A stretch of DNA of 64,000 bases, taken from assembly GCA_965214225.1 (NCBI GenBank), contig OZ243942.1, positions 2,583,779-2,647,778 of the forward strand, written 5' to 3'. How positions within the stretch are numbered: position 1 is the stretch's first letter; each line of letters starts with the position of its first letter. The translations under genes and the position numbers were made by a program. This DNA is from Polyangiales bacterium. GTDB taxonomy: Bacteria > Myxococcota_A > Polyangia > Polyangiales > CBDCBC01. Positions 1-64,000 of the stretch are shown here, piece by piece. The notes below the pieces were generated by a model. That model ran no database searches, was not told where the DNA came from, and saw only the letters and a list, made by a program, of their open reading frames with translations.

Positions 1-181
1 CAAGAGTGGCGATGCCTAGGATACCGAATAGCAGCCATCCCACGAGGAGGTTAAGCAATCCAAAGATTGCTCCAGCCCATAGGGCGCCTCCTAGTCCTGA
101 GACGCGCATCCCCGGAAGAACAGCCGCTGCTATCCACACCGACGCGGAAAGAATAAGCCAGGTGATCAATGTGTTTGTCAT
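1..181 (-). CDS. YvlD/DUF360 (Phage_holin_4_2 family) small membrane protein, C-terminal end cut by window edge
   Basis: ATG at 181 read leftward gives MTNTLITWLILSASVWIAAAVLPGMRVSGLGGALWAGAIFGLLNLLVGWLLFGILGIATL, open to the edge. The hydrophobic pattern resembles the YvlD family. It is absent from the ORF track because no stop lies inside the window. Confidence 0.55.
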   Translation of the reverse strand, partial: MTNTLITWLILSASVWIAAAVLPGMRVSGLGGALWAGAIFGLLNLLVGWLLFGILGIATL

Positions 182-296
182 GCGAGGCCCTTACGCGCGA
201 ATGCTTCAGAGTCAACCTGCGGATGAAGTGCAGCATGCTTGGACTGAGTAGGTGCTCTCGCCGCCTGGGAAGTATCACCCGCCGCGCGTGCGAGCG

Positions 297-1241
297 TCAC
301 CTCTGCCGCACTTGTTCGTTGAGCAACCGCTCTTTGAGAGAAACTTCGAAGGGTCTACTTGCTTCTCCGAAGTAGATGGACTGGTGAGGGAATGGAATCT
401 CGATGCCGGCCTCATCAAAGGCATACTTGATGCGCCTGTTCATCTCACGGCCCACCATCCACTGCTTGCCGGGTTTTGCCTTGACGCGGGATTTGATCAC
501 GACCGCTGAGTCGCCGAAAGAGTCGACACCTAAGACATCGAGAGGCTCGATGATCACGGCCTTGTATTCCTCCTCCTCCTGGAGCTTAGCAGCGACGCCA
601 CGCAAGACGTCAATAACCTTGTCGGTATCCTCTTTGTAGGCCACTCCCGTTTCGAAGACGTAGTACGAAAAGTCGTGGGTCATATTGGAGAGGGTTTCGA
701 TGGTTCCGTTTGGAAATACATGAATGACGCCGTCTAGACTGCGCAGAGTGATAGTGCGGAGGTTGATGCGTTCGACCGCACCACCCGTCCCGTTGACAAC
801 AGCTACGTCTCCCACACGAACCTGATTCTCCACGAGCATCATCAACCCTGTGATGACGTCGCGAACGAGGTTCTGCGCCCCGAAACCGACCGCGAGTCCG
901 AGCACTCCGGCGCCCGCGAGAACGGGGCCGATGTCAAAACCGGCTTCCTTGAGGATCATCAGGCCGGCCAGGGTCCAAGCTGTGACAATAAGCGTGGCAA
1001 GTAGGATCCCGCTGAGAGTTTCCGCGCGTTTGCGTGTCTCTTCCGAAGCCTGGCCGCTACGGCGGGTCATATGCGTGTTGAGGCGCTCTGTGAACTTCGG
1101 CAGGGCTCGCCTCAAGAGTGTCACCACAAACCAGGTCACGACTAGAATCAGAACGATACGGACTGCAGCGCCCACCAGCACGCTAAGCCTGTCCACTGAG
1201 AGAAAGTCTCTCACGCCATCCCACGACATCTGTACCTCCAC
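297..1241 (-). CDS. Mechanosensitive ion channel, MscS family
   Basis: 314-aa ORF with N-terminal TM helices followed by an MscS-type core (GFGAQNLVRDVITGLMMLVENQVRVGDVAVVNGTGGAVERINLRTITLRSLDG). Confidence 0.9.
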   Translation of the reverse strand: MEVQMSWDGVRDFLSVDRLSVLVGAAVRIVLILVVTWFVVTLLRRALPKFTERLNTHMTRRSGQASEETRKRAETLSGILLATLIVTAWTLAGLMILKEAGFDIGPVLAGAGVLGLAVGFGAQNLVRDVITGLMMLVENQVRVGDVAVVNGTGGAVERINLRTITLRSLDGVIHVFPNGTIETLSNMTHDFSYYVFETGVAYKEDTDKVIDVLRGVAAKLQEEEEYKAVIIEPLDVLGVDSFGDSAVVIKSRVKAKPGKQWMVGREMNRRIKYAFDEAGIEIPFPHQSIYFGEASRPFEVSLKERLLNEQVRQR

Positions 1242-2268
1242 CAGATGGTTATTGCGCTCAAAGCGTCCGCTTCCTGGTGCGAACGCTCCTTCTTATACGC
1301 GCCTGTTGTACGCGCTTAGCGCGCGATCTCAAGTCGAAGGCGTGGCTTGAGCTCCACCCATAAACGAGGTCTCTACGGATACGGAGGCCTGGGGCCAGCC
1401 CATGCCCAACCGAGAAGCGCTTTTTCCAGACGCACACTCAGATGACACAGTGAGACGTTTTGCTACGCCCTCAGGCAGAATGCTCTCTGCGGGTTGCATG
1501 AGGCCTACGATGGCCTCATCGGGATCAACGGACCTATCGCCAAGCGTTTGTCAGCTCCCAGAGCATCTATACCACGCGCCAGTCGCTCCGCTCGAATCAT
1601 CCAGCCATATGGCACGTCCTATGCATTGCTTACCATGCATTGCTGTGGCGCAATCGCAACGCCGCTGACGCATCCCAGTCCGCCTCCGCGGCGTACTTAG
1701 CGTTCCCGCAGTCAACACTCTTGCCGGTAGCTCCTTTGCCGATAGAACTGTGTACTTAGGCGCTTAGCGGTAGAGGTCGGCCATTCCGAACGACACAGGC
1801 CGGAAATGATGAGATGAGCTTACGCACGACCACAGCCTCCAGAGACCACGCGCCTGCGAAAGAGGACGTCACGCGTGGACTACGTCATCAGGCCATCGGC
1901 CGACGTGAATCAGATAAGGCTCTAGACGAGCTTGTGTCTGCGCTCGAAGGGTCACTCCCTGATAGTGCGAGCTGGAAGCACGCTTTTGATGCTCTTGCCT
2001 CGCACCTATCGGGGCAGGTGTCTGAGGTACATGGGACGCTTTTTGAAAAGTGTGACGACAGCGTGCACAGATGTGGCAAGGTCACGGTCTCGCATGGTAG
2101 AGTCCCGGGATCTGGTTCGACAGATAGATCCGTCGGCGCTCGAGATGCGGCATAGCCGACACAGATTAAGGTTTTCCCTCACGTCTATCATGCACCTGTT
2201 TCACGTTTTACCTTACGACGACCGGCGAGCACGGCTGGGAGCATCATGTTGAGCTTCGGAGGTGTAGC

Positions 2269-4305
2269 TTGAAAGAAGCCGAGCACCAAAGAGTTGGGGC
2301 GACGGGTGGTTCTCCGCGTTCTCATCTAGACCCCGAGCTTCGGCAGCGGGTGTGGATTGCCGCAATAACTCCTCAGGTTGAAGGGGGGAGGTGGCCCAGC
2401 AAGGCGGTGGTAGGAGAGGCCGTCAAGGTGCAGGCGGACCTGGTGTGCGACGGTCACGACCTTGTAGGTGGTGCAGTACTATTCCAAGCTCCAGGCGCTG
2501 CTACGTGGAGCGAGGTCCCCCTGTCGTCCTTAGTGAATGACCGGTTTGAAGCACGTTTCGTGGTGGATCGTCCTGGCTTCTGGCGGTTCATGGTAGAGGC
2601 CTGGGTGAACACTTTTTCCACCTGGAGACGCGGTTTGGAGAAGAAGGTCGCTGCACAGCAGGACGTTAGGGTGGAGCTCATGGAGGGCCAGAACCTTGTT
2701 TCGGCGGCCGCCGACAGAGCGGGTGCTGAGGATAAGGAGCGTCTCCTTCAGTTGGCTCAGCGTTTTAGCCAAGGCGCACCTGAAGCGGCCGTACGTGTCG
2801 CGCTGAGTGATGACCTTGCTGCGCTCATGGAGCTTTATCCCGACCGGGTCGCTGCACGTCGGCATGAGCCGCCGCTTGAGGTTCGCGTAGACCGCGTCAA
2901 AGCACGCTTTTCGGCCTGGTATGAGTTCTTCCCCCGCTCAACGGGAGCGGGAGGACGCCATGGTACCTTCAAAAGCGCCGAAGCCATGCTCGAGTACGTT
3001 GCTTCGCTCGGCTTTGACACCGTCTACCTTCCGCCCATTCATCCAATCGGGCTCGCACACCGGAAGGGACGGAACAATACCTTAAAAGCCAACGAGAGCG
3101 ATCCCGGTAGTCCGTGGGCGATTGGTGCGAAGGAGGGCGGGCACAAATCGGTCCACCCTCAGCTTGGAAGCCTCGAAGATTTTCGAGGCTTCGTGGAAGC
3201 GGCGCGCTTGTTGGATCTCGACGTGGCGCTCGATATCGCTTTTCAAGCCTCACCCGATCATCCGTACGTCAAGGAACATCCCGAGTGGTTTACCCAAAGG
3301 CCCGACGGAACGATCCAGTATGCGGAGAATCCGCCGAAAAAGTATCAAGACATCTACCCGATCAACTTTGCGAGTGACGGTTGGCAGGCTCTTTGGGAAG
3401 AACTACGGAGCGTGTTCGAGTTCTGGATCTCTCACGGTGTCACAGTTTTTCGGGTAGACAATCCGCACACCAAACCGCTCTCGTTTTGGTCGTGGTGCCT
3501 CCGCTCCCTCCAGGAGCAACACCCGGAGGTTATCTTCTTGTCGGAAGCCTTCACCAGGCCGAAGCTGATGTACGCTCTGGCCAAGGCTGGTTTCTCGCAG
3601 TCTTACACCTACTTTACCTGGCGTGAGTCAAAGGAAGACCTTCAGCGCTACTTGGAAGAATTAACGTCCGACGAGGTGCGGCAGTTCTTTCGACCTAACT
3701 TCTGGCCCAACACCCCGGACATTCTTCCCGGGCACTTGCAGCACGGTGGGCGTCCTGCTTTTTGTGCACGCCTGGTGCTCGCAGCCACTCTGAGCAGCAA
3801 CTATGGCATCTATGGACCCGCCTACGAGCTGATGGACCACGTGCCGCGTCCCAGCGCAGAAGAGTACCTCGACAACGAAAAGTACGAGCTCAGGCACTGG
3901 AATCTCGATGCCCCTGACAGCTTGCGAGGCCTATGCAAGCGCTTAAACATGATCCGCCGTGCCCACGTCGCACTTCAGTCGATGGAGGGCTTGTTCTTTC
4001 ATCAGACGGATAATCCGCACCTGATTTGCTACAGCCGCGTCAGCGAGGAAGCTAAGGACCTTCTGCTAATCGTGGTTAACCTGGACTTCTATCACACGCA
4101 ATCGGGTTGGCTTGACCTCCAGCTAGACCAGCTTGGACTCGAGGCGCATCAGAGCTACCAGGTGCACGACCTGCTATCTGAGGAGCGGCACACGTGGTAT
4201 GGTGGCCGCAACTTCGTCATGCTCGACCCCCACGCCATGCCAGCGCACATCCTAAGAATCAATCGGTTCGTACGCCGAGAGAACGACTTCGACTACTGGG
4301 CTTAG
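2269..4305 (+). CDS. glgE: Alpha-1,4-glucan:maltose-1-phosphate maltosyltransferase GlgE
   Basis: 678-aa ORF with GlgE-type GH13 motifs (FDTVYLPPIHPIG..HRKGRNN, FRVDNPHTKP, EAFTRPK). TTG 2269 is the longest start; the true start is uncertain. Confidence 0.9.
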   Translation: MKEAEHQRVGATGGSPRSHLDPELRQRVWIAAITPQVEGGRWPSKAVVGEAVKVQADLVCDGHDLVGGAVLFQAPGAATWSEVPLSSLVNDRFEARFVVDRPGFWRFMVEAWVNTFSTWRRGLEKKVAAQQDVRVELMEGQNLVSAAADRAGAEDKERLLQLAQRFSQGAPEAAVRVALSDDLAALMELYPDRVAARRHEPPLEVRVDRVKARFSAWYEFFPRSTGAGGRHGTFKSAEAMLEYVASLGFDTVYLPPIHPIGLAHRKGRNNTLKANESDPGSPWAIGAKEGGHKSVHPQLGSLEDFRGFVEAARLLDLDVALDIAFQASPDHPYVKEHPEWFTQRPDGTIQYAENPPKKYQDIYPINFASDGWQALWEELRSVFEFWISHGVTVFRVDNPHTKPLSFWSWCLRSLQEQHPEVIFLSEAFTRPKLMYALAKAGFSQSYTYFTWRESKEDLQRYLEELTSDEVRQFFRPNFWPNTPDILPGHLQHGGRPAFCARLVLAATLSSNYGIYGPAYELMDHVPRPSAEEYLDNEKYELRHWNLDAPDSLRGLCKRLNMIRRAHVALQSMEGLFFHQTDNPHLICYSRVSEEAKDLLLIVVNLDFYHTQSGWLDLQLDQLGLEAHQSYQVHDLLSEERHTWYGGRNFVMLDPHAMPAHILRINRFVRRENDFDYWA

Positions 4306-4325
4306 AGAAACGTCGAGGAGTATCG

Positions 4326-7300
4326 GTGAAACGTCGAGGAATATCTAAGCTCGTTCGCGAGCCGCACTGGTATAAAGATGCTGTCATCTATGAGCTGCAC
4401 GTGCGCGCGTTTTGCGACTCCAACGGAGACGGCATTGGAGATTTTGCCGGTCTGGCAAGTAAGATGGATTACCTGGAGGAGCTTGGCGCAACCGCGCTGT
4501 GGCTCTTGCCTTTCTACCCTTCACCGCTGAAAGACGACGGATACGACATCTCAGATTACATGAATGTTAATCCGGCGTACGGCTCTCTTGCTGACTTCAA
4601 GAAGGTATTGAAAGAAGCGCATCGCCGAGGCATTCGCGTCATCACTGAACTCGTCATCAACCACACATCGAGTGAGCACCCTTGGTTTCAGCGGGCGCGT
4701 CACGCCCCTCCCGGAAGCCGCCATCGGAACTTCTATGTGTGGTCCGATACGCCCGAGCGCTACAGCGGCGCGCGCATCATCTTTCAAGATTTTGAAACGT
4801 CCAACTGGAGTTGGGATCCGGTAGCGAAGGCCTACTACTGGCATCGCTTCTATTCGCACCAACCTGATCTCAACTTCGAAAATCCGGAGATGCAGAAGGC
4901 GCTGCTCAAAGTGCTCGACTTTTGGATGAGCATGGGGGTTGACGGCATGCGGCTGGATGCCGTGCCTTACCTGTTCGAGCGGGACGGAACGAACTGCGAA
5001 AACCTCTCCGAGACCCATGCCTATCTCAAGACGCTGCGCAGCTACGTCGACGAGAAGTACGAAGACCGCGTGCTACTGGCCGAAGCGAATCAATGGCCGG
5101 AAGATGCGGCAGCTTATTTCGGTTCAGGCGATGAATGCCACATGAACTTCCACTTTCCCTTGATGCCGCGCATGTTCATGGCGCTTCATCTAGAAGATCG
5201 ATTTCCTATTGCTGACATTTTGGATCAAACGCCGGAGATACCAGACGCATGTCAGTGGGCGCTCTTCCTGCGGAACCACGATGAGCTGACGCTCGAAATG
5301 GTGACGGATGAAGACCGAGACTACATGTGGCGCGTCTACGCGGAGGACAGTCAGGCCCGGATAAACCTTGGCATCCGTCGGCGTCTGGCGCCTCTTGTAC
5401 GCACGCGTCCCAAGATCGAACTGCTAAACGCGCTGTTGTTCTCGCTGCCCGGAACCCCCGTCATCTATTACGGCGACGAGCTTGGCATGGGCGACAACAT
5501 CTACCTGGGTGATCGAGATGGTGTGCGTACGCCGATGCAGTGGAGTCCCGATAGGAATGCGGGGTTTTCGCGGGCGAACCCGCAGCGCCTTTACCTCCCC
5601 ATTATCGTGGACCCGGAATACCACTACGAGGCGATCAACGTCGACACGGAGCTCAGCAATCCCTCGTCGCTACTCTGGTGGATCAAGCGTCTCATCTCCT
5701 TACGCACCCGCCATAAAGTCTTCGGAAGAGGTACGCTCGAGGTCCTTCATCCAGAGAACAAGAAGGTGCTCGCTTTCGTGCGCGCTTATGAAGGCGAGCG
5801 AATCTTAGTCATCGCCAACCTCTCAAGACACCCCCAGCACGTCAACCTCGACCTGGCTGAGTTCGCCGGTTTGGTTCCTGAAGAGCTGTTTGGACGCGTG
5901 CCGTTCCCCGCGATCACGCAGAGCCCTTACGCACTGTCGCTGAGTCCGTATGGCTTCTTCTGGTTTGAGCTCGTCGAACCTTCAGCGAGTGCACGCGGAT
6001 CCAGTGACCTTCCATCGCTAGAGGGTGTCACGCGCCTGAGCGACATTTTGCAGGGCGCGCTCAGAGGCCGCATCGAAAGCTACCTCTCTGGCTACTTGCA
6101 ACAACAGCGGTGGTTCAGATCGAAAGCGCGGCGCGTGAGAACCATCCAGATCGACGATGAGCTGTCGCTTTCTGAGACCGCTCTTCTGTTGTTCGTGAGG
6201 GTTGAGTATTACGAGGGACCGGAAGAAATCTACCTCGTGCCACTCGCTCTCTGTGAGGGTGAGGCAGCTGATCATATTCTAAGAGACTCTTCAACCTCTG
6301 TTCTTGCTCGCGTCGAGCGCGGTCCGGAGTCTGGAAGTGTGGTCATATGCGAAGCATCAATCATGGAAGGCTTCGGACAGCTTCTACTCAAGACGTTGAT
6401 TCAGCGTAAGAGCACGAAGACCAAGCAGGGCAAGCTCCTGAGCACTTCTCGGCTAAAGCTGCAGGAAGAGATTGGGCGACCACGCATAGGTCCAGCAGAG
6501 CAGACCAATACCAGCATCATCTACGGGGAGTCTCTTTTCCTAAAGTTGCTTCGCGTCGTTGAAGAAGGCGTCAACCCCGATGTAGAGCTTCTGCACTACC
6601 TAAACGAGCGCACGTCCTTCAGCCACGTTCCCGAGTCAGTGGGTTCGCTCGAATATCAATCGAGGAGCAAGAAGAAGGCAACAGTTGCCGCGCTACAGGT
6701 TTACGTTCCAAACCAGGGCGATGTCTGGAAGGTGATGCTTGAGACGCTTGACCGTTTCAGCGAAAGAGCCCTAGCGCAGTCTTCCGCGAAGCATCCCCCG
6801 CTGCCTGAGGGGTCGTGGATGGAGCGGCGCAACGAAGAACCACCCGAGCCGGTGCGTGAGGCGTTAGGGCATGTGATTCCGCTCATGCGGCTTTTGGGGC
6901 AGCGTACCGCCGAAATGCACGCGGCGTTAGCGCAAGATGTCCGTGATACCCAGTTTGCTCCTGAACCGTTCACAGAGCTTTACCAGCGGTCCCTCTACCA
7001 GTCGTCTCGCACCCGTTGGGTAGCTGCGATGGACACGCTGCGTCATAAGGTTCGCGATCTGAGTGAAGAGGATCAACATCAGGCGCAGGAGCTCCTACAG
7101 AAGCGTCGCGTGGTGGAAAAACATCTCAAAACAATCATGCAGCGCAGTGTGCGTGCGCAGCGAACGCGCGTCCATGGTGACTTCCACCTTGGTCAAGTCC
7201 TCTTCACCGGGAAGGACTTTGTCATCATCGATTTTGAGGGCGAGCCTGCCAAGCCGTTGAGCGAGCGGCGTTTCAAACGCTCGCCGCTTACCGATGTGGC

Positions 7301-7637
7301 CGGCATGATCCGTTCCTTCCACTACGCTGCTGCAACCACGCTTCGGCAGCACGACGAGGCGGAACGCGAGTGGGAGGGCCTGCGCCTGTGGTTCAAGGTA
7401 TGGGCCGAGTGGGTGAGTACCATCTACTTCAACGCGTATCTCGAGGTTTCGTCCGAATCCACTGCGCCATCGGATTGTCCGATATTGCCAGCCTCCCCTG
7501 AAGACCTGGAGCAAATGCTGCAGTTCTACTTGCTGGATAAGTGTATCTATGAGTTGAAGTACGAGCTGAACAATCGCATCGATTGGGTGAGCATACCTCT
7601 CCGGGCGCTAGGGGAACTGTTAGCGGAGCGGGAGTAG
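4326..7637 (+). CDS. treS: Trehalose synthase fused to maltokinase (TreS-Mak/Pep2)
   Basis: N-terminal GH13 TreS motifs (HWYKDAVIYELHVRAF, GMRLDAVPYL, FLRNHDELTLEMV) with a C-terminal kinase fold (RVHGDFHLGQVLFTGKDFVIIDFEGEP). Start moved from 4194 to in-frame GTG 4326, which has GAGGAG 5 nt upstream and avoids a long overlap with glgE. Confidence 0.9.
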   Translation: MKRRGISKLVREPHWYKDAVIYELHVRAFCDSNGDGIGDFAGLASKMDYLEELGATALWLLPFYPSPLKDDGYDISDYMNVNPAYGSLADFKKVLKEAHRRGIRVITELVINHTSSEHPWFQRARHAPPGSRHRNFYVWSDTPERYSGARIIFQDFETSNWSWDPVAKAYYWHRFYSHQPDLNFENPEMQKALLKVLDFWMSMGVDGMRLDAVPYLFERDGTNCENLSETHAYLKTLRSYVDEKYEDRVLLAEANQWPEDAAAYFGSGDECHMNFHFPLMPRMFMALHLEDRFPIADILDQTPEIPDACQWALFLRNHDELTLEMVTDEDRDYMWRVYAEDSQARINLGIRRRLAPLVRTRPKIELLNALLFSLPGTPVIYYGDELGMGDNIYLGDRDGVRTPMQWSPDRNAGFSRANPQRLYLPIIVDPEYHYEAINVDTELSNPSSLLWWIKRLISLRTRHKVFGRGTLEVLHPENKKVLAFVRAYEGERILVIANLSRHPQHVNLDLAEFAGLVPEELFGRVPFPAITQSPYALSLSPYGFFWFELVEPSASARGSSDLPSLEGVTRLSDILQGALRGRIESYLSGYLQQQRWFRSKARRVRTIQIDDELSLSETALLLFVRVEYYEGPEEIYLVPLALCEGEAADHILRDSSTSVLARVERGPESGSVVICEASIMEGFGQLLLKTLIQRKSTKTKQGKLLSTSRLKLQEEIGRPRIGPAEQTNTSIIYGESLFLKLLRVVEEGVNPDVELLHYLNERTSFSHVPESVGSLEYQSRSKKKATVAALQVYVPNQGDVWKVMLETLDRFSERALAQSSAKHPPLPEGSWMERRNEEPPEPVREALGHVIPLMRLLGQRTAEMHAALAQDVRDTQFAPEPFTELYQRSLYQSSRTRWVAAMDTLRHKVRDLSEEDQHQAQELLQKRRVVEKHLKTIMQRSVRAQRTRVHGDFHLGQVLFTGKDFVIIDFEGEPAKPLSERRFKRSPLTDVAGMIRSFHYAAATTLRQHDEAEREWEGLRLWFKVWAEWVSTIYFNAYLEVSSESTAPSDCPILPASPEDLEQMLQFYLLDKCIYELKYELNNRIDWVSIPLRALGELLAERE

Positions 7638-7643
7638 CACCGC

Positions 7644-9698
7644 ATGACGCCTGGCTTGGATCGACTGGCCGACCTCTATGGTCTGCACACGTCCTACATC
7701 GATGCCTTCGGCACGCAGAGGTCGGCAAGCGAGTCGTCGCTGCTAGCAACCCTTCGATGCCTGGGTGCGCCAGTGGCATCATCCGCTGATGTGCCGCAAG
7801 CGCTTGAGGCCCTTGAACAGCAGCTTAGCCAAGACCTGTGCGAGCCAGTGCATTTGGCTACGGCTTCCGACCACCTCTCCCTTCCGATGCAAGTACCAGA
7901 TGGTCTGATGCAGACTGTAGTTGACGTCGACGTCCTTCTCGAGGATGGTGCGTGCCGCAACTATGCGGTACCCGTTGCGGACTGCAGCCGCTTCAGTAGC
8001 ACCCGTTCCGGCTGCACGGGTGTCCTGCTTCGGGTCGACCAAGCCATCCCAGTTGGTTACCATCAACTCCATCTTCGCATCGCTGGGTTGGAAGCCTCCC
8101 CATGGATCTTAGCAGCCCCCGATAAAGCTTTAGCCATCCAAAAGCGCCAGTGGGGGGCGTTCGCGCCTCTTTATGCTCTGCAAGAGACGGTCGAAGGTCC
8201 GTCTGACTTTGGAACCCTCCAGCGTTGTGTCGATTTTATCCGCGACGTGGGTGGGCATGCTGTGGCGACGTTGCCTCTGTTGCCGACGTTTCTCGACGAT
8301 CCTTACGACCCGAGCCCGTATGCGCCTGTTAGTCGCCTGTTTTGGAACGAGTACTACCTCGACTTCAAGCAACTCATGCGCAAGCCGGAGGGCAGCGCTG
8401 CAGCTGTTCGGCAGAAAGCTCCGGCAGTTCTGGAGTCTCTCGAGGAACTCGCCCAGGCTCCCTTCCTTGATTACCGGCAAGAGATGAAGCTTAAGCGGCA
8501 GTTGTTAGAGCAGCTAGCTGAGGCCTTTTTTGCTCAATCTGGATCTGAGCGGGATGCTTTCACCAGCTATTTCCAAGCCCATCCGTTATTAGCGAAGTAC
8601 GCTGCCTTTCGCGCGGAGACGGAGCGCCGAAAGACGTCATGGCGGAACTGGGCGGTGACTCCTCACGTACCGGCCGATGCATCGGACCCAACGGCGCGCT
8701 ACCACGCGTACGTTCAGTGGAGGGCGGCCCAGCAGCTGGATCAGGTAAGTGAAGATGCACGCTCCCTCGGCATGGGCCTCTACCTCGACCTGCCGGTTGG
8801 CGTCCATGGCGCAGGCTTCGATGTCTACCACGCGCCGGAGGAGTTTCTGGAAGGAACTTCTCTAGGAGCGCCAGCGGATCCCATGTTCAGTCAGGGGCAG
8901 CACTGGGGAACGACTCCGATGCATCCTCGAAAGATTAGGGAGAGCGGTTACCGCTACTTCCGCGATAGCATCCAGCACCACGCGCGCGTTGCCGGTGGAC
9001 TGCGTATCGACCACATCATGGGCCTGCATCGCGCTTACTGCATACCTGATGGTGCGGCTGCTACTGAGGGCGTTTACGTCAAATACCGACCCGAGGAACT
9101 CTACGCGGTACTCAAGATTGAGTCGGAGCGAAACAACACCGTGATGTTCGGCGAGGACCTGGGAACGGTGCCTGAGGGTGTGCGTGAGGCGATGCGCGAT
9201 GATGGCATCTATCGGATGCACGTTGTGCAGTACGAGCTTGAAGACACTCAAGCTAATCCTTTCGCATCTGTACCAGAAGATTCAGTTGCGAGTTTGAATA
9301 CGCATGACATGCCGCCTTTCATCTCGTGGTGGACCGGCAGCGACATCGACGCACGTGACGGTGAGAACAAGTTGTCATTAGAAGATATGACTCAAGCTAA
9401 GGCTGGTAGAAAGGCCGCACGTGAGTTGATCCTGTCGCTTGCCTCAATAGATGAGAACTCCCCTGAGCAAGCGTTGCGGTGGATTTTGAGTGAGCTGATG
9501 AGAAGCCAGGCCGGCCTATGCTTGATCAACCTTGAAGACTTATGGCTCGAGTCCCGACCACAGAACATTCCAGGCACGGGCCATGAGCGGCCCAACTGGC
9601 GGCGGCGGTTGAGCCATCCCCTTGATAGCTTACGTGAGTTGGCAGAAGTGCGGCAGGTGCTTAGCCAGCTGTCAGAGGAAAGGCGTAAACATGGCTGA
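7644..9698 (+). CDS. malQ: 4-alpha-glucanotransferase (amylomaltase, GH77)
   Basis: 684-aa ORF with motifs [31 protein letters not shown] and SLNTHDMPP. Confidence 0.9.
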
Positions 9699-11940
9699 AG
9701 AGAAAAACACATCCGGCAGCGCGCTGGGTAGAATCGCCAAGCGGGCGAAGGATTCGGTTGCGCGACCGAAGAAGGGTGGCGCAGCGTCAAGAGCAGCCGC
9801 GTCCACCACACCAGCGCCGAAAGATACCCGGGCGTCAGATGAGGCGCCTCAGCAGCGACGTGGAAAGCCAAAGGGGCATTCTCAACAGCCATCAGCCTCA
9901 TCATCGAGCGCAGGGTCATCGAGCGCAGGGTCATCGAGCGCAGGGTCATCGAGCACAGGGTCATCGAGCACAGGGTCATCGAGCACAGGGTCATCGGACA
10001 CTGAAGTTACGCGCATAGAGGTTTCGGAGACGGATTCGAGGACGCTAGACCCATCCACCATCGGCGCAACGGACCTCCACCTGTTTGCCGAGGGGACGCA
10101 TACGCAGCTTTATAACAAGTTGGGTGCGCACATTGAGCGACGGGCTGGCAAATTAGGCGTGCGCTTTGCTGTATGGGCACCTAACGCAGAGAACGTCTCA
10201 GTTGTTGGAGACTTTAATGGCTGGGAGCGCGGTAAGCATGCGCTTTCCCCGCTCGAGGATTCGGGGGTGTGGCACGGCTTCGTGAAGGGCGTAGGTGTGG
10301 GAAACCTCTACAAGTACTTCATTAGAGGGCGTAGTGGTTTTGAAGGAGAGAAAGCAGATCCCTTTGGGTTTGCGCAAGAGCTACCTCCTCAAACCGCATC
10401 TGCAGTCACTGAGCTTAGCTACACCTGGGACGACGCTGCTTGGATGAAAAGTCGAGGAGAGCGCAACGCGTTGTCCTCTCCCATGTCGATTTACGAGGTG
10501 CACCTTGGATCGTGGATGCGTGTTTCTGACGAGGGATACCGGTCCTTGAGTTACCGCGAGCTTGGTGAGCGGCTGTCCGCGTATGTGAGGGAGCAGGGCT
10601 TCACGCACGTTGAGTTTCTTCCAGTGATGGAGCATCCGTTCTACGGCTCGTGGGGGTACCAAGTCACAGGTCACTTCGCGCCAACTGCCCGCTACGGAAG
10701 CCCGCATGAGTTCATGGAGCTGGTGGATGTGCTGCATCAGGCAGAGATAGGCGTGATCCTTGACTGGGTTCCCGCGCATTTCCCTAAGGATGCGCACGGC
10801 CTCGGTTACTTTGATGGGACGCATCTCTTCGAGCACGCTGACCCGCGTCAGGGACTGCATCCCGACTGGGACAGCCTAATCTATAACTACGACCGGCACG
10901 AGGTGCGAAGCTTTCTTCTGTCGAGCGCCACCTTTTGGCTCGATCGGTATCACATTGATGGCTTGCGTGTGGATGGTGTAGCTTCGATGCTCTACCTCGA
11001 CTACTCGCGTCGGGAGGGGGAGTGGATTCCGAATCAGCACGGTGGTCGGGAGAACCTCGGTGCGATTCAGCTGCTGCGCTCGCTCAACGAGTCTGTCTAC
11101 CGAGATTATCCTGACGTGCAGACCATCGCAGAGGAGTCGACAGCGTGGCCCATGGTCTCAAGGCCCACATACCTCGGCGGGTTGGGGTTTGGACTGAAGT
11201 GGGACATGGGCTGGATGCACGACACGCTGCAGTACTTCAGCAAAGAGCCTGTCTTTCGACGCTACCACCAGGGTGACCTAACCTTCCGGGCGCTGTACGC
11301 ATTTAATGAGAACTTTACCCTGCCTCTTTCGCACGATGAGGTAGTTCATGGGAAGGGTTCACTTCTGCAAAAAATGCCTGGTGATTTATGGCAAAAGTTT
11401 GCCAACCTCCGGCTTCTCTACGCCTACATGTTTGCATCCCCAGGAAAGAAACTGCTGTTTATGGGCGCGGAGTTTGCGCAGTGGAGCGAGTGGAATCACG
11501 ACGGCACCCTGGAGTGGCATCTTTTGGAGCAGCAATCACACGCTGGCATGCAGCGGCTGGTCCAGGAGCTCAATCGGATATACCGAGGCACCTCCGCACT
11601 TCATCAACTTGATTGCGACGGCGCAGGTTTCCAATGGGTGGATACAAGTGATAGTGACTCTAGCGTCCTGTCGTTTCTCAGGTTGGGCCAGAACGATGAG
11701 GCGCGTGTGCTTATCGTGTGCAACTTCACGCCTCTGCCGAGGCACAACTACCGCGTTGGAGTGGATTCGGACGGTTTCTGGCATGAAATACTCAACAGCG
11801 ACGCCGACGAATTTGGAGGAAGGGGTCACGGAAACTTGGGAGGCGTTGAGGCTGCTCCTGTTCCTTGGCATGGAAGACGGTGCTCACTAAACCTCACCTT
11901 GCCTCCCCTTTCAGCTATCTATTTATCAAGAGAAGATTGA
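9691..11940 (+). CDS. glgB: 1,4-alpha-glucan branching enzyme GlgB with low-complexity N-terminal extension
   Basis: Branching-enzyme core motifs ([53 protein letters not shown]). ATG 9691 chosen (MAEEKNTS), giving an 8-nt overlap with the malQ stop. The track start 9622 would overlap malQ by 77 nt. Confidence 0.9.
9901..9990 (+). repeat. 15-bp tandem array x6 inside the glgB N-terminal extension ([10 protein letters not shown] repeats)
   Basis: TCATCGAGCGCAGGG x3 followed by TCATCGAGCACAGGG x3, read directly. In frame (5 codons per unit). Confidence 0.95.
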
Positions 11941-11949
11941 GGATCCGTT

Positions 11950-13839
11950 ATGACGCGCGGTGATCAAGCTGCCTCCCGCAGTGGAGCGCCGGGTCTGATG
12001 ACAGTTAGTGGCGATCTGCGCACACCACGTCTAGGCGCGCTGCCTTCCGATGGTGCGTGTGACTTCTGTGTGTGGGCGCCCGACCAGGCCCAGGTGAATG
12101 TGCACTTCTGTGCCGATAAGCGCGAGGTTTCTCTTCAGCGCTACGCCCAGGGATACCACCGTGGCCGGGTTGAGCGCGTTCTCCCGGGCGCACGCTATTT
12201 CTACCGGCTCGCCGATGGAGCGCTGCGGCCTGACCCCGCCTCGCGCGCGCAGCCTGACGGGGTGCACGAAGCTTCCGAGGTCGTGGATCTCAGCTATCCA
12301 TGGACCGACAGACACTGGCACGGTCGCCCATTGTCGGCCTACGTGATCTACGAGCTTCACGTGGGCACATTTAGTAAGGACGGCACCTTCGAGGCGGTCA
12401 TTCCCCACCTTGAGTCGCTGCGTGACCTTGGTATCACCGCACTCGAGATCATGCCGGTCGCAGAGTTCGCCGGCTCTCGCAACTGGGGCTACGATGGCGT
12501 ATATCCGTTTGCTGCGCTAGCGGCTTACGGAGGCGCACGTGAACTGCAGCGACTTGTAGATGCCTGCCACGCGCACGACCTAGCTGTGTTGTTGGATGTG
12601 GTCTACAATCATCTTGGGCCGGAGGGCAACTACTTGCGCGAGTTCGGTCCCTACTTCACCGACACGTACGTTACGCCGTGGGGTGAGGCCTTGAACTTCG
12701 ACGGACCGCAGAATGAAGGGGTGCGGTCATTTTTCATTCAGAATGCCGCCTCCTGGATCACGGACTTTCATTTTGATGGTCTTCGACTGGACGCGGTGCA
12801 TGCCATCTTGGACCACTCAGCAACGCCCTTTCTAGAGGAGCTGGCCGAGGCGGTGCATGCGGCAGGTCGGCGGCAAGGCCGCGAGGTGGCAGTGATAGCG
12901 GAGTCGGATCAGAATGATCCCCGCACAGTGGCTGCTCCGCGGAGTGGTGGGCTTGGTATGGATGCGATGTGGTGTGATGACTTCCACCACGCGGCGCATG
13001 CTCTGCTGACGGGAGAGACAAATGGTTACTACTGCGACTACGGCAAGGTCTCGCATTTAGCAGCTGCCTGGCAGACTGGGATGACATACGGCGGAGAGTA
13101 TTCAGATTTTCGCAAGCGAAGGCACGGTCGGCGCAGCCAGGATTTGCAGCCGCACAACGTGGTCATCTGTACGCAGAACCACGACCAGATCGGCAACCGT
13201 CTCAGAGGCGACCGCCTTGCCGCGTCACTCGATCTAGAAAGTCTCAAGCTTGCCGCTGGTGTCACTATTCTGTCGCCCTTCGTTCCCTTGCTGTTTATGG
13301 GGGAGGAGTACGGAGAGACGGCGCCGTTTCAGTACTTTACGAGCCACTCAGATGCGGCCTTAGTGGAGGCTGTACGCAGGGGCCGTAAGGAAGAGTTCAG
13401 CAGCTTTGGTTGGACGGATGAGGTTCCCGATCCTCAAGCCGCGGTGACATTCGACTCATGCGTCTTGCGTCGCGATAAGAGGCACGAGGGAGCTCACGGC
13501 TTGCTCTACGACTTCTACCGCGACCTCTTGCTGTTGCGGCGGCAGCTCCATACGGCAGAACCGGACGAGGTCTTATGCTTTGAGCGCCAGCAAGTTCTTG
13601 CCATCCGCCGCGGCGGAATCGCCTGGATGATGTTCAACTTCTCGCAGCAGACCTCAGCCGTGACCGTGCCTATTCCCGAGGGCGATTGGCAACGGGCTCT
13701 GGCTTCGAGTGAGGAGCGGTGGGGTGGCGAGCATGAACCACCAGAAGCCTTCCTCTCTTCGAGTGGCGAGATCTCAGTGGCCATCTACCCCCGCGCATTT
13801 GTAGTATACATGCGCCCCGAGCTAAGCCTGGCTCCGTAA
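11950..13839 (+). CDS. treZ: Malto-oligosyltrehalose trehalohydrolase TreZ
   Basis: 629-aa ORF with motifs YELHVGTFS, NWGYDGVYPFA, LLDVVYNHLGPEGNY, GLRLDAVHAI and IAESDQND. Confidence 0.9.
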   Translation: MTRGDQAASRSGAPGLMTVSGDLRTPRLGALPSDGACDFCVWAPDQAQVNVHFCADKREVSLQRYAQGYHRGRVERVLPGARYFYRLADGALRPDPASRAQPDGVHEASEVVDLSYPWTDRHWHGRPLSAYVIYELHVGTFSKDGTFEAVIPHLESLRDLGITALEIMPVAEFAGSRNWGYDGVYPFAALAAYGGARELQRLVDACHAHDLAVLLDVVYNHLGPEGNYLREFGPYFTDTYVTPWGEALNFDGPQNEGVRSFFIQNAASWITDFHFDGLRLDAVHAILDHSATPFLEELAEAVHAAGRRQGREVAVIAESDQNDPRTVAAPRSGGLGMDAMWCDDFHHAAHALLTGETNGYYCDYGKVSHLAAAWQTGMTYGGEYSDFRKRRHGRRSQDLQPHNVVICTQNHDQIGNRLRGDRLAASLDLESLKLAAGVTILSPFVPLLFMGEEYGETAPFQYFTSHSDAALVEAVRRGRKEEFSSFGWTDEVPDPQAAVTFDSCVLRRDKRHEGAHGLLYDFYRDLLLLRRQLHTAEPDEVLCFERQQVLAIRRGGIAWMMFNFSQQTSAVTVPIPEGDWQRALASSEERWGGEHEPPEAFLSSSGEISVAIYPRAFVVYMRPELSLAP

Positions 13840-13892
13840 ATCATCGTTCTTGTCGTGTTGCTGCGCGACTTGTTCAGCCCTAGGGTAGCCTT

Positions 13893-16016
13893 ATGGAAAT
13901 CTGGCCCGGTGAACCTTATCCTCTTGGTGCGTCGTATGACGGTGCGGGAACGAACTTTGCGGTCTACTCGAGTGTGGCCGAGAGGGTTGAGCTTTGCCTC
14001 TTTGAGGAGGATGGCACCGAGACACGGGTCGACCTCCCAGAGGTCACGGCCTACATCTGGCACGGGTACTTACCGCATACCGGACCCGGACAACGCTATG
14101 GCTTTCGCGTGCATGGGCCGCACAACCCGAAGACAGGCGACAGATGTAGTGCGAGTAAACTACTAATCGACCCGTACGCAAAGTCGATTTCCAACTGTGT
14201 AGAGTGGAATGAGGCGCTATTCGACTATGACTTCGACGATCCGGAGGGGCCCCCCAACGCGCTAGATAGCGGTCCGTATGCGCCCAAGGGCGTGGTGGTC
14301 AGCCCCTACTTCGACTGGCGAGGGGATCAGCTTCTTCGAACCCCGTGGCATCAAACGATCATTTATGAGCTTAGCGTCAAAGGCTTCACTGCGCAGCATC
14401 CGGACCTCCCTCCGGAGCTGCGCGGCACGTACGCTGGTCTCGGACACCCTGCCGTCATCCAGTACCTTAAAGAGCTTGGCATCACCGCAGTGGAGCTCAT
14501 GCCCGTGCACGCCTTCATCCACGACGACGTGCTGCGAAAGCGCGGCCTGCGGAACTTCTGGGGCTACAACACACTCAGCTACTTCGCTCCGCATCATGAG
14601 TATGCGAGTCAGCAAGAGCCGGGCGCTTCGGTGCATGAGTTTCAGCAAATGGTGCGCGCCCTCCACGAGGCAGGCATTGAGGTCATTCTTGATGTTGTGT
14701 ACAACCACACCTGCGAAGGCTCCCACCTTGGGCCAACGCTAAGTTTCCGCGGGATCGACAACGCCGCCTACTACCGGCTCAGTGAAGAGGATCCCCGCTA
14801 CTATGTCGACTATACGGGCTGCGGGAACAGCCTCAACATGCAGACGCCGCACGTGCTCCAGCTGATCATGGACTCATTGCGATACTGGGTTCTCGAGATG
14901 CATGTGGACGGCTTCCGATTTGATCTAGCCTCTACGCTTGCCCGCGAGCTGCATGAGGTCAATCGGCTCTCCGCCTTCTTCGACCTGATCCAGCAGGATC
15001 CAGTGGTTAGTCAGGTCAAGCTTATTGCCGAGCCGTGGGACATCGGCGAGGGGGGCTACCAAGTCGGGAATTTCCCGCCACTGTGGTCGGAATGGAATGG
15101 GAAGTATCGGGACACCGTGCGGGACTTCTGGCGCGGCCAGGACCAGACGCTGGGCGAATTCGCTAGCCGCTTTACCGGAAGCTCTGACCTCTATGCTTCC
15201 AATGGGCGACGCCCCTTTGCCAGCATCAACTTCGTAACCTGTCACGACGGCTTCACCCTCAGGGATATGGTCTCGTACAACGAGAAACACAACGAGGCCA
15301 ACGGTGAAGGTAATAACGACGGTGAATCTCATAACAGGTCGTGGAACTGCGGCGTTGAAGGCGACACGGACGATGCAGGAATCCTGGAGCTGCGCGCGCG
15401 ACAGCAGCGAAACTTTCTCTCCACTCTGATGCTTTCGCAGGGCGTACCCATGATCCTCGCCGGCGACGAGATTGGCCGAAGCCAAGGGGGAAACAACAAC
15501 GCCTACTGCCAAGATAATGCGATCTCCTGGGTTAACTGGAGTGAAGCGGATCAAGCACTGCTGGAGTTCGCTAAGGGGCTGATTCGGATCAAAACGGAGC
15601 ATCCCGTTTTCTCCCGACGAAGGTGGTTTCAGGGCAAGTCCATTCGTGGCTCACAGTTCGCGGATATCCGCTGGTACCGTCCAGACGGCAAGGAAATGGG
15701 TAGAAAAGATTGGGACACAGGTTACGCCAAGACTGTGGCAGTGTACCTAAACGGGGAAGGACTGGCCGGAAGAGACAAGTACGGCCGGCTTATCTTGGAT
15801 GACGATTTCTACGTCATCTTTAACGCGCACTATGAGGAGTTGGACTTCCACCTTCCGAAACGTCTTCCCGGTCCATGGCAGCTGATGGTTGACACGCAGC
15901 TTGCCACCATGCCGGCATCCGCCGCTGTTGAGTCTGACACGCCCGCGCCGGCCGAGAAGGTGCATGCCGCGGCTCGCTCTGTCGTGCTGTTGCGGCATGA
16001 ACGAACGCGTAGCTGA
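13893..16016 (+). CDS. glgX: Glycogen debranching enzyme GlgX
   Basis: 707-aa ORF. N-terminus is MEIWPGEPYPLGASYDGAGTNFAVYS; motifs VILDVVYNHT, GFRFDLAS, LIAEPWD and FVTCHDGFTL. Confidence 0.9.
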   Translation: MEIWPGEPYPLGASYDGAGTNFAVYSSVAERVELCLFEEDGTETRVDLPEVTAYIWHGYLPHTGPGQRYGFRVHGPHNPKTGDRCSASKLLIDPYAKSISNCVEWNEALFDYDFDDPEGPPNALDSGPYAPKGVVVSPYFDWRGDQLLRTPWHQTIIYELSVKGFTAQHPDLPPELRGTYAGLGHPAVIQYLKELGITAVELMPVHAFIHDDVLRKRGLRNFWGYNTLSYFAPHHEYASQQEPGASVHEFQQMVRALHEAGIEVILDVVYNHTCEGSHLGPTLSFRGIDNAAYYRLSEEDPRYYVDYTGCGNSLNMQTPHVLQLIMDSLRYWVLEMHVDGFRFDLASTLARELHEVNRLSAFFDLIQQDPVVSQVKLIAEPWDIGEGGYQVGNFPPLWSEWNGKYRDTVRDFWRGQDQTLGEFASRFTGSSDLYASNGRRPFASINFVTCHDGFTLRDMVSYNEKHNEANGEGNNDGESHNRSWNCGVEGDTDDAGILELRARQQRNFLSTLMLSQGVPMILAGDEIGRSQGGNNNAYCQDNAISWVNWSEADQALLEFAKGLIRIKTEHPVFSRRRWFQGKSIRGSQFADIRWYRPDGKEMGRKDWDTGYAKTVAVYLNGEGLAGRDKYGRLILDDDFYVIFNAHYEELDFHLPKRLPGPWQLMVDTQLATMPASAAVESDTPAPAEKVHAAARSVVLLRHERTRS

Positions 16017-16045
16017 GTGCGCTCTGAAGAGTTCGTGGTAAGTGG

Positions 16046-18670
16046 GTGATCATGCCCAAAGAAGCTGAAGCGCCTTGTGCAACGTATCGGATCCAGCTCG
16101 CTGCATCCTTCGGATTTCGGTCCGTGGCGGCTCTTGCGCCCTATCTATCCGAACTGGGCGTCAGCCACGTTTATCTTTCCCCGGTTCTGCAAGCGGCTCC
16201 GGGAAGCACACATGGTTATGATGTTGCTAATCCGTCGCAGGTTAGCGCTGCACTTGGCGGCGAAGAAAACTTCGAACTTATGTGCCGCACTCTGCACGCT
16301 CATCAGCTCCGGGTGCTGCTCGACATTGTTCCGAACCACATGTCGGTGGCGCTTCCTGCCGCCAATCCCTGGTGGTGGGATGTTCTTGCTAACGGACGTC
16401 AAAGCGCCTTCGCAGCCTTCTTCGACATTGACTGGGACCATTCGGAGCCCGCAGAGGCTCGAGGCAAAGTGTTGCTCCCAATCCTGGGGGATGCTTACGC
16501 ACGGGTTCTTGAGGAGGGACACATTCGCCTTGCGTCGGGAGAGGCTGAGACACGGTTACAGGTGTACGACAAGGAGCTTCCGCTACGCGCCGGCAGTGTT
16601 GAAGAAGTTGCAGCCGAGAGCAAGAACCTTGTTTCTGGCTCGGACAAGCTAATTTCTGGCACCGACACGCACGCTCTTGACCCGGCACGTGCTGAAGTCA
16701 TAAAAGCTATCAACGAGAGTCAGCATGTTCTTCACCAATTGCTTGAGAAGCAGCACTACCGATTGGCGCACTATCGGGTAGCGCAGTCGGAACTCAACTA
16801 TCGAAGATTTTTCGATATCAACGAGCTGGTGGGAGTGCGGGTGGAAGATCAGCGCGTGTTTCAGCACACCCATCAGCGCATCGCGCAATGGGTGAATAGT
16901 GGAATGGTGCATGGCCTTCGGGTAGACCATCCGGACGGTCTGGCTGACCCGAAGGCGTACTTCCAAGGCCTTAGAGCGGCTGCTCCAGCAGATTATGTGG
17001 TGGCTGAGAAGATCCTAGAGCGCGGCGAAGCGCTGCCCTCCGATTGGGCCGTCGACGGCACCACCGGCTACGACTTCCTCGGGGTTGCGAACGCCTTATT
17101 CGTCTGGCCGGGTTCGGAGGACACGCTGTCCTGCTTCTACGACGAGTTCACGCAGGGCCATCGCGCCGAGGCTGGCTTTTCGCAGCTGGCGCGAGAAAAG
17201 AAGGAGTTTGCACTTCGTTCGCTTCTTTCCGCAGACGTTCACCGCGTTGTAAGGGTCCTTCGGTCTGCTTGTTATCAAAGCGTCCGGTGGCGTGATGTGA
17301 CTGCACCCGCGCTGCTAGACGCTTTGGTGCAAGTGATCACGCACCTGCCGGTGTACCGTACATACTTCCGGGCGGAAGAGGTGGCATCGACGAAGGAACG
17401 GGAACTACTTCGTGACGCTGTCAGTGCGGCTAGGCGCAGCCATCCTGAGCTCCAGGATGAAGCACTTTCCGCCATTGAGGAGCTACTCCTCAATCCGAAT
17501 CAAAGCCCCGAGAGCCGCCAGTTCCTCTCGCAGTTTCAGCAGGTCTCGGGGCCGGCCATGGCGAAGGGTCTTGAGGATACGGCGTTCTATTGCTTCAGCA
17601 GGCTGGCGTCCCTCAACGAGGTAGGTGGTGACCCCGCCCACTATGGACTGAGCCTCACCGAATGGCATCGCTTCTGTGAGGGTATGAGTGCCGACTGGCC
17701 ACAAACGATGACAGCCACTTCCACTCATGACACAAAGCGGAGCGAAGATGCGCGCATCCGTATCTCGTTGCTGTCCCAGTGCTCCCAGCGCTGGATTAGC
17801 TTCATTCGAGAGTGGGATCCGCGGCTCAGGGATGACGGTCGCTCTCATGGCTTTACGTCCCTTCTGGATGCCGAGACGGTGTACCTCTTCTACCAGATGT
17901 TGGTGGCAGCATGGCCCATCGATGAAGAGCGTCTGACGGCTTTCCTAATGAAGGCTGCTCGCGAGGCGAAGGTGCACAGCTCATGGCATCACCCGAATGC
18001 GGGTTACGAAGCGGCTCTTTCTGAGTTCTGTCAGCACACGCTGCGGCACAGCGAGTTCACGCATGCACTGCGACAGTTTTTAGCGCCTCTTGTCGACGCC
18101 GCTCACCGCGAGTCGTTGAGTCAGGTTATGCTCAAACTGACCTCACCGGGTGTACCTGATATTTACCAAGGAAATGAGCTCTGGGATTTCAGCCTGACGG
18201 ATCCAGATAATCGAAGACCCGTCGACTTTGACCTGAGGCGCCGGCTTCTGACGCAGACAAAGAGCATGTCGGCAGACGAGGTGATGGAGCAGGCCGGGGA
18301 GGGCGTGATCAAACTGTGGCTTACCCACCACGTGTTAAAACTGCGCATGAAGTACCCGCGTTCCTTCAATGAAAGAGGAAGTTATCGCGGGCTGGAGCTC
18401 GCTGGGGAAGGCGCTCAACTCGCTGGGGAAGGCGCCCAACTCGCTGGGGAAGGCGCTCAGAGTGTCGTTGCCTTCGCACGAGGCGAAAACATTGTGGTTA
18501 TGGTGCAACGGTTTACGCTTGCCGCGCCAATCGATGAATCGCTCATCCTTACCTTGCCAGCGGGGAGTTGGCGTAGTGCGCTCCACCAGTCGGAGAACGC
18601 TCTACGCGGCCAGGTGGGCGTGTTGAGGGCATGCGGTCCTCTTCCAGTGGCTGTACTGGTGCGCGACTGA
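16046..18670 (+). CDS. treY: Malto-oligosyltrehalose synthase TreY
   Basis: 874-aa ORF with motifs TYRIQL, LLDIVPNHM, GLRVDHPDGL and STHDTKRSED. Start is GTG 16046 or ATG 16052. Confidence 0.9.
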   Translation: MIMPKEAEAPCATYRIQLAASFGFRSVAALAPYLSELGVSHVYLSPVLQAAPGSTHGYDVANPSQVSAALGGEENFELMCRTLHAHQLRVLLDIVPNHMSVALPAANPWWWDVLANGRQSAFAAFFDIDWDHSEPAEARGKVLLPILGDAYARVLEEGHIRLASGEAETRLQVYDKELPLRAGSVEEVAAESKNLVSGSDKLISGTDTHALDPARAEVIKAINESQHVLHQLLEKQHYRLAHYRVAQSELNYRRFFDINELVGVRVEDQRVFQHTHQRIAQWVNSGMVHGLRVDHPDGLADPKAYFQGLRAAAPADYVVAEKILERGEALPSDWAVDGTTGYDFLGVANALFVWPGSEDTLSCFYDEFTQGHRAEAGFSQLAREKKEFALRSLLSADVHRVVRVLRSACYQSVRWRDVTAPALLDALVQVITHLPVYRTYFRAEEVASTKERELLRDAVSAARRSHPELQDEALSAIEELLLNPNQSPESRQFLSQFQQVSGPAMAKGLEDTAFYCFSRLASLNEVGGDPAHYGLSLTEWHRFCEGMSADWPQTMTATSTHDTKRSEDARIRISLLSQCSQRWISFIREWDPRLRDDGRSHGFTSLLDAETVYLFYQMLVAAWPIDEERLTAFLMKAAREAKVHSSWHHPNAGYEAALSEFCQHTLRHSEFTHALRQFLAPLVDAAHRESLSQVMLKLTSPGVPDIYQGNELWDFSLTDPDNRRPVDFDLRRRLLTQTKSMSADEVMEQAGEGVIKLWLTHHVLKLRMKYPRSFNERGSYRGLELAGEGAQLAGEGAQLAGEGAQSVVAFARGENIVVMVQRFTLAAPIDESLILTLPAGSWRSALHQSENALRGQVGVLRACGPLPVAVLVRD
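18398..18460 (+). repeat. 21-bp tandem array x3 inside treY (LAGEGAQ x3)
   Basis: CTCGCTGGGGAAGGCGC(T/C)CA(A/G) repeated three times, in frame. Confidence 0.95.
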
Positions 18671-18724
18671 GAGGAGCAGCGGGTGTAAACCATGAACGTG
18701 CCTCATCGCGTCCGGACCCGTTCC

Positions 18725-18898
18725 CAATGCTGTTCAGTTAGGCCACCGTTCGGCTTACGTCCGCGGGAAAAATCCTCACGTACCACGACGTACGCTGCGG
18801 TTTTTCTCTGTGGGCGCTGGGATCGCAGGAGCATTGCGACAAGAACTCCACGAAAACTGACTCAACTGAACAGCATTGTCATTAACTGATCAGCATTG
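18725..18898. mobile_element. MITE-like non-autonomous element, family A, copy 1 (174 bp)
   Basis: Left end CAATGCTGTTCAGTTA; the right end reverse-complements to CAATGCTGATCAGTTAA. Flanked by the direct duplication GACCCGTTC(C) at 18715-18724 and 18899-18908. A second 174-bp copy lies at 32722-32895 (15 mismatches by manual alignment). Confidence 0.7.
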
Positions 18899-19143
18899 GA
18901 CCCGTTCCCTAAACGCGGGCAAGCCGTAGGGCGCAGGTAGAATAGGGGAATGCCCATCGCGATCTGCGGTGGAGCTGTTCGGCTCTGGAACCGTAGTGGC
19001 TTGCAGCCCGTAGGCGTGCGGCTGTAGCAGACGCAAGTCCCCTTGCAGAGGCGCGGTTGTTGCAGACGCACCAATGGCCGGCGTGCTAATCTGCGCGCTC
19101 ACCGGCGTGGAGCCGAGGGAGCATCAGGGACAGGAGATACGTA

Positions 19144-20037
19144 ATGTACAAAGTGCTCATCAGCGGCCAGCGAGGTCTGATCGGCACGGCTTTGGCGGAC
19201 GCACTTCGCCGTCAGGGCGCCCAGATAGTCGCTCTCACTCGCAAGCGTCGGGAGCCTTCCGACATTGAGTGGAATCCCACCGAAGACCGGATTGAGGTCG
19301 AGGCACTAAGGCAGTCGGGCTGCAATGTCGTCGTCCATCTCGCCGGAGAGAGTGTAGTTGGCCGCTGGAACTCACAGAAGAAGCAGAGCATTTACCAAAG
19401 CCGTGTGGAGGGCACGCGGCTTCTCGTCCGAGGAATGCGGGAGGCCGGCATGACTCCAAGCGTCTTCGTTTGCAGCTCTGCAGTCGGGATATACGGCGAC
19501 CGCGGCGATGAACAGCTGGATGAAAGCAGCGTAAGAGGAACAGGCTTCCTCGCAGAGGTAGCGGCGGATTGGGAAGCGGAGGCCGACCGCGCGCAGGACG
19601 TCGCGCAGCGCGTGGTCAAGCTGAGGACAGGTATCGTGCTCTCCAGGAAGGGGGGGGCGCTGACGAAGATGCTTCCCGCCTTCCGTTTGGGGCTCGGCGG
19701 ACGGTTAGGAACAGGTCAGCAGTGGATGAGCTGGGTCCATTTGGACGACCTTGTCGGCATCATCCTGCACAGCCTCAAAGCGGAAGAGGTGAGAGGGCCG
19801 GTCAACGGAACCGCGCCAGAACCGGTGCGCAACGAAGAGTTTACTCGCCTGCTCGCCCGTGCGCTTCATCGGCCTGCGCTACTGCCCGTTCCTCGAGCCG
19901 CTGCCAAGTTAGTGCTGGGTGAGTTTGCCGACGAGGCTCTCGTGGCAAGCATGCGTGTGCTTCCTGCAGCCGCTTTGCGCTCTGGTTATGCCTTCCGCTA
20001 TGCGCGGCTGCAAGAAGCGTTTGCGTCGCTCGTCTAG
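19144..20037 (+). CDS. TIGR01777/YfcH-type epimerase family protein (SDR fold plus DUF1731-like C-terminus)
   Basis: 297-aa ORF with an N-terminal Rossmann motif (VLISGQRGLIGTAL) and a C-terminus (GYAFRYARLQEAFASL) typical of this family. Confidence 0.8.
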   Translation: MYKVLISGQRGLIGTALADALRRQGAQIVALTRKRREPSDIEWNPTEDRIEVEALRQSGCNVVVHLAGESVVGRWNSQKKQSIYQSRVEGTRLLVRGMREAGMTPSVFVCSSAVGIYGDRGDEQLDESSVRGTGFLAEVAADWEAEADRAQDVAQRVVKLRTGIVLSRKGGALTKMLPAFRLGLGGRLGTGQQWMSWVHLDDLVGIILHSLKAEEVRGPVNGTAPEPVRNEEFTRLLARALHRPALLPVPRAAAKLVLGEFADEALVASMRVLPAAALRSGYAFRYARLQEAFASLV

Positions 20038-20205
20038 CGGGCCTGATTCTAACGGTTTTGCCCGCCGGCAGACACGGTGTCTTCTTTCTGCTCGGACGTA
20101 CAGCGCGTCCACGCCTAGTGCTGTTGGTGGAGTGGCCCCTGCTCCGGTTGAACGGCCTTGGAGTGGGCACGCGTTGACCGATGGAGCAGGGTACACCGCA
20201 TAAGA

Positions 20206-20238
20206 AAAACCCCACGCGCCGAATACGCATGGGGTTTT
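20206..20238. terminator. Bidirectional intrinsic-terminator-like hairpin
   Basis: AAAACCCCACGCG-CCGAATA-CGCATGGGGTTTT forms a 9-bp GC-rich stem with one mismatch, flanked by an A-run and a T-run. It lies between convergent genes ending at 20037 (+) and 20435 (-). On the minus strand it is followed by TTTTTCTT. Confidence 0.55.
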
Positions 20239-20434
20239 AGTCATTGAGCGCCGAGGGATATCTCGCATGCGTCACCCGACTCCCGTTGCCGGCGTGGTAG
20301 CTGACTCTACCACTGCGTCACCTAGACGGGCTTATTGGATCACCGAGGCCCGGTCGCTGGCTCACCTAGGCCTGGTCGCTTGTCTAACGAGAGGGTCGAG
20401 GCTCAGTGACTGCATCATGCCTCGGGGCGCTGAA

Positions 20435-21430
20435 CTATACGCGATTCTCGCTTGTTTCTGCGCCGCCCGTTAGTCCATGCTCCTCTGCCTGCCGCTTTGC
20501 GACCTCTTTCATCTCTGAGGCAATGTCTTTTGCCGTGCTCTCAGCTGATTCCTTAAGATCCTGGGCCGTGCGCCGGACGCGCTGACGGTAGGGCTCCCCT
20601 AGACGCCTTTCACGGCTCGTGATTGGGAGTAATGCACCGATCACTACGCCCACTGTCAGCAGTCCTAGACCGAGTAGCGCGGGTTGACTCTCGTAACGCT
20701 GCTGTGCAGCATCGAGTGCATGACGGCCCCGCTCCGAAACCGCTTGACCGTATTCCGAAGCGCTCTCGCGTAGGTGAGATGCGCCTTCTTTGACCTGTGA
20801 TGATGCTTTTCCTAGCGCGTCTCCAACGTGTCTGGCTCCATCACGAGTTTGATCCTTCACCGAGTCAACCTGTTCGCCAACCCTCGCACGCAGGTCGTTG
20901 CCGCGCTCCCGAAGCGACACGCGTCGTCCGGCTGGAAGGTACGCTCCTTCAGGAATATGCGACCTCCTCGCTCTTCTGCGCCACATAAAGAGAACACTTG
21001 CGACTGCAGCGATGACGCTGCTCAGCACCGCGGGGTGTCTGCGTGCCACCTCTGCTCCTCGTTCACCACTCTCACGTACTCGTTCGTACACACGTCCTCC
21101 TCCTTCACGGACATGGCCGTACGCCACGCCACTTCCCTCACGAACTCGGTCATAGACGCCCGAGATCGAGGAGTTTACCTTATCGACTGCATTGTCCTTC
21201 ATGTTCCGCAATGTCTGTCCAGCCTTTTCCTTGAGGTAGTGTCCGCTCATCCTCTCGGACAGGACATCCGCATGCCCCTCGATATCGTCCCGAAGATGCT
21301 TCACTTGGTTTTCCAGTTGTTCCCGCGATCGCTTCTCGACAGGTGCGTTTGTGGCGGGAACCAGTCCGTCGGAGCCTATCGCGATGGGATGCGCGTATGA
21401 ATCTGTTTGCCTTGTTGGTGTAGTCATCAA
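20435..21430 (-). CDS. DUF3618-like protein with central TM segment and repeated helical segments
   Basis: 331-aa ORF. The N-terminal RSREQLENQVKHLRDDIEGHADVLSERM resembles the DUF3618 start. It has a TM helix (AVLSSVIAAVASVLFMW) and a second one near the C-terminus (PALLGLGLLTVGVVIGALLP). Its start overlaps the upstream gene by 4 nt. Confidence 0.6.
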   Translation of the reverse strand: MMTTPTRQTDSYAHPIAIGSDGLVPATNAPVEKRSREQLENQVKHLRDDIEGHADVLSERMSGHYLKEKAGQTLRNMKDNAVDKVNSSISGVYDRVREGSGVAYGHVREGGGRVYERVRESGERGAEVARRHPAVLSSVIAAVASVLFMWRRRARRSHIPEGAYLPAGRRVSLRERGNDLRARVGEQVDSVKDQTRDGARHVGDALGKASSQVKEGASHLRESASEYGQAVSERGRHALDAAQQRYESQPALLGLGLLTVGVVIGALLPITSRERRLGEPYRQRVRRTAQDLKESAESTAKDIASEMKEVAKRQAEEHGLTGGAETSENRV

Positions 21431-21822
21431 TCTCCTCCGTATGCTTGAGCGTCAGCCGCAAGGCGACGCTTCACTTCCTTCGTCCCATCGGGGCTGTCCG
21501 ACTTGATCTGGAAGATGCCAAGGGCCAGCCCACAGAGCAGCAGTCCCGCTCCGACGATGCCCGTCGCCATCCAGGTTGGCATGAACTTGGCCAGCAACAT
21601 GGTCAGGGCGGTGAGTAGCCACAACGCTGATAGTGCGCCCGTCGCCGCCGCCATCACGATGGCTGCCAGACTCTTCTTCGCGTACTCAACTTCCTTGCGG
21701 AGATCACGCTTTGTGAGCTCGATCTCACACTTCGCCAAGTCCCGCGTTGCCGTGAGAAAACCTCTAAGATGTTCTGCTGTAGAGGTCTCTTCAGTCATGG
21801 CAGCTGGGGATGCCTGGTTCAT
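21427..21822 (-). CDS. Holin-X-like (phage holin superfamily III-type) small membrane protein
   Basis: 131-aa ORF with an amphipathic N-terminal helix (RDLAKCEIELTKRDLRKEVEYAKKS) followed by two TM helices. This architecture and its pairing with a DUF3618-like neighbour are typical of that family. Confidence 0.65.
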   Translation of the reverse strand: MNQASPAAMTEETSTAEHLRGFLTATRDLAKCEIELTKRDLRKEVEYAKKSLAAIVMAAATGALSALWLLTALTMLLAKFMPTWMATGIVGAGLLLCGLALGIFQIKSDSPDGTKEVKRRLAADAQAYGGD

Positions 21823-22814
21823 ACCACCTCCGCAACGTTGCCGTCGTCGCTGCTAAACCCGTTATTGTTACTAAGCCTGCCGTCGCCACTAAGCCTGCCA
21901 TCGCCGCTATGCCTGTCGTCGCTGCTAAAGAGGGCGCGTGCCACACGGCCGGTGAGCAGACCCGCAGTGAAGCACCCGCTGAGCCACCAGATTGGCTCAC
22001 GTCGCGCAAACTGGTCTAGATCACTGACCATGGCGTCGGTGCTTGTGTTGGCAATGTAGTCACCCGCTTGCTGCACCTTCTTTCCAAGGCTCTTAGTTTG
22101 CTTCGCGACGCTGCCAAACTCCTGCTGGTCTAGGTCTTCTGCCACCTTGTCAAGGGCAGTGCTGACACTGTGGACGAAATCCACAGCCTCTCCTTTACGC
22201 TGGTCGACGAGTCGGGAGAACTGCGTCCCTGCCTGCCCACGTAGGTTGCTAGCCATGTCGCGTACGGACTCGCCCCCGGAGGAGCTATCTGGTCCTCCCA
22301 CGGAGTCCCCTGATCGGCCGGCTGAGCCTGATTCGCCTCTTGTGGTGCTGCGCGCTGATACGCTGCTCGACAACTTGTCGCGCGAGGGAGTGTTGCTCGA
22401 CAACTTGTCGCGCGAGGGAGTGTTGCTCGACAACTTGTCGTGCGAGGGAGTGTTGCTCGACAACTTGTCGTGCGACGGCGTACTCGCCCGGGAAGTGTCC
22501 GCGTGAGACGAACCAGCCACGTGCGATGACACACCGCCCGAAAGTCTGCCTTCATGCTTATCTGGTGCCCCACCGCGTTGGGCTCCAGATGATGTCCTTC
22601 CACCCGTAGACGGATTGGCTCCCGTAGACGGATTGGCTCCCGTAGACGGATTGGCTCCCGTAGACGGATTGGCTCCCGTAGACGGATTGGTCGCCCGCGG
22701 GTTTGCAGCTGCATTGGCACCCGGGTTGGGGGAGGATGGTGAACCCGAATTCCTCGACTCACCCGCACTTCCAGAAGTGGCACCACCTGGGTTGTTCACT
22801 TTAGTATTTTCCAT
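21819..22814 (-). CDS. Repeat-rich intrinsically disordered protein with conserved C-terminal membrane-anchor-like segment
   Basis: Start moved to ATG 22814 (MENTKVNNPGG), which has GGAGG 11 nt upstream; the track start is 22931. The protein contains NPSTGA x5, PS(H/R)DKLSSNT x4 and GDGRLS x2. The C-terminal FARREPIWWLSGCFTAGLLTGRVARALF resembles anchors of stress or nutrient-deprivation-induced proteins. Confidence 0.6.
   Translation of the reverse strand: MENTKVNNPGGATSGSAGESRNSGSPSSPNPGANAAANPRATNPSTGANPSTGANPSTGANPSTGANPSTGGRTSSGAQRGGAPDKHEGRLSGGVSSHVAGSSHADTSRASTPSHDKLSSNTPSHDKLSSNTPSRDKLSSNTPSRDKLSSSVSARSTTRGESGSAGRSGDSVGGPDSSSGGESVRDMASNLRGQAGTQFSRLVDQRKGEAVDFVHSVSTALDKVAEDLDQQEFGSVAKQTKSLGKKVQQAGDYIANTSTDAMVSDLDQFARREPIWWLSGCFTAGLLTGRVARALFSSDDRHSGDGRLSGDGRLSNNNGFSSDDGNVAEVV
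22365..22484 (-). repeat. 30-bp tandem array x4 inside a CDS
   Basis: GCTCGACAACTTGTCG(C/T)GCGAGGGAGTGTT x3 plus a diverged fourth unit. It encodes PS(H/R)DKLSSNT on the minus strand. Confidence 0.9.
22603..22692 (-). repeat. 18-bp tandem array x5 inside a CDS
   Basis: CCCGTAGACGGATTGGCT x4 plus one variant. It encodes (A)NPSTG repeats on the minus strand. Confidence 0.95.
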
Positions 22815-22960
22815 GGTTACTCTAACCTCCATTCGCCCGGGTTGTGTGCATGCAGTGTGCCAAGGGGACGGAGATGGATTTTGAGGCCAGGCGGCGTCGC
22901 GATGGGGCAAACCTGATTGCACGTTCGCCACGATCGAGGCACATCCGCACAGTCTTCCCC

Positions 22961-23149
22961 GCGGTATAGCCGGTATAGCCGGTATAGCCGGTATAGCCGG
23001 TATAGCCGGTATAGCCGGTATAGCCGGTATAGCCGGTATAGCCGGTATAGCCGGTATAGCCGGTATAGCCGGTATAGCCGGTATAGCCGGTATAGCCGGT
23101 ATAGCCGGTATAGCCGGTATAGCCGGTATAGCCGGTATAGCCGGTATAG
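22961..23149. repeat. 9-bp tandem array x21 (CCGGTATAG) in a divergent intergenic region
   Basis: 189 bp of perfect CCGGTATAG units; only the first unit varies (GCGGTATAG). It lies between the gene starts at 22814 (-) and 23313 (+). Confidence 0.95.
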
Positions 23150-23312
23150 AAGGCGCCGCGGGACCTGACTGGAAGATGCCAGGCGCACTAGTCTAGGCAG
23201 GCTAGGTGGACCCTTGGGCAAAAGAGCATATATAGACGGAAGTGCCATGTGGTGTGCCACCACGCTTGGCACCTTTGAGAGGCGTTGATTTATCGAGTCA
23301 GCTGGAGAAGAA

Positions 23313-24377
23313 ATGCGCAATGCAACATCAGACAACGCTTCATCCCCGGGTCCTGCACCTCCTCGTTCCTCCTCTCCTGTACCTAACCGGGCCCTCTACG
23401 TCTTAGCTGTACTAGCTGTTTTTGTTGCTCTTCGTGCTCTGGCACCTGTCGTTCTGCCGGTTATCTTTGCCTTATTCTTCTGCGGGTTGCTGTGGCCGGT
23501 CCAGCGTTGGGCTGAGCCGCGCGTTGGCCGAGCGGCAGCGATGCTTTTGTGCCTAGTGGTGCTGCTCTGCGGCTTCGGCCTCTTCACCTGGCTGCTTGTA
23601 GAGATGGTTGATGAGGTCAAGGAACGTAGCAGTCACTACGTGAAGCAGTCCAAGTACGTGCTCGGAGACCTCGAAGGCAGCTTGAGCACCATCGGTCTGA
23701 AAGTGCCAAGCCGCTCAGAGCTCCTCTCGGCCCTCCAGGAGTTCGCGCAGTGGATGTCGAAGCATACGCTGAGTTTCGTGAGCAGCGCAGTGCTCACGGT
23801 TGCGTTTTTCTCACTCGCACTGCTTGAGCTAACCCCGCTCAAGGAACGGCTTCATGCGCAGCTTCCCGCCGACAAGAGCGCCCGCTTCAGCCGCATTTCA
23901 GCCCGCATCGCCGTGCAGATCCAGCGCTACCTTTGGGTGCGGACGGTCATCGGCTTCATCACGGGCGTGGCTACGGCGGCCGGAGCGTGGGCTATCGGAC
24001 TGGACTTCTGGTACATGTGGGGCTTTCTTAATTTCATTCTCAACTACGTCCCCACCATCGGCTCCATCCTCGGAGTGGTGCCGCCTGTAGCATTCGCCTT
24101 GTTCCAGTTCGGTGACGTGGGCGGGGCTGTTCGCGCACTCGCAGTGGTGGGCGGTGTGCAGCTGCTGATGGGGAACTGGATCGACCCACTGCTGCAGGGC
24201 CGCTCTTTCTCCATCCCCGCCGTCCTCGTACTCTTCTCGGTGGTCTTCTGGGGATGGCTTTGGGGAGTTGCAGGCGCTCTTCTGGCGGTGCCGCTCACGA
24301 TGGCTCTCGTGCTGCTATGCCGGGAGTACGACGCGCTTAGGTGGGTCGACGTATTTCTGGAAAAGACGCATAAGTGA
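23313..24377 (+). CDS. AI-2E family transporter (PerM/UPF0118)
   Basis: 354-aa polytopic membrane ORF with the family-typical region FILNYVPTIGSILGVVPPVAFALFQ ... GALLAVPLT. Confidence 0.85.
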   Translation: MRNATSDNASSPGPAPPRSSSPVPNRALYVLAVLAVFVALRALAPVVLPVIFALFFCGLLWPVQRWAEPRVGRAAAMLLCLVVLLCGFGLFTWLLVEMVDEVKERSSHYVKQSKYVLGDLEGSLSTIGLKVPSRSELLSALQEFAQWMSKHTLSFVSSAVLTVAFFSLALLELTPLKERLHAQLPADKSARFSRISARIAVQIQRYLWVRTVIGFITGVATAAGAWAIGLDFWYMWGFLNFILNYVPTIGSILGVVPPVAFALFQFGDVGGAVRALAVVGGVQLLMGNWIDPLLQGRSFSIPAVLVLFSVVFWGWLWGVAGALLAVPLTMALVLLCREYDALRWVDVFLEKTHK

Positions 24378-24574
24378 CATGTTTCTGGAAAAGACGCATA
24401 AGCGACGAGGCCGATTTCGAGAGTGGAGTCTGCACGTGGGCGATGCCTATTCGGTCGGAACTGCGCTTTGCCTACGTCGCTCGTCATTTCGGGGCCTGAC
24501 GGACCGCTCTCTTGAGGTAAGAAGCACTCGCCGCTTCCCACTAACGAGGACACATCACGAAGAGTGATGCGTCA

Positions 24575-25564
24575 CTAGCAGAATGCCTGGAGCTGTGTCT
24601 CGACATCGTCAGAGTGTGTCCCCATGATTTGGGTTGCAGCTTCGCGCATTTTCGTGATGGCACGGGCTTGAATCTGCCGCACGCGCTCACGGGAAATCCC
24701 CAGCTCATTACCCAAAGCGCACAAGGTTGTGGAGCGTTCGGCAAGCACCCTCGCTCGTACAATCTTCTCCTCCCGCGGGCTGAGCTTTGACAATAGCTTC
24801 TTCGCTAAGCCTTGCTGATACGTAGTCCTCTCCCGCTTTTCCACGTAATGCTCAGGCGTGGAGGTCACCATGGGTTCGTAACCTTGCTGACCTTCTTGAG
24901 GTTCAGTGTGCATTACTGGGACATCACGCGCCGTCAGCATGTTTCGGGCGGAGCGAAGTTCGTCGATAGTGATTCCGATGTGGTCGGCCATCGCCTGGTC
25001 GGTCACGGGGCCACCCGCTGCCTGCGTCATTTCGCGCTCATAGTCGCCGAGGTGAAGCCGCAGACGACGTGCTATTCGCGTCTCGGGTGCCGCTACCACA
25101 CGCGAGTTCTCCGAGATGTAACTAAGGATGTAAGCCCTCACCCAATAGCGGGCGTAGGTTTGGAACTTCACTCCTAGTGAGGGGTCGAAGCGTTGCGCGG
25201 CCTTTAATAGGCCGAGCATACCCTCCGCGAGCAGGTCATCCTTGGAGATGCCAACGCGGGAGTAGCGATGGGCCATGTAGGAGACCCACTGCCGATGGGC
25301 AAGCACAAGTTCTTCTAGAGATTTGTGAGCCCCCGCTGCTACGGCAGGACTCGAGTCGCTTGCTGGTGCCTCGCGCTTAGTCTTTCCCCGCGGCAGATCC
25401 TTATCAGCCGGAGGGCCTCCCGAGCCTGGCTTTCGCGCCGACGTGGTGAAGCTGGAAGGCGAGCGAGTTGCATTTGTGGGGAGAGATTCATTGCGGTTAC
25501 AGGCTTGATGTGTTCGCATGATCACCATTCGAGCAAGAGTTAGACCAACCTTGCGCGCTGACAT
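24575..25564 (-). CDS. RNA polymerase sigma factor, sigma-70 family, RpoH-like (group 3)
   Basis: Region 2 is DLLAEGMLGLLKAAQRFDPSLGVKFQTYARYWVRAYI. Region 4 HTH is LCALGNELGISRERVRQIQARAITKMRE. About 90 aa of basic, Pro-rich N-terminal extension precede them; the start is uncertain. Confidence 0.85.
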   Translation of the reverse strand: MSARKVGLTLARMVIMRTHQACNRNESLPTNATRSPSSFTTSARKPGSGGPPADKDLPRGKTKREAPASDSSPAVAAGAHKSLEELVLAHRQWVSYMAHRYSRVGISKDDLLAEGMLGLLKAAQRFDPSLGVKFQTYARYWVRAYILSYISENSRVVAAPETRIARRLRLHLGDYEREMTQAAGGPVTDQAMADHIGITIDELRSARNMLTARDVPVMHTEPQEGQQGYEPMVTSTPEHYVEKRERTTYQQGLAKKLLSKLSPREEKIVRARVLAERSTTLCALGNELGISRERVRQIQARAITKMREAATQIMGTHSDDVETQLQAFC

Positions 25565-25733
25565 AATCCTAGGGTGTTAGCGCACTTTCGAGTGTGAGCC
25601 GAGCACGTACGCGTGCCGCGCGTGACGAAGCTGCGTGTCAAAATGTCCCGCATGCTGCTGTACGACACGGTCCCTCCACCAGCACGGCGCCGAGCCGGAA
25701 ACAACCTGCGGAGCCACTTCGAAGCGCTCCGCT

Positions 25734-25846
25734 CTCTGTGCCACTATGTTCTCTGTGCCACTATGTTCTCTGTGCCACTATGTTCTCTGTGCCACTATGT
25801 TCTCTGTGCCACTATGTTCTCTGTGCCACTATGTTCTCTGTGCCAC
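25734..25846. repeat. 17-bp tandem array x6.6 (CTCTGTGCCACTATGTT)
   Basis: Six perfect units plus an 11-nt partial unit. It lies between the surE stop (25888) and the sigma factor start (25564), both on the minus strand. Confidence 0.95.
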
Positions 25847-25887
25847 CCGCCTTAGCGAAAGGTGTCGGGCAAGCAGTTTCTCACGCG

Positions 25888-26733
25888 CTACAGACCGCAG
25901 ATCGCGTCTGCCGAAGCCTCAGGTCTCCGCTCGGATTTGAGAGGTACGAGCGGAGTGATGGTGACGTAACCGCGCTGACACAGCGAGGAATCGGTGTCCG
26001 CTTCTTCTCCGGTATGCTCTTCAGAAACCTCAAAAAGCACCCTTCCTTTCGTCTTGTCGGCTAAAGCCACCCGGAAGTAGCCAAAGGAATCTAGCTTGGC
26101 CCACCTAGCACCTGCTAACGCTGAACGCGTCCGTGCCGGGACATTCACGTTCAGCACCTGCGGGTCGCCCTCCTGGCTAAGGAGCCAATCGACCAGGGGC
26201 AGCGCGATCTCAGCGGCCGTGTCCCAATGCCAAGGATCGGAGGGAACCTGACTCAGCGCCAATCCACTGCAGCCAAAGGTGTGTGCAGTGAGCGCACCAC
26301 CGACTGTGCCCGAATGAATTACCGAATGGCCGGTGTTGGTTCCAGCGTTAACTCCCGACACCACCAGGTCCGGAGCGCGGCCGAAGGCACCGAGCGCCCC
26401 CGCCATAACTGCAAGGCCAGGTGGCCCAGCCACTGCATAGGCCTCAATCCCTTCAAGTTCGGCAACCTTTAGCGCGACGCCCTCACTGGGATTGAACCGT
26501 CCAATGCTCGTTCCGCTTCCACTGCGGTCTTCGTCCGGCGCTGCAACCACAACCTCGTGATTTTCGGCTAGCTTGTAAGCGAGCCGCCTGAGGCCCTCGG
26601 ATTGAATACCGTCGTCGTTGGTAATGAGAATGCGCGGACTGGCGCTGGGACGACGCCCCTCCTTGCGTACAACAACAGAGTCGCTCGCTTCGGGGTGATT
26701 TGCTTGATTGGACTGATTTGCTTGATTAGGCAT
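25888..26733 (-). CDS. surE: 5'/3'-nucleotidase SurE
   Basis: 281-aa ORF with the ILITNDDGIQSEGL motif and SGVNAGTNTG. Confidence 0.9.
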   Translation of the reverse strand: MPNQANQSNQANHPEASDSVVVRKEGRRPSASPRILITNDDGIQSEGLRRLAYKLAENHEVVVAAPDEDRSGSGTSIGRFNPSEGVALKVAELEGIEAYAVAGPPGLAVMAGALGAFGRAPDLVVSGVNAGTNTGHSVIHSGTVGGALTAHTFGCSGLALSQVPSDPWHWDTAAEIALPLVDWLLSQEGDPQVLNVNVPARTRSALAGARWAKLDSFGYFRVALADKTKGRVLFEVSEEHTGEEADTDSSLCQRGYVTITPLVPLKSERRPEASADAICGL

Positions 26734-26741
26734 AGGTCCTC

Positions 26742-27686
26742 CTATGTGGCCTTCACTGAAACCTTCTCGCTGAGGCTCTCAACCAGCTTGCCGTTAACAT
26801 TTCCGAGCCCGTGACGCGTCACGTTCGCCGCCCCTGCTGCACACGCAACCTTCAGCACCTCTTGAGGTTCGCGTTGTTCTAGCACACCCGCCACGAGACC
26901 GGCTGTCATCGCGTCTCCAGAGCCCTTGGGGTCCACCGCTTCAAGACTGGGTGCCTCCGCGACCATTTCAAGACCACCGATGTAGGCCACGGTGGGCCCC
27001 TTGGCAGCTGAAATGACTACCTGCTTGGCACCTCGCTCCCGCAACTGTTTGATGGCGTCGAGACGTCGTTGAATGGGCGCATCTTGCTCTAAGCGGCCAT
27101 CCTTGATCAGGTCCTCGTCGCTAACCTTCAACGTGTCGAGCGGGCCACCATCAAGAAAGGCATCGAGCTCCGCGCCGTGCAGATCACCAATGGCTTGTAC
27201 GCCGGTCGCTTTCAGATCAGCGCCAAGCCGATGGTAGAAATCAAGCGGAATGGAGTCTCCTTCTACCTTTCCAGTGATGACGCATGCTCCTGACGCGCTT
27301 GCTTCATCAAGAACCGCTCCGTAGAAGTTGTCCATCTCATGTCGGTCGAGGCACGGAATCTGCGAGCGGGCAAACTCCTCGCGCTTTCCACTTCGGCGGT
27401 CGTGGATGTAGGCCGGAGAATCGTGCTGCATTTCGATGGCCACAAGTTCAGGTCCCCAAGAAGCAACCAGTCCGCGGAGGACGGCGCCAGACTCCCCGCC
27501 CACTGGCGCGACGACTATGGGTTGATACTCAAGGTGGCACATCATCCGAGCGATCCAGAACCCCTGACCACCTGGATGGAAGTGGAGTTCTTGCCGGTCG
27601 CTCGATTCTCCGACGCACTCCACCATGACCGAAAGAAAAAGATTGGGCGTGACTACGCACGTATGCCGTTTATTGTTGTCTGCCAT
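26742..27686 (-). CDS. PfkB-family carbohydrate/phosphofructo-like kinase
   Basis: C-terminal PfkB signature (DPKGSGDAMTAGLVAGV). Start moved to ATG 27686 (MADNNKRHTCVV) from the track start 27803. Confidence 0.8.
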   Translation of the reverse strand: MADNNKRHTCVVTPNLFLSVMVECVGESSDRQELHFHPGGQGFWIARMMCHLEYQPIVVAPVGGESGAVLRGLVASWGPELVAIEMQHDSPAYIHDRRSGKREEFARSQIPCLDRHEMDNFYGAVLDEASASGACVITGKVEGDSIPLDFYHRLGADLKATGVQAIGDLHGAELDAFLDGGPLDTLKVSDEDLIKDGRLEQDAPIQRRLDAIKQLRERGAKQVVISAAKGPTVAYIGGLEMVAEAPSLEAVDPKGSGDAMTAGLVAGVLEQREPQEVLKVACAAGAANVTRHGLGNVNGKLVESLSEKVSVKAT

Positions 27687-27850
27687 TGTCTCTGGGGTAG
27701 AAGCATAAGCTCCGCTGAGCAAACGCAAGGTGGACGGGACCCTCGCCTTGCCATTCTGTGCATCTTGCAGCAAGTTCGCGCACGCAATGCTAGCATCGCG
27801 CACGCAACGCTAGCATCGCGGACTGCGCCAAGGAACGACGGAGGGAAACG

Positions 27851-29359
27851 GTGTCGCATGAGCTTCCAGAGGTACTAGTAGGTGTCGGGGCCGTCGACAG
27901 CTCCACCGCGCGCCTGTGGTTCCGCTTGCCCCACTCGGGCGACTTCGTCCTCTGTCTAAGGTCAAAGCACGGGACCCACCAAGCCACTGTTCGCCTCACG
28001 CTTACCGAAGCGAATGACAAGACAACCACTTTGTTGCTTCCGGACGATGTGCCGGGAGTCGGAGAGCTTCAACCGCTCACACAATATGTGTTCACGCTCA
28101 GTGTCCAAGACAGGGAGCTTGCGGACGGGCGCTTCGAGACCGCGCCTAAAACGCAGACCGATGCGCCAGAACAGTTTTCCGTGGCGGTGGCGAGTTGCCA
28201 CATGCCTTTTGACGCAGCCGGACGGCTGGATGCCGTGGCGCTGGAGCTTATTGACGTCGTTTATGAGGCCTTGGAGAAGTATGACGTCAAGCGGGTCTTC
28301 TTTATGGGAGACCAGGTGTACGGCGACCTTCCTGCGAAGCGGTCGCTCTTCGACCCGAAGTACTTAGCTAAGCTCCGACCGGGGTGCGAATCGTTGCTGC
28401 ATTGCTCGCGGCAGCAGGTGCGGGAGCTTTACCATGAGCGCTACAGAGCCTTTTGGAGCCCGCCGGCGTTCAAAAAGCTTCAGTCACGCTACGCAACGCA
28501 CATGATCCTAGATGACCACGAAATCGTGGATAACTTCGGCTCTGACCCCACGCATTCAAGCGCTGAGTTCGCGGCGGTTCGTGAGGGCGCGGTTGATGCG
28601 TTTTGGGACTACCAGGCACAAAGGCAGTTTGGCGTCTCCTCCCGCCCCGATAACTTTGACCAGGTAAGTGTGTATGGACCTCTCGCGACCTACATACTCG
28701 ATATCCGCTCAAACCGTCGCGTTGAAAACGACAGTCTGCAGATCTATAGCGACGCGCAGCTGCAGAATCTCAAGAACTTCCTTGAGCAGCATGCGGACCT
28801 GCCGATACTGGCCATCGGTCTTAGCGTCCCCATCCTGCACGTTCCTGATTGGCTCGTCAGTTTCGGACTCCAGGTAACGGGTTGGGGCAGCGACATTGCA
28901 GATCGATGGTCGCATGAGGCGGCTAAGGCCAGTCGGGAGAAGCTGCTGGAGGTTCTTCACCACCATCAGACGCTTCACCCAAAGCAACGGATGGTGATTT
29001 TCGGCGGGGATGTACACATCGCTCTTCTAAGCGCCATACTGCATAACGAGGGGGTTCAGCCTCTCTATCAGCTCATCTCGAGCGCGTTGTCTAATCGCGA
29101 AAATCCGCTGCTAAAGATGTTTACCAAGGCCGCATCGCAGTTTGGGACGCTCCTACGAGACGACTCGATTCATCCGTACCAAGGTGCACAGCTGGTGCAA
29201 GCAGCGGGCGATGCAAAAAGCAATCCCTACGGGGGTTTGAACGTCGGGATCATGACGTGCGAGCGTCATCTAGATGAATGGACCATGCGCTTTCGCCTGC
29301 TGGGGTGCACAAAGGACGGTAAAGGAACGCGCGTCGTGTTCGAAAGCGAACGGCTGTGA
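27851..29359 (+). CDS. PhoD-like/metallophosphoesterase-type phosphatase
   Basis: 502-aa ORF with FFMGDQVYGD and LDDHEIVDNFG motifs typical of the alkaline phosphatase D family. No obvious Tat or Sec signal is visible. Confidence 0.7.
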   Translation: MSHELPEVLVGVGAVDSSTARLWFRLPHSGDFVLCLRSKHGTHQATVRLTLTEANDKTTTLLLPDDVPGVGELQPLTQYVFTLSVQDRELADGRFETAPKTQTDAPEQFSVAVASCHMPFDAAGRLDAVALELIDVVYEALEKYDVKRVFFMGDQVYGDLPAKRSLFDPKYLAKLRPGCESLLHCSRQQVRELYHERYRAFWSPPAFKKLQSRYATHMILDDHEIVDNFGSDPTHSSAEFAAVREGAVDAFWDYQAQRQFGVSSRPDNFDQVSVYGPLATYILDIRSNRRVENDSLQIYSDAQLQNLKNFLEQHADLPILAIGLSVPILHVPDWLVSFGLQVTGWGSDIADRWSHEAAKASREKLLEVLHHHQTLHPKQRMVIFGGDVHIALLSAILHNEGVQPLYQLISSALSNRENPLLKMFTKAASQFGTLLRDDSIHPYQGAQLVQAAGDAKSNPYGGLNVGIMTCERHLDEWTMRFRLLGCTKDGKGTRVVFESERL

Positions 29360-29380
29360 CCTCGGAATCGCGTGATCCGG

Positions 29381-29428
29381 CAGAGCTGCTTAACGGCAGA
29401 GCTGCTTAACGGCAGAGCTGCTTAACGG
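29381..29428. repeat. 16-bp tandem array x3 (CAGAGCTGCTTAACGG)
   Basis: Three perfect units, starting 22 nt after the phosphatase stop. Confidence 0.95.
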
Positions 29429-29710
29429 GTGCTTGAGCTTCCGGAGCAACGTGAGCCTTTTTCCTGACGTTCTGATGCGTGAGCTGCTCGGGATGCGAAC
29501 AGTCGTTCCACGTCCGGCCTCCCGCCTCCCAGACCTGAGGTAAACGTTCAGGTATTTTAGTATGCGCCTGGCAATCACAAACGCTTTGGATCTTGCTCTG
29601 GGATGAAGTTTCGAGCGTCTCGTCTTGGTGCTCTATGAACCCGCGTGATCAATAAGAGCAACGACCTCATATGGGAGCCGTCTATGTCAAGGTTGCTGTC
29701 TCAAGATTGC

Positions 29711-29731
29711 CTTGTAAAGTAACCTTTACAA
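29711..29731. repeat. 21-bp palindromic motif CTTGTAAAGTAACCTTTACAA (copy 1 of 2)
   Basis: 8-bp inverted repeat TTGTAAAG/CTTTACAA around a 4-nt centre. A 20/21 identical copy in the same orientation lies at 34087-34107. Confidence 0.8.
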
Positions 29732-29795
29732 AAGCGGCGCCTCAGTTTCGATGAACGACAGCCCAGGAGACGCGCGCCGATGAGGGCGGAAACAC

Positions 29796-30551
29796 TTAGC
29801 TATCATGCAAGGTGAGACACACGCTCTCGGGTGGCAGTGACCCTGCGTTGAGGGGGCGGTTCTGAAGCGCTGCGCGGCGTGTGGCGGTGGCCACGCATAC
29901 GGTTGCGGGCCCACTTCCGTTGAGCATGAAGGCTCCGGGCAGAGTCTCGGCGTTTCCGCCGGTCAGCATGCCTTCTCTTCCGAGTGGGAAGAACATCGCG
30001 TTGCCTTGAAAGACAATCAACCGGTAGTAGCGTGGCATGTTGCCTGGGCTGCTGAGTTCTACCTTGAACCGGTCGCCCTCGGCGAAGTGGCGCGGGTGGC
30101 GGTGCAGAGTGCCTTGGCGTTCGCGCACGAGCGTCATTGCCAGTGCTCCTCCCTTAACTCCGACACGCGATGTGTAGCGCGCAATAACGGGGTGCGGTGC
30201 ATCGGTCGCGGGTTCTACTGCGGTAAGAGCCACCATCGTCGCAATCGCAGCGGGCGCGAGCCACCACCACAGTCGCATAACCGATGTTCTTGCTTGCTGC
30301 GCCGTTCGTGCCGGTTGAGTGGCAGTCCGGTTCCGTGGTGGAAGAGGCCGAAGTGTGCGCTGTGCAGTGTCTTGCTGAATGAACCGCATCCTGCTGAGGC
30401 AGCTCTCGCACTGCGCAAGATGTGTCTCATGCTCGTTCTCCGCCAACGCGCTGTCCACTAGCGCGCCCTCGGAGGCGAGAGCGAGCTGCTCGAGTGCAAG
30501 CCACGAAGGGTGCCCGGTGCTCAACGTGCCATGGCGCTTATCTCTAAACAT
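29796..30551 (-). CDS. ZAS-type (zf-HC2) transmembrane anti-sigma factor with periplasmic DUF4384-like domain
   Basis: Start set at ATG 30551 (MFRDKRHG). The H-x3-C-x2-C motif is HLAQCESC. It has one TM helix (LWWWLAPAAIATMVALTAV). The C-terminal beta-rich domain (GDRFKVELSSPGNMPRYYRLIVFQGN) is tentatively DUF4384-like. Confidence 0.7.
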   Translation of the reverse strand: MFRDKRHGTLSTGHPSWLALEQLALASEGALVDSALAENEHETHLAQCESCLSRMRFIQQDTAQRTLRPLPPRNRTATQPARTAQQARTSVMRLWWWLAPAAIATMVALTAVEPATDAPHPVIARYTSRVGVKGGALAMTLVRERQGTLHRHPRHFAEGDRFKVELSSPGNMPRYYRLIVFQGNAMFFPLGREGMLTGGNAETLPGAFMLNGSGPATVCVATATRRAALQNRPLNAGSLPPESVCLTLHDS

Positions 30552-30687
30552 GGCTTTCCTCCTCTTGCACAAGCTCTTGCAGGACGCGCCGCACTTTAGC
30601 GAGCCGCTTGGTCACCATGCGTGTGCTGACTTCAAGAACCTCTGCGATCTCCTCGAGCGATAACTCATCGACGTACCGCAACACCAT
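30544..30687 (-). pseudogene. ECF sigma factor remnant: region 4 (HTH) only, 47 codons
   Basis: My translation is MVLRYVDELSLEEIAEVLEVSTRMVTKRLAKVRRVLQELVQEEESHV, preceded in frame by LDPKSAET. The frame closes (TGA) about 20 codons upstream, inside the caspase gene 3' end. No region 2 is present. The stop overlaps the anti-sigma ATG by 8 nt, the classic sigma/anti-sigma coupling. Confidence 0.55.
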
Positions 30688-30707
30688 CGTCTCGGCGCTC
30701 TTTGGGT

Positions 30708-32294
30708 CTAGCCTGTTGCATGCATCTCCCGGTCGGCCAGAGAAAGCCCGAGGTCAAGCTCGGCGTACGGAATCACCAGACCCTGCTGGATCGGATAGCT
30801 CGCCCGAAGCGCGGCAAAGAGGCCGTAGGTCGTCCAACTGTATCGACTGTCCGGGGTCTCTTGGCTCGGCAGTCCAGGAAACGGCACTTCACGGCTCCGG
30901 TAGAAGTGGCGCGGTCCAAGGTAGGCGGCCCCTAAGCCCACGGCGAAGTGGCGGCTCAGATGGAGCAGCGCGGTCAGTTGCAGGTTAGGCAGGAGGTCGT
31001 AGCCGTCGCGCTCGTATCCGTAGTCTTCCAGAGTTTGTGCGTAGTCGCCATTGTGCGGAAGCGAGAGCCCCAGCCCAAGCTCCATTGAAAGGTGGGTCCA
31101 CTGCGTGCGCGCGTGTGGCGCAGGTCCCGGATTCAGCTCAGCGCCTTTGGGCGTGGCTGTAGGTTGTGCGATGGGTCGACAGGCCGATCGGTCAAAGGTG
31201 GTTGTACTTTGCCGACGTAACTCAAAGCGGCATTCCAGGTGCCGCTGATCCCGGCCACTCAGCATGGCGCGGTACCTGCCGGGAGGCAGGGCCAGTCGCA
31301 CCTCACTTCCCCCCGCCTTATGCACCTCCGCCACCACATGGCGGACATCTTCACGCACGATCAGCAGGTCTGCGCTCTCCTTCTTTGGGAGCACAAGCGA
31401 CGACGATGCGATGCGAGGCTCGCTCAGCACCATGTCGCCCATCCCAGTCAACTTGGTCTCGAGGGTAGGGTGTTGTTTGCCGACCGCGGTTTTCGAGGTG
31501 TCGATTAGCGTGCGGTGGTAGGCGTAGCGGTAAGCCTCGTCGAGTGTGACGCGGCCGTCGCCGTCGCGGTCGGCCGCCCCGCGCAAGGCCACGACCAGAT
31601 GGTGTGTAAAGTACGAGGAGCGCAGTTCCTTTGCTTCCTGGCTATATTCGCTTGCAGAGGACGACGCGATCACGGCCACGCCGCTCATCTCGAGCTCGTC
31701 GATTGAATGGTAGGAGAAATCAGGAGCGCGGAATGCTCCCTTCACGCCCGAAATGGCGCCGGTCTGACATGCATCGAGGATGGCCAGCGTCACTGTTGCG
31801 GGCATCGCTTCAAGCTGCGCCCGCAGCCTCTCGAGCGGCACCTCATCGGTGCCTAGGTTCAGAGCGCGGGCGCGCGCATGCCCAGAGTAGTAGAATAGAA
31901 ACCTTGTCTTCTGGTCCCGCTGCTGGTGCGACTTAAGCTTGGCAGCAATGGCGTTAAGGGCCTCAAATACGCCCTTTGGGCTTGGGTCGCGAAGGACTGT
32001 CAGGTGTGATCGGGGATAGGCGCCTAGCTCATCAAGCACGTCGGCCAAGCGAGTTGCATCGCGATGCGCATAACGCAGGGCTTCTTGCCCAGGGCCGGCT
32101 TTAGTACTCCCGATCAGGAGTGCATAGGAGACAGGCCGCGAGTCCGCCACGGCATCCGCAGCCGGACCTAGGGCCAGCAGGAACGCCAAGGCTGTTCCGA
32201 AGAGGACACCCACCTCTGCACCCACGCGCCTACGGGCGCGCGATGAAGCCAACTCTCCACACTTAGCGGTCATGTTCTTCCTTAAGTTCAGCAT
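30708..32294 (-). CDS. Secreted caspase-family (peptidase C14) protein with beta-rich C-terminal domain
   Basis: Signal-peptide-like N-terminus (VGVLFGTALAFLLALGPAADA). Catalytic dyad contexts are FYYSGHA and AILDACQTG. The C-terminal ~130 aa shows an alternating-hydrophobic, beta-barrel-like pattern. Confidence 0.85.
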   Translation of the reverse strand: MLNLRKNMTAKCGELASSRARRRVGAEVGVLFGTALAFLLALGPAADAVADSRPVSYALLIGSTKAGPGQEALRYAHRDATRLADVLDELGAYPRSHLTVLRDPSPKGVFEALNAIAAKLKSHQQRDQKTRFLFYYSGHARARALNLGTDEVPLERLRAQLEAMPATVTLAILDACQTGAISGVKGAFRAPDFSYHSIDELEMSGVAVIASSSASEYSQEAKELRSSYFTHHLVVALRGAADRDGDGRVTLDEAYRYAYHRTLIDTSKTAVGKQHPTLETKLTGMGDMVLSEPRIASSSLVLPKKESADLLIVREDVRHVVAEVHKAGGSEVRLALPPGRYRAMLSGRDQRHLECRFELRRQSTTTFDRSACRPIAQPTATPKGAELNPGPAPHARTQWTHLSMELGLGLSLPHNGDYAQTLEDYGYERDGYDLLPNLQLTALLHLSRHFAVGLGAAYLGPRHFYRSREVPFPGLPSQETPDSRYSWTTYGLFAALRASYPIQQGLVIPYAELDLGLSLADREMHATG

Positions 32295-32379
32295 CTACCA
32301 GTCCATCACGTCGTTCATCAGCTAGATAACGCGTGGCTTTAGACAAACAGGAACCCCGCTGACGAAAAAAAGTCGTTCG

Positions 32380-32610
32380 TGTAACCGGTCAGTGGCTTTC
32401 AGATCAGGAAAGGACGCTTCCCGAGGAGGTAGTGCATTCGGCTCCTTTTATTATACAGCGTCCTCAAACCCCATCCTCACGCACCCAGGTTACCCAGGTG
32501 CGCTCCGGTGGGGTTTTGCGTGGAGTTCTCGTCGACTACGTCTCCTGCGATCCCAGCACTCGACTGCACAACCTCCTCGAAAACCGACTCGCCAGGGACT
32601 GACCAGTTAC
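32380..32610. mobile_element. MITE-like element, family C, long copy (about 230 bp) with nested inverted repeats
   Basis: Outer TIR is GTAACCGGTCAGT versus the reverse complement GTAACTGGTCAGT. Inner IR is CGAGGAGGTAGTGCATTCG (32422-32440) versus the reverse complement of 32561-32579 (17/19). Flanked by the 8-bp direct duplication GTCGTTCG (32372-32379 and 32611-32618). Confidence 0.6.
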
Positions 32611-32721
32611 GTCGTTCGCAACGCGTGAGGCATGCGGGCTGGGAGGGCACGCACACGTTTCGACCCACCTCGGATTACTAGCTACTGAAAACACACCTCT
32701 TTTGAGGGTGGTGCGTGTCCC

Positions 32722-32895
32722 CAATGCTGTTCAGTTAAGCCACTTTTCGGCTTACGTCCGCGGGAAAAATCCTCACGTACCATAACGTACGCTGCGGTTT
32801 TTCCCTGTGGGCGCTGGGATCGCAGGAGTGAAACGACGAGAACTCCACGAAACCTGACTCAACTGAACAGCATTGTTCTTAACTGATCAGCATTG
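32722..32895. mobile_element. MITE-like element, family A, copy 2 (174 bp)
   Basis: Same ends as copy 1. Flanked by the direct duplication TGCGTGTCC (32712-32720 and 32896-32904). It ends 14 nt from the stop of the HepT-like gene. Confidence 0.7.
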
Positions 32896-32909
32896 TGCGT
32901 GTCCGCGAA

Positions 32910-33404
32910 CTAATCTGTAGAGAGCTGCGTCAAGAAGCCTTTAAACGACTTCAGGTCAGCGAGAACAGCTGGATGCGCTGCGCGTAGTTTTTTCACCAGG
33001 AAGTCGAGTCGATCCCAATCGTACTCGAGCTCGAAGTAGTAGCGGCGGAAGTGTCGGAACTTGAGCAACTCGAGCAGATTCGGGAAGTTTGCTTCCGATA
33101 CCACGACGTCACGGATGCCCGGAACTGGTGTGCTCATCCTTTCAAGGAGATCGGTGTGCCATCGCTCAGCCGATAAGTGGTTTTCAAAAGTTTGGGAGAC
33201 GCGCAGTAGGATCGTCTCAAAGCACGTGTAGTAGTTTTCCAGAAGGCCGGCTGCAATGAGGGCGGCTCGAGACGTCCGGCCGAGCCGAGGGATGTCGTGC
33301 TTAAGCGCCTCTTCCAAGGAGCGAGAGAGTTGTACCAGCCCGCGCTCGCCCTTCTCGATCAACCCGAGGAGTTCAGCGACCCGCTCGTTCATAAACGACC
33401 TCAC
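32910..33404 (-). CDS. HepT-like (HEPN-fold) putative ribonuclease toxin
   Basis: 164-aa all-helical ORF immediately downstream of and overlapping a nucleotidyltransferase gene. It has a C-terminal LLKFRHFRRYYFELEYDWDRL motif similar to HepT-like R-H..R..Y motifs. An alternative start is ATG 33392. Confidence 0.6.
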   Translation of the reverse strand: MRSFMNERVAELLGLIEKGERGLVQLSRSLEEALKHDIPRLGRTSRAALIAAGLLENYYTCFETILLRVSQTFENHLSAERWHTDLLERMSTPVPGIRDVVVSEANFPNLLELLKFRHFRRYYFELEYDWDRLDFLVKKLRAAHPAVLADLKSFKGFLTQLSTD

Positions 33405-33768
33405 CCCGCTCTCGAATCGACATGGCCTGCTCGTGAGACAATCGCCTTAAATCAAGTAGGTCGACGGGAAACTTCGTCAACCGGATCGCATCGCCAAGCA
33501 TGGCGGCGTATGTTTCCGCGCTGATGGTCCCTTCCACCGCGATGTCGATATCGGAGATTTCGCTGAAGTGGTGTCCGTCCACGAGCGAGCCCCACTGGTA
33601 GATGCGTTCCACAGGATACGTTTCAACCAGTCGACTCACAATTGCATGAAAATCGTCGCGAGCCTCACTTAGCCGCTTTTGCAGCCACTGCTCGTGCATC
33701 GACTCTTTCCTTTGCAGAAAGGCGCGCGCCGCCTCGATGTCGAACGCCTCGGTCCTCACAACAAACAA
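33373..33768 (-). CDS. MNT-type nucleotidyltransferase (putative antitoxin of the MNT/HepT pair)
   Basis: 131-aa ORF with a pol-beta NTase signature: YQWGSLVDGHHFSEISDIDIAVEG (GS ... DxD). Confidence 0.8.
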   Translation of the reverse strand: MFVVRTEAFDIEAARAFLQRKESMHEQWLQKRLSEARDDFHAIVSRLVETYPVERIYQWGSLVDGHHFSEISDIDIAVEGTISAETYAAMLGDAIRLTKFPVDLLDLRRLSHEQAMSIRERGEVVYERAGR

Positions 33769-34083
33769 TATAGCGGCTCAACCGTACAGATGCACCCGTC
33801 GCGCGTACGCGGCCTCCGGTCGACCAGGCCACGACGGGCGACCAGGCCAAGACGGGCACTGGCGTCAAGGCCCGCACACGGCAATCAGACCCGCTCTAGA
33901 CTCACTATGAGTCACACCGAGGGACCCACTTCTCCGGAGGCTCATTCAGAAGCGTGTTTAGCAGGCGATCGAGCTCCTTTGGGGTCGGAAGGATCCGTCT
34001 CTACATACGACGTAGTTGGTGACCGCATCTCGCCCGGGCAAACAATAGGAGAGGGCGAGGAGAGACGGCCTCCGTCAAAAGCA

Positions 34084-34111
34084 GTGCTTGTAAAGCAACC
34101 TTTACAAGCAC
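34084..34111. repeat. Perfect 12-bp-stem hairpin containing copy 2 of the 21-bp palindromic motif
   Basis: GTGCTTGTAAAG-CAAC-CTTTACAAGCAC. It lies in the divergent region between the MNT gene start (33768, -) and the lipoprotein gene start (34434, +). Confidence 0.8.
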
Positions 34112-34433
34112 ATCAAGCCGGATTCATAGAGGATGACGATGCCTCAGCAGGTCACCGAAATCTCTCATCAGGTTCTTGAGCAGCTGCGTCGCGGTCAGCT
34201 GCGTTTCGATCAGCTGAGTTCTTAGTCAACTGGGCTCTTCGTCAACTGGGCTCTTCAACTAGACCTGGAGCGTGAAGTCTCCTACTTCCTAACCGCACTT
34301 AGGTGTCTCAGGTGAAGTCAATGACACCGCTTCCTCTGTCAGGTGTTGCACTTGGTCCTTGTGCTCGCGATGACTGGACGCTACACCAACGGCAGGTCCT
34401 TTGCATCACGCGGGACCTGCAAGGAGGAACCAT

Positions 34434-34763
34434 ATGTTCAAGAATCTTATGTTTGCAAGTGCGGTTAGCGCCCTGTGTTTGGCCGGGTGTGACCGGAAAG
34501 AACAATACGAAGAGGTTGGGGAGGCTGCCGATGATGTGCGAGAGGCGCAGCAGGAAGTAGCCGAAGCCCAAGGGGAAGCAGGCGCTGAAGTAGCAGCTCT
34601 CCGCGACGAGATTGCCGAGCTGAAGGGCCGTCTGCAGAGGATTGAGAGCGGAACGAGCGAAGAAGTTCAAGAAGAGAAGCAGGAGCTTCAGACAGCCAAG
34701 AAGGAGCTGCGCGAGGAGCTGAAGGATGTTTCCCCAGAGGATCCATCGCAGCTAGCGAAGTAA
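34434..34763 (+). CDS. Small acidic coiled-coil lipoprotein
   Basis: Start moved to ATG 34434 with AAGGAGG 6 nt upstream. The signal plus lipobox is MFKNLMFASAVSALCLAGC. The rest is Glu/Gln-rich heptad-like sequence. Confidence 0.7.
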   Translation: MFKNLMFASAVSALCLAGCDRKEQYEEVGEAADDVREAQQEVAEAQGEAGAEVAALRDEIAELKGRLQRIESGTSEEVQEEKQELQTAKKELREELKDVSPEDPSQLAK

Positions 34764-34769
34764 GGTGAA

Positions 34770-34804
34770 AACGAGGGGGACTGCCTGCGGCGGTTCCCCT
34801 CGTT
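34770..34804 (+). terminator. Terminator-like hairpin after the lipoprotein gene
   Basis: AACGAGGGG-(17 nt)-CCCCTCGTT forms a 9-bp stem starting 7 nt after the stop. The T-tail is weak. Confidence 0.4.
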
Positions 34805-35110
34805 CATTCAGCCCGCCGATTGCGCACCTGAGGCATCTTGGTTGTGGCATTCATGCCACTACGGTCAGGAATACCCAGATACGTTCGAGGACGCTATGGT
34901 TATGTCAGCGTGGAACGTTGGCTTGAGTATCGGTGCCTATCGTTGGCTACTGCGATGCTCCTGCTTCCGCGCCTATGCGTAGACGGCCCATCGGTAGACG
35001 GCCCAGACAAGTGGATATACGCGGACCCGTCGCACTTGAGTATTGCACGAGGGCGTTTATATCACCGTCGTAATCCGGTCCGGGAGGGACGCGGATGGGA
35101 GGATAGTGCG

Positions 35111-35266
35111 ATGGATGAAAAGAATCAATCTGGTGAGCGCGACGCTCCGCAGAAGAAGCAACCGCGTGACGCAGACGAGGCCTCCAAAGGTAAGGATGAG
35201 TCGCAGGTAGATGAGACCCTGGATGACAGCTTTCCAGCGAGCGATCCCCCCGCCTGGAATGGATAG
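35111..35266 (+). CDS. Small hydrophilic protein (51 aa) with C-terminal DSFPASDPP motif
   Basis: Internal ATG 35111 of track ORF 34838..35266, with GGGAGGA 8 nt upstream. The sequence is MDEKNQSGERDAPQKKQPRDADEASKGKDESQVDETLDDSFPASDPPAWNG. I recall the FPASDPP ending from small conserved bacterial proteins, but this is unverified. Confidence 0.5.
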   Translation: MDEKNQSGERDAPQKKQPRDADEASKGKDESQVDETLDDSFPASDPPAWNG

Positions 35267-35460
35267 CTAGTTGGGGTAGATAGCTAGTTGGAATGGAAGC
35301 ATCTTCAACCTCGCCTAGATCGGCTCGGGAAGGGAGTGCACCCCGCGTCGGGAGGGTTATGTCGCTGTCGCGCTTGACGTTCGTTTTGCGCGAATAGACG
35401 TTAGCTGTGCGCATGCCACGACCCCTCACCGACACGTCCCGTGATCCGCGCGCAGTTGAG

Positions 35461-35535
35461 CCAACTAGCGCTGGCTCAACTGGTGCTGACTCAACTAGCG
35501 TTGGCCTAGCTAGTGCTGGCCTAACTAGCGCGCAG
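35461..35535. repeat. Degenerate 15-bp tandem array x5 overlapping the PfpI-family gene stop
   Basis: Units are CCAACTAGCGCTGGC, TCAACTGGTGCTGAC, TCAACTAGCGTTGGC, CTAGCTAGTGCTGGC and CTAACTAGCGCGCAG. Confidence 0.8.
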
Positions 35536-36046
35536 CGCGTTCCAGCTGCTTTTGTAGAGCAGCCGAGAAGGCGGGTAGGTCATCAGGCTTTCGCGAGGTG
35601 ATGAGATGTCCGTCCTCGCAGACATCCTGGTCAACGACTACAGCTCCAGCATTTCGAAGGTCGGTTCTCACGGAGGGCCAACTGGTGACGGTGCGTCCCC
35701 GTGTTATGTCCGCTTCGATCAGAAGTTGGGGGCCGTGACAGATAGCGGCGAGAGGTCGCTTTAGTTTATCAAACCGCCGCACGAAGTCGACCGCATGCTG
35801 GTCTATTCGCAGGTGGTCGGGTGAGTAGCCGCCCGGGATCAACAGAGCGTCGAAGTCTTCTGGCTTCCGCGAGCTGATCTCCGCGTCGGCGTCGACCTTC
35901 ACATTGCCGCGTTTTCCGGTGAGGGATTCGCTTCGGCTGGTAGCCAGTACCTCAACCTGATGCCCGTCCCGTTTTAGGGCTTCCACCGGTTGCTGATATT
36001 CTGAGTCCTCAAAGTCTTCCGCCAGTAACACTGCTATTTTCGCCAT
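35525..36046 (-). CDS. DJ-1/PfpI family protein (YhbO/general-stress-protein-18-like)
   Basis: 173-aa ORF with the nucleophile elbow AAICHGPQLL and a family-typical N-terminus (KIAVLLAEDFEDSEY). Confidence 0.9.
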   Translation of the reverse strand: MAKIAVLLAEDFEDSEYQQPVEALKRDGHQVEVLATSRSESLTGKRGNVKVDADAEISSRKPEDFDALLIPGGYSPDHLRIDQHAVDFVRRFDKLKRPLAAICHGPQLLIEADITRGRTVTSWPSVRTDLRNAGAVVVDQDVCEDGHLITSRKPDDLPAFSAALQKQLERAAR

Positions 36047-36105
36047 CTGAAATCTCCTGAGTCAGTTGTTAGGTATCCGGTCTCCGTTAAGTGAGAGTTG
36101 GGGTT

Positions 36106-36360
36106 TTAGGGAACCTGGTTGGGGGTTTTAGGGAACCTGGTTGGACTATCGGGGATATCGGGCTGGTCGATCCCAGGCTTTGGCTCGTCATTGGGACGAA
36201 TGTCGGGACCAGGATTAGGTTTAGGTGTTGGAACCTCAGGTTCCGGCGCCTGCTTGCCAGGCGAGCCTGGGACATCCACCCCCGGCACCTCTGCTCCGCC
36301 GTTGTACTCCTGTCGAATGCGCTGCAACATGTCCTCCTCCTTCACGATGAGCGTGCGCAT
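36106..36360 (-). CDS. Proline-rich small protein (84 aa), translationally coupled to the upstream membrane protein
   Basis: Its ATG shares one nt with the upstream TGA (TGATG at 36358-36362). The 3' end lies in a 21/22-bp tandem duplication (36097-36139). There is no homology support. Confidence 0.4.
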   Translation of the reverse strand: MRTLIVKEEDMLQRIRQEYNGGAEVPGVDVPGSPGKQAPEPEVPTPKPNPGPDIRPNDEPKPGIDQPDIPDSPTRFPKTPNQVP

Positions 36361-37043
36361 CAGCGTCTTGCGTCAGCGTGGCTAAGCCCAGGGCTCCCGT
36401 TTTCGCCATCACGTTGAAGACGTCGAAGTTCCCCGCCATCAAACACACGCTTGAGAGCGAAGCCGAGAACTAGAGCGTCTGGAATGTACAGCAAACCAAG
36501 AATGCTTGTGCCCATCGTGCGAATCATCAGTGCGTGGACGACCAGCGTCAACACGCTCATCATTCCGCCAATCCACGCGCAAGACGCCAGGGCGCTACTC
36601 TTGCGTCGAAGTAACAGCGCTGTCGCCGTTCCGCCCCACAGCATGATGAGGAGCGCTGAAGTAACGCGGCTGTGCGTCGCGGTAATGCCTGGCCAAGGGA
36701 GGAAGAGCCGTGCTGCCTCGGTAAGAGCACTTAGGAGAAGCACCACCACCGCAAGCATCACGTACGTGCGTGTCTCATGACCTCGCTTATGGTCCGTGTC
36801 CATTGTGGGCGCCACAGCACTACCGTAGATGCGTCCGTAGTGTGCTTCTTCTCCGGCAAGGGTCGACTCTGATGCTGCCGCCGCTCCAGGCGCACTCACC
36901 GATGTTCGCCCTTGAGTGTGTGCATCCTCCGCTTCAGTGTGAGGGTACGAGAGGTGCTTCAGCGGCGTTCCATCCCGTCGTTCGTCTCTTTCCATCATGA
37001 GGTTGGGATAAGCCCCTAGGATTGAGCTGCAAGAGAGTGCCAC
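36360..37043 (-). CDS. Hypothetical four-TM membrane protein
   Basis: 227-aa ORF with four hydrophobic helices in the C-terminal 140 aa. The start is uncertain because the N-terminal ~80 aa are hydrophilic. Confidence 0.55.
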   Translation of the reverse strand: MALSCSSILGAYPNLMMERDERRDGTPLKHLSYPHTEAEDAHTQGRTSVSAPGAAAASESTLAGEEAHYGRIYGSAVAPTMDTDHKRGHETRTYVMLAVVVLLLSALTEAARLFLPWPGITATHSRVTSALLIMLWGGTATALLLRRKSSALASCAWIGGMMSVLTLVVHALMIRTMGTSILGLLYIPDALVLGFALKRVFDGGELRRLQRDGENGSPGLSHADARR

Positions 37044-37050
37044 GCACTTC

Positions 37051-37154
37051 CATTAGTTCAAATGAGCACATGAGTTCAGATGAGCGCATGAGTTCAGATG
37101 AGCGCATGAGTTCAGATGAGCGCATGAGTTCAGATGAGCGCATGAGTTCAAATG
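37051..37154. repeat. 18-bp tandem array x5.8 (CATGAGTTCAGATGAGCG)
   Basis: Four perfect units (37069-37140) flanked by a diverged unit and a partial unit. It begins 8 nt upstream of the longest start of the membrane protein gene. Confidence 0.95.
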
Positions 37155-37423
37155 TATACGTTCAGGTATCCTAGCATGCGGTTTTGGTGGCTTTCTACTG
37201 CCCGAAGGGTTACCTGAACGCTTGCGTTCAAGTGAGCACGTTGGTTCAAGTGAGCGTCTCCCGACTGCTCGCCGCCGCTGTGGCATGCTCGCGCCATCGC
37301 GGCAAGCTGCCACAGGGTGGCGAAACCATCACGCGCCTACGCCAGCCGCTGATCCTGTAGTAGCGTGCCAAAATCTGGTAGTAGCGCGGCAAAGGCTGGC
37401 ATGTTAGGTGTCTCTGGTTTGTC

Positions 37424-37452
37424 TTCTAAATTGCCTCAAAGTTTGGTATAGT
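37424..37452 (+). promoter_or_regulatory. Candidate sigma-70-type promoter with extended -10
   Basis: TTCTAA-N17-TATAGT, where the last spacer bases give TGgTATAGT. It is a locally AT-rich patch in GC-rich DNA, about 255 nt upstream of the SDR gene. Confidence 0.3.
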
Positions 37453-37706
37453 CCTTGCGGATACCGTGTAGTGCGAGGGCGCACGGTGCCCGATAGGAGC
37501 GCGATATGCCACGGTCAGACGGATTCTTCAGCGAATGGTTTTTGTTCGGAGCGGGAACGGGTGCCAAGTTTAGAAAGCCTTCCGTACGCAGCCCCAGGGG
37601 CGCAGCGGCACGGCAGCCGGTGCAACGTTCCGCAGCTGCTAAACAGCAGCATGTTTTGCAGGAGGAAGACCGTCATGAGGATGGGAAACAGGAGGAGTAG
37701 GCCATT

Positions 37707-38591
37707 ATGAGCAATGAGCACGTACCCAACAGACGCCCCGAACCCCCTTTTCCAGCTCAACATATGGGTCCTCCCGGACTCGAGGGCGAGATGAGCCCGG
37801 CGCCGAAGTTCCGCGCACCGGCGTACTCCGCTGCTGGTAAGCTAGAGGGCAAGAGAGCTCTCGTTACAGGTGGCGACTCCGGCATCGGACGCGCAGTGGC
37901 GTATTTATTCGCGCGTGAGGGTGCGGATGTGGCAGTCACTCACCTCCCAGCCGAGGAGGAAGATGCGGTGACGACGGCCCGCGCGGTTGAGGAAGAAGGA
38001 AGGCAATCGCTAATCCTAAGTTGCGACGTGACCGAGCCGGGGGCGTGCGAGCGTGCTGTCGAGCAGACGGTAACTAAGCTTGGGGGGCTCGATATCCTTG
38101 TAAATAATGCCGCCTTCCAAAACCACGTTGAGTCGATTGCTAACCTATCCTTCGACCAATGGGAGCATACCTTCCGCACCAACATCCACGGCTACTTTCT
38201 CATGGCTAAAGCGGCTCTCACACACTTGCCTCGCGGGGGATGTATTATCAACACGGGATCAATCACCGGGTTGGAGGGGAGCAAAGGCTTGCTCGACTAT
38301 TCGGCAACTAAGGGGGCGATCCACGCATTTACGAAGTCGCTGGCGCAACAACTGGTTGAGCGCGGTATTCGGGTAAACTGTGTCGCACCGGGTCCGGTGT
38401 GGACACCGCTAAACCCGGCCGAGCGCGATGCGGAAGCCATGCAATCTTTTGGTTCCTCAGTGCCGATGGAACGGCCGGCCCAACCCGAGGAGATAGCGCC
38501 GGCCTACGTTTTTTTCGCTTCCAACGCCGACTCAAGCTACGTCACAGGAGAGGTGATGGCACAGCTTGGCGGCTCGACGCGCGCCGGCTAG
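37707..38591 (+). CDS. SDR-family oxidoreductase, YdaD/YghA (general stress protein 39)-like
   Basis: 294-aa ORF with motifs ALVTGGDSGIGRAVA, NNAA and YSATKGA. AGGAGG lies upstream. Confidence 0.9.
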   Translation: MSNEHVPNRRPEPPFPAQHMGPPGLEGEMSPAPKFRAPAYSAAGKLEGKRALVTGGDSGIGRAVAYLFAREGADVAVTHLPAEEEDAVTTARAVEEEGRQSLILSCDVTEPGACERAVEQTVTKLGGLDILVNNAAFQNHVESIANLSFDQWEHTFRTNIHGYFLMAKAALTHLPRGGCIINTGSITGLEGSKGLLDYSATKGAIHAFTKSLAQQLVERGIRVNCVAPGPVWTPLNPAERDAEAMQSFGSSVPMERPAQPEEIAPAYVFFASNADSSYVTGEVMAQLGGSTRAG

Positions 38592-39325
38592 TGTGACGAC
38601 GAGCGGCTAGGTGCCGCGCGCCACAGCCTCGTCGTCGACCTCGGGACCGCTCGAGGCAGCACGCGAAACAACACTCGAAACAACACTCGAAGCAGCAGAG
38701 TGCGCCACGCGACCACTACACCTCCCGTGGCGTGCCGCGAATCGCCTGCCGGTTTGGAACCACGGGCGCAATAGACGCAGATGCGGTGGCAGGCAAGCCG
38801 CATGGCGCGTGCCGATGGTCACGTGCAGGCCTTGGCTCATTTGGCGACGAGCTTATTTGACGACGAGCTCAGTAGACGACAACCCGCTTTGTATGCTGAA
38901 CATTCCTCCGACCGCATGGCGAATGAACTCGCCGATACGAATCCTTCGGGCCTTGGGATGACCAATGACTCTCTACCGATGAAGGCGAGGAGGTCTTCAG
39001 ATGCTCGGGTTTGGTTTCCGCGCCCAGGTGTCCACCTGCGTCGGGAGGTGGTGCATCCTCGGTTGCTCCGGGAGCGGCAGGCTCCGCATGCCCCGTGTGC
39101 CCCCCGCCATATTCAGCCTCTGCGTTCTGTTTTGTAGAAGACATTGCAAGCACAGCCAGCGCCAATATGACTAAAGCGCCGACAGCCAGTGTAATCCATA
39201 AACCCATTGTTCGTCTCTCCCTGATTAACATGAAGCGGCGACCGCGCCTCTCTCAGGTCGCGGCCGCCGGTGTTGTTACACAACGCTACGATAATGTTCT
39301 CGTTCACTGCCTCCGCAGCATTGTG

Positions 39326-39479
39326 GTTGCGGCACTGTGGTTGCGGCACTGTGTTTGCGGCACCGTGTTTGCGGCACCGTGTTTGCGGCACTGTATTTCC
39401 GGCACTGTATTTCCGGCACTGTATTTCCGGCACAGTGTCTACAGCACAGTGTCTACAGCACAGTGTCTACAGCACAGTG
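39326..39479. repeat. 14-bp tandem array x11 with stepwise sequence gradient
   Basis: Units in order: GTTGCGGCACTGTG x2, TTTGCGGCACCGTG x2, TTTGCGGCACTGTA x1, TTTCCGGCACTGTA x2, TTTCCGGCACAGTG x1, TCTACAGCACAGTG x3. A diverged unit follows. Confidence 0.95.
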
Positions 39480-39524
39480 TCCGCAGTACCCTAGATGCAG
39501 CACTGTATCCGTAGCTCTTGCCGG

Positions 39525-40031
39525 CTAACTAGCGGCCTGACGGTTGACGCTTGTCGTGGCAATGTGCGTCAGCTTATCGTCCGCTGCCTTCTCCTCAGAC
39601 AGGGTCTGCTCGAGCAGTTGCTCGACCTCACGCAACCCCAGGAGTCCAGCGAAGGTTTTCGCTGATCCATAGCCCGCCATCTCGTAGTGCTCGACGCGCT
39701 GCGCGGCTGCGATAAGAGCAGCGTCTTTGACATCTGCGTCGCCCTTCATTTTGATGATTTCTTCCCCCTCCGTTACAAGGCCCTTCATGGCGTTGCACGT
39801 TTCGCTTCCCGTGCTCTCTCCTAGGAGCTTGAACGCCTGCTCGAGGCGGGTGATCTGCTGCTCAGTCTCTTGAAGGTGTGAGGCAAAAGCTTGCTTTAGA
39901 TGCGAAGCTTGTGCCGCTTCTTGCATCTTTGGCAACGCCTTCGTTATCTGCTTTTCAGCGTTATAGAGGTCCTGCATCTCGTGGACCAACAGTTCCTTCA
40001 TCGACTCTAGTTTCAGTGCACCTAGTCTCAT
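39525..40031 (-). CDS. YciE/YciF-like ferritin-fold protein (DUF892)
   Basis: Start moved to ATG 40031 (AAGGAGG upstream). Motifs LLVHEMQDLYNAEKQITKALPKM and VEHYEMAGYG are typical of DUF892. Confidence 0.85.
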   Translation of the reverse strand: MRLGALKLESMKELLVHEMQDLYNAEKQITKALPKMQEAAQASHLKQAFASHLQETEQQITRLEQAFKLLGESTGSETCNAMKGLVTEGEEIIKMKGDADVKDAALIAAAQRVEHYEMAGYGSAKTFAGLLGLREVEQLLEQTLSEEKAADDKLTHIATTSVNRQAAS

Positions 40032-40053
40032 CTTTTCCTCCTTGGTTGGTACC

Positions 40054-40086
40054 GAAACCACCTCGTCAACGTGGCGAGGTGGTTTC
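40054..40086 (-). terminator. Perfect 12-bp-stem hairpin between the lipoprotein gene and the yciE-like gene
   Basis: GAAACCACCTCG-(9 nt)-CGAGGTGGTTTC. It starts 8 nt after the lipoprotein stop and ends 22 nt before the yciE-like start. No U-tract follows, so it could be a terminator, an attenuator or an RNA-stability element. Confidence 0.45.
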
Positions 40087-40093
40087 TATCAAC

Positions 40094-40738
40094 TTAATCT
40101 TCCTCGACCTCTATCTGGTAGATGATGTCGGACACAGCTGGGCAACCTTCCACGAGCGTTGCACAACTAGTAGGCGTCAGCTCAGCTTCAACCGCTTCCA
40201 GGTCGGAGTTGCACGAGGCGGACTGCGCATATCCCTCAAAGGCGCCTACAAACTCTTGAAAGCATGCTTGCAGCTCACCCACGGTCGCTTCAGTGCACGA
40301 GGCGGTAGCCTGGCGGAAGGTCGCGCTGAAGTCATCGTCGTCGCAGTTAGGAGCCTCAACAACCACCTCTCTGATGTTGCCTTGACTAACGTCGGCATCT
40401 TCGCCCTCTTCTCCGCTGACCTCGTCAATCACATCGCCAGCCTCGTCAGCTACGTCTTGGTCTAGACAGTCCCGCACCGTTTCCGCACACGTTCCTTCTT
40501 CTCGCTGCTCTACGACTAAGCCAGCGATGTAGCAGTTCGCTTTCTCGGCTTCCTCGTCGTCGATAATAGCGAAGTCGTCCGACAGAAGCGCACATACTCC
40601 GTCCACGTCGTCATCGGTTAAGGTCGAGAGCTGCTGATCATAGTCGAGCTCGGCTTCATCGTCAGAGCATGCCGTCAACGAGGCAAGTGTGAGGGCTGCA
40701 AATGCAGCATAAGTTGTACTCAAGATTCTCATATTCAC
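40094..40738 (-). CDS. Highly acidic cysteine-rich lipoprotein
   Basis: Signal plus lipobox AALTLASLTAC. Ten further cysteines and many Asp/Glu runs. No recognised family. Confidence 0.7.
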   Translation of the reverse strand: MNMRILSTTYAAFAALTLASLTACSDDEAELDYDQQLSTLTDDDVDGVCALLSDDFAIIDDEEAEKANCYIAGLVVEQREEGTCAETVRDCLDQDVADEAGDVIDEVSGEEGEDADVSQGNIREVVVEAPNCDDDDFSATFRQATASCTEATVGELQACFQEFVGAFEGYAQSASCNSDLEAVEAELTPTSCATLVEGCPAVSDIIYQIEVEED

Positions 40739-40993
40739 TCCTTTGCGCTTGAGCTAGGCTCGAGCTGGTTGGTCGCCCGGTGGGGCGTCAAACGATGCCG
40801 CACCACCACTGCCAATCCGCTGTGAGCGATAACCGTGCCATCGACTCGCTCGACGGCAGGAGGCATTAAGGTGAGTCGTAAAAGCCCATTCCAAGCGGTC
40901 CGAGCTTCGGTAGCCGGAAGGGCTCTACCGATGAGCAGTTTGCCGAGCGTGCGTCGCACAATGGTACAATGAGGCGAGTTGCCACACGTCTCT

Positions 40994-41065
40994 GCTGTAG
41001 AAGCATGCGCGGCTGTAGAAGCATGCACGGCTGTAGAAGCATGCACGGCTGTAGAAGCAGGCACA
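40994..41065. repeat. 18-bp tandem array x4 (GCTGTAGAAGCATGCRCG)
   Basis: Three near-perfect units plus one diverged unit, in the divergent region between the starts at 40738 (-) and 41292 (+). Confidence 0.9.
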
Positions 41066-41125
41066 CCACTGCTCGCGCTCCTGCGGGATGCTGATGCTGC
41101 AACGGCGGTTGGTTACTATCGTCGG

Positions 41126-41182
41126 CCGCCATCTTGCGCATCAACCGCCATCTTGCGCATCAACCGCCCTCTTGTGCATCAA
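41126..41182. repeat. 19-bp tandem array x3 (CCGCCATCTTGCGCATCAA)
   Basis: Two perfect units plus one unit with 2 mismatches, 60 bp from the previous array. Confidence 0.9.
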
Positions 41183-41291
41183 TAGGCCGAGGGCGCCAAT
41201 CTAAGAGGCTGAGCACTGATGCAGCACTTGCAAACGAGCGGCTGCAGTTTCTAGTACTTGACGCGTCCCTAAGAGGCCTTAGGTAGTTGCG

Positions 41292-41708
41292 ATGTCGCGC
41301 AGGCCAGAGACAGTGCAAGCCGGTACCCGGGGACCGGGCTACCTCCGAGCAAAGGGCCATCGTGTGGCCTTCATCCCATCTGCCAAAGAGGTCGAGGTGA
41401 CAGTGGAGGGCACGTGTGTCGCACGAAGCCGGGATGTGGTTACGGTCGAGGAGGCAGGCTACCCAGCGAGATGGTACGTAGCGCTTGAAGATGTCGACAT
41501 GGCAAAGCTCGTGCTGGAGGAAGCTCAACAAACCTTTTGTCCATTCAAGGGTCTGGCCCGCTACTACGGGTTCAGGGCACCTGATGGAGCCACGGTTTCA
41601 CGGGTGGCGTGGGAGTACAGTCAGCCCTATAAGGAGGCGGAGACACTTCGTGACCGACTCGCCTTTGATGAGTCCTCTGCAAATGTTCGGGTTGAGCAGG
41701 TCGACTAG
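41292..41708 (+). CDS. DUF427 domain protein
   Basis: 138-aa ORF with FCPFKGLARYYGF and AWEYSQPYKEAETLRDRLAF, typical of DUF427. Confidence 0.8.
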   Translation: MSRRPETVQAGTRGPGYLRAKGHRVAFIPSAKEVEVTVEGTCVARSRDVVTVEEAGYPARWYVALEDVDMAKLVLEEAQQTFCPFKGLARYYGFRAPDGATVSRVAWEYSQPYKEAETLRDRLAFDESSANVRVEQVD

Positions 41709-41767
41709 CCGGTGAGGTACGCTTCCGCGCTGTCGGCAACGCTGCGGGTAACCGAGGGCGCACTCGG

Positions 41768-41900
41768 TGTAACTGTTCCTTGGTTCGCGGCCAGAAAGGC
41801 ACGCTTGCCACGGAGGTTGTGCATTCGGCTCCCTTCGTTGAATCCACAGTTTAATACACAGCTGAATGCACAACCTCCTCACCAGGAGCTGACCCGATAC
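41768..41900. mobile_element. MITE-like element, family C, short copy (about 133 bp)
   Basis: Both arms match the 32380-32610 element, including the inner IR GGAGGTTGTGCATTCG versus its reverse complement GGAGGTTGTGCATTCA. It lacks about 100 bp of the core. Flanking CACTCG is duplicated (41761-41766 and 41901-41906). Confidence 0.5.
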
Positions 41901-42044
41901 CACTCGAGATTTGCCGCTCCGAAGTAGACCTTTCGAGTTGACGCCGATGCGTTTGATCTGAAGCCGCTCCATTGGCGCAGTCAGCCGCTTCTCCTGCTCG
42001 GTCTGCGACGCCATCGGCCGAAGCCCGCGCGGGCTGCTGCACGG

Positions 42045-43544
42045 CTAGCCGGTTGCTGTGACGCGCTCCCACTCTGCTCGAGCGATGAGCGTCTCGTACA
42101 CAGCGCTCAGCAGGGAGGCATGAGCTTGAGCTAGCGCAGCTTGCGCTTCGATCACGTCGAATGAAGTATTCACACTTACCTCGTAGCGGCTCTGCTCAAT
42201 GCGGAAGTTTTCCTCGGCTTGCTCGTACGCCACTTTTGCTTCAGCTATTCGCGCTTGGGCCGTCTTGAAGTTGATGAGCGCCGTCTGAATCTCCAGTCCA
42301 AGTTGGTCCTTGAGAAGCTCCGTCTGCGCCTTGGCCGCCACGCGAGTGGCTTCGGCCTCATCAATAGCTCGGTAGTTAGTGCCCCAGTTCCAAAGGTCCC
42401 AACTTCCCTGCAAACCGACGTACGCTGCCCAGTCCGGCTGTCCGAATGGATAGCCATAGTTCCTTTGGTATGCCCCTACCAGATCCACCTGAGGGTACAG
42501 CCGAGACTTCGCGATACTCACAGCGGCTCCCGCTTGCGCTTCCGCACTCTGACTCTCTTGCACCTCGCTCCGACGCCTTAAGGCCGCACCGGAGAGCTGC
42601 TGTGATGCTTGGTGCCCAGGTAGCTCCGACGTGAGGTCCGCGGTTTGAATCAGTTCATCGACCGGTACACGTTGCGGCCGAATCGGGTACCCAGGGTCCA
42701 GTCCTATCAGTTGCGCCAAACGTGCTTGCTCGATTGCTACTTGGCCCTCGCTTGCGAGCAGCCCTTGTTTTGCTGACGCCAGCGCCACCTGAGCACGCAG
42801 AACCTCATTCTTTGTCGTAGCGCCTCGAGCGAGAAAGCTTCTTGAGCGGCTGACCTGAGCGTCGAGCTGCTCCACCGAGAGCTTTGCTACTTCCACCAGC
42901 TCCATTCCCTCAAGAAGTCGGTAGTAAGAGGACGTGATCTCGAACTTCAGGTTGCGCGCTGAGGTGATGTACTGCGCCTTCGCACTTTGGAGTCCTGCCT
43001 TCTGTTGCTTCACATTGCGACGAATCGCAAAGAGACCAATGAGCGGTTGAGTCAGCGAGACACTTCCGTTGCCCGTCAGCTTCTCTCTTGCGACCACCGC
43101 AGGTAGCTCGTCGCTGTTGTCGGTTCCCGGAGGTTGAAAAGATGGAGCGAACTCGTCGTGCCAGCGCTGCACAAGGCCTTCTACGCGAAGTACAGGGCCG
43201 TACGCACCCTTCGCGCCCCTAACCGCCATGTCACGCGCCTGCACGTTCGCGCGGTACGCGCGCAACTGCGGACTGCGTTTGGAGGCAATTTCAAGGCAGC
43301 TGTCGAGTGATAGGGCTTGCCCTGCCTCGCTGCGTCCCATCCGTGGTGCCTGTGGGGGTGGAGTCGGGACCGGACGCGCGGTCTGCTTCTCTCGTTCTTC
43401 CGCGGCGCCCATCGGGCCGGTCTGCGCAGTCGCCGGCGCTGCCACGTGTAGGACCAGCATCAAGATTGCTGCGACGAGCTTCGGCGCGCCAGCTCCAGCC
43501 CCAGCCCCAGCCCCAGCCGAGCTCTTGTCCCACGATGAGGTCAT
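42045..43544 (-). CDS. TolC-family outer membrane efflux protein
   Basis: 499-aa ORF with a signal peptide and two TolC-type repeat halves. ATGA overlap with the RND gene stop. Confidence 0.9.
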   Translation of the reverse strand: MTSSWDKSSAGAGAGAGAGAPKLVAAILMLVLHVAAPATAQTGPMGAAEEREKQTARPVPTPPPQAPRMGRSEAGQALSLDSCLEIASKRSPQLRAYRANVQARDMAVRGAKGAYGPVLRVEGLVQRWHDEFAPSFQPPGTDNSDELPAVVAREKLTGNGSVSLTQPLIGLFAIRRNVKQQKAGLQSAKAQYITSARNLKFEITSSYYRLLEGMELVEVAKLSVEQLDAQVSRSRSFLARGATTKNEVLRAQVALASAKQGLLASEGQVAIEQARLAQLIGLDPGYPIRPQRVPVDELIQTADLTSELPGHQASQQLSGAALRRRSEVQESQSAEAQAGAAVSIAKSRLYPQVDLVGAYQRNYGYPFGQPDWAAYVGLQGSWDLWNWGTNYRAIDEAEATRVAAKAQTELLKDQLGLEIQTALINFKTAQARIAEAKVAYEQAEENFRIEQSRYEVSVNTSFDVIEAQAALAQAHASLLSAVYETLIARAEWERVTATG

Positions 43545-46500
43545 ACGACAACTTCCTCCGTCTGTCCTGAAGGTTGAACTGATTCGCCTGCCGGCTCCTC
43601 GATCTGGTCGCTGCGCTTCGACTGATGGTCCTTTGCGATCAGGATGTAAAGCGACGGAACGATGAAGAGTGTAAATAGCGTTCCGATAGCCATTCCGCCC
43701 ACCAAAACAACGCCTATTGAGTTGCGAGCTTCGGCTCCAGGACCCGACACGAGCGTCAGAGGGAAGTGACCGGCGACTGTGGCAACTGACGTCATGAGGA
43801 TAGGACGGAGACGGGTCGAAGCGGCTGCACGAACAGCCTCAAGCTTTGACTGCCCGCGCTCCTGCTCCGCATTGGCGAACTCGACCACGAGGATCCCGTT
43901 CTTTGCGATGAGGCCGACCAGCGTAACCAAACCAACCTGGGAGTAGATGTTCAGCGTGGTTGTCCAACCCTGGGTCAGTGGGAATGCGAGCCCGGGCGGC
44001 CCTGCAAACTTGAGGAAAGTAAAGATGAGTGCTCCGAACATAGCGAGCGGCACCGAGCCGGCCAACACGACCAACGGATCACGGAACGAGTTGAACTGTG
44101 CTGACAAAACGAGAAATATGAGCAGAAGAGCTAGCCCCATGGCCGGAAGAAACTTTCCCGCCTCCTGCCTGAGCTGCCGTGACTCGCCGGTGTAGTCAAT
44201 GCGGTAGTCCTTCGGCAGGATCTTCTTAGCGTTATCCTCAAGAAAAGACAGACCTTGCTCCAGTGACTGCGGCGTTAGTCCTGAGATTTTAACTGAGTTT
44301 AGCTGCTGAAATCGGTTGAGTGTTCGGGGGGATGTCGTCTCTTCAAAAGAAGCGACAGAGCTCAATGGAATCACGGTGCCATCAGGTCCGGAGACGTGAA
44401 GATTCTGAACATCCGTCACACTTAGGCGTGCCTTCCGCTTTACCTGCGGAATCACCTTGTACGCGCGTCCGTCGATGTTGAAACGGTTGACGAAGTTGCC
44501 GCTGAACGCCGTAGAAAGGTCGGCGCTGATCTGTTGCATGCTCACGCCCATGGTTGCGAGCTTATCCTTGTCGATTCGAAGCGACGCCTCCTTCTGGTCC
44601 ATCCGCACGTCAACAATCGGAGGGAAAGCGAAGAGGCCGCTCTCGATGGCTTTCTTCGTCAGCTTATCCACATAACGCAGTATTTCTTCGTGGTCGTCCG
44701 TGGAGGCCACGACAAACTCCACGGGAAACATCCCAGGACTTGGTAGAGGCGCCGGGAGGAAGGCGGGTGCTCTGACACCGGGGACCACCGACAGCTTCTC
44801 GAAGAGCTCGTTTTGTATCGGAAAGATGCTCCGGTCGCGCTCTTCCCAGGGCTTGACCAGCATGCCGCCAAATCCCTGATTCGGAAACGTGATCTGGAAG
44901 GCATGCGCGAACTCGGGTGTGGATTTGAAGATGTCCGTGATGAGGTCAACGTTGGGCATGAGCCGCTCGAGGGTCGCGTTTGGCGGCACATCGATGGCCC
45001 CAAAGACAATGCCCTGATCCTCGTTCGGGGCGAGCTCTTTTGGGGAAAGTATGTAAAGTGGCACGATGAGAATCGAAAAGACGATCCACACCGCGTAGGT
45101 GACACCGCGACGGGCAAGCGAACGGTCCAGCGCCCTCTCGTACTTCGCACGCACCCTTGTAAAGCCGCGTGCGATCTTTCCGGCAAGCCATCCCTCTCGG
45201 CGCCCTTCCTTGAGCAGACGCGAGGCCATCATGGGTGAGAGGGTGAGGGCAACGATTCCCGAGATCAGCACCGCACCTGCCAGGGTGAAAGCGAACTCGC
45301 GGAACAAGGCGCCTGTCAGACCCGCCTGTAAGCCGATCGGCGCGTACACTGCTGCAAGGGTAATAGTCATCGCGATCACGGGGCCAACCAGTTCCCTTGC
45401 CCCTTCGATGGCTGCCTGGAAGCGGTTTTTCCCCTCCCCTATGTTCCTCTCCACGTTCTCGACAACGACAATCGCATCATCAACAACGAGCCCGACTGCT
45501 AGAACAATGGCCAGGAGCGTGAGCAGATTGAGGCTGAAGCCCATGACCTGCATCAGGAAAACAGCACCGATGAGTGATAGCGGGATCGCGACGACCGGAA
45601 TGAGTGCGCTGCGCAACGAGCCTAGGAACAGAAAGATGACGCATATGACGATTATGATCGTCTCTAAGAGAGTCTCGACGACCTCGTCTATGGCGTTATT
45701 GATATACGTAGTGGAGTCGTAAGCTACATGAGCATTGATCCCCTTTGGTAGCTGCTCCTTAATCGCGGCGATCTCTCTTCGCACGTCGCGGATGACGTCG
45801 ATGGAGTTGGCATTCGGGAGCACCCACACTCCCATAAAGACCGCCTCGCGACCTGAGAAGCGTACCTCTTGATCGTAGTTGTCCGCACCCAATGCGACGG
45901 TTGCAATGTCCTCAAGCCGCACAAGAGATCCCTCGCCCTCGCGGACTACCAGGCGCTTGAAATCTTCGAGCGTGGTGAGGTCTGTGGTGGCTGATAAGTT
46001 GACCTCTTCCAGCGCTCCCTTGGTTTTGCCAGCCGCAGAGAGGTAGTTGCCTGCAGCCAGAGCTTGCCTCACCTGGCTCGGGCTGATGTTGAACGCAGCC
46101 ATCTTTGCTGGATCGAGCCAGGCACGAACCGCAAATGCTCTCCCACCAAGGACTTCCGCGCGCTGCACACCTGCCACAGCGGTAATGCGGGGTTGGACAA
46201 CGCGCACCAGGTAGTCCGTTACCTGATTCTCATCAAGTATCGGTGAGTCAAAGCTCATGTACATGGACGCTATTTGAGAATCGGAGGGCTCGACTGTGAT
46301 CGCTGGAACCTCCGCTTCCGGCGGTAAATCCCCCCTTACCTGGTCTACCCGTGTGCTGATGTCGGCCAACGCCTCAGCTGCATCAAAGTTTAGTTTCAGG
46401 CGCACATTGATCGTGGAGAGCCCCTGCGTACTTTGCGATTCGATGTAATCGATGCCGTCGGCAGCTGCCACGGCACGCTCAATAGGAGAGGTGATGAAGC

Positions 46501-46684
46501 CACGCACCAGGTCGGCGTTGGCACCCACATAGGGCGTCATGATGGTTACAGTCGCGCTCTCCAGCCGCGGGTACTGCCGGGCGTTGAGCGATCGCAGCGC
46601 CTGCACACCTCCTACGAGGATGACTAGGTTCACCACGATCGCGAGAACAGGACGACGTATGAAGATGTCAGTAAACGATTTCAT
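43541..46684 (-). CDS. RND efflux transporter permease (AcrB/HAE1-like)
   Basis: 1047-aa ORF with a 12-TM RND architecture. The N-terminus FIRRPVLAIVVNLVILVGG and the VVDDAIVVVENVERN motif are typical. Confidence 0.95.
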   Translation of the reverse strand: MKSFTDIFIRRPVLAIVVNLVILVGGVQALRSLNARQYPRLESATVTIMTPYVGANADLVRGFITSPIERAVAAADGIDYIESQSTQGLSTINVRLKLNFDAAEALADISTRVDQVRGDLPPEAEVPAITVEPSDSQIASMYMSFDSPILDENQVTDYLVRVVQPRITAVAGVQRAEVLGGRAFAVRAWLDPAKMAAFNISPSQVRQALAAGNYLSAAGKTKGALEEVNLSATTDLTTLEDFKRLVVREGEGSLVRLEDIATVALGADNYDQEVRFSGREAVFMGVWVLPNANSIDVIRDVRREIAAIKEQLPKGINAHVAYDSTTYINNAIDEVVETLLETIIIVICVIFLFLGSLRSALIPVVAIPLSLIGAVFLMQVMGFSLNLLTLLAIVLAVGLVVDDAIVVVENVERNIGEGKNRFQAAIEGARELVGPVIAMTITLAAVYAPIGLQAGLTGALFREFAFTLAGAVLISGIVALTLSPMMASRLLKEGRREGWLAGKIARGFTRVRAKYERALDRSLARRGVTYAVWIVFSILIVPLYILSPKELAPNEDQGIVFGAIDVPPNATLERLMPNVDLITDIFKSTPEFAHAFQITFPNQGFGGMLVKPWEERDRSIFPIQNELFEKLSVVPGVRAPAFLPAPLPSPGMFPVEFVVASTDDHEEILRYVDKLTKKAIESGLFAFPPIVDVRMDQKEASLRIDKDKLATMGVSMQQISADLSTAFSGNFVNRFNIDGRAYKVIPQVKRKARLSVTDVQNLHVSGPDGTVIPLSSVASFEETTSPRTLNRFQQLNSVKISGLTPQSLEQGLSFLEDNAKKILPKDYRIDYTGESRQLRQEAGKFLPAMGLALLLIFLVLSAQFNSFRDPLVVLAGSVPLAMFGALIFTFLKFAGPPGLAFPLTQGWTTTLNIYSQVGLVTLVGLIAKNGILVVEFANAEQERGQSKLEAVRAAASTRLRPILMTSVATVAGHFPLTLVSGPGAEARNSIGVVLVGGMAIGTLFTLFIVPSLYILIAKDHQSKRSDQIEEPAGESVQPSGQTEEVVV

Positions 46685-46771
46685 CCCAATCAGCCTTCAA
46701 GATAGGGTGCTGTTGAGCGCCCTGAGCACGTGCAGTGTCTCTAGCCGAGTAGCGCACGCAGCGAGCCTACC

Positions 46772-47917
46772 CTACTTGTTCTCCGGGTTTGGACTCGTCT
46801 GTGGTGTGGGTCCGACATCATCGACGACCTTGATTGGAGATTTGTTCTGCAACTTGAAAGCGCCGGAAGTCACCACTTCCTCACCACCCGAAAGCCCCTC
46901 GGTGATCTCTGTAAAGTCGCCTCGAGTTGAGCCCGCCTTGATGAAGCGCTGCTCTGCAATGAGCTTTTCCTGCCCGTTGACTTTGGTCTTCTTTGTCACG
47001 AAAATAGAATCACCGTAGGAGGCATGCACAATGGCAGTGACTGGGGCTATCACCACATCACTCTTCGTTCCAAGCAGAACCTCGACTTGCACAAACATGC
47101 CCGGCTTGAGCTTGCTCTGACCCTCAGGTGTAGTTGCTCGCAACCTGACGGTGCGTGTCGCTTCATCAATCGAAGGGTCAATGGCTGCCAGAGTTCCCTC
47201 AACAGTCGTACTATCCTCCTGATCGCCAAGCGTCATTCGAACGGGCTGACCAACTTCAAGATCTTCTAGGTGAGTTTGAGGAAGGCTGAAGTCTACGTAT
47301 TCATTCTCACTCGACTGAAGCACCGCCACTGGGGTGCCTGGACTTAGATATTGGCCGACGTTGACCATCCTGATCCCAAGCTGTCCGGCGAAAGGAGCCC
47401 GCACCGTCTTCCGGGCGATTTGCGCTCGAAGAGCGGCTGCGTCGGCTTTAGCCGTGTCGAACGAACTCTCCTCCGTCTCAAGCTGCGACTGAGACACGGC
47501 TTTGTCGTCCACCAGAGCGCGGGTCCGACTGAGGTTGCTCTCGGCAAGCTTTAGCCTAGCGCTAACGGAGGCAAGTTGCGCCCGTTCTACGCTGCTGTCT
47601 AGCTCGACCAGCACGGCGCCCTTACGCACGCGATCACCTGAGTCAAAGCGAATCGCACTCACGGTGCCAGCTGCGTCGTTACTCAGTGTAACGCCCTTGC
47701 TCGCTGCGACTGTGCCCACCGCAGTGAGTTCAGGACGCCACTTTTTCTGTTCCACTTTGGCTACATTGACCGCCTCCGGCGGCGGACCAGCTTCCTCCAT
47801 CTCTTTGCCGAAGTTGATCAGCATGCTGATCTGCGAAAACTTAAGAGCGGCAAGAACAACAACGACGCCGCCAATCGCGAGTGCGGGGATCCCGATGCGT
47901 TTGAACGATCTTTTCAT
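46772..47917 (-). CDS. RND efflux periplasmic adaptor (membrane fusion protein)
   Basis: 381-aa ORF with an N-terminal anchor and coiled-coil hairpin, lipoyl and beta-barrel regions typical of the HlyD/AcrA family. Confidence 0.9.
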   Translation of the reverse strand: MKRSFKRIGIPALAIGGVVVVLAALKFSQISMLINFGKEMEEAGPPPEAVNVAKVEQKKWRPELTAVGTVAASKGVTLSNDAAGTVSAIRFDSGDRVRKGAVLVELDSSVERAQLASVSARLKLAESNLSRTRALVDDKAVSQSQLETEESSFDTAKADAAALRAQIARKTVRAPFAGQLGIRMVNVGQYLSPGTPVAVLQSSENEYVDFSLPQTHLEDLEVGQPVRMTLGDQEDSTTVEGTLAAIDPSIDEATRTVRLRATTPEGQSKLKPGMFVQVEVLLGTKSDVVIAPVTAIVHASYGDSIFVTKKTKVNGQEKLIAEQRFIKAGSTRGDFTEITEGLSGGEEVVTSGAFKLQNKSPIKVVDDVGPTPQTSPNPENK

Positions 47918-48161
47918 GGTCAGTCCTGCGTCTGTGATCGAAGGTTAGCTATCCGCAGGGTGGACGTCTGCGCTCCCCGGCGTGGTAAGGCGACTCCTGT
48001 TGCCGATGATGGGCGCGCGTAGCTACCCTGCTCGAACTGCGGCCAGTCATAGCCTTCGACTGCTTCGCCGTCCACCGGGTTCCCTGTGACGATTGCCCAA
48101 GCGGTGACAAGCACCACGCGACCTGCTGCTGGCGCCTCACACCTGGCGTATCCGCGATCAT

Positions 48162-49484
48162 CTATCCAACTGCACCCTCAGCGGTCCTCGCCGCTGACCG
48201 CCAAGTTTTCACCGCGGCGATGGTCACAGCTACAAAGGGCACCGCGAAGAAAGCTCCCGCTAAACCGCCTACCGCTGCGCCTGCCGTCACAGCGAGCACC
48301 ACGGTAATCGGGTGGAGCTTGACAGCACGTCCGACAATCAGGGGCTGAAACACGTTACCCTCCAAGGCTTGGATCGCGATTCCAGCGACAACGACCAGGG
48401 CGGCGGTGAGGGGCGTGCCATGGGCGAGCGCCACGATGGCCGCAGCGCTAGTGGCAACAACTGGTCCCACGAACGGGATGTAGGACCCGATGAACGTCAG
48501 TGCAGTTAGCGGAAGAATATAGGGCACTCCGAGGGCCCATAGTGAGAGCGCCATTAAGACGGCGTTGCATCCGGCGGTGACTGAAACGCCCGCGATATAA
48601 CGCGTTAGAACCGTCCAGCTGCGTTCTCCGACCGCTTCAGCGGTTCTTCGGTGTCGTGACGAGAAGATGGAGAGCGCTTTCTTGGAGAGGTCAGGCCCAT
48701 CTTTGATGAGGAAGAAGGCGACGAAGAGAGCGAGGAAGGCTTGAACTAAGAACCTAGCTGCCTGCAGCGCACCCGTGGCGATTGCCTGCCGGTGTTCCTG
48801 CACCTCCTGTACGATGCGGTCAACACCAAGTTCGAGCGGTTGAATATCGGCGAGGGCGCCCTTGGGAAGGTAGTTTTTCGCCGCACGCAGCCCCTGAGAA
48901 AACGACTGGCTGAGGCTGCCAGCCTCGCGCCAAACGGTGACCACCGTGGGAATGATAAGACCGAACACAACGGTTAGGAGGGTGGCGATGCAGGTGAGGG
49001 CAATAAGCCAATCAGGCCAACGCAGCTTTCTCAGGCGCTCTGCTAGAGGAGCTAACCCTGCGGCGACAACCAGTGCAAAGATGAAAGGAAGTACCGCGTC
49101 GCGGAAGACCAGGAGCAGGAGAACGACGGCGTATGCGAGGGCGCCGATAATCAGCACGCGCCACGCTACGCGTGCCGCCCGGTCGAGGGTCGCCGGTTCG
49201 CCTTCCTGCGTCTGCCGGGCGTCCTGCTTAGGCACCGTGTCCTGCTTAGGCACCGTGTCCTGCTTAGGCACCGTGTCAGAGGTCGCGTCGGGCCCGGGCG
49301 ATTGGGTGGACCGGCGCTTAGCTGGAGCAGGTGGCGGATCAGCGTTCACGCAGCTGTCATACGGGCAAAGCGCTGAGCTGCAAGGTCCCTTGACCGCTAT
49401 GTTGCCGGGCTTACCCTTTTTGGGGGAAGAGCACACGCCTAAAGCATAGATGACTGGAGGGACAGCACCTGAGACGTGCACCAT
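48162..49484 (-). CDS. AI-2E family transporter (second paralog) with Cys-rich, repeat-containing N-terminal extension
   Basis: 440-aa ORF with a C-terminal AI-2E core (GSYIPFVGPVVATSAAAIVALA ... GAFFAVPFVAV). The N-terminal ~110 aa is hydrophilic and carries TVPKQD x3. The start is uncertain. Confidence 0.8.
   Translation of the reverse strand: MVHVSGAVPPVIYALGVCSSPKKGKPGNIAVKGPCSSALCPYDSCVNADPPPAPAKRRSTQSPGPDATSDTVPKQDTVPKQDTVPKQDARQTQEGEPATLDRAARVAWRVLIIGALAYAVVLLLLVFRDAVLPFIFALVVAAGLAPLAERLRKLRWPDWLIALTCIATLLTVVFGLIIPTVVTVWREAGSLSQSFSQGLRAAKNYLPKGALADIQPLELGVDRIVQEVQEHRQAIATGALQAARFLVQAFLALFVAFFLIKDGPDLSKKALSIFSSRHRRTAEAVGERSWTVLTRYIAGVSVTAGCNAVLMALSLWALGVPYILPLTALTFIGSYIPFVGPVVATSAAAIVALAHGTPLTAALVVVAGIAIQALEGNVFQPLIVGRAVKLHPITVVLAVTAGAAVGGLAGAFFAVPFVAVTIAAVKTWRSAARTAEGAVG
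49221..49274 (-). repeat. 18-bp tandem array x3 inside the CDS (TVPKQD x3)
   Basis: GTCCTGCTTAGGCACCGT x3, perfect and in frame. Confidence 0.95.
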
Positions 49485-49526
49485 CCAGTGCCGCGCGTGC
49501 TCTGAGGGCTAACTGGAGGCCAAGCA

Positions 49527-50321
49527 ATGCTCAGAAGCAGTAAAGAGCTGGTGGGATACGTGATCGGAGCGAAAGACGGTGACGTGGGGCATGTAAAGGA
49601 TGTTTTGTTTGATGAGAGGGTTTGGGCGGTACGCTATTTCGTCGCAGACACGGGGAAGTGGCTCCCGGGGCGTCGCGTCCTCATTTCGCCGATCTCCGTA
49701 GGAGAGCCGGATTGGGAATCCAAACGGCTTCTGGTCGACTTAATGAAAGAGCAGGTGGAGAAGGCGCCATCGCTTGACTCAGACGCTCCGGTGTCGCGTC
49801 AATACGAGGTGGAATCGCTACGGTATTATGGATACGCACCCTACTGGGTCGGACCGGGTCCGTGGGGAGCCGGTATGGTCCCTAATTTCTTGGCACGTGA
49901 AGAGACACCGCCTGGCGTTGGTGTTACAGCGGAGCAGGGTGCGCTTGGCACCACACATCAGGGAGACCCTTCGCTTCGTTCAGCCGATGAGGTGCGCGGC
50001 TACCATGTTCAAACGACGGATGGGTCGAAGGGTCACGTGGATGATTTCATCATAGACGATGCGTCGTGGCAGGTGCGCTACCTCGTGGTGGACACCCGCA
50101 ACTGGTTGCCGGGTCGGAAGGTACTTGTCTCGCCCTCATGGGTGGGAGAGGTGCGATGGACAGAGCGGACGGTGCAGGTGCAACATACGAGCGATGAGAT
50201 CAAGAACGCACCCGAGTTTGATGCATCGGCTCCGGTCAACCGTACCTACGAGAGGCGGCTCTACGACTTCTATGGCCGACCAGCTTACTGGGATGGCGCA
50301 GGAGGTCCGGAGCAGCGGTAG
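49527..50321 (+). CDS. Tandem PRC-barrel domain protein
   Basis: 264-aa ORF with two copies of the pattern G.V.D...D...W.VRY.V.DT..WLPGR.VL.SP. Confidence 0.8.
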   Translation: MLRSSKELVGYVIGAKDGDVGHVKDVLFDERVWAVRYFVADTGKWLPGRRVLISPISVGEPDWESKRLLVDLMKEQVEKAPSLDSDAPVSRQYEVESLRYYGYAPYWVGPGPWGAGMVPNFLAREETPPGVGVTAEQGALGTTHQGDPSLRSADEVRGYHVQTTDGSKGHVDDFIIDDASWQVRYLVVDTRNWLPGRKVLVSPSWVGEVRWTERTVQVQHTSDEIKNAPEFDASAPVNRTYERRLYDFYGRPAYWDGAGGPEQR

Positions 50322-50543
50322 AGGAAATAAGGTCTAGCTCGCCTTCAATTAGGAGCGGCTATCCCATGCGCCGTGGGATAGCTGCAATGTCTCGCTTCCT
50401 GGAGAAGGCGCGTTTTCTTCTACGCGCGGTAGGCACGGCGCTTGAGTCTGTGAGCGTCATCGGCTATGCCTACGCGCGTGGGTGCGGTTGTGCGGCATCT
50501 CTCAAGCTAGGTGCCGCGCGACCGGATGAGAACCACACGACCT

Positions 50544-50620
50544 CGGGGAGTAGCACAGCCTGGTAGTGCGCCAGCTTTGGGAGCTGGATGTCGTCGGTTC
50601 GAATCCGGCCTCCCCGACCA
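50544..50620 (+). tRNA. tRNA-Pro (anticodon UGG), CCA encoded
   Basis: Manual cloverleaf: acceptor CGGGGAG/CTCCCCG, D arm GCAC-AGCCTGGTA-GTGC, anticodon arm CCAGC-TTTGGGA-GCTGG, T arm GTCGG-TTCGAAT-CCGGC, then ACCA. Total 77 nt. Confidence 0.95.
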
Positions 50621-50628
50621 AAGTTAAA

Positions 50629-50702
50629 GCGCCCGTAGCTCAGCCGGATAGAGCAGCGGCCTTCTAAGCCGAGGGTCGGAGGTTCGAATCCTCCCGGGCG
50701 CG
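50629..50702 (+). tRNA. tRNA-Arg (anticodon UCU), CCA not encoded
   Basis: Manual cloverleaf: acceptor GCGCCCG/CGGGCGC, D arm GCTC-AGCCGGATA-GAGC, anticodon loop CTTCTAA, T arm GGAGG-TTCGAAT-CCTCC, discriminator G followed by CCC. Total 74 nt. Confidence 0.95.
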
Positions 50703-50880
50703 CCCAAGATTCAGCGCTGGTGACTGCAAACCCTCTCAAGCACCACCAGTCCTCTTACCGGTCAGCCCGGTCTAGAAGTTCGCCTGCTAGCTCTCGTCAA
50801 GGGGCCGTTGCGCTGCAAGGTTCCTCACCAGGACACACAAACTGCCGCGCACGTACGAGTGAAGTCAAACCGCAGCTTTC

Positions 50881-51609
50881 TCAGCCTCTCGCGGAGGGGC
50901 GAAGCTTCACGCCTAAGAAGGTGGCAACCTTCTGCCCCACCGCGCGAGGCAGAGTGTCCAGGCGACCTTCCACGACTGCGCGCGCGCGCGCATGGGGCTC
51001 TCCTTTGAGCGCCGGAAGCACGATCTCCGTCCATCGGAGGAGGGTTTTGCCGTCGGCTTCACCAAGAGCTTGACCGAGCACTGGCTCGAGCCGCTTCTGG
51101 TATGCGACGGATGCCGAACACAATCCGGCAAAGGTTTTGACGAGACCTTCTCGACCGGTGGCCGAGGCTTCACCGAAGGCGTGCGTTAGATGATCAAGTT
51201 GCTTAGCAACGCGCGCAGGCGCGATCTTCACCAGTTTCGGTAGCGCTTCGGCTGCCGCGCTGACGACGCGGCTGTTCTTCGAGTTCACCGATTTAGCCAC
51301 GGGCTCAACTGCACCAACAAGAAGCTGCGCGTTACGTGTGACCACCTCACTCACGATGCGTGCTGCGCGGGTGGCCACCGTGTCTCGCTCATCCAGTAGT
51401 GCCTGAGCTTGCTGCTGCGCGAGAGCCGCGTTGGATGCGGCAATGATCTCTTCGGCGGTTGCTGCCACAGAGCCTGACTTACCGTCGGCTCTTGCTTTAC
51501 CGCCAGCGGTCGAACCCTTTTCGGCGGTCGGTTTACCTTTCCCTACAGCAGTCGATTTTGTTGAACTTCCTGTTCTCGGCACGGATACTTTCGCTGCGCT
51601 GCTATTCAT
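50881..51609 (-). CDS. Hypothetical alpha-helical (HEAT/armadillo-like) protein
   Basis: Start provisionally set at ATG 51609 (MNSSAAKV). The track ORF extends to 52086 but then overlaps the helicase gene. A low-complexity Lys/Gly N-terminus is followed by helical repeats. There is no motif support. Confidence 0.4.
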   Translation of the reverse strand: MNSSAAKVSVPRTGSSTKSTAVGKGKPTAEKGSTAGGKARADGKSGSVAATAEEIIAASNAALAQQQAQALLDERDTVATRAARIVSEVVTRNAQLLVGAVEPVAKSVNSKNSRVVSAAAEALPKLVKIAPARVAKQLDHLTHAFGEASATGREGLVKTFAGLCSASVAYQKRLEPVLGQALGEADGKTLLRWTEIVLPALKGEPHARARAVVEGRLDTLPRAVGQKVATFLGVKLRPSARG

Positions 51610-51928
51610 AACCCTAGACTTCCACCTTAGCTCAAACGTCCATTCCGTGAGATGGCGTACTCGCTCGCCCGGCTCACACCTACTCCGGCCCACTTCGACT
51701 CGGTCCACTTCAACTCCGGCCGGGGTTGCCATCAAGACCCTTTTGCCATCCAGACGCTGGTGCACAACCGTGTTTTGGTGGAGCTCCAGCTGACTGATGG
51801 TTCCTCTCGAGGGGCTGAAGGTATAGCACACGTGCCCCAGGGGAGCTACGTCTGGCGCTGCTAAACTGCGGCATCTCGCGGCGGGTAAACTGGGGCGTCT
51901 CGCAGCGGGGAAAGCGAGGCAAAGCGCG

Positions 51929-54175
51929 TCAGAGCGGTTGCAGGTAAGAGACCACAATGCGCTTGACTCCTGACGCTCCGAAATCAACTGTGGCTCGAGG
52001 GGGCGCGCCATCTTCGACGGAACGAATGACACCTTCGCCAAAGCTCGGATGCTGCACGCGCATGCCGCTATAGGCGCTCTGTCCATCGTGTGTAGGCTCG
52101 ACGTAGGACTCAGAAGAGCTGCTTCTATGCGATCCCTGCGGAGGTGGCCGCGGCGTTGGCATACGCGGTGACTGCACCAGTTCCACCTCAGTGATGTCGC
52201 TCGGTGGGATATTGTTTAGGAAGCGCGAAGGGTGTTCCACACGAAGTTTCCCGAACAGCCGTCGGCTAACGGCATACGTCAGAACGAGATGTTCCTTAGC
52301 GCGCGTCAGCGCCACGTAGGCTAGACGTCGCTCTTCTTCCAGCTCTTCAGGATCGTCGAAGACTTCGGTGCCCTTGTAAGGGAAGAGTCGCTCCTCCATG
52401 CCGCTTACGAAGACGACGGGAAACTCCAGCCCCTTCGCCGCGTGCACCGTCATCAGCGAAATGCGTTCCTCCACGTTGCTAAGCTCATCTTCTTTCGTCG
52501 AAAGCGTCACATTCTCGAGAAAGTCGGAAAGGCTTGTATTGGCGTTTTCCTTTTCAAAATCGCCGATAGAGCCCAGCAACTCTTGCAAGTTTTGCAGCCG
52601 CGCGTCGGCCTCCACGGAATCCTCCTGCTCTAGCATGGCGGAGTATCCGCTTTGCCGAAGTACATGCTCGGCTAGCTCGGACGGACCTTTAATTGCTGCT
52701 TCTTTGCGGAGGTCCTCCAGCATCTTTTTGAACTGAAGAAGCTTATTCTTAGTGCCGCCTGTAAGCTCAGTGAGCTGCTTTACATCCGCCAAAACGTCCC
52801 ATACGCCAGTTCCCCGTGCCGCAGCATGAGAGAGCAGCCGCTCGATCGTTTTTGCGCCGATGCCTCGCGTGGGGGTGTTGATGATGCGCAGCAAGCTGAC
52901 GTCGTCGTTGCTGTTGGTGATCGCGCGAAGGTAGGCCAGCAGGTCTTTGATCTCGGCGCGGTCGTAAAAGCGTGTTCCGCCCACTATTCGGTAGGGGACA
53001 TTGCCAGACCGCAACGCTTCTTCCAGCACACGCGACTGCGCATGTATCCGGTAGAACACGGCGATATCGCTCAGCGGATATTCATCGGATAACTGACGCA
53101 CGCCACGCACAAGGGCCATCGCTTCGTGCCGCTCATCTTGACAACGCACGACCGCAACAGGCGATCCCTCTTCGTTTTGCGTCCAAAGTTTCTTCTCCTC
53201 GCGTCCAACGTTGTGGGAGATAATGGCGTGCGCTGCTCGCAAGATCCGTTGGCTGGAGCGGTAGTTCTGCTCAAGCTTGACGACCCGCGCTTCTGGAAAA
53301 TAGTTTTGAAACAGCAGAATGTTGCGTCGATCGGCGCCACGCCAACGGTAAATGCTTTGGTCGTCATCGCCGACCACGCATAGGTTGCGGTGGCGCTCAA
53401 CCAGTAGCTCTACAAACTTGAGCTGCACTTGGTTGGTATCTTGGAACTCATCCACCAAGACGTAGTTGAAGCGTTGTGTCACTTCTTGTCGAAACGCCTC
53501 GTGCTGCTGAGCAGCCTTAACCACCCGGTAGATCAGCTCGTCAAAATCAAGGGCGCCAGCTTGCGCGAGCATACGCTGGTAGTGGGAGTAGATCCGCCGA
53601 ACCAGTTCGCTCTGTGCATCCTCAACTGGCATGTCATCAGGCTCGATGAGCTCTTGCCTGGCTCGGTTGATCTTCCCGGCGACCACCTTCACCGGTAGGC
53701 GCCGCTCGCTGATGTTCAGATCTCTTTGGATACGCGTGATAAGTGCACGCTGATCGGCGTCGTCGTAGATAACGAAGCGCGGCGACAGACCCGCAGCCGC
53801 TGCATGAATACGGAGGAGCTTCGCGCACGTCGCGTGGAAGGTTCCGATCCAAACATCCCGTGCTTCCTCTCCAAGCTGGCAGCCTAGCCGCTCACGCATC
53901 TCCTGGGCCGCCTTGTTGGTGAAGGTGACAGCAAGGATGCGGTAGGGAGGTGCGTGCCCTCCGCGGACTATCTGCGCCACCCGGTGCGTTATCACACGTG
54001 TTTTGCCGCTTCCTGCGCCGGCGTACACGACCAGCGGACCACGGATGTGCTGAACGGCCGCTGCTTGCTCCGCGTTTAAGTTGGCGGTTTCCATCAGCAC
54101 CCGAGTCTCCTCTTCGCGTGGACGTGTCGCTCCCGCAGTGGGAGAGAGAGCTAGCTGCGACGCTATGGGAGGCAT
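51929..54175 (-). CDS. UvrD/PcrA/Rep-family SF1 DNA helicase
   Basis: 748-aa ORF with the Walker A motif AGAGSGKT, plus VDEFQDTN, motif VI VALTRAK and a C-terminal Tudor-like tail. An alternative start is ATG 54094 (METANLNAEQ). Confidence 0.9.
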   Translation of the reverse strand: MPPIASQLALSPTAGATRPREEETRVLMETANLNAEQAAAVQHIRGPLVVYAGAGSGKTRVITHRVAQIVRGGHAPPYRILAVTFTNKAAQEMRERLGCQLGEEARDVWIGTFHATCAKLLRIHAAAAGLSPRFVIYDDADQRALITRIQRDLNISERRLPVKVVAGKINRARQELIEPDDMPVEDAQSELVRRIYSHYQRMLAQAGALDFDELIYRVVKAAQQHEAFRQEVTQRFNYVLVDEFQDTNQVQLKFVELLVERHRNLCVVGDDDQSIYRWRGADRRNILLFQNYFPEARVVKLEQNYRSSQRILRAAHAIISHNVGREEKKLWTQNEEGSPVAVVRCQDERHEAMALVRGVRQLSDEYPLSDIAVFYRIHAQSRVLEEALRSGNVPYRIVGGTRFYDRAEIKDLLAYLRAITNSNDDVSLLRIINTPTRGIGAKTIERLLSHAAARGTGVWDVLADVKQLTELTGGTKNKLLQFKKMLEDLRKEAAIKGPSELAEHVLRQSGYSAMLEQEDSVEADARLQNLQELLGSIGDFEKENANTSLSDFLENVTLSTKEDELSNVEERISLMTVHAAKGLEFPVVFVSGMEERLFPYKGTEVFDDPEELEEERRLAYVALTRAKEHLVLTYAVSRRLFGKLRVEHPSRFLNNIPPSDITEVELVQSPRMPTPRPPPQGSHRSSSSESYVEPTHDGQSAYSGMRVQHPSFGEGVIRSVEDGAPPRATVDFGASGVKRIVVSYLQPL

Positions 54176-54321
54176 GTCCCTAGGGTACCCGCCACGCCGC
54201 TCCGGGCAAGGCCGGTCGTCCTGTAAGGCGGCTGCTCGCTGACTGCAGGTCCCACTGGACGCGGTGGCGCCGTCGCGTTACTGTTTGCCGTTGCTCGAAC
54301 CCATCTCGCAAGCGCTTGCTT

Positions 54322-54350
54322 TGAACTTTGTGCGCGGCACGGGTGTCTGG
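54322..54350 (+). promoter_or_regulatory. Candidate autoregulated ECF (sigma-E-type) promoter
   Basis: TGAACTT-N16-GTCTGG compares with the GGAACTT-N16-GTCTAA consensus. It ends 84 nt upstream of the ECF sigma gene. Confidence 0.35.
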
Positions 54351-54433
54351 GAGAAGAGTTTCAAAACAGCTTCGGTGCGGGAAAGGGATGCGCATCGGCG
54401 TATTTTACACCGACCTTCGGCGGAACAAAGCTT

Positions 54434-55108
54434 GTGGTGAATCAACCTGGTGTCGTGTCGTCTAAGCTTGATGACCGTGTGGAAGACTCAGCGTCACCCC
54501 CTGATTCCGTTATCATCGAGCAAGCGAAAGCCGGTGACCAACAGGCATTCCGCCTGCTTTTCGACCGATACCACCGCCGCGCCTTCGCGGTGGCGGTCGG
54601 TGTGGTCAAGAACCGTCATGACGCTACAGACATCGTTCAGGAAGCGTTTGTCAAAGTTCACAGGAACCTGCATGGCTTCGCTGGCAGTTCAAGTTTTTAT
54701 ACCTGGTTTTACCGAATATTGATGAATTTAGCGATCGACCATATCCGCAAGCAGCGCACCAGAAGAAGGTTTGATTTCGACGAGAAAGCGCCGCCGGCTC
54801 ATGCGACTGAGTTGCCATGCACACCGACCCATGTTGGCCATGCCCCTGACCATCGCGCGGAGCGGCGTGAGCTGTCAGCTCAGCTGACAAGGGCGCTCGG
54901 CGAGATCCCCTCGCACCACCGATCGGTGATCCTCTTGCGCGAGGTGGAGGGTCTAAGCTACGCGGAGATCGCCGAGGTGCTTGATGTCCCCAAAGGCACG
55001 GTGATGAGCCGGCTCTTTCACGCGCGAAAGCGTCTTCAGCTTCTTCTTGAGCCTTACCTCCTGCACGGAGATGACAACGCAACGCGCCAGGTGGAGGTGG
55101 GGCCATGA
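54434..55108 (+). CDS. ECF sigma factor (RpoE-like)
   Basis: 224-aa ORF with a GTG start. Region 2 is AFRLLFDRYHRRAFAVAVGVVKNRHDATDIVQEAFVKV ... FYTWFYRILMNLAIDHIR. Region 4 is LSYAEIAEVLDVPKGTVMSRLFHARKRL. Confidence 0.9.
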   Translation: MVNQPGVVSSKLDDRVEDSASPPDSVIIEQAKAGDQQAFRLLFDRYHRRAFAVAVGVVKNRHDATDIVQEAFVKVHRNLHGFAGSSSFYTWFYRILMNLAIDHIRKQRTRRRFDFDEKAPPAHATELPCTPTHVGHAPDHRAERRELSAQLTRALGEIPSHHRSVILLREVEGLSYAEIAEVLDVPKGTVMSRLFHARKRLQLLLEPYLLHGDDNATRQVEVGP

Positions 55109-55710
55109 ATCAGGTGAGTGAGCGAGAGGAAATGCTGAACCGGCATTTCGACGCCGAGCTTGATCCAGCAGAAGAAGCGGCATTCGTGCAAGAGCTGAGC
55201 GTGCAAGAGCGACGGACGCTTCAGACGTGGACGACACTCCGTGAGGAGCTGCAGCAACTCGCAACTCGCGATGCAGAAGAACTTAACTCGGATGAGCTGC
55301 ACGGTCGAATTATGGTCGCCGCATCGAAGGAGACGGGGTCGCAGAGACTTTCAGCCTCCGTTCATCAGCTGAAGATGCAGAGGAACAAGGGCTTGCGTGC
55401 ACTCTCGTGGGGTGCTCCTGTGCTGTTAGCGGCAGCAGCCGTGCTACTGGCGGTCATCCTCAGTGACAACATCCCCAGTGACAACATTTTCAGTGAGAAC
55501 GGGCAAGGGGGGGCGCACGTCGCGCGTGTTGATCTCGCGTCACCGGATGTCGCCTCTGAGGTGCTTGAGGTAGACTTCGGCGATGAATCAGGAGCGGTGT
55601 TATCCGTGTCTACCGAGCGTGGGGTTGAAGTTGCAGTGGTTTGGCTCGATGACGCAACTGACGATGAAGATCAAACGAGTTCGGACGGAGTATCAGATGA
55701 CCAGTTGTGA
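55105..55710 (+). CDS. Single-pass anti-sigma factor (RseA-like organisation)
   Basis: 4-nt overlap with the sigma gene. N-terminus is LNRHFDAELDPAEEAAF. One TM helix (APVLLAAAAVLLAVIL) and an acidic C-terminus. Confidence 0.6.
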   Translation: MNQVSEREEMLNRHFDAELDPAEEAAFVQELSVQERRTLQTWTTLREELQQLATRDAEELNSDELHGRIMVAASKETGSQRLSASVHQLKMQRNKGLRALSWGAPVLLAAAAVLLAVILSDNIPSDNIFSENGQGGAHVARVDLASPDVASEVLEVDFGDESGAVLSVSTERGVEVAVVWLDDATDDEDQTSSDGVSDDQL

Positions 55711-56278
55711 GAAACGCCTGAGGTATACTAGGCGCAAGATGTCGGCTGTTGCTGTATCGGCTGCTGTTGGGGCCTGCATCGCAGCCGCTTTGCCGCCACC
55801 AGTAGCTCGTGCTGAGACTTCGGCTGCAGTTGAGGGTGAGGTTCTGCAGATTTTTGCAGCAGAGGAAGCAGGCGTGGTGGACAAGGAGCTTGCCAAGATT
55901 CCGGCACTCAAGCGCATGCCGTTCAAGGCGTTTGGCACCATGCGTGTGCTTGAGCGCAAGCGCGTTGCTTTGCGGAAGGGCCAAGTAGCCGCGCTGACTT
56001 TAAAGAACGGTCGACGCCTCGCCCTTACATCCAGAGGCAAGTCAGGCACACGCCATGCGTTCAAGATTCACCTCAGCTCGGATAATAACTCGAAGGGCAA
56101 GGGTTTGGGCAAGGGTGTGACAGTCGAGGCAAAGGCGCAGAGCGGGGAGTACGTCTTTCTCGCCGGCCACTCGGTCACGGCACCCGCTGAGCGCGCAGAT
56201 TCGAAGGAACAGCAGCGTTCAAGAAAGAAGGGGACCCTGATCCTCGGCATTCGCGTGATGAGCGACGCGAAGCAATAG
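55697..56278 (+). CDS. Secreted hypothetical protein, third gene of the ECF operon
   Basis: Start moved to ATG 55697 (alternative 55739). The signal peptide is AVAVSAAVGACIAAALPPPVARA. No recognised family. Confidence 0.5.
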   Translation: MTSCEKRLRYTRRKMSAVAVSAAVGACIAAALPPPVARAETSAAVEGEVLQIFAAEEAGVVDKELAKIPALKRMPFKAFGTMRVLERKRVALRKGQVAALTLKNGRRLALTSRGKSGTRHAFKIHLSSDNNSKGKGLGKGVTVEAKAQSGEYVFLAGHSVTAPAERADSKEQQRSRKKGTLILGIRVMSDAKQ

Positions 56279-56285
56279 GCGCATT

Positions 56286-56987
56286 GTGCGACGCGATGAT
56301 CCCGATGCCATGCTGCTCGCTACCGGAGCGGTGGCTTCGCACCATCGGCACCTCAATGCCGATAAACTCATCGAGCTGCTGAGGCCTCGGGTGACTGAGA
56401 AGCGTTGGCAACGGATGTGCCGCGTAGCGCAGGCGAGGGTCACGAGTGTGCACGTGGTGTTGGATTGTCTTTCGGACCCTCACAACGTGGCTGCGGTTTT
56501 GCGGAGCTGCGACGCATTCGGCGTGCAAAACGTGCATCTTGTCCGGAGTGAACATCCCTACAAGATCGCCAAAAGTGTGGCCCGCAAATCGGAGCAGTGG
56601 CTCACTCTCCAGCTGCACGATGACATGCGAACATGCCAAACCAGGCTGCGGGAAGAGAAGCTTGACCTTTACGTAGCCACTATAGATGGCGAGCTGTCGG
56701 TAGACGAGTTGCGCAGGATCCCGCGCGTGGCAGTCGCGTTGGGGCACGAGCGGCGGGGTCCTTCATCTGAGCTTTTAGCGGGAGCTGCGGGAACATTCCG
56801 CATCCCGATGGAGGGCTTCGTCGAAAGCCTAAACGTGTCGGTCGCCGCCGCTGTGGCACTTTATGCACTGACCCAAGGTCGCCATGGCACGTCATCAGAG
56901 GCCGATGTGAAGCGTATACTCGCGCAGTTCCTGTCACAGTCTCTTCCGCCTGCAGCATCTGCGCCTGCTCCAGAGCTGCCCTCTTAG
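56286..56987 (+). CDS. SpoU/TrmH-family RNA 2'-O-methyltransferase
   Basis: 233-aa ORF with motifs DPHNVAAVLRSCDAFGV, ALGHERRGPS and IPMEGFVESLNVSVAAAVALY. Confidence 0.85.
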   Translation: MRRDDPDAMLLATGAVASHHRHLNADKLIELLRPRVTEKRWQRMCRVAQARVTSVHVVLDCLSDPHNVAAVLRSCDAFGVQNVHLVRSEHPYKIAKSVARKSEQWLTLQLHDDMRTCQTRLREEKLDLYVATIDGELSVDELRRIPRVAVALGHERRGPSSELLAGAAGTFRIPMEGFVESLNVSVAAAVALYALTQGRHGTSSEADVKRILAQFLSQSLPPAASAPAPELPS

Positions 56988-57099
56988 GAGGGTGCACGAT
57001 CAGATTGAGAAGAGGGTGCATATGGGTGGGTTTTTGCGGGGTCGTCATTGCGGGCCTTCAGGTACAGCGCAGGAGATTAGATTGAGCTAAGGTGGCGCG

Positions 57100-59469
57100 A
57101 TGGACCGCAGCTACGACCCATTCCGCGAGAGGGCGCGTTCAGGCTTCGGAATCTGGTTTAGGCGCATTCTCTGGGGCGGGCTAGCCGCAAGTGCGGCAGG
57201 TCTCTTACTGGTCGCTGCCCTGTTTTGGCACTATAGCCGCGGTCTTCCCACGGTTGAGTCACTCAAGGACTTTCGTCCCCGACAGACGATCAAGATTCTG
57301 GATCGCCAATTGCGGCTGCTAGCGCAGCTATCGCCGGAGCGTCGTACGGTGGTGCCGCTGAGCAAAATACCGCGGGTCATGGTGCTCTCGGTCTTGGCCG
57401 CTGAAGACGCCGATTTCTACCAGCACCTCGGGCTCGATTATCCCGGCATCCTGCGCGCGGTTTACAAAACGCTGTTTGCGCGGAGCTCGGTGCAGGGAGC
57501 GAGTACCATCACGCAGCAGGTGGTGAAGAACCTTCTACTTACGCCGGAACGAAAGCTTTCAAGGAAAGTCCGCGAACTCATCTTGGCTCGGCGACTTGAG
57601 CAGCAACTTACCAAAGACGAGATCCTGCATCTCTACTTGAACCTAATAAACTTTGGGCACGGGCGCTATGGAGTCGAGGAAGCCAGTTTGCTCTACTTTG
57701 ATAAGCACGTGGAAGAGCTGACCCTAGGTGAGGCGGCCGCGTTAGCGGGCATACCTAAAGCCCCTGCGCGCCTCTCTCCGCTTACCCATCCGGTTGCTGC
57801 CAAGCGCCGGCAGTCGTTTGTTTTGCGTCAGCTTGCAAGGAAGAGAGCGCAGTACTGGCCTGACCTTGCGCTGGAAGACATTGAGAAAGCCGAGTCCGTT
57901 CCTCTCAAAACGGTGGAGTCAAGGGGGACTAACGTGGTGGCGCCGGATGTCCTCGGATTGGTGCGGTCTGAGCTGAAGCGTCATGTCGGCGCTGAAGCAG
58001 TCAAGCGAGGCGGGTACACGGTGTATACCTCGATCGACCTGGAGGCCCAACAGCACGCGCGCGAGGCGCTTCAGCGAGGTTTAGAGGCCTACGACCGGCG
58101 CCACAAGCTCATCGGGCGGCTGCACTCTCCAAGTGGGGGGAAGCGGCGCGGTCGTGGAGGTGAACTCCAGACGCAGCGCCTTTACCGTGGCGTGATCACC
58201 GAGGTTGAGGAGGACCGACTCACGGTAGATGTTTCTGGCCAATCGGTGTTCGCGTCGCTGCAGCCCTTGACGCGCTACAACACGCGGCGTCTACCCGCCT
58301 CGACTTTCGCGCGCAAGGGTGCGGAAGTGCAGGTGGTTGCGGAGCAGCCGATTGAGAGAGGCTACCTGGGGCACGTGGTGGTGGGTCCAGAAGGCGCCGT
58401 GGTGGTCTTGGATCCTGACACGCGCGAAGTCGTCGCCCTGGTCGGCGGCTATCAGCGCATCGCCGGTTTCAACCGGGCATGGGACGCGCTTCGGCAGCCG
58501 GGCAGCGCTTTCAAGCCGGTTGTTTACGCGAAAGCCATTGCCAAGGGGCGTTACACACCTGCGTCGATCGCCATCGATGCGCCCGAAGTCTACGAGAACT
58601 GGAAGCCAAAGAACTACCAGAAGACGGAGTACAAAGGTGCGGTGAGGCTAAGGCAGGCCCTGGCCCAATCGATCAATACCGTGGCAGTGCGCCTCATGGA
58701 AGAACTCACGCCGCAAGAAGTAGCGCACTTCGCGCACAGCTTGGGAATACAGTCCGAACTGCAGCCGACGCTCTCGCTTGCGCTTGGTGCCTCTGAGGTG
58801 CGCGTGGTGGAGCTGACTAACGCCTACGCAACGTTTCTCGCAGGCGGCGTGCACCTTCCCTTCACACTCATTCGTCGCATCACCACGCATTCTGGGCGTG
58901 ATGTCTACACACGACCGCCAGCGACCACCACCCAGGTCATGGGCGAGGCCGAAGCGTATGTGATGACCGACCTATTGCGGGGGGTTGTGGAGGAGGGTAC
59001 GGCCAAGGCCGCTCTTCGATTGAAGGTGCCCGCAGCAGGAAAAACAGGCACAAGCAACGACGCGCGAGACGCGTGGTTTGTAGGCTTCACTCCTGCCTGG
59101 GTTGCGGGAGTTTGGGTAGGATACGACCAACGTCAGCCGTTGGGGCAAGGTGAGGGCGGAAGTAAGACAGCACTTCCGATCTGGGTGGACCTTATGGAAC
59201 GCCTTCCTACCGAAGGCCGCGCGGCCTTTTCTGTGCCTGATGGCGTGGTTCACGCCCAGATTGACCCAGAGACGGGTTTGCTAGCTTACGCGGATATGCC
59301 GGGTGCGATTGATGAAGTGTTCGTGGAGGGAACAGTACCCACCGAGGTGGTGGATCCTCCCGGCATGGTCGGAGCCGATGAGTTTCTGATGCAAGAGCTT
59401 GCGGGCGACGGAGCTGTAGAAGCTTCCCCACCGCGGCCGCCTCCTCAGGTGCAGCAGGAGGTCCCCTAA
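57100..59469 (+). CDS. Class A penicillin-binding protein (PBP1A-type transglycosylase/transpeptidase)
   Basis: 789-aa ORF with GT51 motifs (EDADFYQHLG, GASTITQQ, RKVRE) and transpeptidase motifs (SAFKP, SIN, KTGT). Confidence 0.9.
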   Translation: MDRSYDPFRERARSGFGIWFRRILWGGLAASAAGLLLVAALFWHYSRGLPTVESLKDFRPRQTIKILDRQLRLLAQLSPERRTVVPLSKIPRVMVLSVLAAEDADFYQHLGLDYPGILRAVYKTLFARSSVQGASTITQQVVKNLLLTPERKLSRKVRELILARRLEQQLTKDEILHLYLNLINFGHGRYGVEEASLLYFDKHVEELTLGEAAALAGIPKAPARLSPLTHPVAAKRRQSFVLRQLARKRAQYWPDLALEDIEKAESVPLKTVESRGTNVVAPDVLGLVRSELKRHVGAEAVKRGGYTVYTSIDLEAQQHAREALQRGLEAYDRRHKLIGRLHSPSGGKRRGRGGELQTQRLYRGVITEVEEDRLTVDVSGQSVFASLQPLTRYNTRRLPASTFARKGAEVQVVAEQPIERGYLGHVVVGPEGAVVVLDPDTREVVALVGGYQRIAGFNRAWDALRQPGSAFKPVVYAKAIAKGRYTPASIAIDAPEVYENWKPKNYQKTEYKGAVRLRQALAQSINTVAVRLMEELTPQEVAHFAHSLGIQSELQPTLSLALGASEVRVVELTNAYATFLAGGVHLPFTLIRRITTHSGRDVYTRPPATTTQVMGEAEAYVMTDLLRGVVEEGTAKAALRLKVPAAGKTGTSNDARDAWFVGFTPAWVAGVWVGYDQRQPLGQGEGGSKTALPIWVDLMERLPTEGRAAFSVPDGVVHAQIDPETGLLAYADMPGAIDEVFVEGTVPTEVVDPPGMVGADEFLMQELAGDGAVEASPPRPPPQVQQEVP

Positions 59470-59551
59470 CGGGCGCCCGCCCGTCTGACATAGCGGACGG
59501 CTAGCGCAAAGATAGCCGAAGAGGACGCGTGCGGTCCATCCTAGCGCTTGC

Positions 59552-60364
59552 TCACGAAAATGCGGTGTCGAGAGCCATCATAAGCGCGAAACCCAGCATC
59601 GCTCCGAGGGTGGCGAAGTCGGTCTCGCCGTGGCGTTGAGCCTCCGGAATCAACTCCTCAACGACTACAAATATCATCGCGCCCGCCGCAAATCCCAGCG
59701 AGTAGGGAAGGATCGCGCGTGACTGGAGCACGACAGCCGCGCCGAGCACGGCTGCGATCGGTTCAACGATGCCGGAGAGCTGTCCGTACCAGAAACTCCG
59801 CCAGCGTGATAATCCCTCCCGGCGAAGCGGCATCGAGACGGCCGAGGCTTCGGGAACATTCTGGATCCCCATGCCGATAGTCAAGGTCACGGCACCGGCG
59901 AGTGTGGCCGAAGGAAGACCGGTTGCTGCGGCACCAAAGGCAACACCCACTGCCAGGCCTTCAGGAATGTTGTGCAACGTGATGGCCAGTACAAGAAGCG
60001 TGGTACGTCTCCATGAGGTGCTCACCCCCTCCGCGTTCTGCATCGGCGCCCCGATGTGTAGATGCGGAAGAAGCTTATCAACTCCCCAGAGGGAAGCGCC
60101 TCCTAGCAGAAAACCCACCGTGGCCGGAAACCAGCGAGGCAGAGCTCCACCCTCCGACATGGCTATCGCCGGCGCCAGCAGCGACCAGTAGCTCGCCGCT
60201 ATCATCACCCCTGCAGCAAAGCCGAGCAGGGCGTCTAACATCCGCTTACTAAGGTCGTAGGTCAGAAAGACGACCGCAGCACCAAGCCCCGTCATGCCCC
60301 ACGTGAAGAGGCCAGCCAGAAGCGCTTGCATGACAGGACCGAAGTTTGATAGCGACTGCAGCAT
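59552..60364 (-). CDS. ZIP-family divalent metal transporter (ZupT-like)
   Basis: Start moved to ATG 60364 ([11 protein letters not shown]). It is polytopic and carries the [10 protein letters not shown] motif. Confidence 0.85.
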
Positions 60365-60716
60365 GAGAGACCACCCACGCGGGGCATAGCGCGAGTTGGC
60401 CAACTTTCCACTGCTACATGCTGCGGATGGCTTGACGGAGGCTTGTAGGGATCGGTTGCCGTAGGTGCCACCCTTGAAGTTGCAGTTGTTCTTCGGCGCG
60501 GCGCAGAGAGTGCCGAAGATGCCCAACGAGCCACGCAGGCGCCGTCACAACTGCGCAGGCAATGAGGCGATGCACCCATAGTTCGAATGGAGCTAGCTCT
60601 GGTATGGCGCACTAGGAGCCAGTGCGTGCTTTTGCTCCTGAACTCGGGGGAGCAGAACCGTAGAGGGCGCTACGCTCAGACGTTGCTCGGTGAGGAATGG
60701 ATGGTAGACTACATCC

Positions 60717-61712
60717 ATGAAACAAATTCTCATGAGGACCCAGATGTACACGAGCAGTCGGATTAACTCGGCCCGGAGTAGTAGGGCGTATCTTGCACGC
60801 GTTGTCGTCATTGCGGCCGCGTCTGCGGTTGCCGCCGGGTGCGGCGGTGACAGCTCATCTCCAGAGCCTGAAGGTGGTGGTTCGGGTACCGGCGGATTCG
60901 GCAGCCCAGCCGGAAGCTTCAACAGCGGTGCTGGGGGCTCAGGCGCCGCAGAGGAAGTCACATCGGTGTTCAACCAGCGGTTGATCAGTCAAGATGGCGA
61001 GACGTACTACGCGAGGAACTGCGACGTGTTGGCAGATGGGAGCCTTGAGTCGGGCTGCGGCTACAGCGGCGGCGCCCTCGTCTCCGGCCTGGAGCTTACC
61101 GCATCGGGTGGGGGAAATGTGGCATCAATTCGGGGCGGCTACGCATACACCGTCCGCACGGGAGACGGCACGCTCAAGTTTTTCCAACGCCTCATCGATG
61201 GCGACGGGACGGGCTACTTCTCGCGAGACTGCACTCTAAACAGTGACTTTTCGCTAGATGGCGATTGTCCTTTTAGCGGACGCAGGGACATCAGTGGCCT
61301 GGTGGAGAACGTCGTTCAAGACGGTTACGCCTACACGCACACCGACGCCGAGGGAACCACCTTCCTACATCAGCGTATGATTGCGGATGACGGAATGGGC
61401 ATCTATTCGCGCGACTGCAAGCTGACGGACGATGGAAGTATCGACGGTGCGTGTCCCTTCAGCGGCGCACGGCCCACCGGCATATCCGAGGCAGTGGGTG
61501 GTGGTTATGCCTTCACATATGTGGATGCCGAGGGAACAACACAACTCTTGCAGCGCTACTTCACCAAGGATGGGACGGGCTACTTTGCCCGAGACTGCGC
61601 CCTGCAGGACGATGGCTCCCTGGAAACTCCGTGTGAGTTTGGCGACGCGAATGCCACATCGGGCCTTCAGATCTCTGGCGTAACGGCCATCCGGAGTGGT
61701 TACGCTTACTAG
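60717..61712 (+). CDS. Lipoprotein with four ~55-aa Cys-pair repeats
   Basis: Lipobox is SAVAAGCGG. The unit is repeated four times: F.QR.I..DG.GY(Y/F)(A/S)R(N/D)C.L..D.S....C.(F/Y)(S/G) ... GYA(Y/F)T. Confidence 0.7.
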   Translation: MKQILMRTQMYTSSRINSARSSRAYLARVVVIAAASAVAAGCGGDSSSPEPEGGGSGTGGFGSPAGSFNSGAGGSGAAEEVTSVFNQRLISQDGETYYARNCDVLADGSLESGCGYSGGALVSGLELTASGGGNVASIRGGYAYTVRTGDGTLKFFQRLIDGDGTGYFSRDCTLNSDFSLDGDCPFSGRRDISGLVENVVQDGYAYTHTDAEGTTFLHQRMIADDGMGIYSRDCKLTDDGSIDGACPFSGARPTGISEAVGGGYAFTYVDAEGTTQLLQRYFTKDGTGYFARDCALQDDGSLETPCEFGDANATSGLQISGVTAIRSGYAY

Positions 61713-61940
61713 GGGTGACGTCCCTCAAGAAAGGTAAGCGGTATGCCCGGGTACCAGCGTTACGCAGGGCGGGTACCAGCATTACGCAGGGCGGTATCGC
61801 GCGATGTGCGGATAAGTCCAGGTAGCAGGGGAGGCGACTTGTCGCTGACTCTGCTTCCGACGTAAGCATTCAGGTACCCTTCGGGCAGTAGAAAACCCCC
61901 GGGATCGCAGGAATGAAATGATGAGAACTCCGTCTCAAAG

Positions 61941-62066
61941 CTCTCCCTGCTCCGCTCTCCCTGCTCCGCTCTCCCTGCTCCGCTCTCCCTGCTCCGCTCT
62001 CCCTGCTCCGCTCTCCCTGCTCCGCTCTCCCTGCTCCGCTCTCCCTGCTCCGCTCTCCCTGCTCCG
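61941..62066. repeat. 14-bp tandem array x9 (CTCTCCCTGCTCCG)
   Basis: Nine perfect units (126 bp) in the convergent intergenic region. Confidence 0.95.
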
Positions 62067-62481
62067 GCTTTCGTCCTCAAGACCTGTCCTAACGCACCTA
62101 GTTGCGCGCCGGTGGGTCAGTGCGCGCCGGTGGGTCAGTGCGCGCCAGGAGGTCTTCGCGTGGAGTCCTCCATGGTCGCAGGAGTGAAACGACGAGCCAC
62201 ACGTGCTTCCGGGAGGGCGACCAAGCTCGCACGACGGTCTCAAGGACCTCGAACTCTGACGGTCTACCCTCCCGGGGCACACCTTGACAACCACTTTACC
62301 GGCCGCTTGCTAACATACAAGAACTCTGGCCGTGCTTCTGCAATCCCAGCGCTCGGATCAGCTAGGACACCTGCACGTTTACCTTCCAACGTACCGAAAC
62401 ACCACCGTTAGCTGCTCCCGCGTTCAGTGCACGAGCCGCGCTCTGGTGCAGAAGCCCTGCCGCAGAAGCCCTGACGCAGAG

Positions 62482-63048
62482 CTACAGTGGGCAGTTCCAT
62501 GATCCCGAGTAGACGAACTCTCGCTGCGGTCGGCGAGAGCGGGTTGACTGCTCCTCGTCGTCTGATGGGTGCCCCAGCGCGAGTGCAGCCACCACGTCAA
62601 ACTCCTCGGGAACGGCAAAAGTTGCACGGATCTTTTCGCGGTCGATGCCCGCCATCTGATGGGCAACAAGGCCCCTGTCGGTCGCCTCCACGACAAGCTG
62701 CGCAGTGGCCTGACCGACGTCATGCCATGCGTGCCGATTCTCTTTGCCATTGCGAGCAAAGAAGCGGTGAGCGAACGCGAGTGCCAGGACTGCAGCTTCC
62801 TTCGCCCAAGCTTGATTGGTAGGGACTAGACAATCGACAACGGCCTGAAAGTCTCTGGTCTGCTCGTGCGTTGCCACGAGGTAGCGCCACGGCTGCTCGT
62901 TGAAGCTTGAGGGAGCCCAGCGTGCGGCTTCAAAGAGGCTGCGGATCACCCCAGTCTTGACCGCGGCATCAGAGAATAACCGCGGGCTATGCCGTCGCTC
63001 AAGCACGGCGGCGATGGGATGCTCTAGGTTTGAGGTAGTTGCGCTCAT
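62482..63048 (-). CDS. Nitroreductase-family protein
   Basis: 188-aa ORF with RHSPRLFSD and APSSFNEQPWRYLVA motifs. Confidence 0.85.
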   Translation of the reverse strand: MSATTSNLEHPIAAVLERRHSPRLFSDAAVKTGVIRSLFEAARWAPSSFNEQPWRYLVATHEQTRDFQAVVDCLVPTNQAWAKEAAVLALAFAHRFFARNGKENRHAWHDVGQATAQLVVEATDRGLVAHQMAGIDREKIRATFAVPEEFDVVAALALGHPSDDEEQSTRSRRPQREFVYSGSWNCPL

Positions 63049-63237
63049 GGATCGTGTTCTTTAGCAACGGAGAGTAGGGCGCAAGGAGTTGATGCGGAAA
63101 CGGATTGTGGTAAGCCACTTCGCGTCCATCGACGGATGTGCTACACCCCAGGGCTTAGAGAGCCTCAGATATAAGAGTGAGAACAGAAGAGGCCGCTCCC
63201 AAAGGTGAGAGCGGCTACAAAGCAGCGGTAGGTCATC

Positions 63238-63585
63238 ATGCAAGCAACGCCTCGTCAGCAAGTCACAGAAACTTACACCGATAAACAGACCCTGGTGAAG
63301 GCCATCGAGTCACTCACAAAGGACGACCTTTGGATCGACAGGGTGAGTGCGAAGGGTCTCGAGCGCATCTCGAACAAGAAGCTTATGCGCCTGCACGCAC
63401 GACTGATGGAGCTAAAAGAGAACTTCTCCAGTCGAGCCAAGCTCGTCGACGCTGTGGCCGAGCTACAGGGTCATGCCAAGGATGCTGACTACAAGGCGCG
63501 TCTCCAGGAGTACCCCGCGCCGAGGCTGCTGGACATGCATAGGGCGCTGACGAAGCGGCAGGCTGCAAAGGGAGAGGCACGCTAA
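63238..63585 (+). CDS. Hypothetical helical protein (115 aa)
   Basis: An ORF of reasonable composition with no competing ORF. No motif recognised. Confidence 0.45.
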   Translation: MQATPRQQVTETYTDKQTLVKAIESLTKDDLWIDRVSAKGLERISNKKLMRLHARLMELKENFSSRAKLVDAVAELQGHAKDADYKARLQEYPAPRLLDMHRALTKRQAAKGEAR

Positions 63586-63605
63586 GCGCCGTCTCGGGGC
63601 CCCTG

Positions 63606-63676
63606 AACCTAGCCGCTCTAAACCTAGCCGCTCTAAACCTAGCCGCTCTAAACCTAGCCGCTCTAAACCTAGCCGG
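63606..63676. repeat. 15-bp tandem array x4.7 (AACCTAGCCGCTCTA)
   Basis: Four perfect units plus an 11-nt partial unit, starting 21 nt after the stop at 63585. Confidence 0.95.
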
Positions 63677-63870
63677 TCGTATGGTGTCCGGTTGTACTGC
63701 GCGCGGTGCACTGGCCATACAATGGCATCCGTGGCTTCCATTGGGAGGTCAGGTGCTTGTGTTGGGGGTTTACGGGGTAGGTCGTCGCCTGCGCCACAGG
63801 CACGAGAGTTGATACGGCTTCTTCAACCAGGGCCCTTACTTCGGAGGCCCGAGGGGAATAGTGGCAATCC

Positions 63871-64000
63871 ATGTCAGATGCAGTTGCTGAACGCGGAGTG
63901 GTAGTTCCCTTCGACCTGCTGAGCGCCGAGGCTCTCGAGGGCGTCATCGACGACTACATCACCCGCGAGGGAACGGAGTATGGCCATGCCGAGCAATCGC
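63871..64000 (+). CDS. YheU-family (UPF0270) protein, truncated by window edge
   Basis: ATG 63871 gives MSDAVAERGVVVPFDLLSAEALEGVIDDYITREGTEYGHAEQS. The L..E.L..(L/V)I..(F/Y)(V/I).REGT(D/E)YG pattern matches E. coli YheU as I recall it. Confidence 0.65.
   Translation, partial: MSDAVAERGVVVPFDLLSAEALEGVIDDYITREGTEYGHAEQS

Follow-up and report, generated by a model that had tools for sequence, protein, structure and literature searches.

Short tandem arrays with locus-specific units are abundant in a 64-kb window from an uncultured bacterial lineage

Density of tandem arrays

The window (i.e., the whole stretch of 64 kb that was analyzed) is part of a contig of 3,531,598 bp from an uncultured bacterium that is probably related to myxobacteria. 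A total of 32-33 distinct arrays with a score of at least 50 were detected in it with Tandem Repeats Finder (TRF), which corresponds to 0.50 arrays/kb. At the same threshold, control loci (1.39 Mb from 80 other genomes) contained 0.074 arrays/kb, and Markov shuffles yielded no array in most cases and at most 3 per 64 kb (Poisson P ~2e-16). Strong arrays, with a score of at least 100, numbered 14 against 0.32 expected (P ~1e-18), and perfect arrays with at least three copies were found eight times in the window and never in the control loci. Among the 32-33 arrays, 10 have an identity of 100% and 19 of at least 94%. The exceptional density proposed in the initial annotation was therefore confirmed, and essentially all the arrays listed there were recovered by TRF at the same coordinates, except for a 28 bp x2 duplication that could only be matched to a period-28 reading of a 14-bp array.

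The criteria previously used for Burkholderia pseudomallei (at least 4 units, 30 bp and 80%) were also applied to the window and controls. They retained nine arrays, equivalent to 141/Mb as calculated from 64 kb only, and gave 17/Mb in the controls; in the literature, B. pseudomallei has 70-102/Mb, Y. pestis 37/Mb, and B. anthracis 13/Mb (PMC1853098). The first 9.9 kb of the window carry no array with a score of at least 50. The other 54 kb carry arrays throughout, in operons with unrelated roles such as glucan metabolism, efflux, cell wall, and transporters. The G+C content of the window is even (0.57-0.61) and its long ORFs are intact, up to 1,147 aa.

Distribution relative to genes

Non-coding DNA makes up 18% of the window, yet it holds 24 arrays, with a density of 2.1/kb versus 0.17/kb in coding DNA, and 13.8% of all non-coding bases lie within arrays. 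The following were located in spacers by TRF (no strand assigned):

20336..20380, 22 bp x2, 86% identity, epimerase/YtxH convergent spacer
22962..23149, perfect 9 bp x20.9, unit CGGTATAGC, ElaB-like/AI-2E divergent spacer
25733..25846, perfect 17 bp x6.7, 41 bp past surE and 168 bp before a sigma-70 gene
27776..27820, 20 bp x2.2, PfkB/PhoD divergent spacer
29378..29428, perfect 16 bp x3.2, 18 bp 3' of the PhoD stop codon
33817..34256, 18 bp x2.3, 15 bp x2.4 and 16 bp x2.3, 632-bp spacer following the MNT gene
35457..35531, degenerate 15 bp x4.6, adjoining the DJ-1 stop codon
37051..37154, 18 bp x5.8, edge copies degenerate and inner ones identical
37357..37399, 21 bp x2, 81% identity
38660..38880, 12 bp x2.7 and 16 bp x2.9, SDR/DUF892 convergent spacer of 933 bp
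39318..39481, 14-bp unit in ~12 copies (14 bp x8.6 and 14 bp x3.7), two sub-families, GCACTGTGTTTGCG and GCACAGTGTCTACA
40994..41182, 18 bp x3.9 and 19 bp x3, lipoprotein/DUF427 divergent spacer
51682..51913, degenerate 15 bp x2.6 and 24 bp x2.2, from the UvrD stop codon to the next gene
61748..62480, 22 bp x2.1, perfect 14 bp x9.1 (61940-62066), perfect 18 bp x2.4 and 14 bp x2.4, convergent spacer of 769 bp
63606..63675, perfect 15 bp x4.7, 20 bp 3' of the stop codon of ORF 63238-63585

Spacers between convergent genes are the richest in arrays (3.07/kb), followed by divergent (2.10/kb) and tandem (1.05/kb) ones. The suggestion that arrays tend to sit immediately next to gene starts or stops did not hold, as they are no nearer to gene ends than under random placement inside spacers (P ~0.1). 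Between 20 and 40 kb, promoter-like and terminator-like matches were at the level of shuffles and no array fell on a promoter-like site. According to Pfam, the neighboring genes encode glucan enzymes, transporters, sigma factors, and stress proteins, and this annotation revealed no link to genes for surface antigens, LPS, or restriction-modification. The 9 bp x20.9 array is almost self-complementary (ssDNA fold z = -3.6), and no in-frame start codon was found upstream of it.

Arrays inside genes and the reading frame

The remaining arrays overlap coding sequences. Those in gene interiors were located by TRF, in the case of GlgB together with its translation; the last line gives a duplication that straddles a gene end:

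9901..9996, plus strand, GlgB, 15 bp x6.4, encodes (SSSAG)3(SSSTG)3 in an N-terminal extension
18398..18459, plus strand, TreY, 21 bp x3, encodes (LAGEGAQ)3
21843..21928, minus strand, ElaB-like protein, degenerate 18 bp x4.8, encodes (GDGRLS)n in the C-terminal tail
22364..22475, minus strand, ElaB-like protein, 30 bp x3.7, encodes (TPSHDKLSSN)4
22603..22690, minus strand, ElaB-like protein, perfect 18 bp x4.9, encodes (ANPSTG)5
43489..43518, minus strand, TolC, 6 bp x5, encodes (AG)5 in the N-terminal region of the signal peptide
49221..49277, minus strand, second AI-2E transporter, perfect 18 bp x3.2, encodes (DTVPKQ)3 in the N-terminal tail
55455..55500, plus strand, anti-sigma factor, 15 bp x3.1, 83% identity, encodes SDNIP/SDNIF/SENGQ directly past the transmembrane helix
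36100..36144, minus strand, perfect 22 bp x2, straddles the last 13 codons of ORF 36106-36360

In all eight gene-interior arrays the unit length is divisible by three, and the encoded peptides are linkers or tails of low complexity. The claim that arrays within genes always preserve the frame stands for these eight, but is broken near a gene 3' end by the 22-bp duplication at 36100-36144, whose second copy is translated in a different frame and contributes the stop codon. As reconstructed from the sequence, an ancestral tail ...PTRFPKTPTLT (stop) would have been converted into ...PTRFPKTPNQVP (stop). With this exception included, eight of nine coding arrays have triplet units (binomial P = 0.001 against 1/3). 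Since half of the non-coding units (12/24) are also divisible by three, a mild excess (P = 0.07 against 1/3), the proposed contrast between coding and non-coding arrays is present but modest (Fisher P = 0.047). The triplet rule itself is already textbook for bacterial VNTRs (PMC1853098; Mrazek 2007, as summarized in PMC4679880).

Comparison with homologues illustrates how some of these arrays are placed. The TreY array is of local origin: homologues have the heptapeptide once (LAGDGPR in L002) and a gap of 12-14 aa facing the array, which is a triplication of that single heptapeptide. Among GlgB homologues, 65 of 80 align only from about residue 100 onwards, and the extension bearing the array is lineage-specific. 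The anti-sigma orthologue in L082 shows a variable linker in the alignment at the array site. For the second AI-2E array, each 18-bp unit of which contains AGGA-N5-GTG, the true start codon may be located downstream of the repeats, which would then belong to the 5' UTR.

Unit size and array structure

The excess is restricted to units of 9-30 bp, for which perfect duplications numbered 21 in the window versus 3.2 per 64 kb in controls. Microsatellites (SSRs with units of 1-8 bp) occurred in the window at or below control density, without enrichment, and the LSSR5-11 class (units of 5-11 bp) was represented only by the 6-bp and 9-bp arrays, with no enrichment of 5-8 bp SSRs. The units are mutually unrelated, sharing no more substrings than expected from shuffled sequences; none recurs elsewhere in the window beyond its own array, and comparison of array flanks found no common motif. 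As each unit is unique within the window, the arrays do not form a dispersed repeat family, and dispersed short-repeat families such as STRR, TAACTGA, and REP/BIME were rejected because units are not reused at other loci of the window. Both TRF and unit-by-unit layout showed copies that are head-to-tail and directly adjacent. CRISPR arrays were thus also discarded, given the lack of unique spacers and of any CRISPR match in Rfam.

Two-copy arrays end with 1-8 bp of a third copy, of at least 3 bp in 8 of 11 cases, when the chance expectation for such a partial copy is ~1.6% per array. These remnants look like the trace that slippage would leave when it joins short direct repeats, and larger ones (e.g., 16 of 18 bp) could represent end copies that have decayed rather than microhomology. 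Array identity spans from perfect to 70-85%, as expected if birth and decay continue.

Origin of the arrays

We consider it likely that the arrays are bacterial minisatellites, generated by local microhomology-mediated duplication, expanded by slipped-strand events, and filtered by selection, without any sequence-specific system. Birth would consist of the tandem duplication of 9-30 bp through replication slippage or template switching at direct repeats of ~3-8 bp. Growth would follow by slipped-strand mispairing or unequal sister-strand exchange, which would gain or lose whole units faster than point mutations make them decay and would yield perfect arrays with degenerate edges. Arrays would then be tolerated and accumulate in non-coding DNA, while those surviving in genes would be in-frame only and confined to parts where low complexity is tolerated, namely linkers, the N-regions of signal peptides, and terminal tails; a duplication that breaks the frame would survive only at the extreme 3' end of a gene. 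The absence of a microsatellite excess fits this model, as loops of 9-30 nt exceed what MutS-type mismatch repair handles. The mild excess of triplet units among non-coding arrays is not predicted by slippage plus filtering. Since the arrays look like ordinary slippage filtered by selection, the window looks like an extreme case of a known kind (VNTR-rich genomes) and not like a new mechanism.

A regulatory origin, in which intergenic arrays act as contingency elements whose copy number tunes the geometry of promoters, the 5' UTR, or the choice of start site and whose switching is selected, seems improbable to us. It would account for some arrays that share a spacer with divergent promoters (9x21 in the ElaB-like/AI-2E spacer, 18x3.9 and 19x3 in front of DUF427, and 20x2.2 in the PfkB/PhoD spacer), for the 17x6.7 array 168 bp 5' of a sigma-factor gene, for the predicted cruciform-forming capacity of the 9x21 array, and for the AGGA-N5-GTG motif repeated in the AI-2E paralogue, and stress-type genes are common among the neighbors. 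However, density peaks in convergent 3'-3' spacers, which are free of promoters, the unit differs at every array, promoter-like and terminator-like matches do not exceed shuffles, and distances to gene ends are those of random placement. On/off switching would moreover need non-triplet units inside coding sequences, of which there are none, and the neighbors are housekeeping or stress genes rather than surface-antigen or restriction-modification ones.

The window could alternatively be a region that is locally prone to repeats or under weak constraint, such as a stress-gene neighborhood with long spacers, in an otherwise ordinary genome. That 64 kb were seen, that the first 9.9 kb are devoid of arrays at the score threshold, that array number follows a non-coding share which is high here (18%), and that clustering of arrays is known from B. 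pseudomallei (PMC1853098) all speak for it. Against it, the arrays extend over 54 kb of unrelated operons, the uniform G+C content bears no mark of an island, and coding DNA alone (0.17/kb) exceeds the whole-sequence mean of the controls (0.074/kb), so we also judge this reading unlikely. Less credible by far are assembly or polishing artefacts, even if the source is probably metagenome-assembled as a single 3.53-Mb contig: the frame is respected in 8/8 interior coding arrays with sensible peptides, all stages of decay are represented, arrays of 30-190 bp are short enough for single reads, long ORFs are unbroken, and long-read metagenome-assembled genomes among the 80 control loci have no such excess.

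Under the minisatellite model the arrays are presumably recent and would be polymorphic in copy number, the behaviour that defines VNTRs, and the lineage as a whole may either form such duplications at an elevated rate or purge them weakly. With 64 kb of the 3.53-Mb contig in view, a genome-wide process is an extrapolation. It is a doubtful though conceivable scenario that the whole genome, from a deep-branching, Myxococcota-related bacterium, is in a 'minisatellite mutator' state, with ~1,500 unique-unit arrays of 9-30 bp caused by a lineage-specific change in replication or repair and with the syntenic relative L082 free of the trait. Examples of such a change would be a slippage-prone polymerase or the loss of single-strand exonucleases that abort slipped intermediates, and the genome would then be among the most array-dense bacterial ones that we found reported. 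UvrD, the only repair gene in view, is canonical. Searches for close relatives with TreZ, UvrD, and PBP1A returned a self-match at 100% and next matches at no more than 61% identity, and a metagenome scan retrieved none.

Comparison with known repeat systems

The closest parallel is B. pseudomallei K96243 (U'Ren et al. 2007, PMC1853098), which also has many perfect arrays, ~70% of them intergenic, with mostly triplet units in genes. This intergenic bias and triplet rule were reported there together with an interpretation as products of slipped-strand mispairing or recombination (PMC1853098). On the other hand, units are mostly 14-22 bp here versus 6-9 bp in B. pseudomallei, density under equal criteria is higher (141/Mb, from 64 kb only, versus 70-102/Mb), no unit recurs at a second array of the window whereas 36% of the arrays in B. 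pseudomallei have duplicates at other sites of its genome, and the host belongs to an uncultured environmental lineage rather than being an opportunistic pathogen (PMC1853098).

Large-genome non-pathogens rich in long simple sequence repeats of the LSSR5-11 class share a phylogenetically sporadic distribution and a preference for triplet units in coding DNA, and the abundance of these repeats is ascribed to a general tendency of repeats with longer units to expand rather than to a specific function (Mrazek et al. 2007, via PMC4679880). Of the 33 arrays here, just two (6 bp and 9 bp) belong to the 5-11 bp class, and the genome is small (3.5 Mb). The TAACTGA heptamers of Beggiatoaceae and the cyanobacterial heptamer repeats likewise provide plentiful intergenic short direct repeats, but with one or few motifs at more than 100 loci (PMC4679880), as opposed to an unrelated unit at each locus. 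Phase-variable contingency loci of host-adapted pathogens also consist of tandem repeats whose copy number shifts by slippage; they have units of 1-7 bp, which either disrupt the frame of a coding sequence or separate the promoter elements of genes for surface structures or restriction-modification (PMC11868660), and none of this was found here. They were rejected because all eight interior coding arrays are triplet, none lies on a promoter-like site (20-40 kb), and the gene types differ.

In mutation-accumulation lines of Myxococcus xanthus, from the phylum of the nearest homologues, an array with a 16-bp unit, i.e., of the size class seen here, was altered by whole units (PMC11069108). That case concerns one locus in a 9-Mb genome not reported as repeat-rich (PMC11069108). 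As a class, STR indels in M. xanthus were biased towards insertion, with 21 insertions and 6 deletions (PMC11069108).

Density of tandem arrays in the window and in control loci

Tandem Repeats Finder (TRF) returned 54 rows at a score of at least 30 for the window, which corresponded to 32-33 distinct arrays at a score of at least 50. Essentially all arrays reported in the initial annotation were recovered, with the same coordinates, unit lengths, and copy numbers. Laid out unit by unit, 10 of the window's arrays were 100% perfect and 19 were at least 94% identical. As controls we used 80 glgB-centred loci from other genomes, drawn from among the matches listed in a GlgB contig search and adding up to 1.39 Mb. 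These loci ranged in G+C from 0.52 to 0.74 and included many long-read metagenome-assembled genomes. Arrays with a score of at least 50 occurred at 0.50/kb in the window against 0.074/kb in the controls, strong arrays (score of at least 100) at 0.22/kb against 0.005/kb, and array-covered bases amounted to 3.4% and 0.5%, respectively (Poisson P ~2e-16 for all arrays and ~1e-18 for strong arrays). Markov-shuffled versions of the window yielded 0-3 arrays, mostly 0, and 64-kb-equivalent resamples of the controls reached a maximum of 17 arrays or fewer. The exceptional density that had been claimed is thus borne out for the window against both the 80 control loci and the shuffles. Perfect arrays with at least three copies numbered 8 in the window and 0 in the controls, and each of the 7 strong control arrays had a unit of 33-362 bp.

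Published densities are available under the criteria used for B. pseudomallei (at least 4 units, at least 30 bp, at least 80% identity): 70-102/Mb in B. pseudomallei itself, 37/Mb in Yersinia pestis, and 12.6/Mb in Bacillus anthracis (PMC1853098). By the same criteria the window held 9 arrays, or 141/Mb with a 95% range of ~64-267/Mb, and the controls 17/Mb. From these 9 arrays, the window is at least as dense as the B. pseudomallei benchmark.

Unit size and uniqueness

The excess is restricted to a single size class, with units of 9-30 bp, in which we counted 21 perfect tandem duplications in the window compared with 3.2 per 64 kb of controls. Mono- to octanucleotide repeats were not enriched, their density being at or below that of the controls. 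Different arrays have unrelated units: the longest substrings shared between units, in all rotations and on both strands, followed the distribution of shuffled units, which ruled out a shared unit motif. A scan of the window found no copy of any unit outside its own array, so that dispersed copies were ruled out within the window, and the 30-nt flanks held no common motif beyond the null. The best flank candidate, CACGCG/ACGCGC, was rejected, as it reached only the null's 95th percentile. Unit G+C (0.60) equalled the background. Within the window, a dispersed family such as STRR, TAACTGA, or REP is ruled out by the unrelated, non-recurring units and motif-free flanks; the same absence of a unit or flank motif argues against a sequence-specific enzyme behind the arrays.

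Location of the arrays

A gene map was built from ORFs, a self-trained codon score, and Pfam matches, with starts refined by translation and synteny. Coding DNA makes up ~82% of the window and contained 9 arrays (0.17/kb), compared with 24 arrays in non-coding DNA (2.1/kb), where they occupied 13.8% of the bases. Density was highest in convergent spacers (3.07/kb), followed by divergent (2.10/kb) and tandem spacers (1.05/kb). Two convergent spacers, both very long for a bacterium, held four arrays each, and neither an Rfam family nor a convincing ORF was found in them:

38592-39524, convergent spacer of 933 bp, 4 arrays
61713-62481, convergent spacer of 769 bp, 4 arrays

The arrays had also been described as often lying next to gene starts or stops. 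This did not hold: the median distance to the nearest gene end was 68 bp, compared with ~102 bp under random placement within spacers (P ~0.1), and enrichment beside gene ends was rejected. Between 20,001 and 40,000, the stretch scanned for them, promoter-like and terminator-like matches stayed at shuffle level and did not coincide with arrays. At 34084-34111, in a 632-bp spacer that also contains three short arrays, the sequence GTGCTTGTAAAG-GTTG-CTTTACAAGCAC forms a strong hairpin whose stem measures 12 bp.

Arrays within genes

Arrays within coding sequences

GlgB: 15 bp unit, encodes (SSSAG)3(SSSTG)3
TreY: 21 bp unit, encodes (LAGEGAQ)3
ElaB-like protein: 18 bp unit, encodes (ANPSTG)5
ElaB-like protein: 30 bp unit, encodes (TPSHDKLSSN)4
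ElaB-like protein: 18 bp unit, encodes (GDGRLS)n
TolC: 6 bp unit, encodes (AG)5 in the signal-peptide N-region
Second AI-2E transporter: 49221-49277 (-), 18 bp unit, encodes (DTVPKQ)3
Anti-sigma factor: 15 bp unit, directly after the transmembrane helix
ORF 36106-36360: 36100-36144, perfect 22 bp x2, straddles the last 13 codons

All eight arrays interior to a coding sequence had units that are multiples of three, and translation placed each of them in a low-complexity tail or linker. Since 65 of 80 GlgB homologues begin to align only near residue 100, the array in GlgB falls within an N-terminal extension specific to the lineage. Opposite the TreY array, alignment with homologues from the control loci opened a gap of 12-14 residues, and a single related heptapeptide stood at the site (LAGDGPR in control locus L002); together these identify a local in-frame triplication. 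The initial annotation had held that arrays in genes always preserve the frame, which was true of the interior arrays but not of the ninth, at the 3' end of ORF 36106-36360. There, the second copy lies in a shifted frame and provides the stop codon, and from a reconstruction of the ancestral tail we infer a change from ...PTRFPKTPTLT* to ...PTRFPKTPNQVP*.

Triplet units were thus present in 8 of 9 coding arrays, where one third was expected (P = 0.001), and in 12 of 24 non-coding arrays (P = 0.07 against one third). That many non-coding units are not triplets was therefore correct, but the contrast with coding arrays is weak (Fisher P = 0.047) because half of the non-coding units are triplets too.

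The coding status of the array in the second AI-2E transporter is uncertain. No ribosome-binding site precedes the annotated ATG at 49484, which is only 42 bp away from the divergently oriented PRC-barrel gene. In every 18-bp unit a Shine-Dalgarno-like sequence is paired with a start codon (AGGA-N5-GTG), so that the repeat may provide several potential sites for translation to begin. Three further ORFs of 150-170 aa, at 22817-23335 (-), 25594-26064 (+), and 39011-39514 (+), exist only by virtue of a stop-free tandem array and are likely false gene calls, a warning to gene callers.

Host lineage and relatives

Apart from exact self-matches, protein searches with TreZ, UvrD, and PBP1A retrieved no relative above 61% identity. 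The best named matches were to Vicinamibacteria for TreZ and to Myxococcales, Polyangiales, or Sandaracinaceae for UvrD and PBP1A. A metagenome scan with a lineage-specific lipoprotein found no relative. Six genes (UvrD, ECF sigma, anti-sigma, hypothetical, SpoU, and PBP1A) were syntenic between the window (51929-59469) and positions 5074-12385 of L082, a 913-kb contig with a G+C of 0.70 (ENA ERZ25039495 contig_33599), with only 32-57% protein identity. This synteny and the best matches place the organism near Myxococcota-like lineages, and judging from these sequences it is most likely a deep-branching relative of Myxococcota with lower G+C. At 3.53 Mb, its contig does not reach half the length of the M. 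xanthus genome.

L082 held five weak and no strong arrays in 22 kb, a length for which the window's density predicts ~4.9 strong arrays. L081 (JGI sample 3300015615, G+C 0.52, 58% PBP1A identity), the nearest relative retrieved, had 2-3 arrays in 16 kb. One of them resembled the window arrays in style:

L081 9959-9997, perfect 18x2.2 (unit x copies) array in the intergenic spacer just downstream of a gene

Within these short samples (22 kb of L082 and 16 kb of L081), the array-rich trait looks lineage-specific.

Origin of the arrays

The array pattern fits the standard minisatellite life cycle. Birth would occur by tandem duplication between short direct repeats. Two-copy arrays ran on for 1-8 bp into an incomplete third copy, by at least 3 bp in 8 of 11 cases (chance expectation ~1.6% per array), and these partial copies are the footprint of such duplication. 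Growth would then add copies, giving multi-copy arrays with perfect interiors and degenerate edges. The multi-copy arrays had either this structure (at 37051 and 39318) or a block pattern (AAABBB in GlgB). Finally, identity would be lost by decay; alongside its perfect arrays, the window has others whose copies are 70-86% identical. Loops of 9-30 nt lie outside the range of MutS-type repair, which agrees with the lack of a microsatellite excess. In mutation-accumulation lines of Myxococcus xanthus, a tandem-repeat locus with a 16-bp unit mutated by whole units, and STR indels were biased toward insertion (21 vs 6; PMC11069108). Slippage at such a unit size is thus documented in the nearest cultured phylum.

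Hairpin-driven slippage was rejected as a general driver, as only 9x21 (z = -3.6) and the 30x3.7 array of the ElaB-like gene (z = -2.5) folded better than shuffles as single-stranded DNA. The 9x21 array (22962-23149) is nearly self-complementary, with 8 of 9 bases self-pairing. The longest array thus has a hairpin-capable unit, a single case, and its sequence could allow cruciform extrusion in the spacer from which the ElaB-like and AI-2E genes diverge. The suggestion that repair or replication genes might be unusual was not upheld for the window's UvrD. It is canonical, carrying all residues invariant across 14 homologues, and nothing in its sequence points to a repair defect.

Other origins or roles fit less well than this life cycle. 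An assembly artefact is very unlikely, as it would not respect reading frames, and each array would fit within a single read, every stage of decay is present, and long-read control genomes lack a comparable excess. A purely local hot region would be compatible with a view limited to 64 kb, but the arrays span unrelated operons at uniform G+C, and we regard this explanation as improbable. That the arrays as a class are regulatory or contingency elements is also unlikely: array density peaks in convergent spacers, every unit is different, no interior coding array has a non-triplet unit, and the genes nearby do not belong to the surface-antigen class. Single arrays could nevertheless have effects, for instance 9x21 in its divergent spacer or 17x6.7 (25733-25846) upstream of a sigma-factor gene.

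Known repeat-rich bacteria are mostly pathogens or cyanobacteria, with units of 1-9 bp. They are among few exceptions, since large surveys found short tandem repeats to be generally depleted in bacteria (PMC12699852). Both the phenomenon and its rules have precedents: mostly intergenic arrays, triplet units in genes, and an origin by slippage were reported for B. pseudomallei (PMC1853098) and in the survey by Mrazek et al. (summarised in PMC4679880). The window differs from these systems in its density, in its units, which are mostly 14-22 bp and each unique, and in its host, an uncultured environmental lineage for which the arrays would serve as ready strain-typing markers. If the density were genome-wide, the organism would offer a natural bacterial model of minisatellite birth, growth, and decay, and would point to a replication or repair difference that sets the rate of slippage for loops whose size is beyond the reach of mismatch repair.

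Other features of the window

The following were also observed. The alpha-glucan/trehalose cluster joins the GlgE and TreY/TreZ pathways, and many general-stress-type genes (SurE, DUF892, DJ-1/PfpI, SDR, MscS) lie near the ElaB-like operon.

2269-18670, alpha-glucan/trehalose cluster of seven genes on one strand: glgE, treS-mak fusion, malQ, glgB, treZ, glgX, treY
20435-22826 (-), operon of the ElaB-like membrane-anchored disordered protein, a holin-X-like protein, and YtxH, with 4-bp stop/start overlaps
29796-30572, ORF of 258 aa without Pfam match, adjoining the peptidase C14 gene
30708-32294 (-), caspase-domain (peptidase C14) protein of 528 aa
32910-33768 (-), HepT/MNT (nucleotidyltransferase) toxin-antitoxin pair with overlapping genes

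Follow-up and report, generated by a model that had tools for sequence, protein, structure and literature searches.

A conserved two-arm module beside a hairpin in mosaic intergenic repeats of a Myxococcota-like chromosome

A short string of nucleotides recurs among the intergenic repeats of the 64-kb chromosomal stretch analysed here (64,000 nucleotides, called the window below), and the question raised by the locus is what this string is. The initial annotation had proposed a functional unit carried by different mobile backbones: a protein-binding site, a small-RNA hairpin, or a recombination or transposition signal. The reading we prefer, and hold to be somewhat more probable than all others taken together, is that the module is a building block of lineage-specific, mosaic, hairpin-containing intergenic repeats of a REP/BIME-like kind, in which the arms most probably mark the end of a mobile unit that a protein recognises.

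The module and its copies

The module is about 45 nt long and consists of two 16-nt arms flanking a variable centre of 5-7 nt. Four full copies plus three fragments at 62.2-62.35 kb were found in this 64-kb window of one genome, well above chance. The 5' arm, GCTGGGATCGCAGGAG, occurs exactly three times in the window (at 18816 and 32813 on the + strand and at 32542-32557 on the - strand), with degenerate matches at 61898 (+) and 62335-62350 (-). When up to three mismatches were allowed, five occurrences were observed against 1.16 expected, and none of 100 shuffled sequences reached five. The 3' arm, CGACGAGAACTCCACG, has perfect matches at 32834 (+) and 32519 (-) and one with a single mismatch at 18837 (+). 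The recurrence reported by the initial annotation is therefore real. All of the strings that it quoted (in both copies of a miniature transposon called family A, in a family C element in reverse orientation and, in degenerate form, around a 14-nt array at 62 kb) are present where it had placed them.

A sequence-only profile (R1) was built from the four aligned full copies and run across the whole window with filters off. The scores of these four copies, 39.5-50.8 bits, represent recovery by construction as the profile was built from them. Copies A1 (18812-18858, + strand, centre CATTG, 46.9 bits) and A2 (32809-32855, + strand, centre TGAAA, 50.8 bits) lie within copies 1 and 2, respectively, of the family A miniature inverted-repeat element (MITE). 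Copy C1 (32515-32561, - strand, centre ACGTAGT, 42.1 bits) forms the right edge of a unit that fills the loop of a family C hairpin. The degenerate copy T1 (61896-61938, + strand, centre TGAAA, 39.5 bits) has GGAA for GGAG and TGATGAG for CGACGAG and lies at the left edge of a 459-bp insertion. R1 gave two additional matches in the window, the remainder being noise. The first is the partial module T2 (62176-62196, + strand), a core TCGCAGGAGTGAAACGACGAG that again has the centre TGAAA and is identical to A2 at 21/21 positions (E=0.0011). The second, T3 (62334-62354, - strand), is a 5' arm GAGCGCTGGGATTGCAGAAGC matching at 18/21 positions, which lies 5 nt from the right edge of the same composite insertion; it is marginal by itself (E=0.042), and the inverted pair formed by T1 and T3 was not reported by the repeat search. 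The third fragment, from the 3' arm (62157-62170, - strand, GAGGACTCCACGCG, of which GAGGACTCCACG spans 62159-62170), is attached to the foot of a hairpin in a C1-like manner. A near-perfect 16-nt palindrome, ATCCCAGCGCTCGGAT, lies at 62343-62358, at the junction of the T3 arm with its flank.

The initial annotation had also noted that GGAG(T) and (A)CTCC could pair around the variable centre. A 4-5 bp stem plus TCG/CGA pairs can indeed be drawn, and the variable segment then sits in the would-be loop, as would suit a small RNA or a DNA hairpin acting at the RNA level. However, folding did not bear this out. Whichever strand was folded, the module hairpin did not surpass shuffled sequence (z of -0.2 to -1.3, and +1.9 for the degenerate T1), and the RNAalifold consensus was only -3.3 kcal/mol. 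Covariation offered no informative pairs: the pairing arms are invariant in the three intact copies, and T1 breaks the GGAG/CTCC pair (GGAA against CTCC) with no compensating change. The search of Rfam that had been proposed gave no match to the module, either at the gathering threshold or at E<=10, where only noise was seen. A simple scan of two regions gave no sigma-70-type promoter close to the copies there, a terminator scan found no terminator-like site at any intact module, and the orientation of the module relative to neighbouring genes is inconsistent. The module is neither a free-standing hairpin nor a small-RNA gene; the RNA-level reading is largely refuted by these data, and we regard it as extremely unlikely.

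Several other readings were considered and set aside. A coding role fails because the frame of C1 is shifted by 2 nt relative to A1 and A2 and no conserved peptide was seen by eye. Inspection by eye likewise gave no arrays or spacers that would go with a CRISPR repeat (suggested by the ACGAGAAC-like end), and a sigma-54 promoter, an IHF consensus and an Alu/7SL-like GCTGGGAT had the wrong spacing or few matching bases. A lox/dif-type core site was rejected on symmetry: CGTGGAGTTCTCGTCG, which is the 3' arm read as its reverse complement, agrees with the 5' arm GCTGGGATCGCAGGAG at 6/16 positions, and there is no dyad symmetry beside the centre.

Hairpin H is constrained by structure and the module arms by sequence

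The carriers of the module had been described as otherwise unrelated, and this does not hold. In four places (A1, A2, C1 and the 62.1-kb region) the module adjoins a homologous hairpin of 65-100 nt, called H here, such that an H+module unit of about 108 nt is common to family A, the insert in family C and the region at 62.1 kb. The possibility, which the initial annotation had itself raised, that the module is part of one longer element is thus borne out in part. The layout of H is GGCTTW-CGTCC-K-C, an 8-nt arm, TCCTMA, CGYAC, a loop, GTRCG, C..CGG, the complementary 8-nt arm and TGYG. A covariance model of H (R2) gave only four matches in the window, all on the + strand: 18752-18816 in MITE copy 1 (outer stem GGGAAAAA/TTTTTCTC, 80.8 bits), 32749-32813 in MITE copy 2 (GGGAAAAA/TTTTTCCC, 81.2 bits), 32454-32525 beside C1 (AAACCCCA/TGGGGTTT, 80.2 bits) and 62066-62165 beside T2 (AAGACCT/AGGTCTT, 70.3 bits). 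The CGTCC tag is unpaired, lies 5' of the stem and is invariant in all four. The outer stem is 8-9 bp long, begins with two A-T pairs in C1 and T2 and with two G-C pairs in A1 and A2, and encloses 44-80 nt, within which lie conserved internal loops and a further stem; the tail reads TG(Y)G(T)GG. The loop of the T2 copy is expanded by 2.4 copies of an 18-nt tandem repeat, TGCGCGCCGGTGGGTCAG, at 62103-62146, and thus tandem arrays in this genome can arise inside repeat elements.

The stems of H are supported by the changes within them. In the alignment 93.1% of the cells are paired, versus 34-53% when the partners are slid by 1-3 columns. Both sides have changed in 8 of the 18 pairs, and none of 500 shuffles attained the covariation score, although the copies represent only three independent lineages. 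In the inner stem a T-A pair is replaced by C-G between copies, and the same outer and inner stems were obtained when each copy was folded individually.

The module behaves quite differently. When A2 and C1 are compared, the module arms are identical at 32/32 positions, whereas the adjoining hairpin H is identical at 35/64, its stems at 13/29 and the module centre at 1/5. Within one unit, conservation is therefore 100% for the arms, 55% for H and 0-20% for the centre. The module is, as first proposed, a discrete and unusually conserved unit, and the observed clustering of variation at its centre also stands: of the 15 differences that separate the two copies of family A over 176 positions, six fall within a single 12-nt stretch at the module centre (permutation p=0.007). 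Note that five of these six are adjacent, so that a single mutational event is possible. These comparisons show that H is constrained by structure and the module arms by sequence. Passive descent fails to explain arms at 100% beside a hairpin at 55%, and selection or recent conversion has to be added. This inequality within a 108-nt unit, the hairpin part of which carries compensatory changes, is the sole feature that points to a specific protein-DNA recognition. The remainder is ordinary repeat DNA, mainly of use for annotation and masking.

The invariant arms beside a diverged hairpin could also be those of a binding site selected by the host, for example for a nucleoid-associated protein, and held under purifying selection wherever it lands, independent of mobility. 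The bipartite layout with a variable spacer agrees with such a site, as does the fact that every module copy in the window is intergenic, and the IHF-binding L motif of E. coli BIME-1 is a precedent for a host-protein site borne by a repeat. However, the position and orientation of the module relative to the flanking genes are inconsistent, three of the seven occurrences are truncated or rearranged, and the public collections searched gave no copies outside this genome. Moreover, the arms are not mutual inverted repeats (6/16 by eye) and hence do not form a typical dimer site. We consider a host-selected site unlikely and retain the reading of the arms as the recognised end of a mobile unit.

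Carriers of the module and their insertion boundaries

Family A is a non-coding 174-bp element with only short spurious open reading frames, present in two copies in the window (18725-18898 and 32722-32895) that are 91% identical. Its terminal inverted repeats have 28-nt arms that are 79-86% complementary within each copy, and both copies are flanked by target duplications of 9-10 bp: the direct repeat GACCCGTTCC at 18715-18724 and 18899-18908 for copy 1, and TGCGTGTCC at 32712-32720 and 32896-32904 for copy 2. Judged by its ends, family A is an IS4-type MITE, because the outer 18 nt, CAATGCTG(T/A)TCAGTTA(A/G)G, are identical at 15-16 of 18 positions to both ends of E. coli K-12 IS4. AATGC..TCAGTTA is invariant between the family A and IS4 ends (the end form may also be written CAATGCTG(T/A)TCAGTTAAG). 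The single strand folds strongly into a long hairpin (z=-6.3). In its small size, lack of coding capacity, IS4-like inverted ends, target duplications and long hairpin, family A resembles IS4-family MITEs. It differs in that the module is an interior passenger that lies outside the terminal repeats, and that the module is also found in three contexts with no IS4-type ends nearby. The H+module unit (about 108 nt) makes up the entire interior of the MITE and, given the IS4-type inverted ends and target duplications, the module has been spread passively by transposition of the MITE. Neither transposase genes (Y1/RAYT or IS4-family) nor recombinase genes were found in the 64-kb window.

The other carriers are hairpins that have been filled or split. 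Family C has two members. In the hairpin at 32408-32578 the arms (32408-32448 and 32562-32578) surround a 113-nt H+module unit, which substitutes for the 28-nt loop seen in the second hairpin (41794-41880). The latter has a perfect 19-bp stem (z=-6.2) and neither H nor the module, and can be viewed as an empty site. This second hairpin lies between convergent genes and, as no T-tract was seen by eye, is not a canonical intrinsic terminator. At 62 kb a composite insertion of 459 bp (61901-62359) splits a family F hairpin; its order is T1, nine copies of the 14-nt repeat, H, the T2 fragments, some 115 nt of further sequence that looks hairpin-like by eye, and T3. The reference for the split copy (61859-61900 plus 62360-62385) is the intact family F hairpin at 37154-37222; the two halves are 459 bp apart, and both alignments beat 500 of 500 shuffles. 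The family F stem is CGTTCAGGTA/TACCTGAACG, and a partial copy is present at 29540-29566 in addition to the intact and split copies.

In all three cases with a definable boundary, the 5' end of the module is within 5 nt of that boundary. The C1 module has its first position at 32561, directly adjacent to 32562, where the sequence becomes homologous to the family C right arm. T1 begins at 61896, and the left half of the family F hairpin extends to 61900. The first position of T3 is 62354, and the right half of family F begins at 62360. The filled sites in families C and F lack a few loop nucleotides and show neither target duplications nor terminal inverted repeats. Insertion into hairpins is a more parsimonious explanation than deletion because the empty copies have complete and complementary stems. 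The coincidence of the module 5' end with three insertion boundaries also means that, among the roles first suggested for the module, a transposition or recombination signal fits best.

These boundaries bear on the possibility that the module is a passive relic. On that account every copy would be a degenerating piece of a single older element; the arms would owe their identity to recent gene conversion or to chance and would have no recognition function. A longer shared unit does exist, several copies are truncated and no relatives were found elsewhere, all of which would agree with a relic. However, it would leave unexplained both the strikingly unequal conservation within one unit and the module ends found at the three insertion boundaries, and we think a relic quite unlikely.

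Orientation must also be accounted for. H is on the + strand in all four places, whereas the module beside it is + in A1 and A2 and - in C1. In the T2 region the - strand 3'-arm fragment abuts H as in C1 and is followed by the + strand core. The module ends are quasi-inverted by eye (GCGCTGGGAT and GCGTGGAGTT), so that the junction between H and the module is similar in either orientation. The opposite orientations could be due to inversion, or the units could derive from an ancestral H-module-H inverted dimer, one orientation from each half. No intact dimer of this type was found in the 64-kb window, and no - strand H lies beside any module. A single inversion between two modules was also considered as the origin of the T2 and T3 fragments, but the arm order that it predicts is unlike that observed.

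A site-specific recombination or insertion site, having arms bound by a recombinase or transposase and a 5-7 nt centre as the region of crossover or cleavage, would explain both why the module is flipped between family A and C1 with respect to H and the rearranged fragments near 62.2 kb. The quasi-inverted ends, the clustering of variation in the centre and the breakpoints of fragments T2 and T3, which lie at the centre or close to it, are also in its favour. On the other side, the arms adjoining the centre lack the dyad symmetry of lox, dif and hix-type sites, the window has no recombinase gene, and the two orientations are found at different loci rather than at one. Moreover, an ancestral inverted dimer would yield both orientations in the absence of inversion. 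Such a site seems to us highly improbable. A related proposal is that the module serves as both the recognition end and the crossover site of an undescribed small mobile or recombining unit, which would enter hairpin loops without target duplication and in either orientation beside H, its arms being bound by an enzyme and its centre being cut and joined. We give this proposal little credence.

Comparison with known repeats and genomic setting

Under the preferred reading, that of a REP/BIME-like building block, H+module units outside the family A MITE would have been inserted into the loops of other hairpins without inverted repeats or target duplications. They may have spread as REP, BIME and REPIN elements do, by the single-strand chemistry of a HUH/Y1, RAYT-like transposase encoded elsewhere and acting in trans. 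An alternative route needing no transposase would be copy-choice template switching between hairpins, which would give loop replacement without duplications. Most simply, the conserved arms would be the sequence-specifically recognised end of the mobile unit, and the variable centre either an unconstrained spacer or a rearrangement-prone junction.

Modular architecture of this type has precedents. In the pneumococcal BOX elements (boxA-boxB-boxC) and the neisserial Correia elements, short conserved modules, some of which carry protein-binding sites, are put together in varying arrangements within small non-autonomous intergenic repeats. The repeats described here share with them an arrangement of modules in variable combinations. 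They differ in having no sequence similarity to either and in the variable orientation and partners of the module, in contrast to the defined module orders of BOX and Correia.

The closer likeness is to the REP/BIME/REPIN repeats of E. coli and Pseudomonas, among them the CGTC-tagged REPs of Di Nocera et al. (2013). In common with these, the present repeats have an intergenic hairpin with an unpaired conserved tag (here CGTCC), stems that vary yet stay complementary, a mosaic of hairpins and short conserved linkers that vary in order and orientation, and units lacking terminal inverted repeats or target duplications. The H+module units lie downstream of genes or between convergent genes. In REP-type elements a tagged hairpin with adjacent conserved nucleotides is recognised in trans by a single-strand HUH/Y1 transposase (PMC3733652), and IS elements can insert into or capture REP-type repeats (PMC1525189). 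Published REP dimers have spacers of 20-100 bp, some of which are conserved (PMC3733652). The CGTC-tagged REPs have an unpaired CGTC at one end of the palindrome, a stem of 8-9 bp with A-T at its first two positions, a loop of 4-5 nt, an overall length of 20-40 bp and a CCA tail (PMC3733652).

The differences are equally clear. Canonical REPs measure 20-40 nt and have a stem of 8-9 bp, a loop of 4-5 nt and the tail CCA, whereas H is 65-100 nt long and has two stems and conserved internal loops. In addition, the linker (the module) is here better conserved than the hairpin. Strict membership of the CGTC-REP class therefore fails on loop size, overall length and tail. Membership of the REPIN class was also rejected, since there are no inverted doublets and all four H copies in the 64-kb window are on the + strand. 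The present repeats form a new family of a familiar type of bacterial repeat DNA, one that works like a REP, BIME or REPIN rather than being one. They provide an example of how an intergenic repeat is assembled by nesting a hairpin constrained by structure, a linker constrained by sequence and ends borrowed from IS4. The genome concerned is deep-branching and Myxococcota-like, and no close relative of it has been sequenced.

The distribution of the module was examined with the pattern GGATCGCAGGA-N5-10-RAGAACTCC. This pattern was found at 12 loci in 596 Gb of species-representative genomes, as compared with about 13 expected by chance, and none of the loci was in a relative. A similar pattern gave two metagenome loci and no viral contigs. 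The public matches scored 13-24 bits with R1 and were treated as chance because their profile scores are alike, the metagenome contig L014 being no better than unrelated genomes. The L014 match (positions 103-136, 24 bits) has GATCGCAGGAGTGAACCGTGACGAGAACTCCA about 10 nt upstream of an open reading frame with a predicted signal peptide, which we take as a coincidence. If the source genome is in the collection scanned, it has no exact-pattern copies elsewhere. A blastn search of 32400-32900 against plasmids and phages gave no match, and 36 kb from the nearest available relatives (L016 and L017, with PcrA 56% and TreY 49% identical) had neither the module nor H. From these comparisons, the repeat looks lineage-specific.

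The window is ordinary chromosome of about 58% G+C that encodes a trehalose/glycogen cluster, an RND efflux system, PcrA, PBP1A, two tRNAs, a metacaspase and an MNT/HepT pair. The next-best homologues of its proteins are distant (49% for TreY and 57% for PcrA), and those that are named come from metagenome-assembled genomes of Myxococcota/Polyangiales. A neighbourhood of PcrA, a sigma factor, a SpoU methylase and PBP1A is common to the window and one relative. Proteins in the databases with 100% identity to open reading frames of the window all map to one contig of 3,531,598 bp. The source genome, a single contig of 3.53 Mb with 58% G+C, is small and relatively low in G+C for the phylum and has no close relative in the databases searched.

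Three minor features of the window were also recorded. Short-period perfect tandem arrays are unusually dense (37 TRF rows per 64 kb, with units of 9-30 nt) and are mostly intergenic; examples lie at 22962-23149, 25733-25846, 37051-37154, 39318-39481, 40994-41064, 61940-62066 and 63606-63675, and the units include CGGTATAGC in 21 copies and GCTCTCCCTGCTCC in nine. The open reading frame at 60717-61712 (331 aa) has no Pfam match, and within it a unit recurs three times at intervals of about 180 nt (61203, 61389 and 61569). Finally, a palindromic 21-mer, CTTGTAAAG(T/C)AACCTTTACAA, occurs twice in intergenic DNA (29711-29731 and 34087-34107, 20/21 identical) and has the appearance of an operator for a dimeric regulator.
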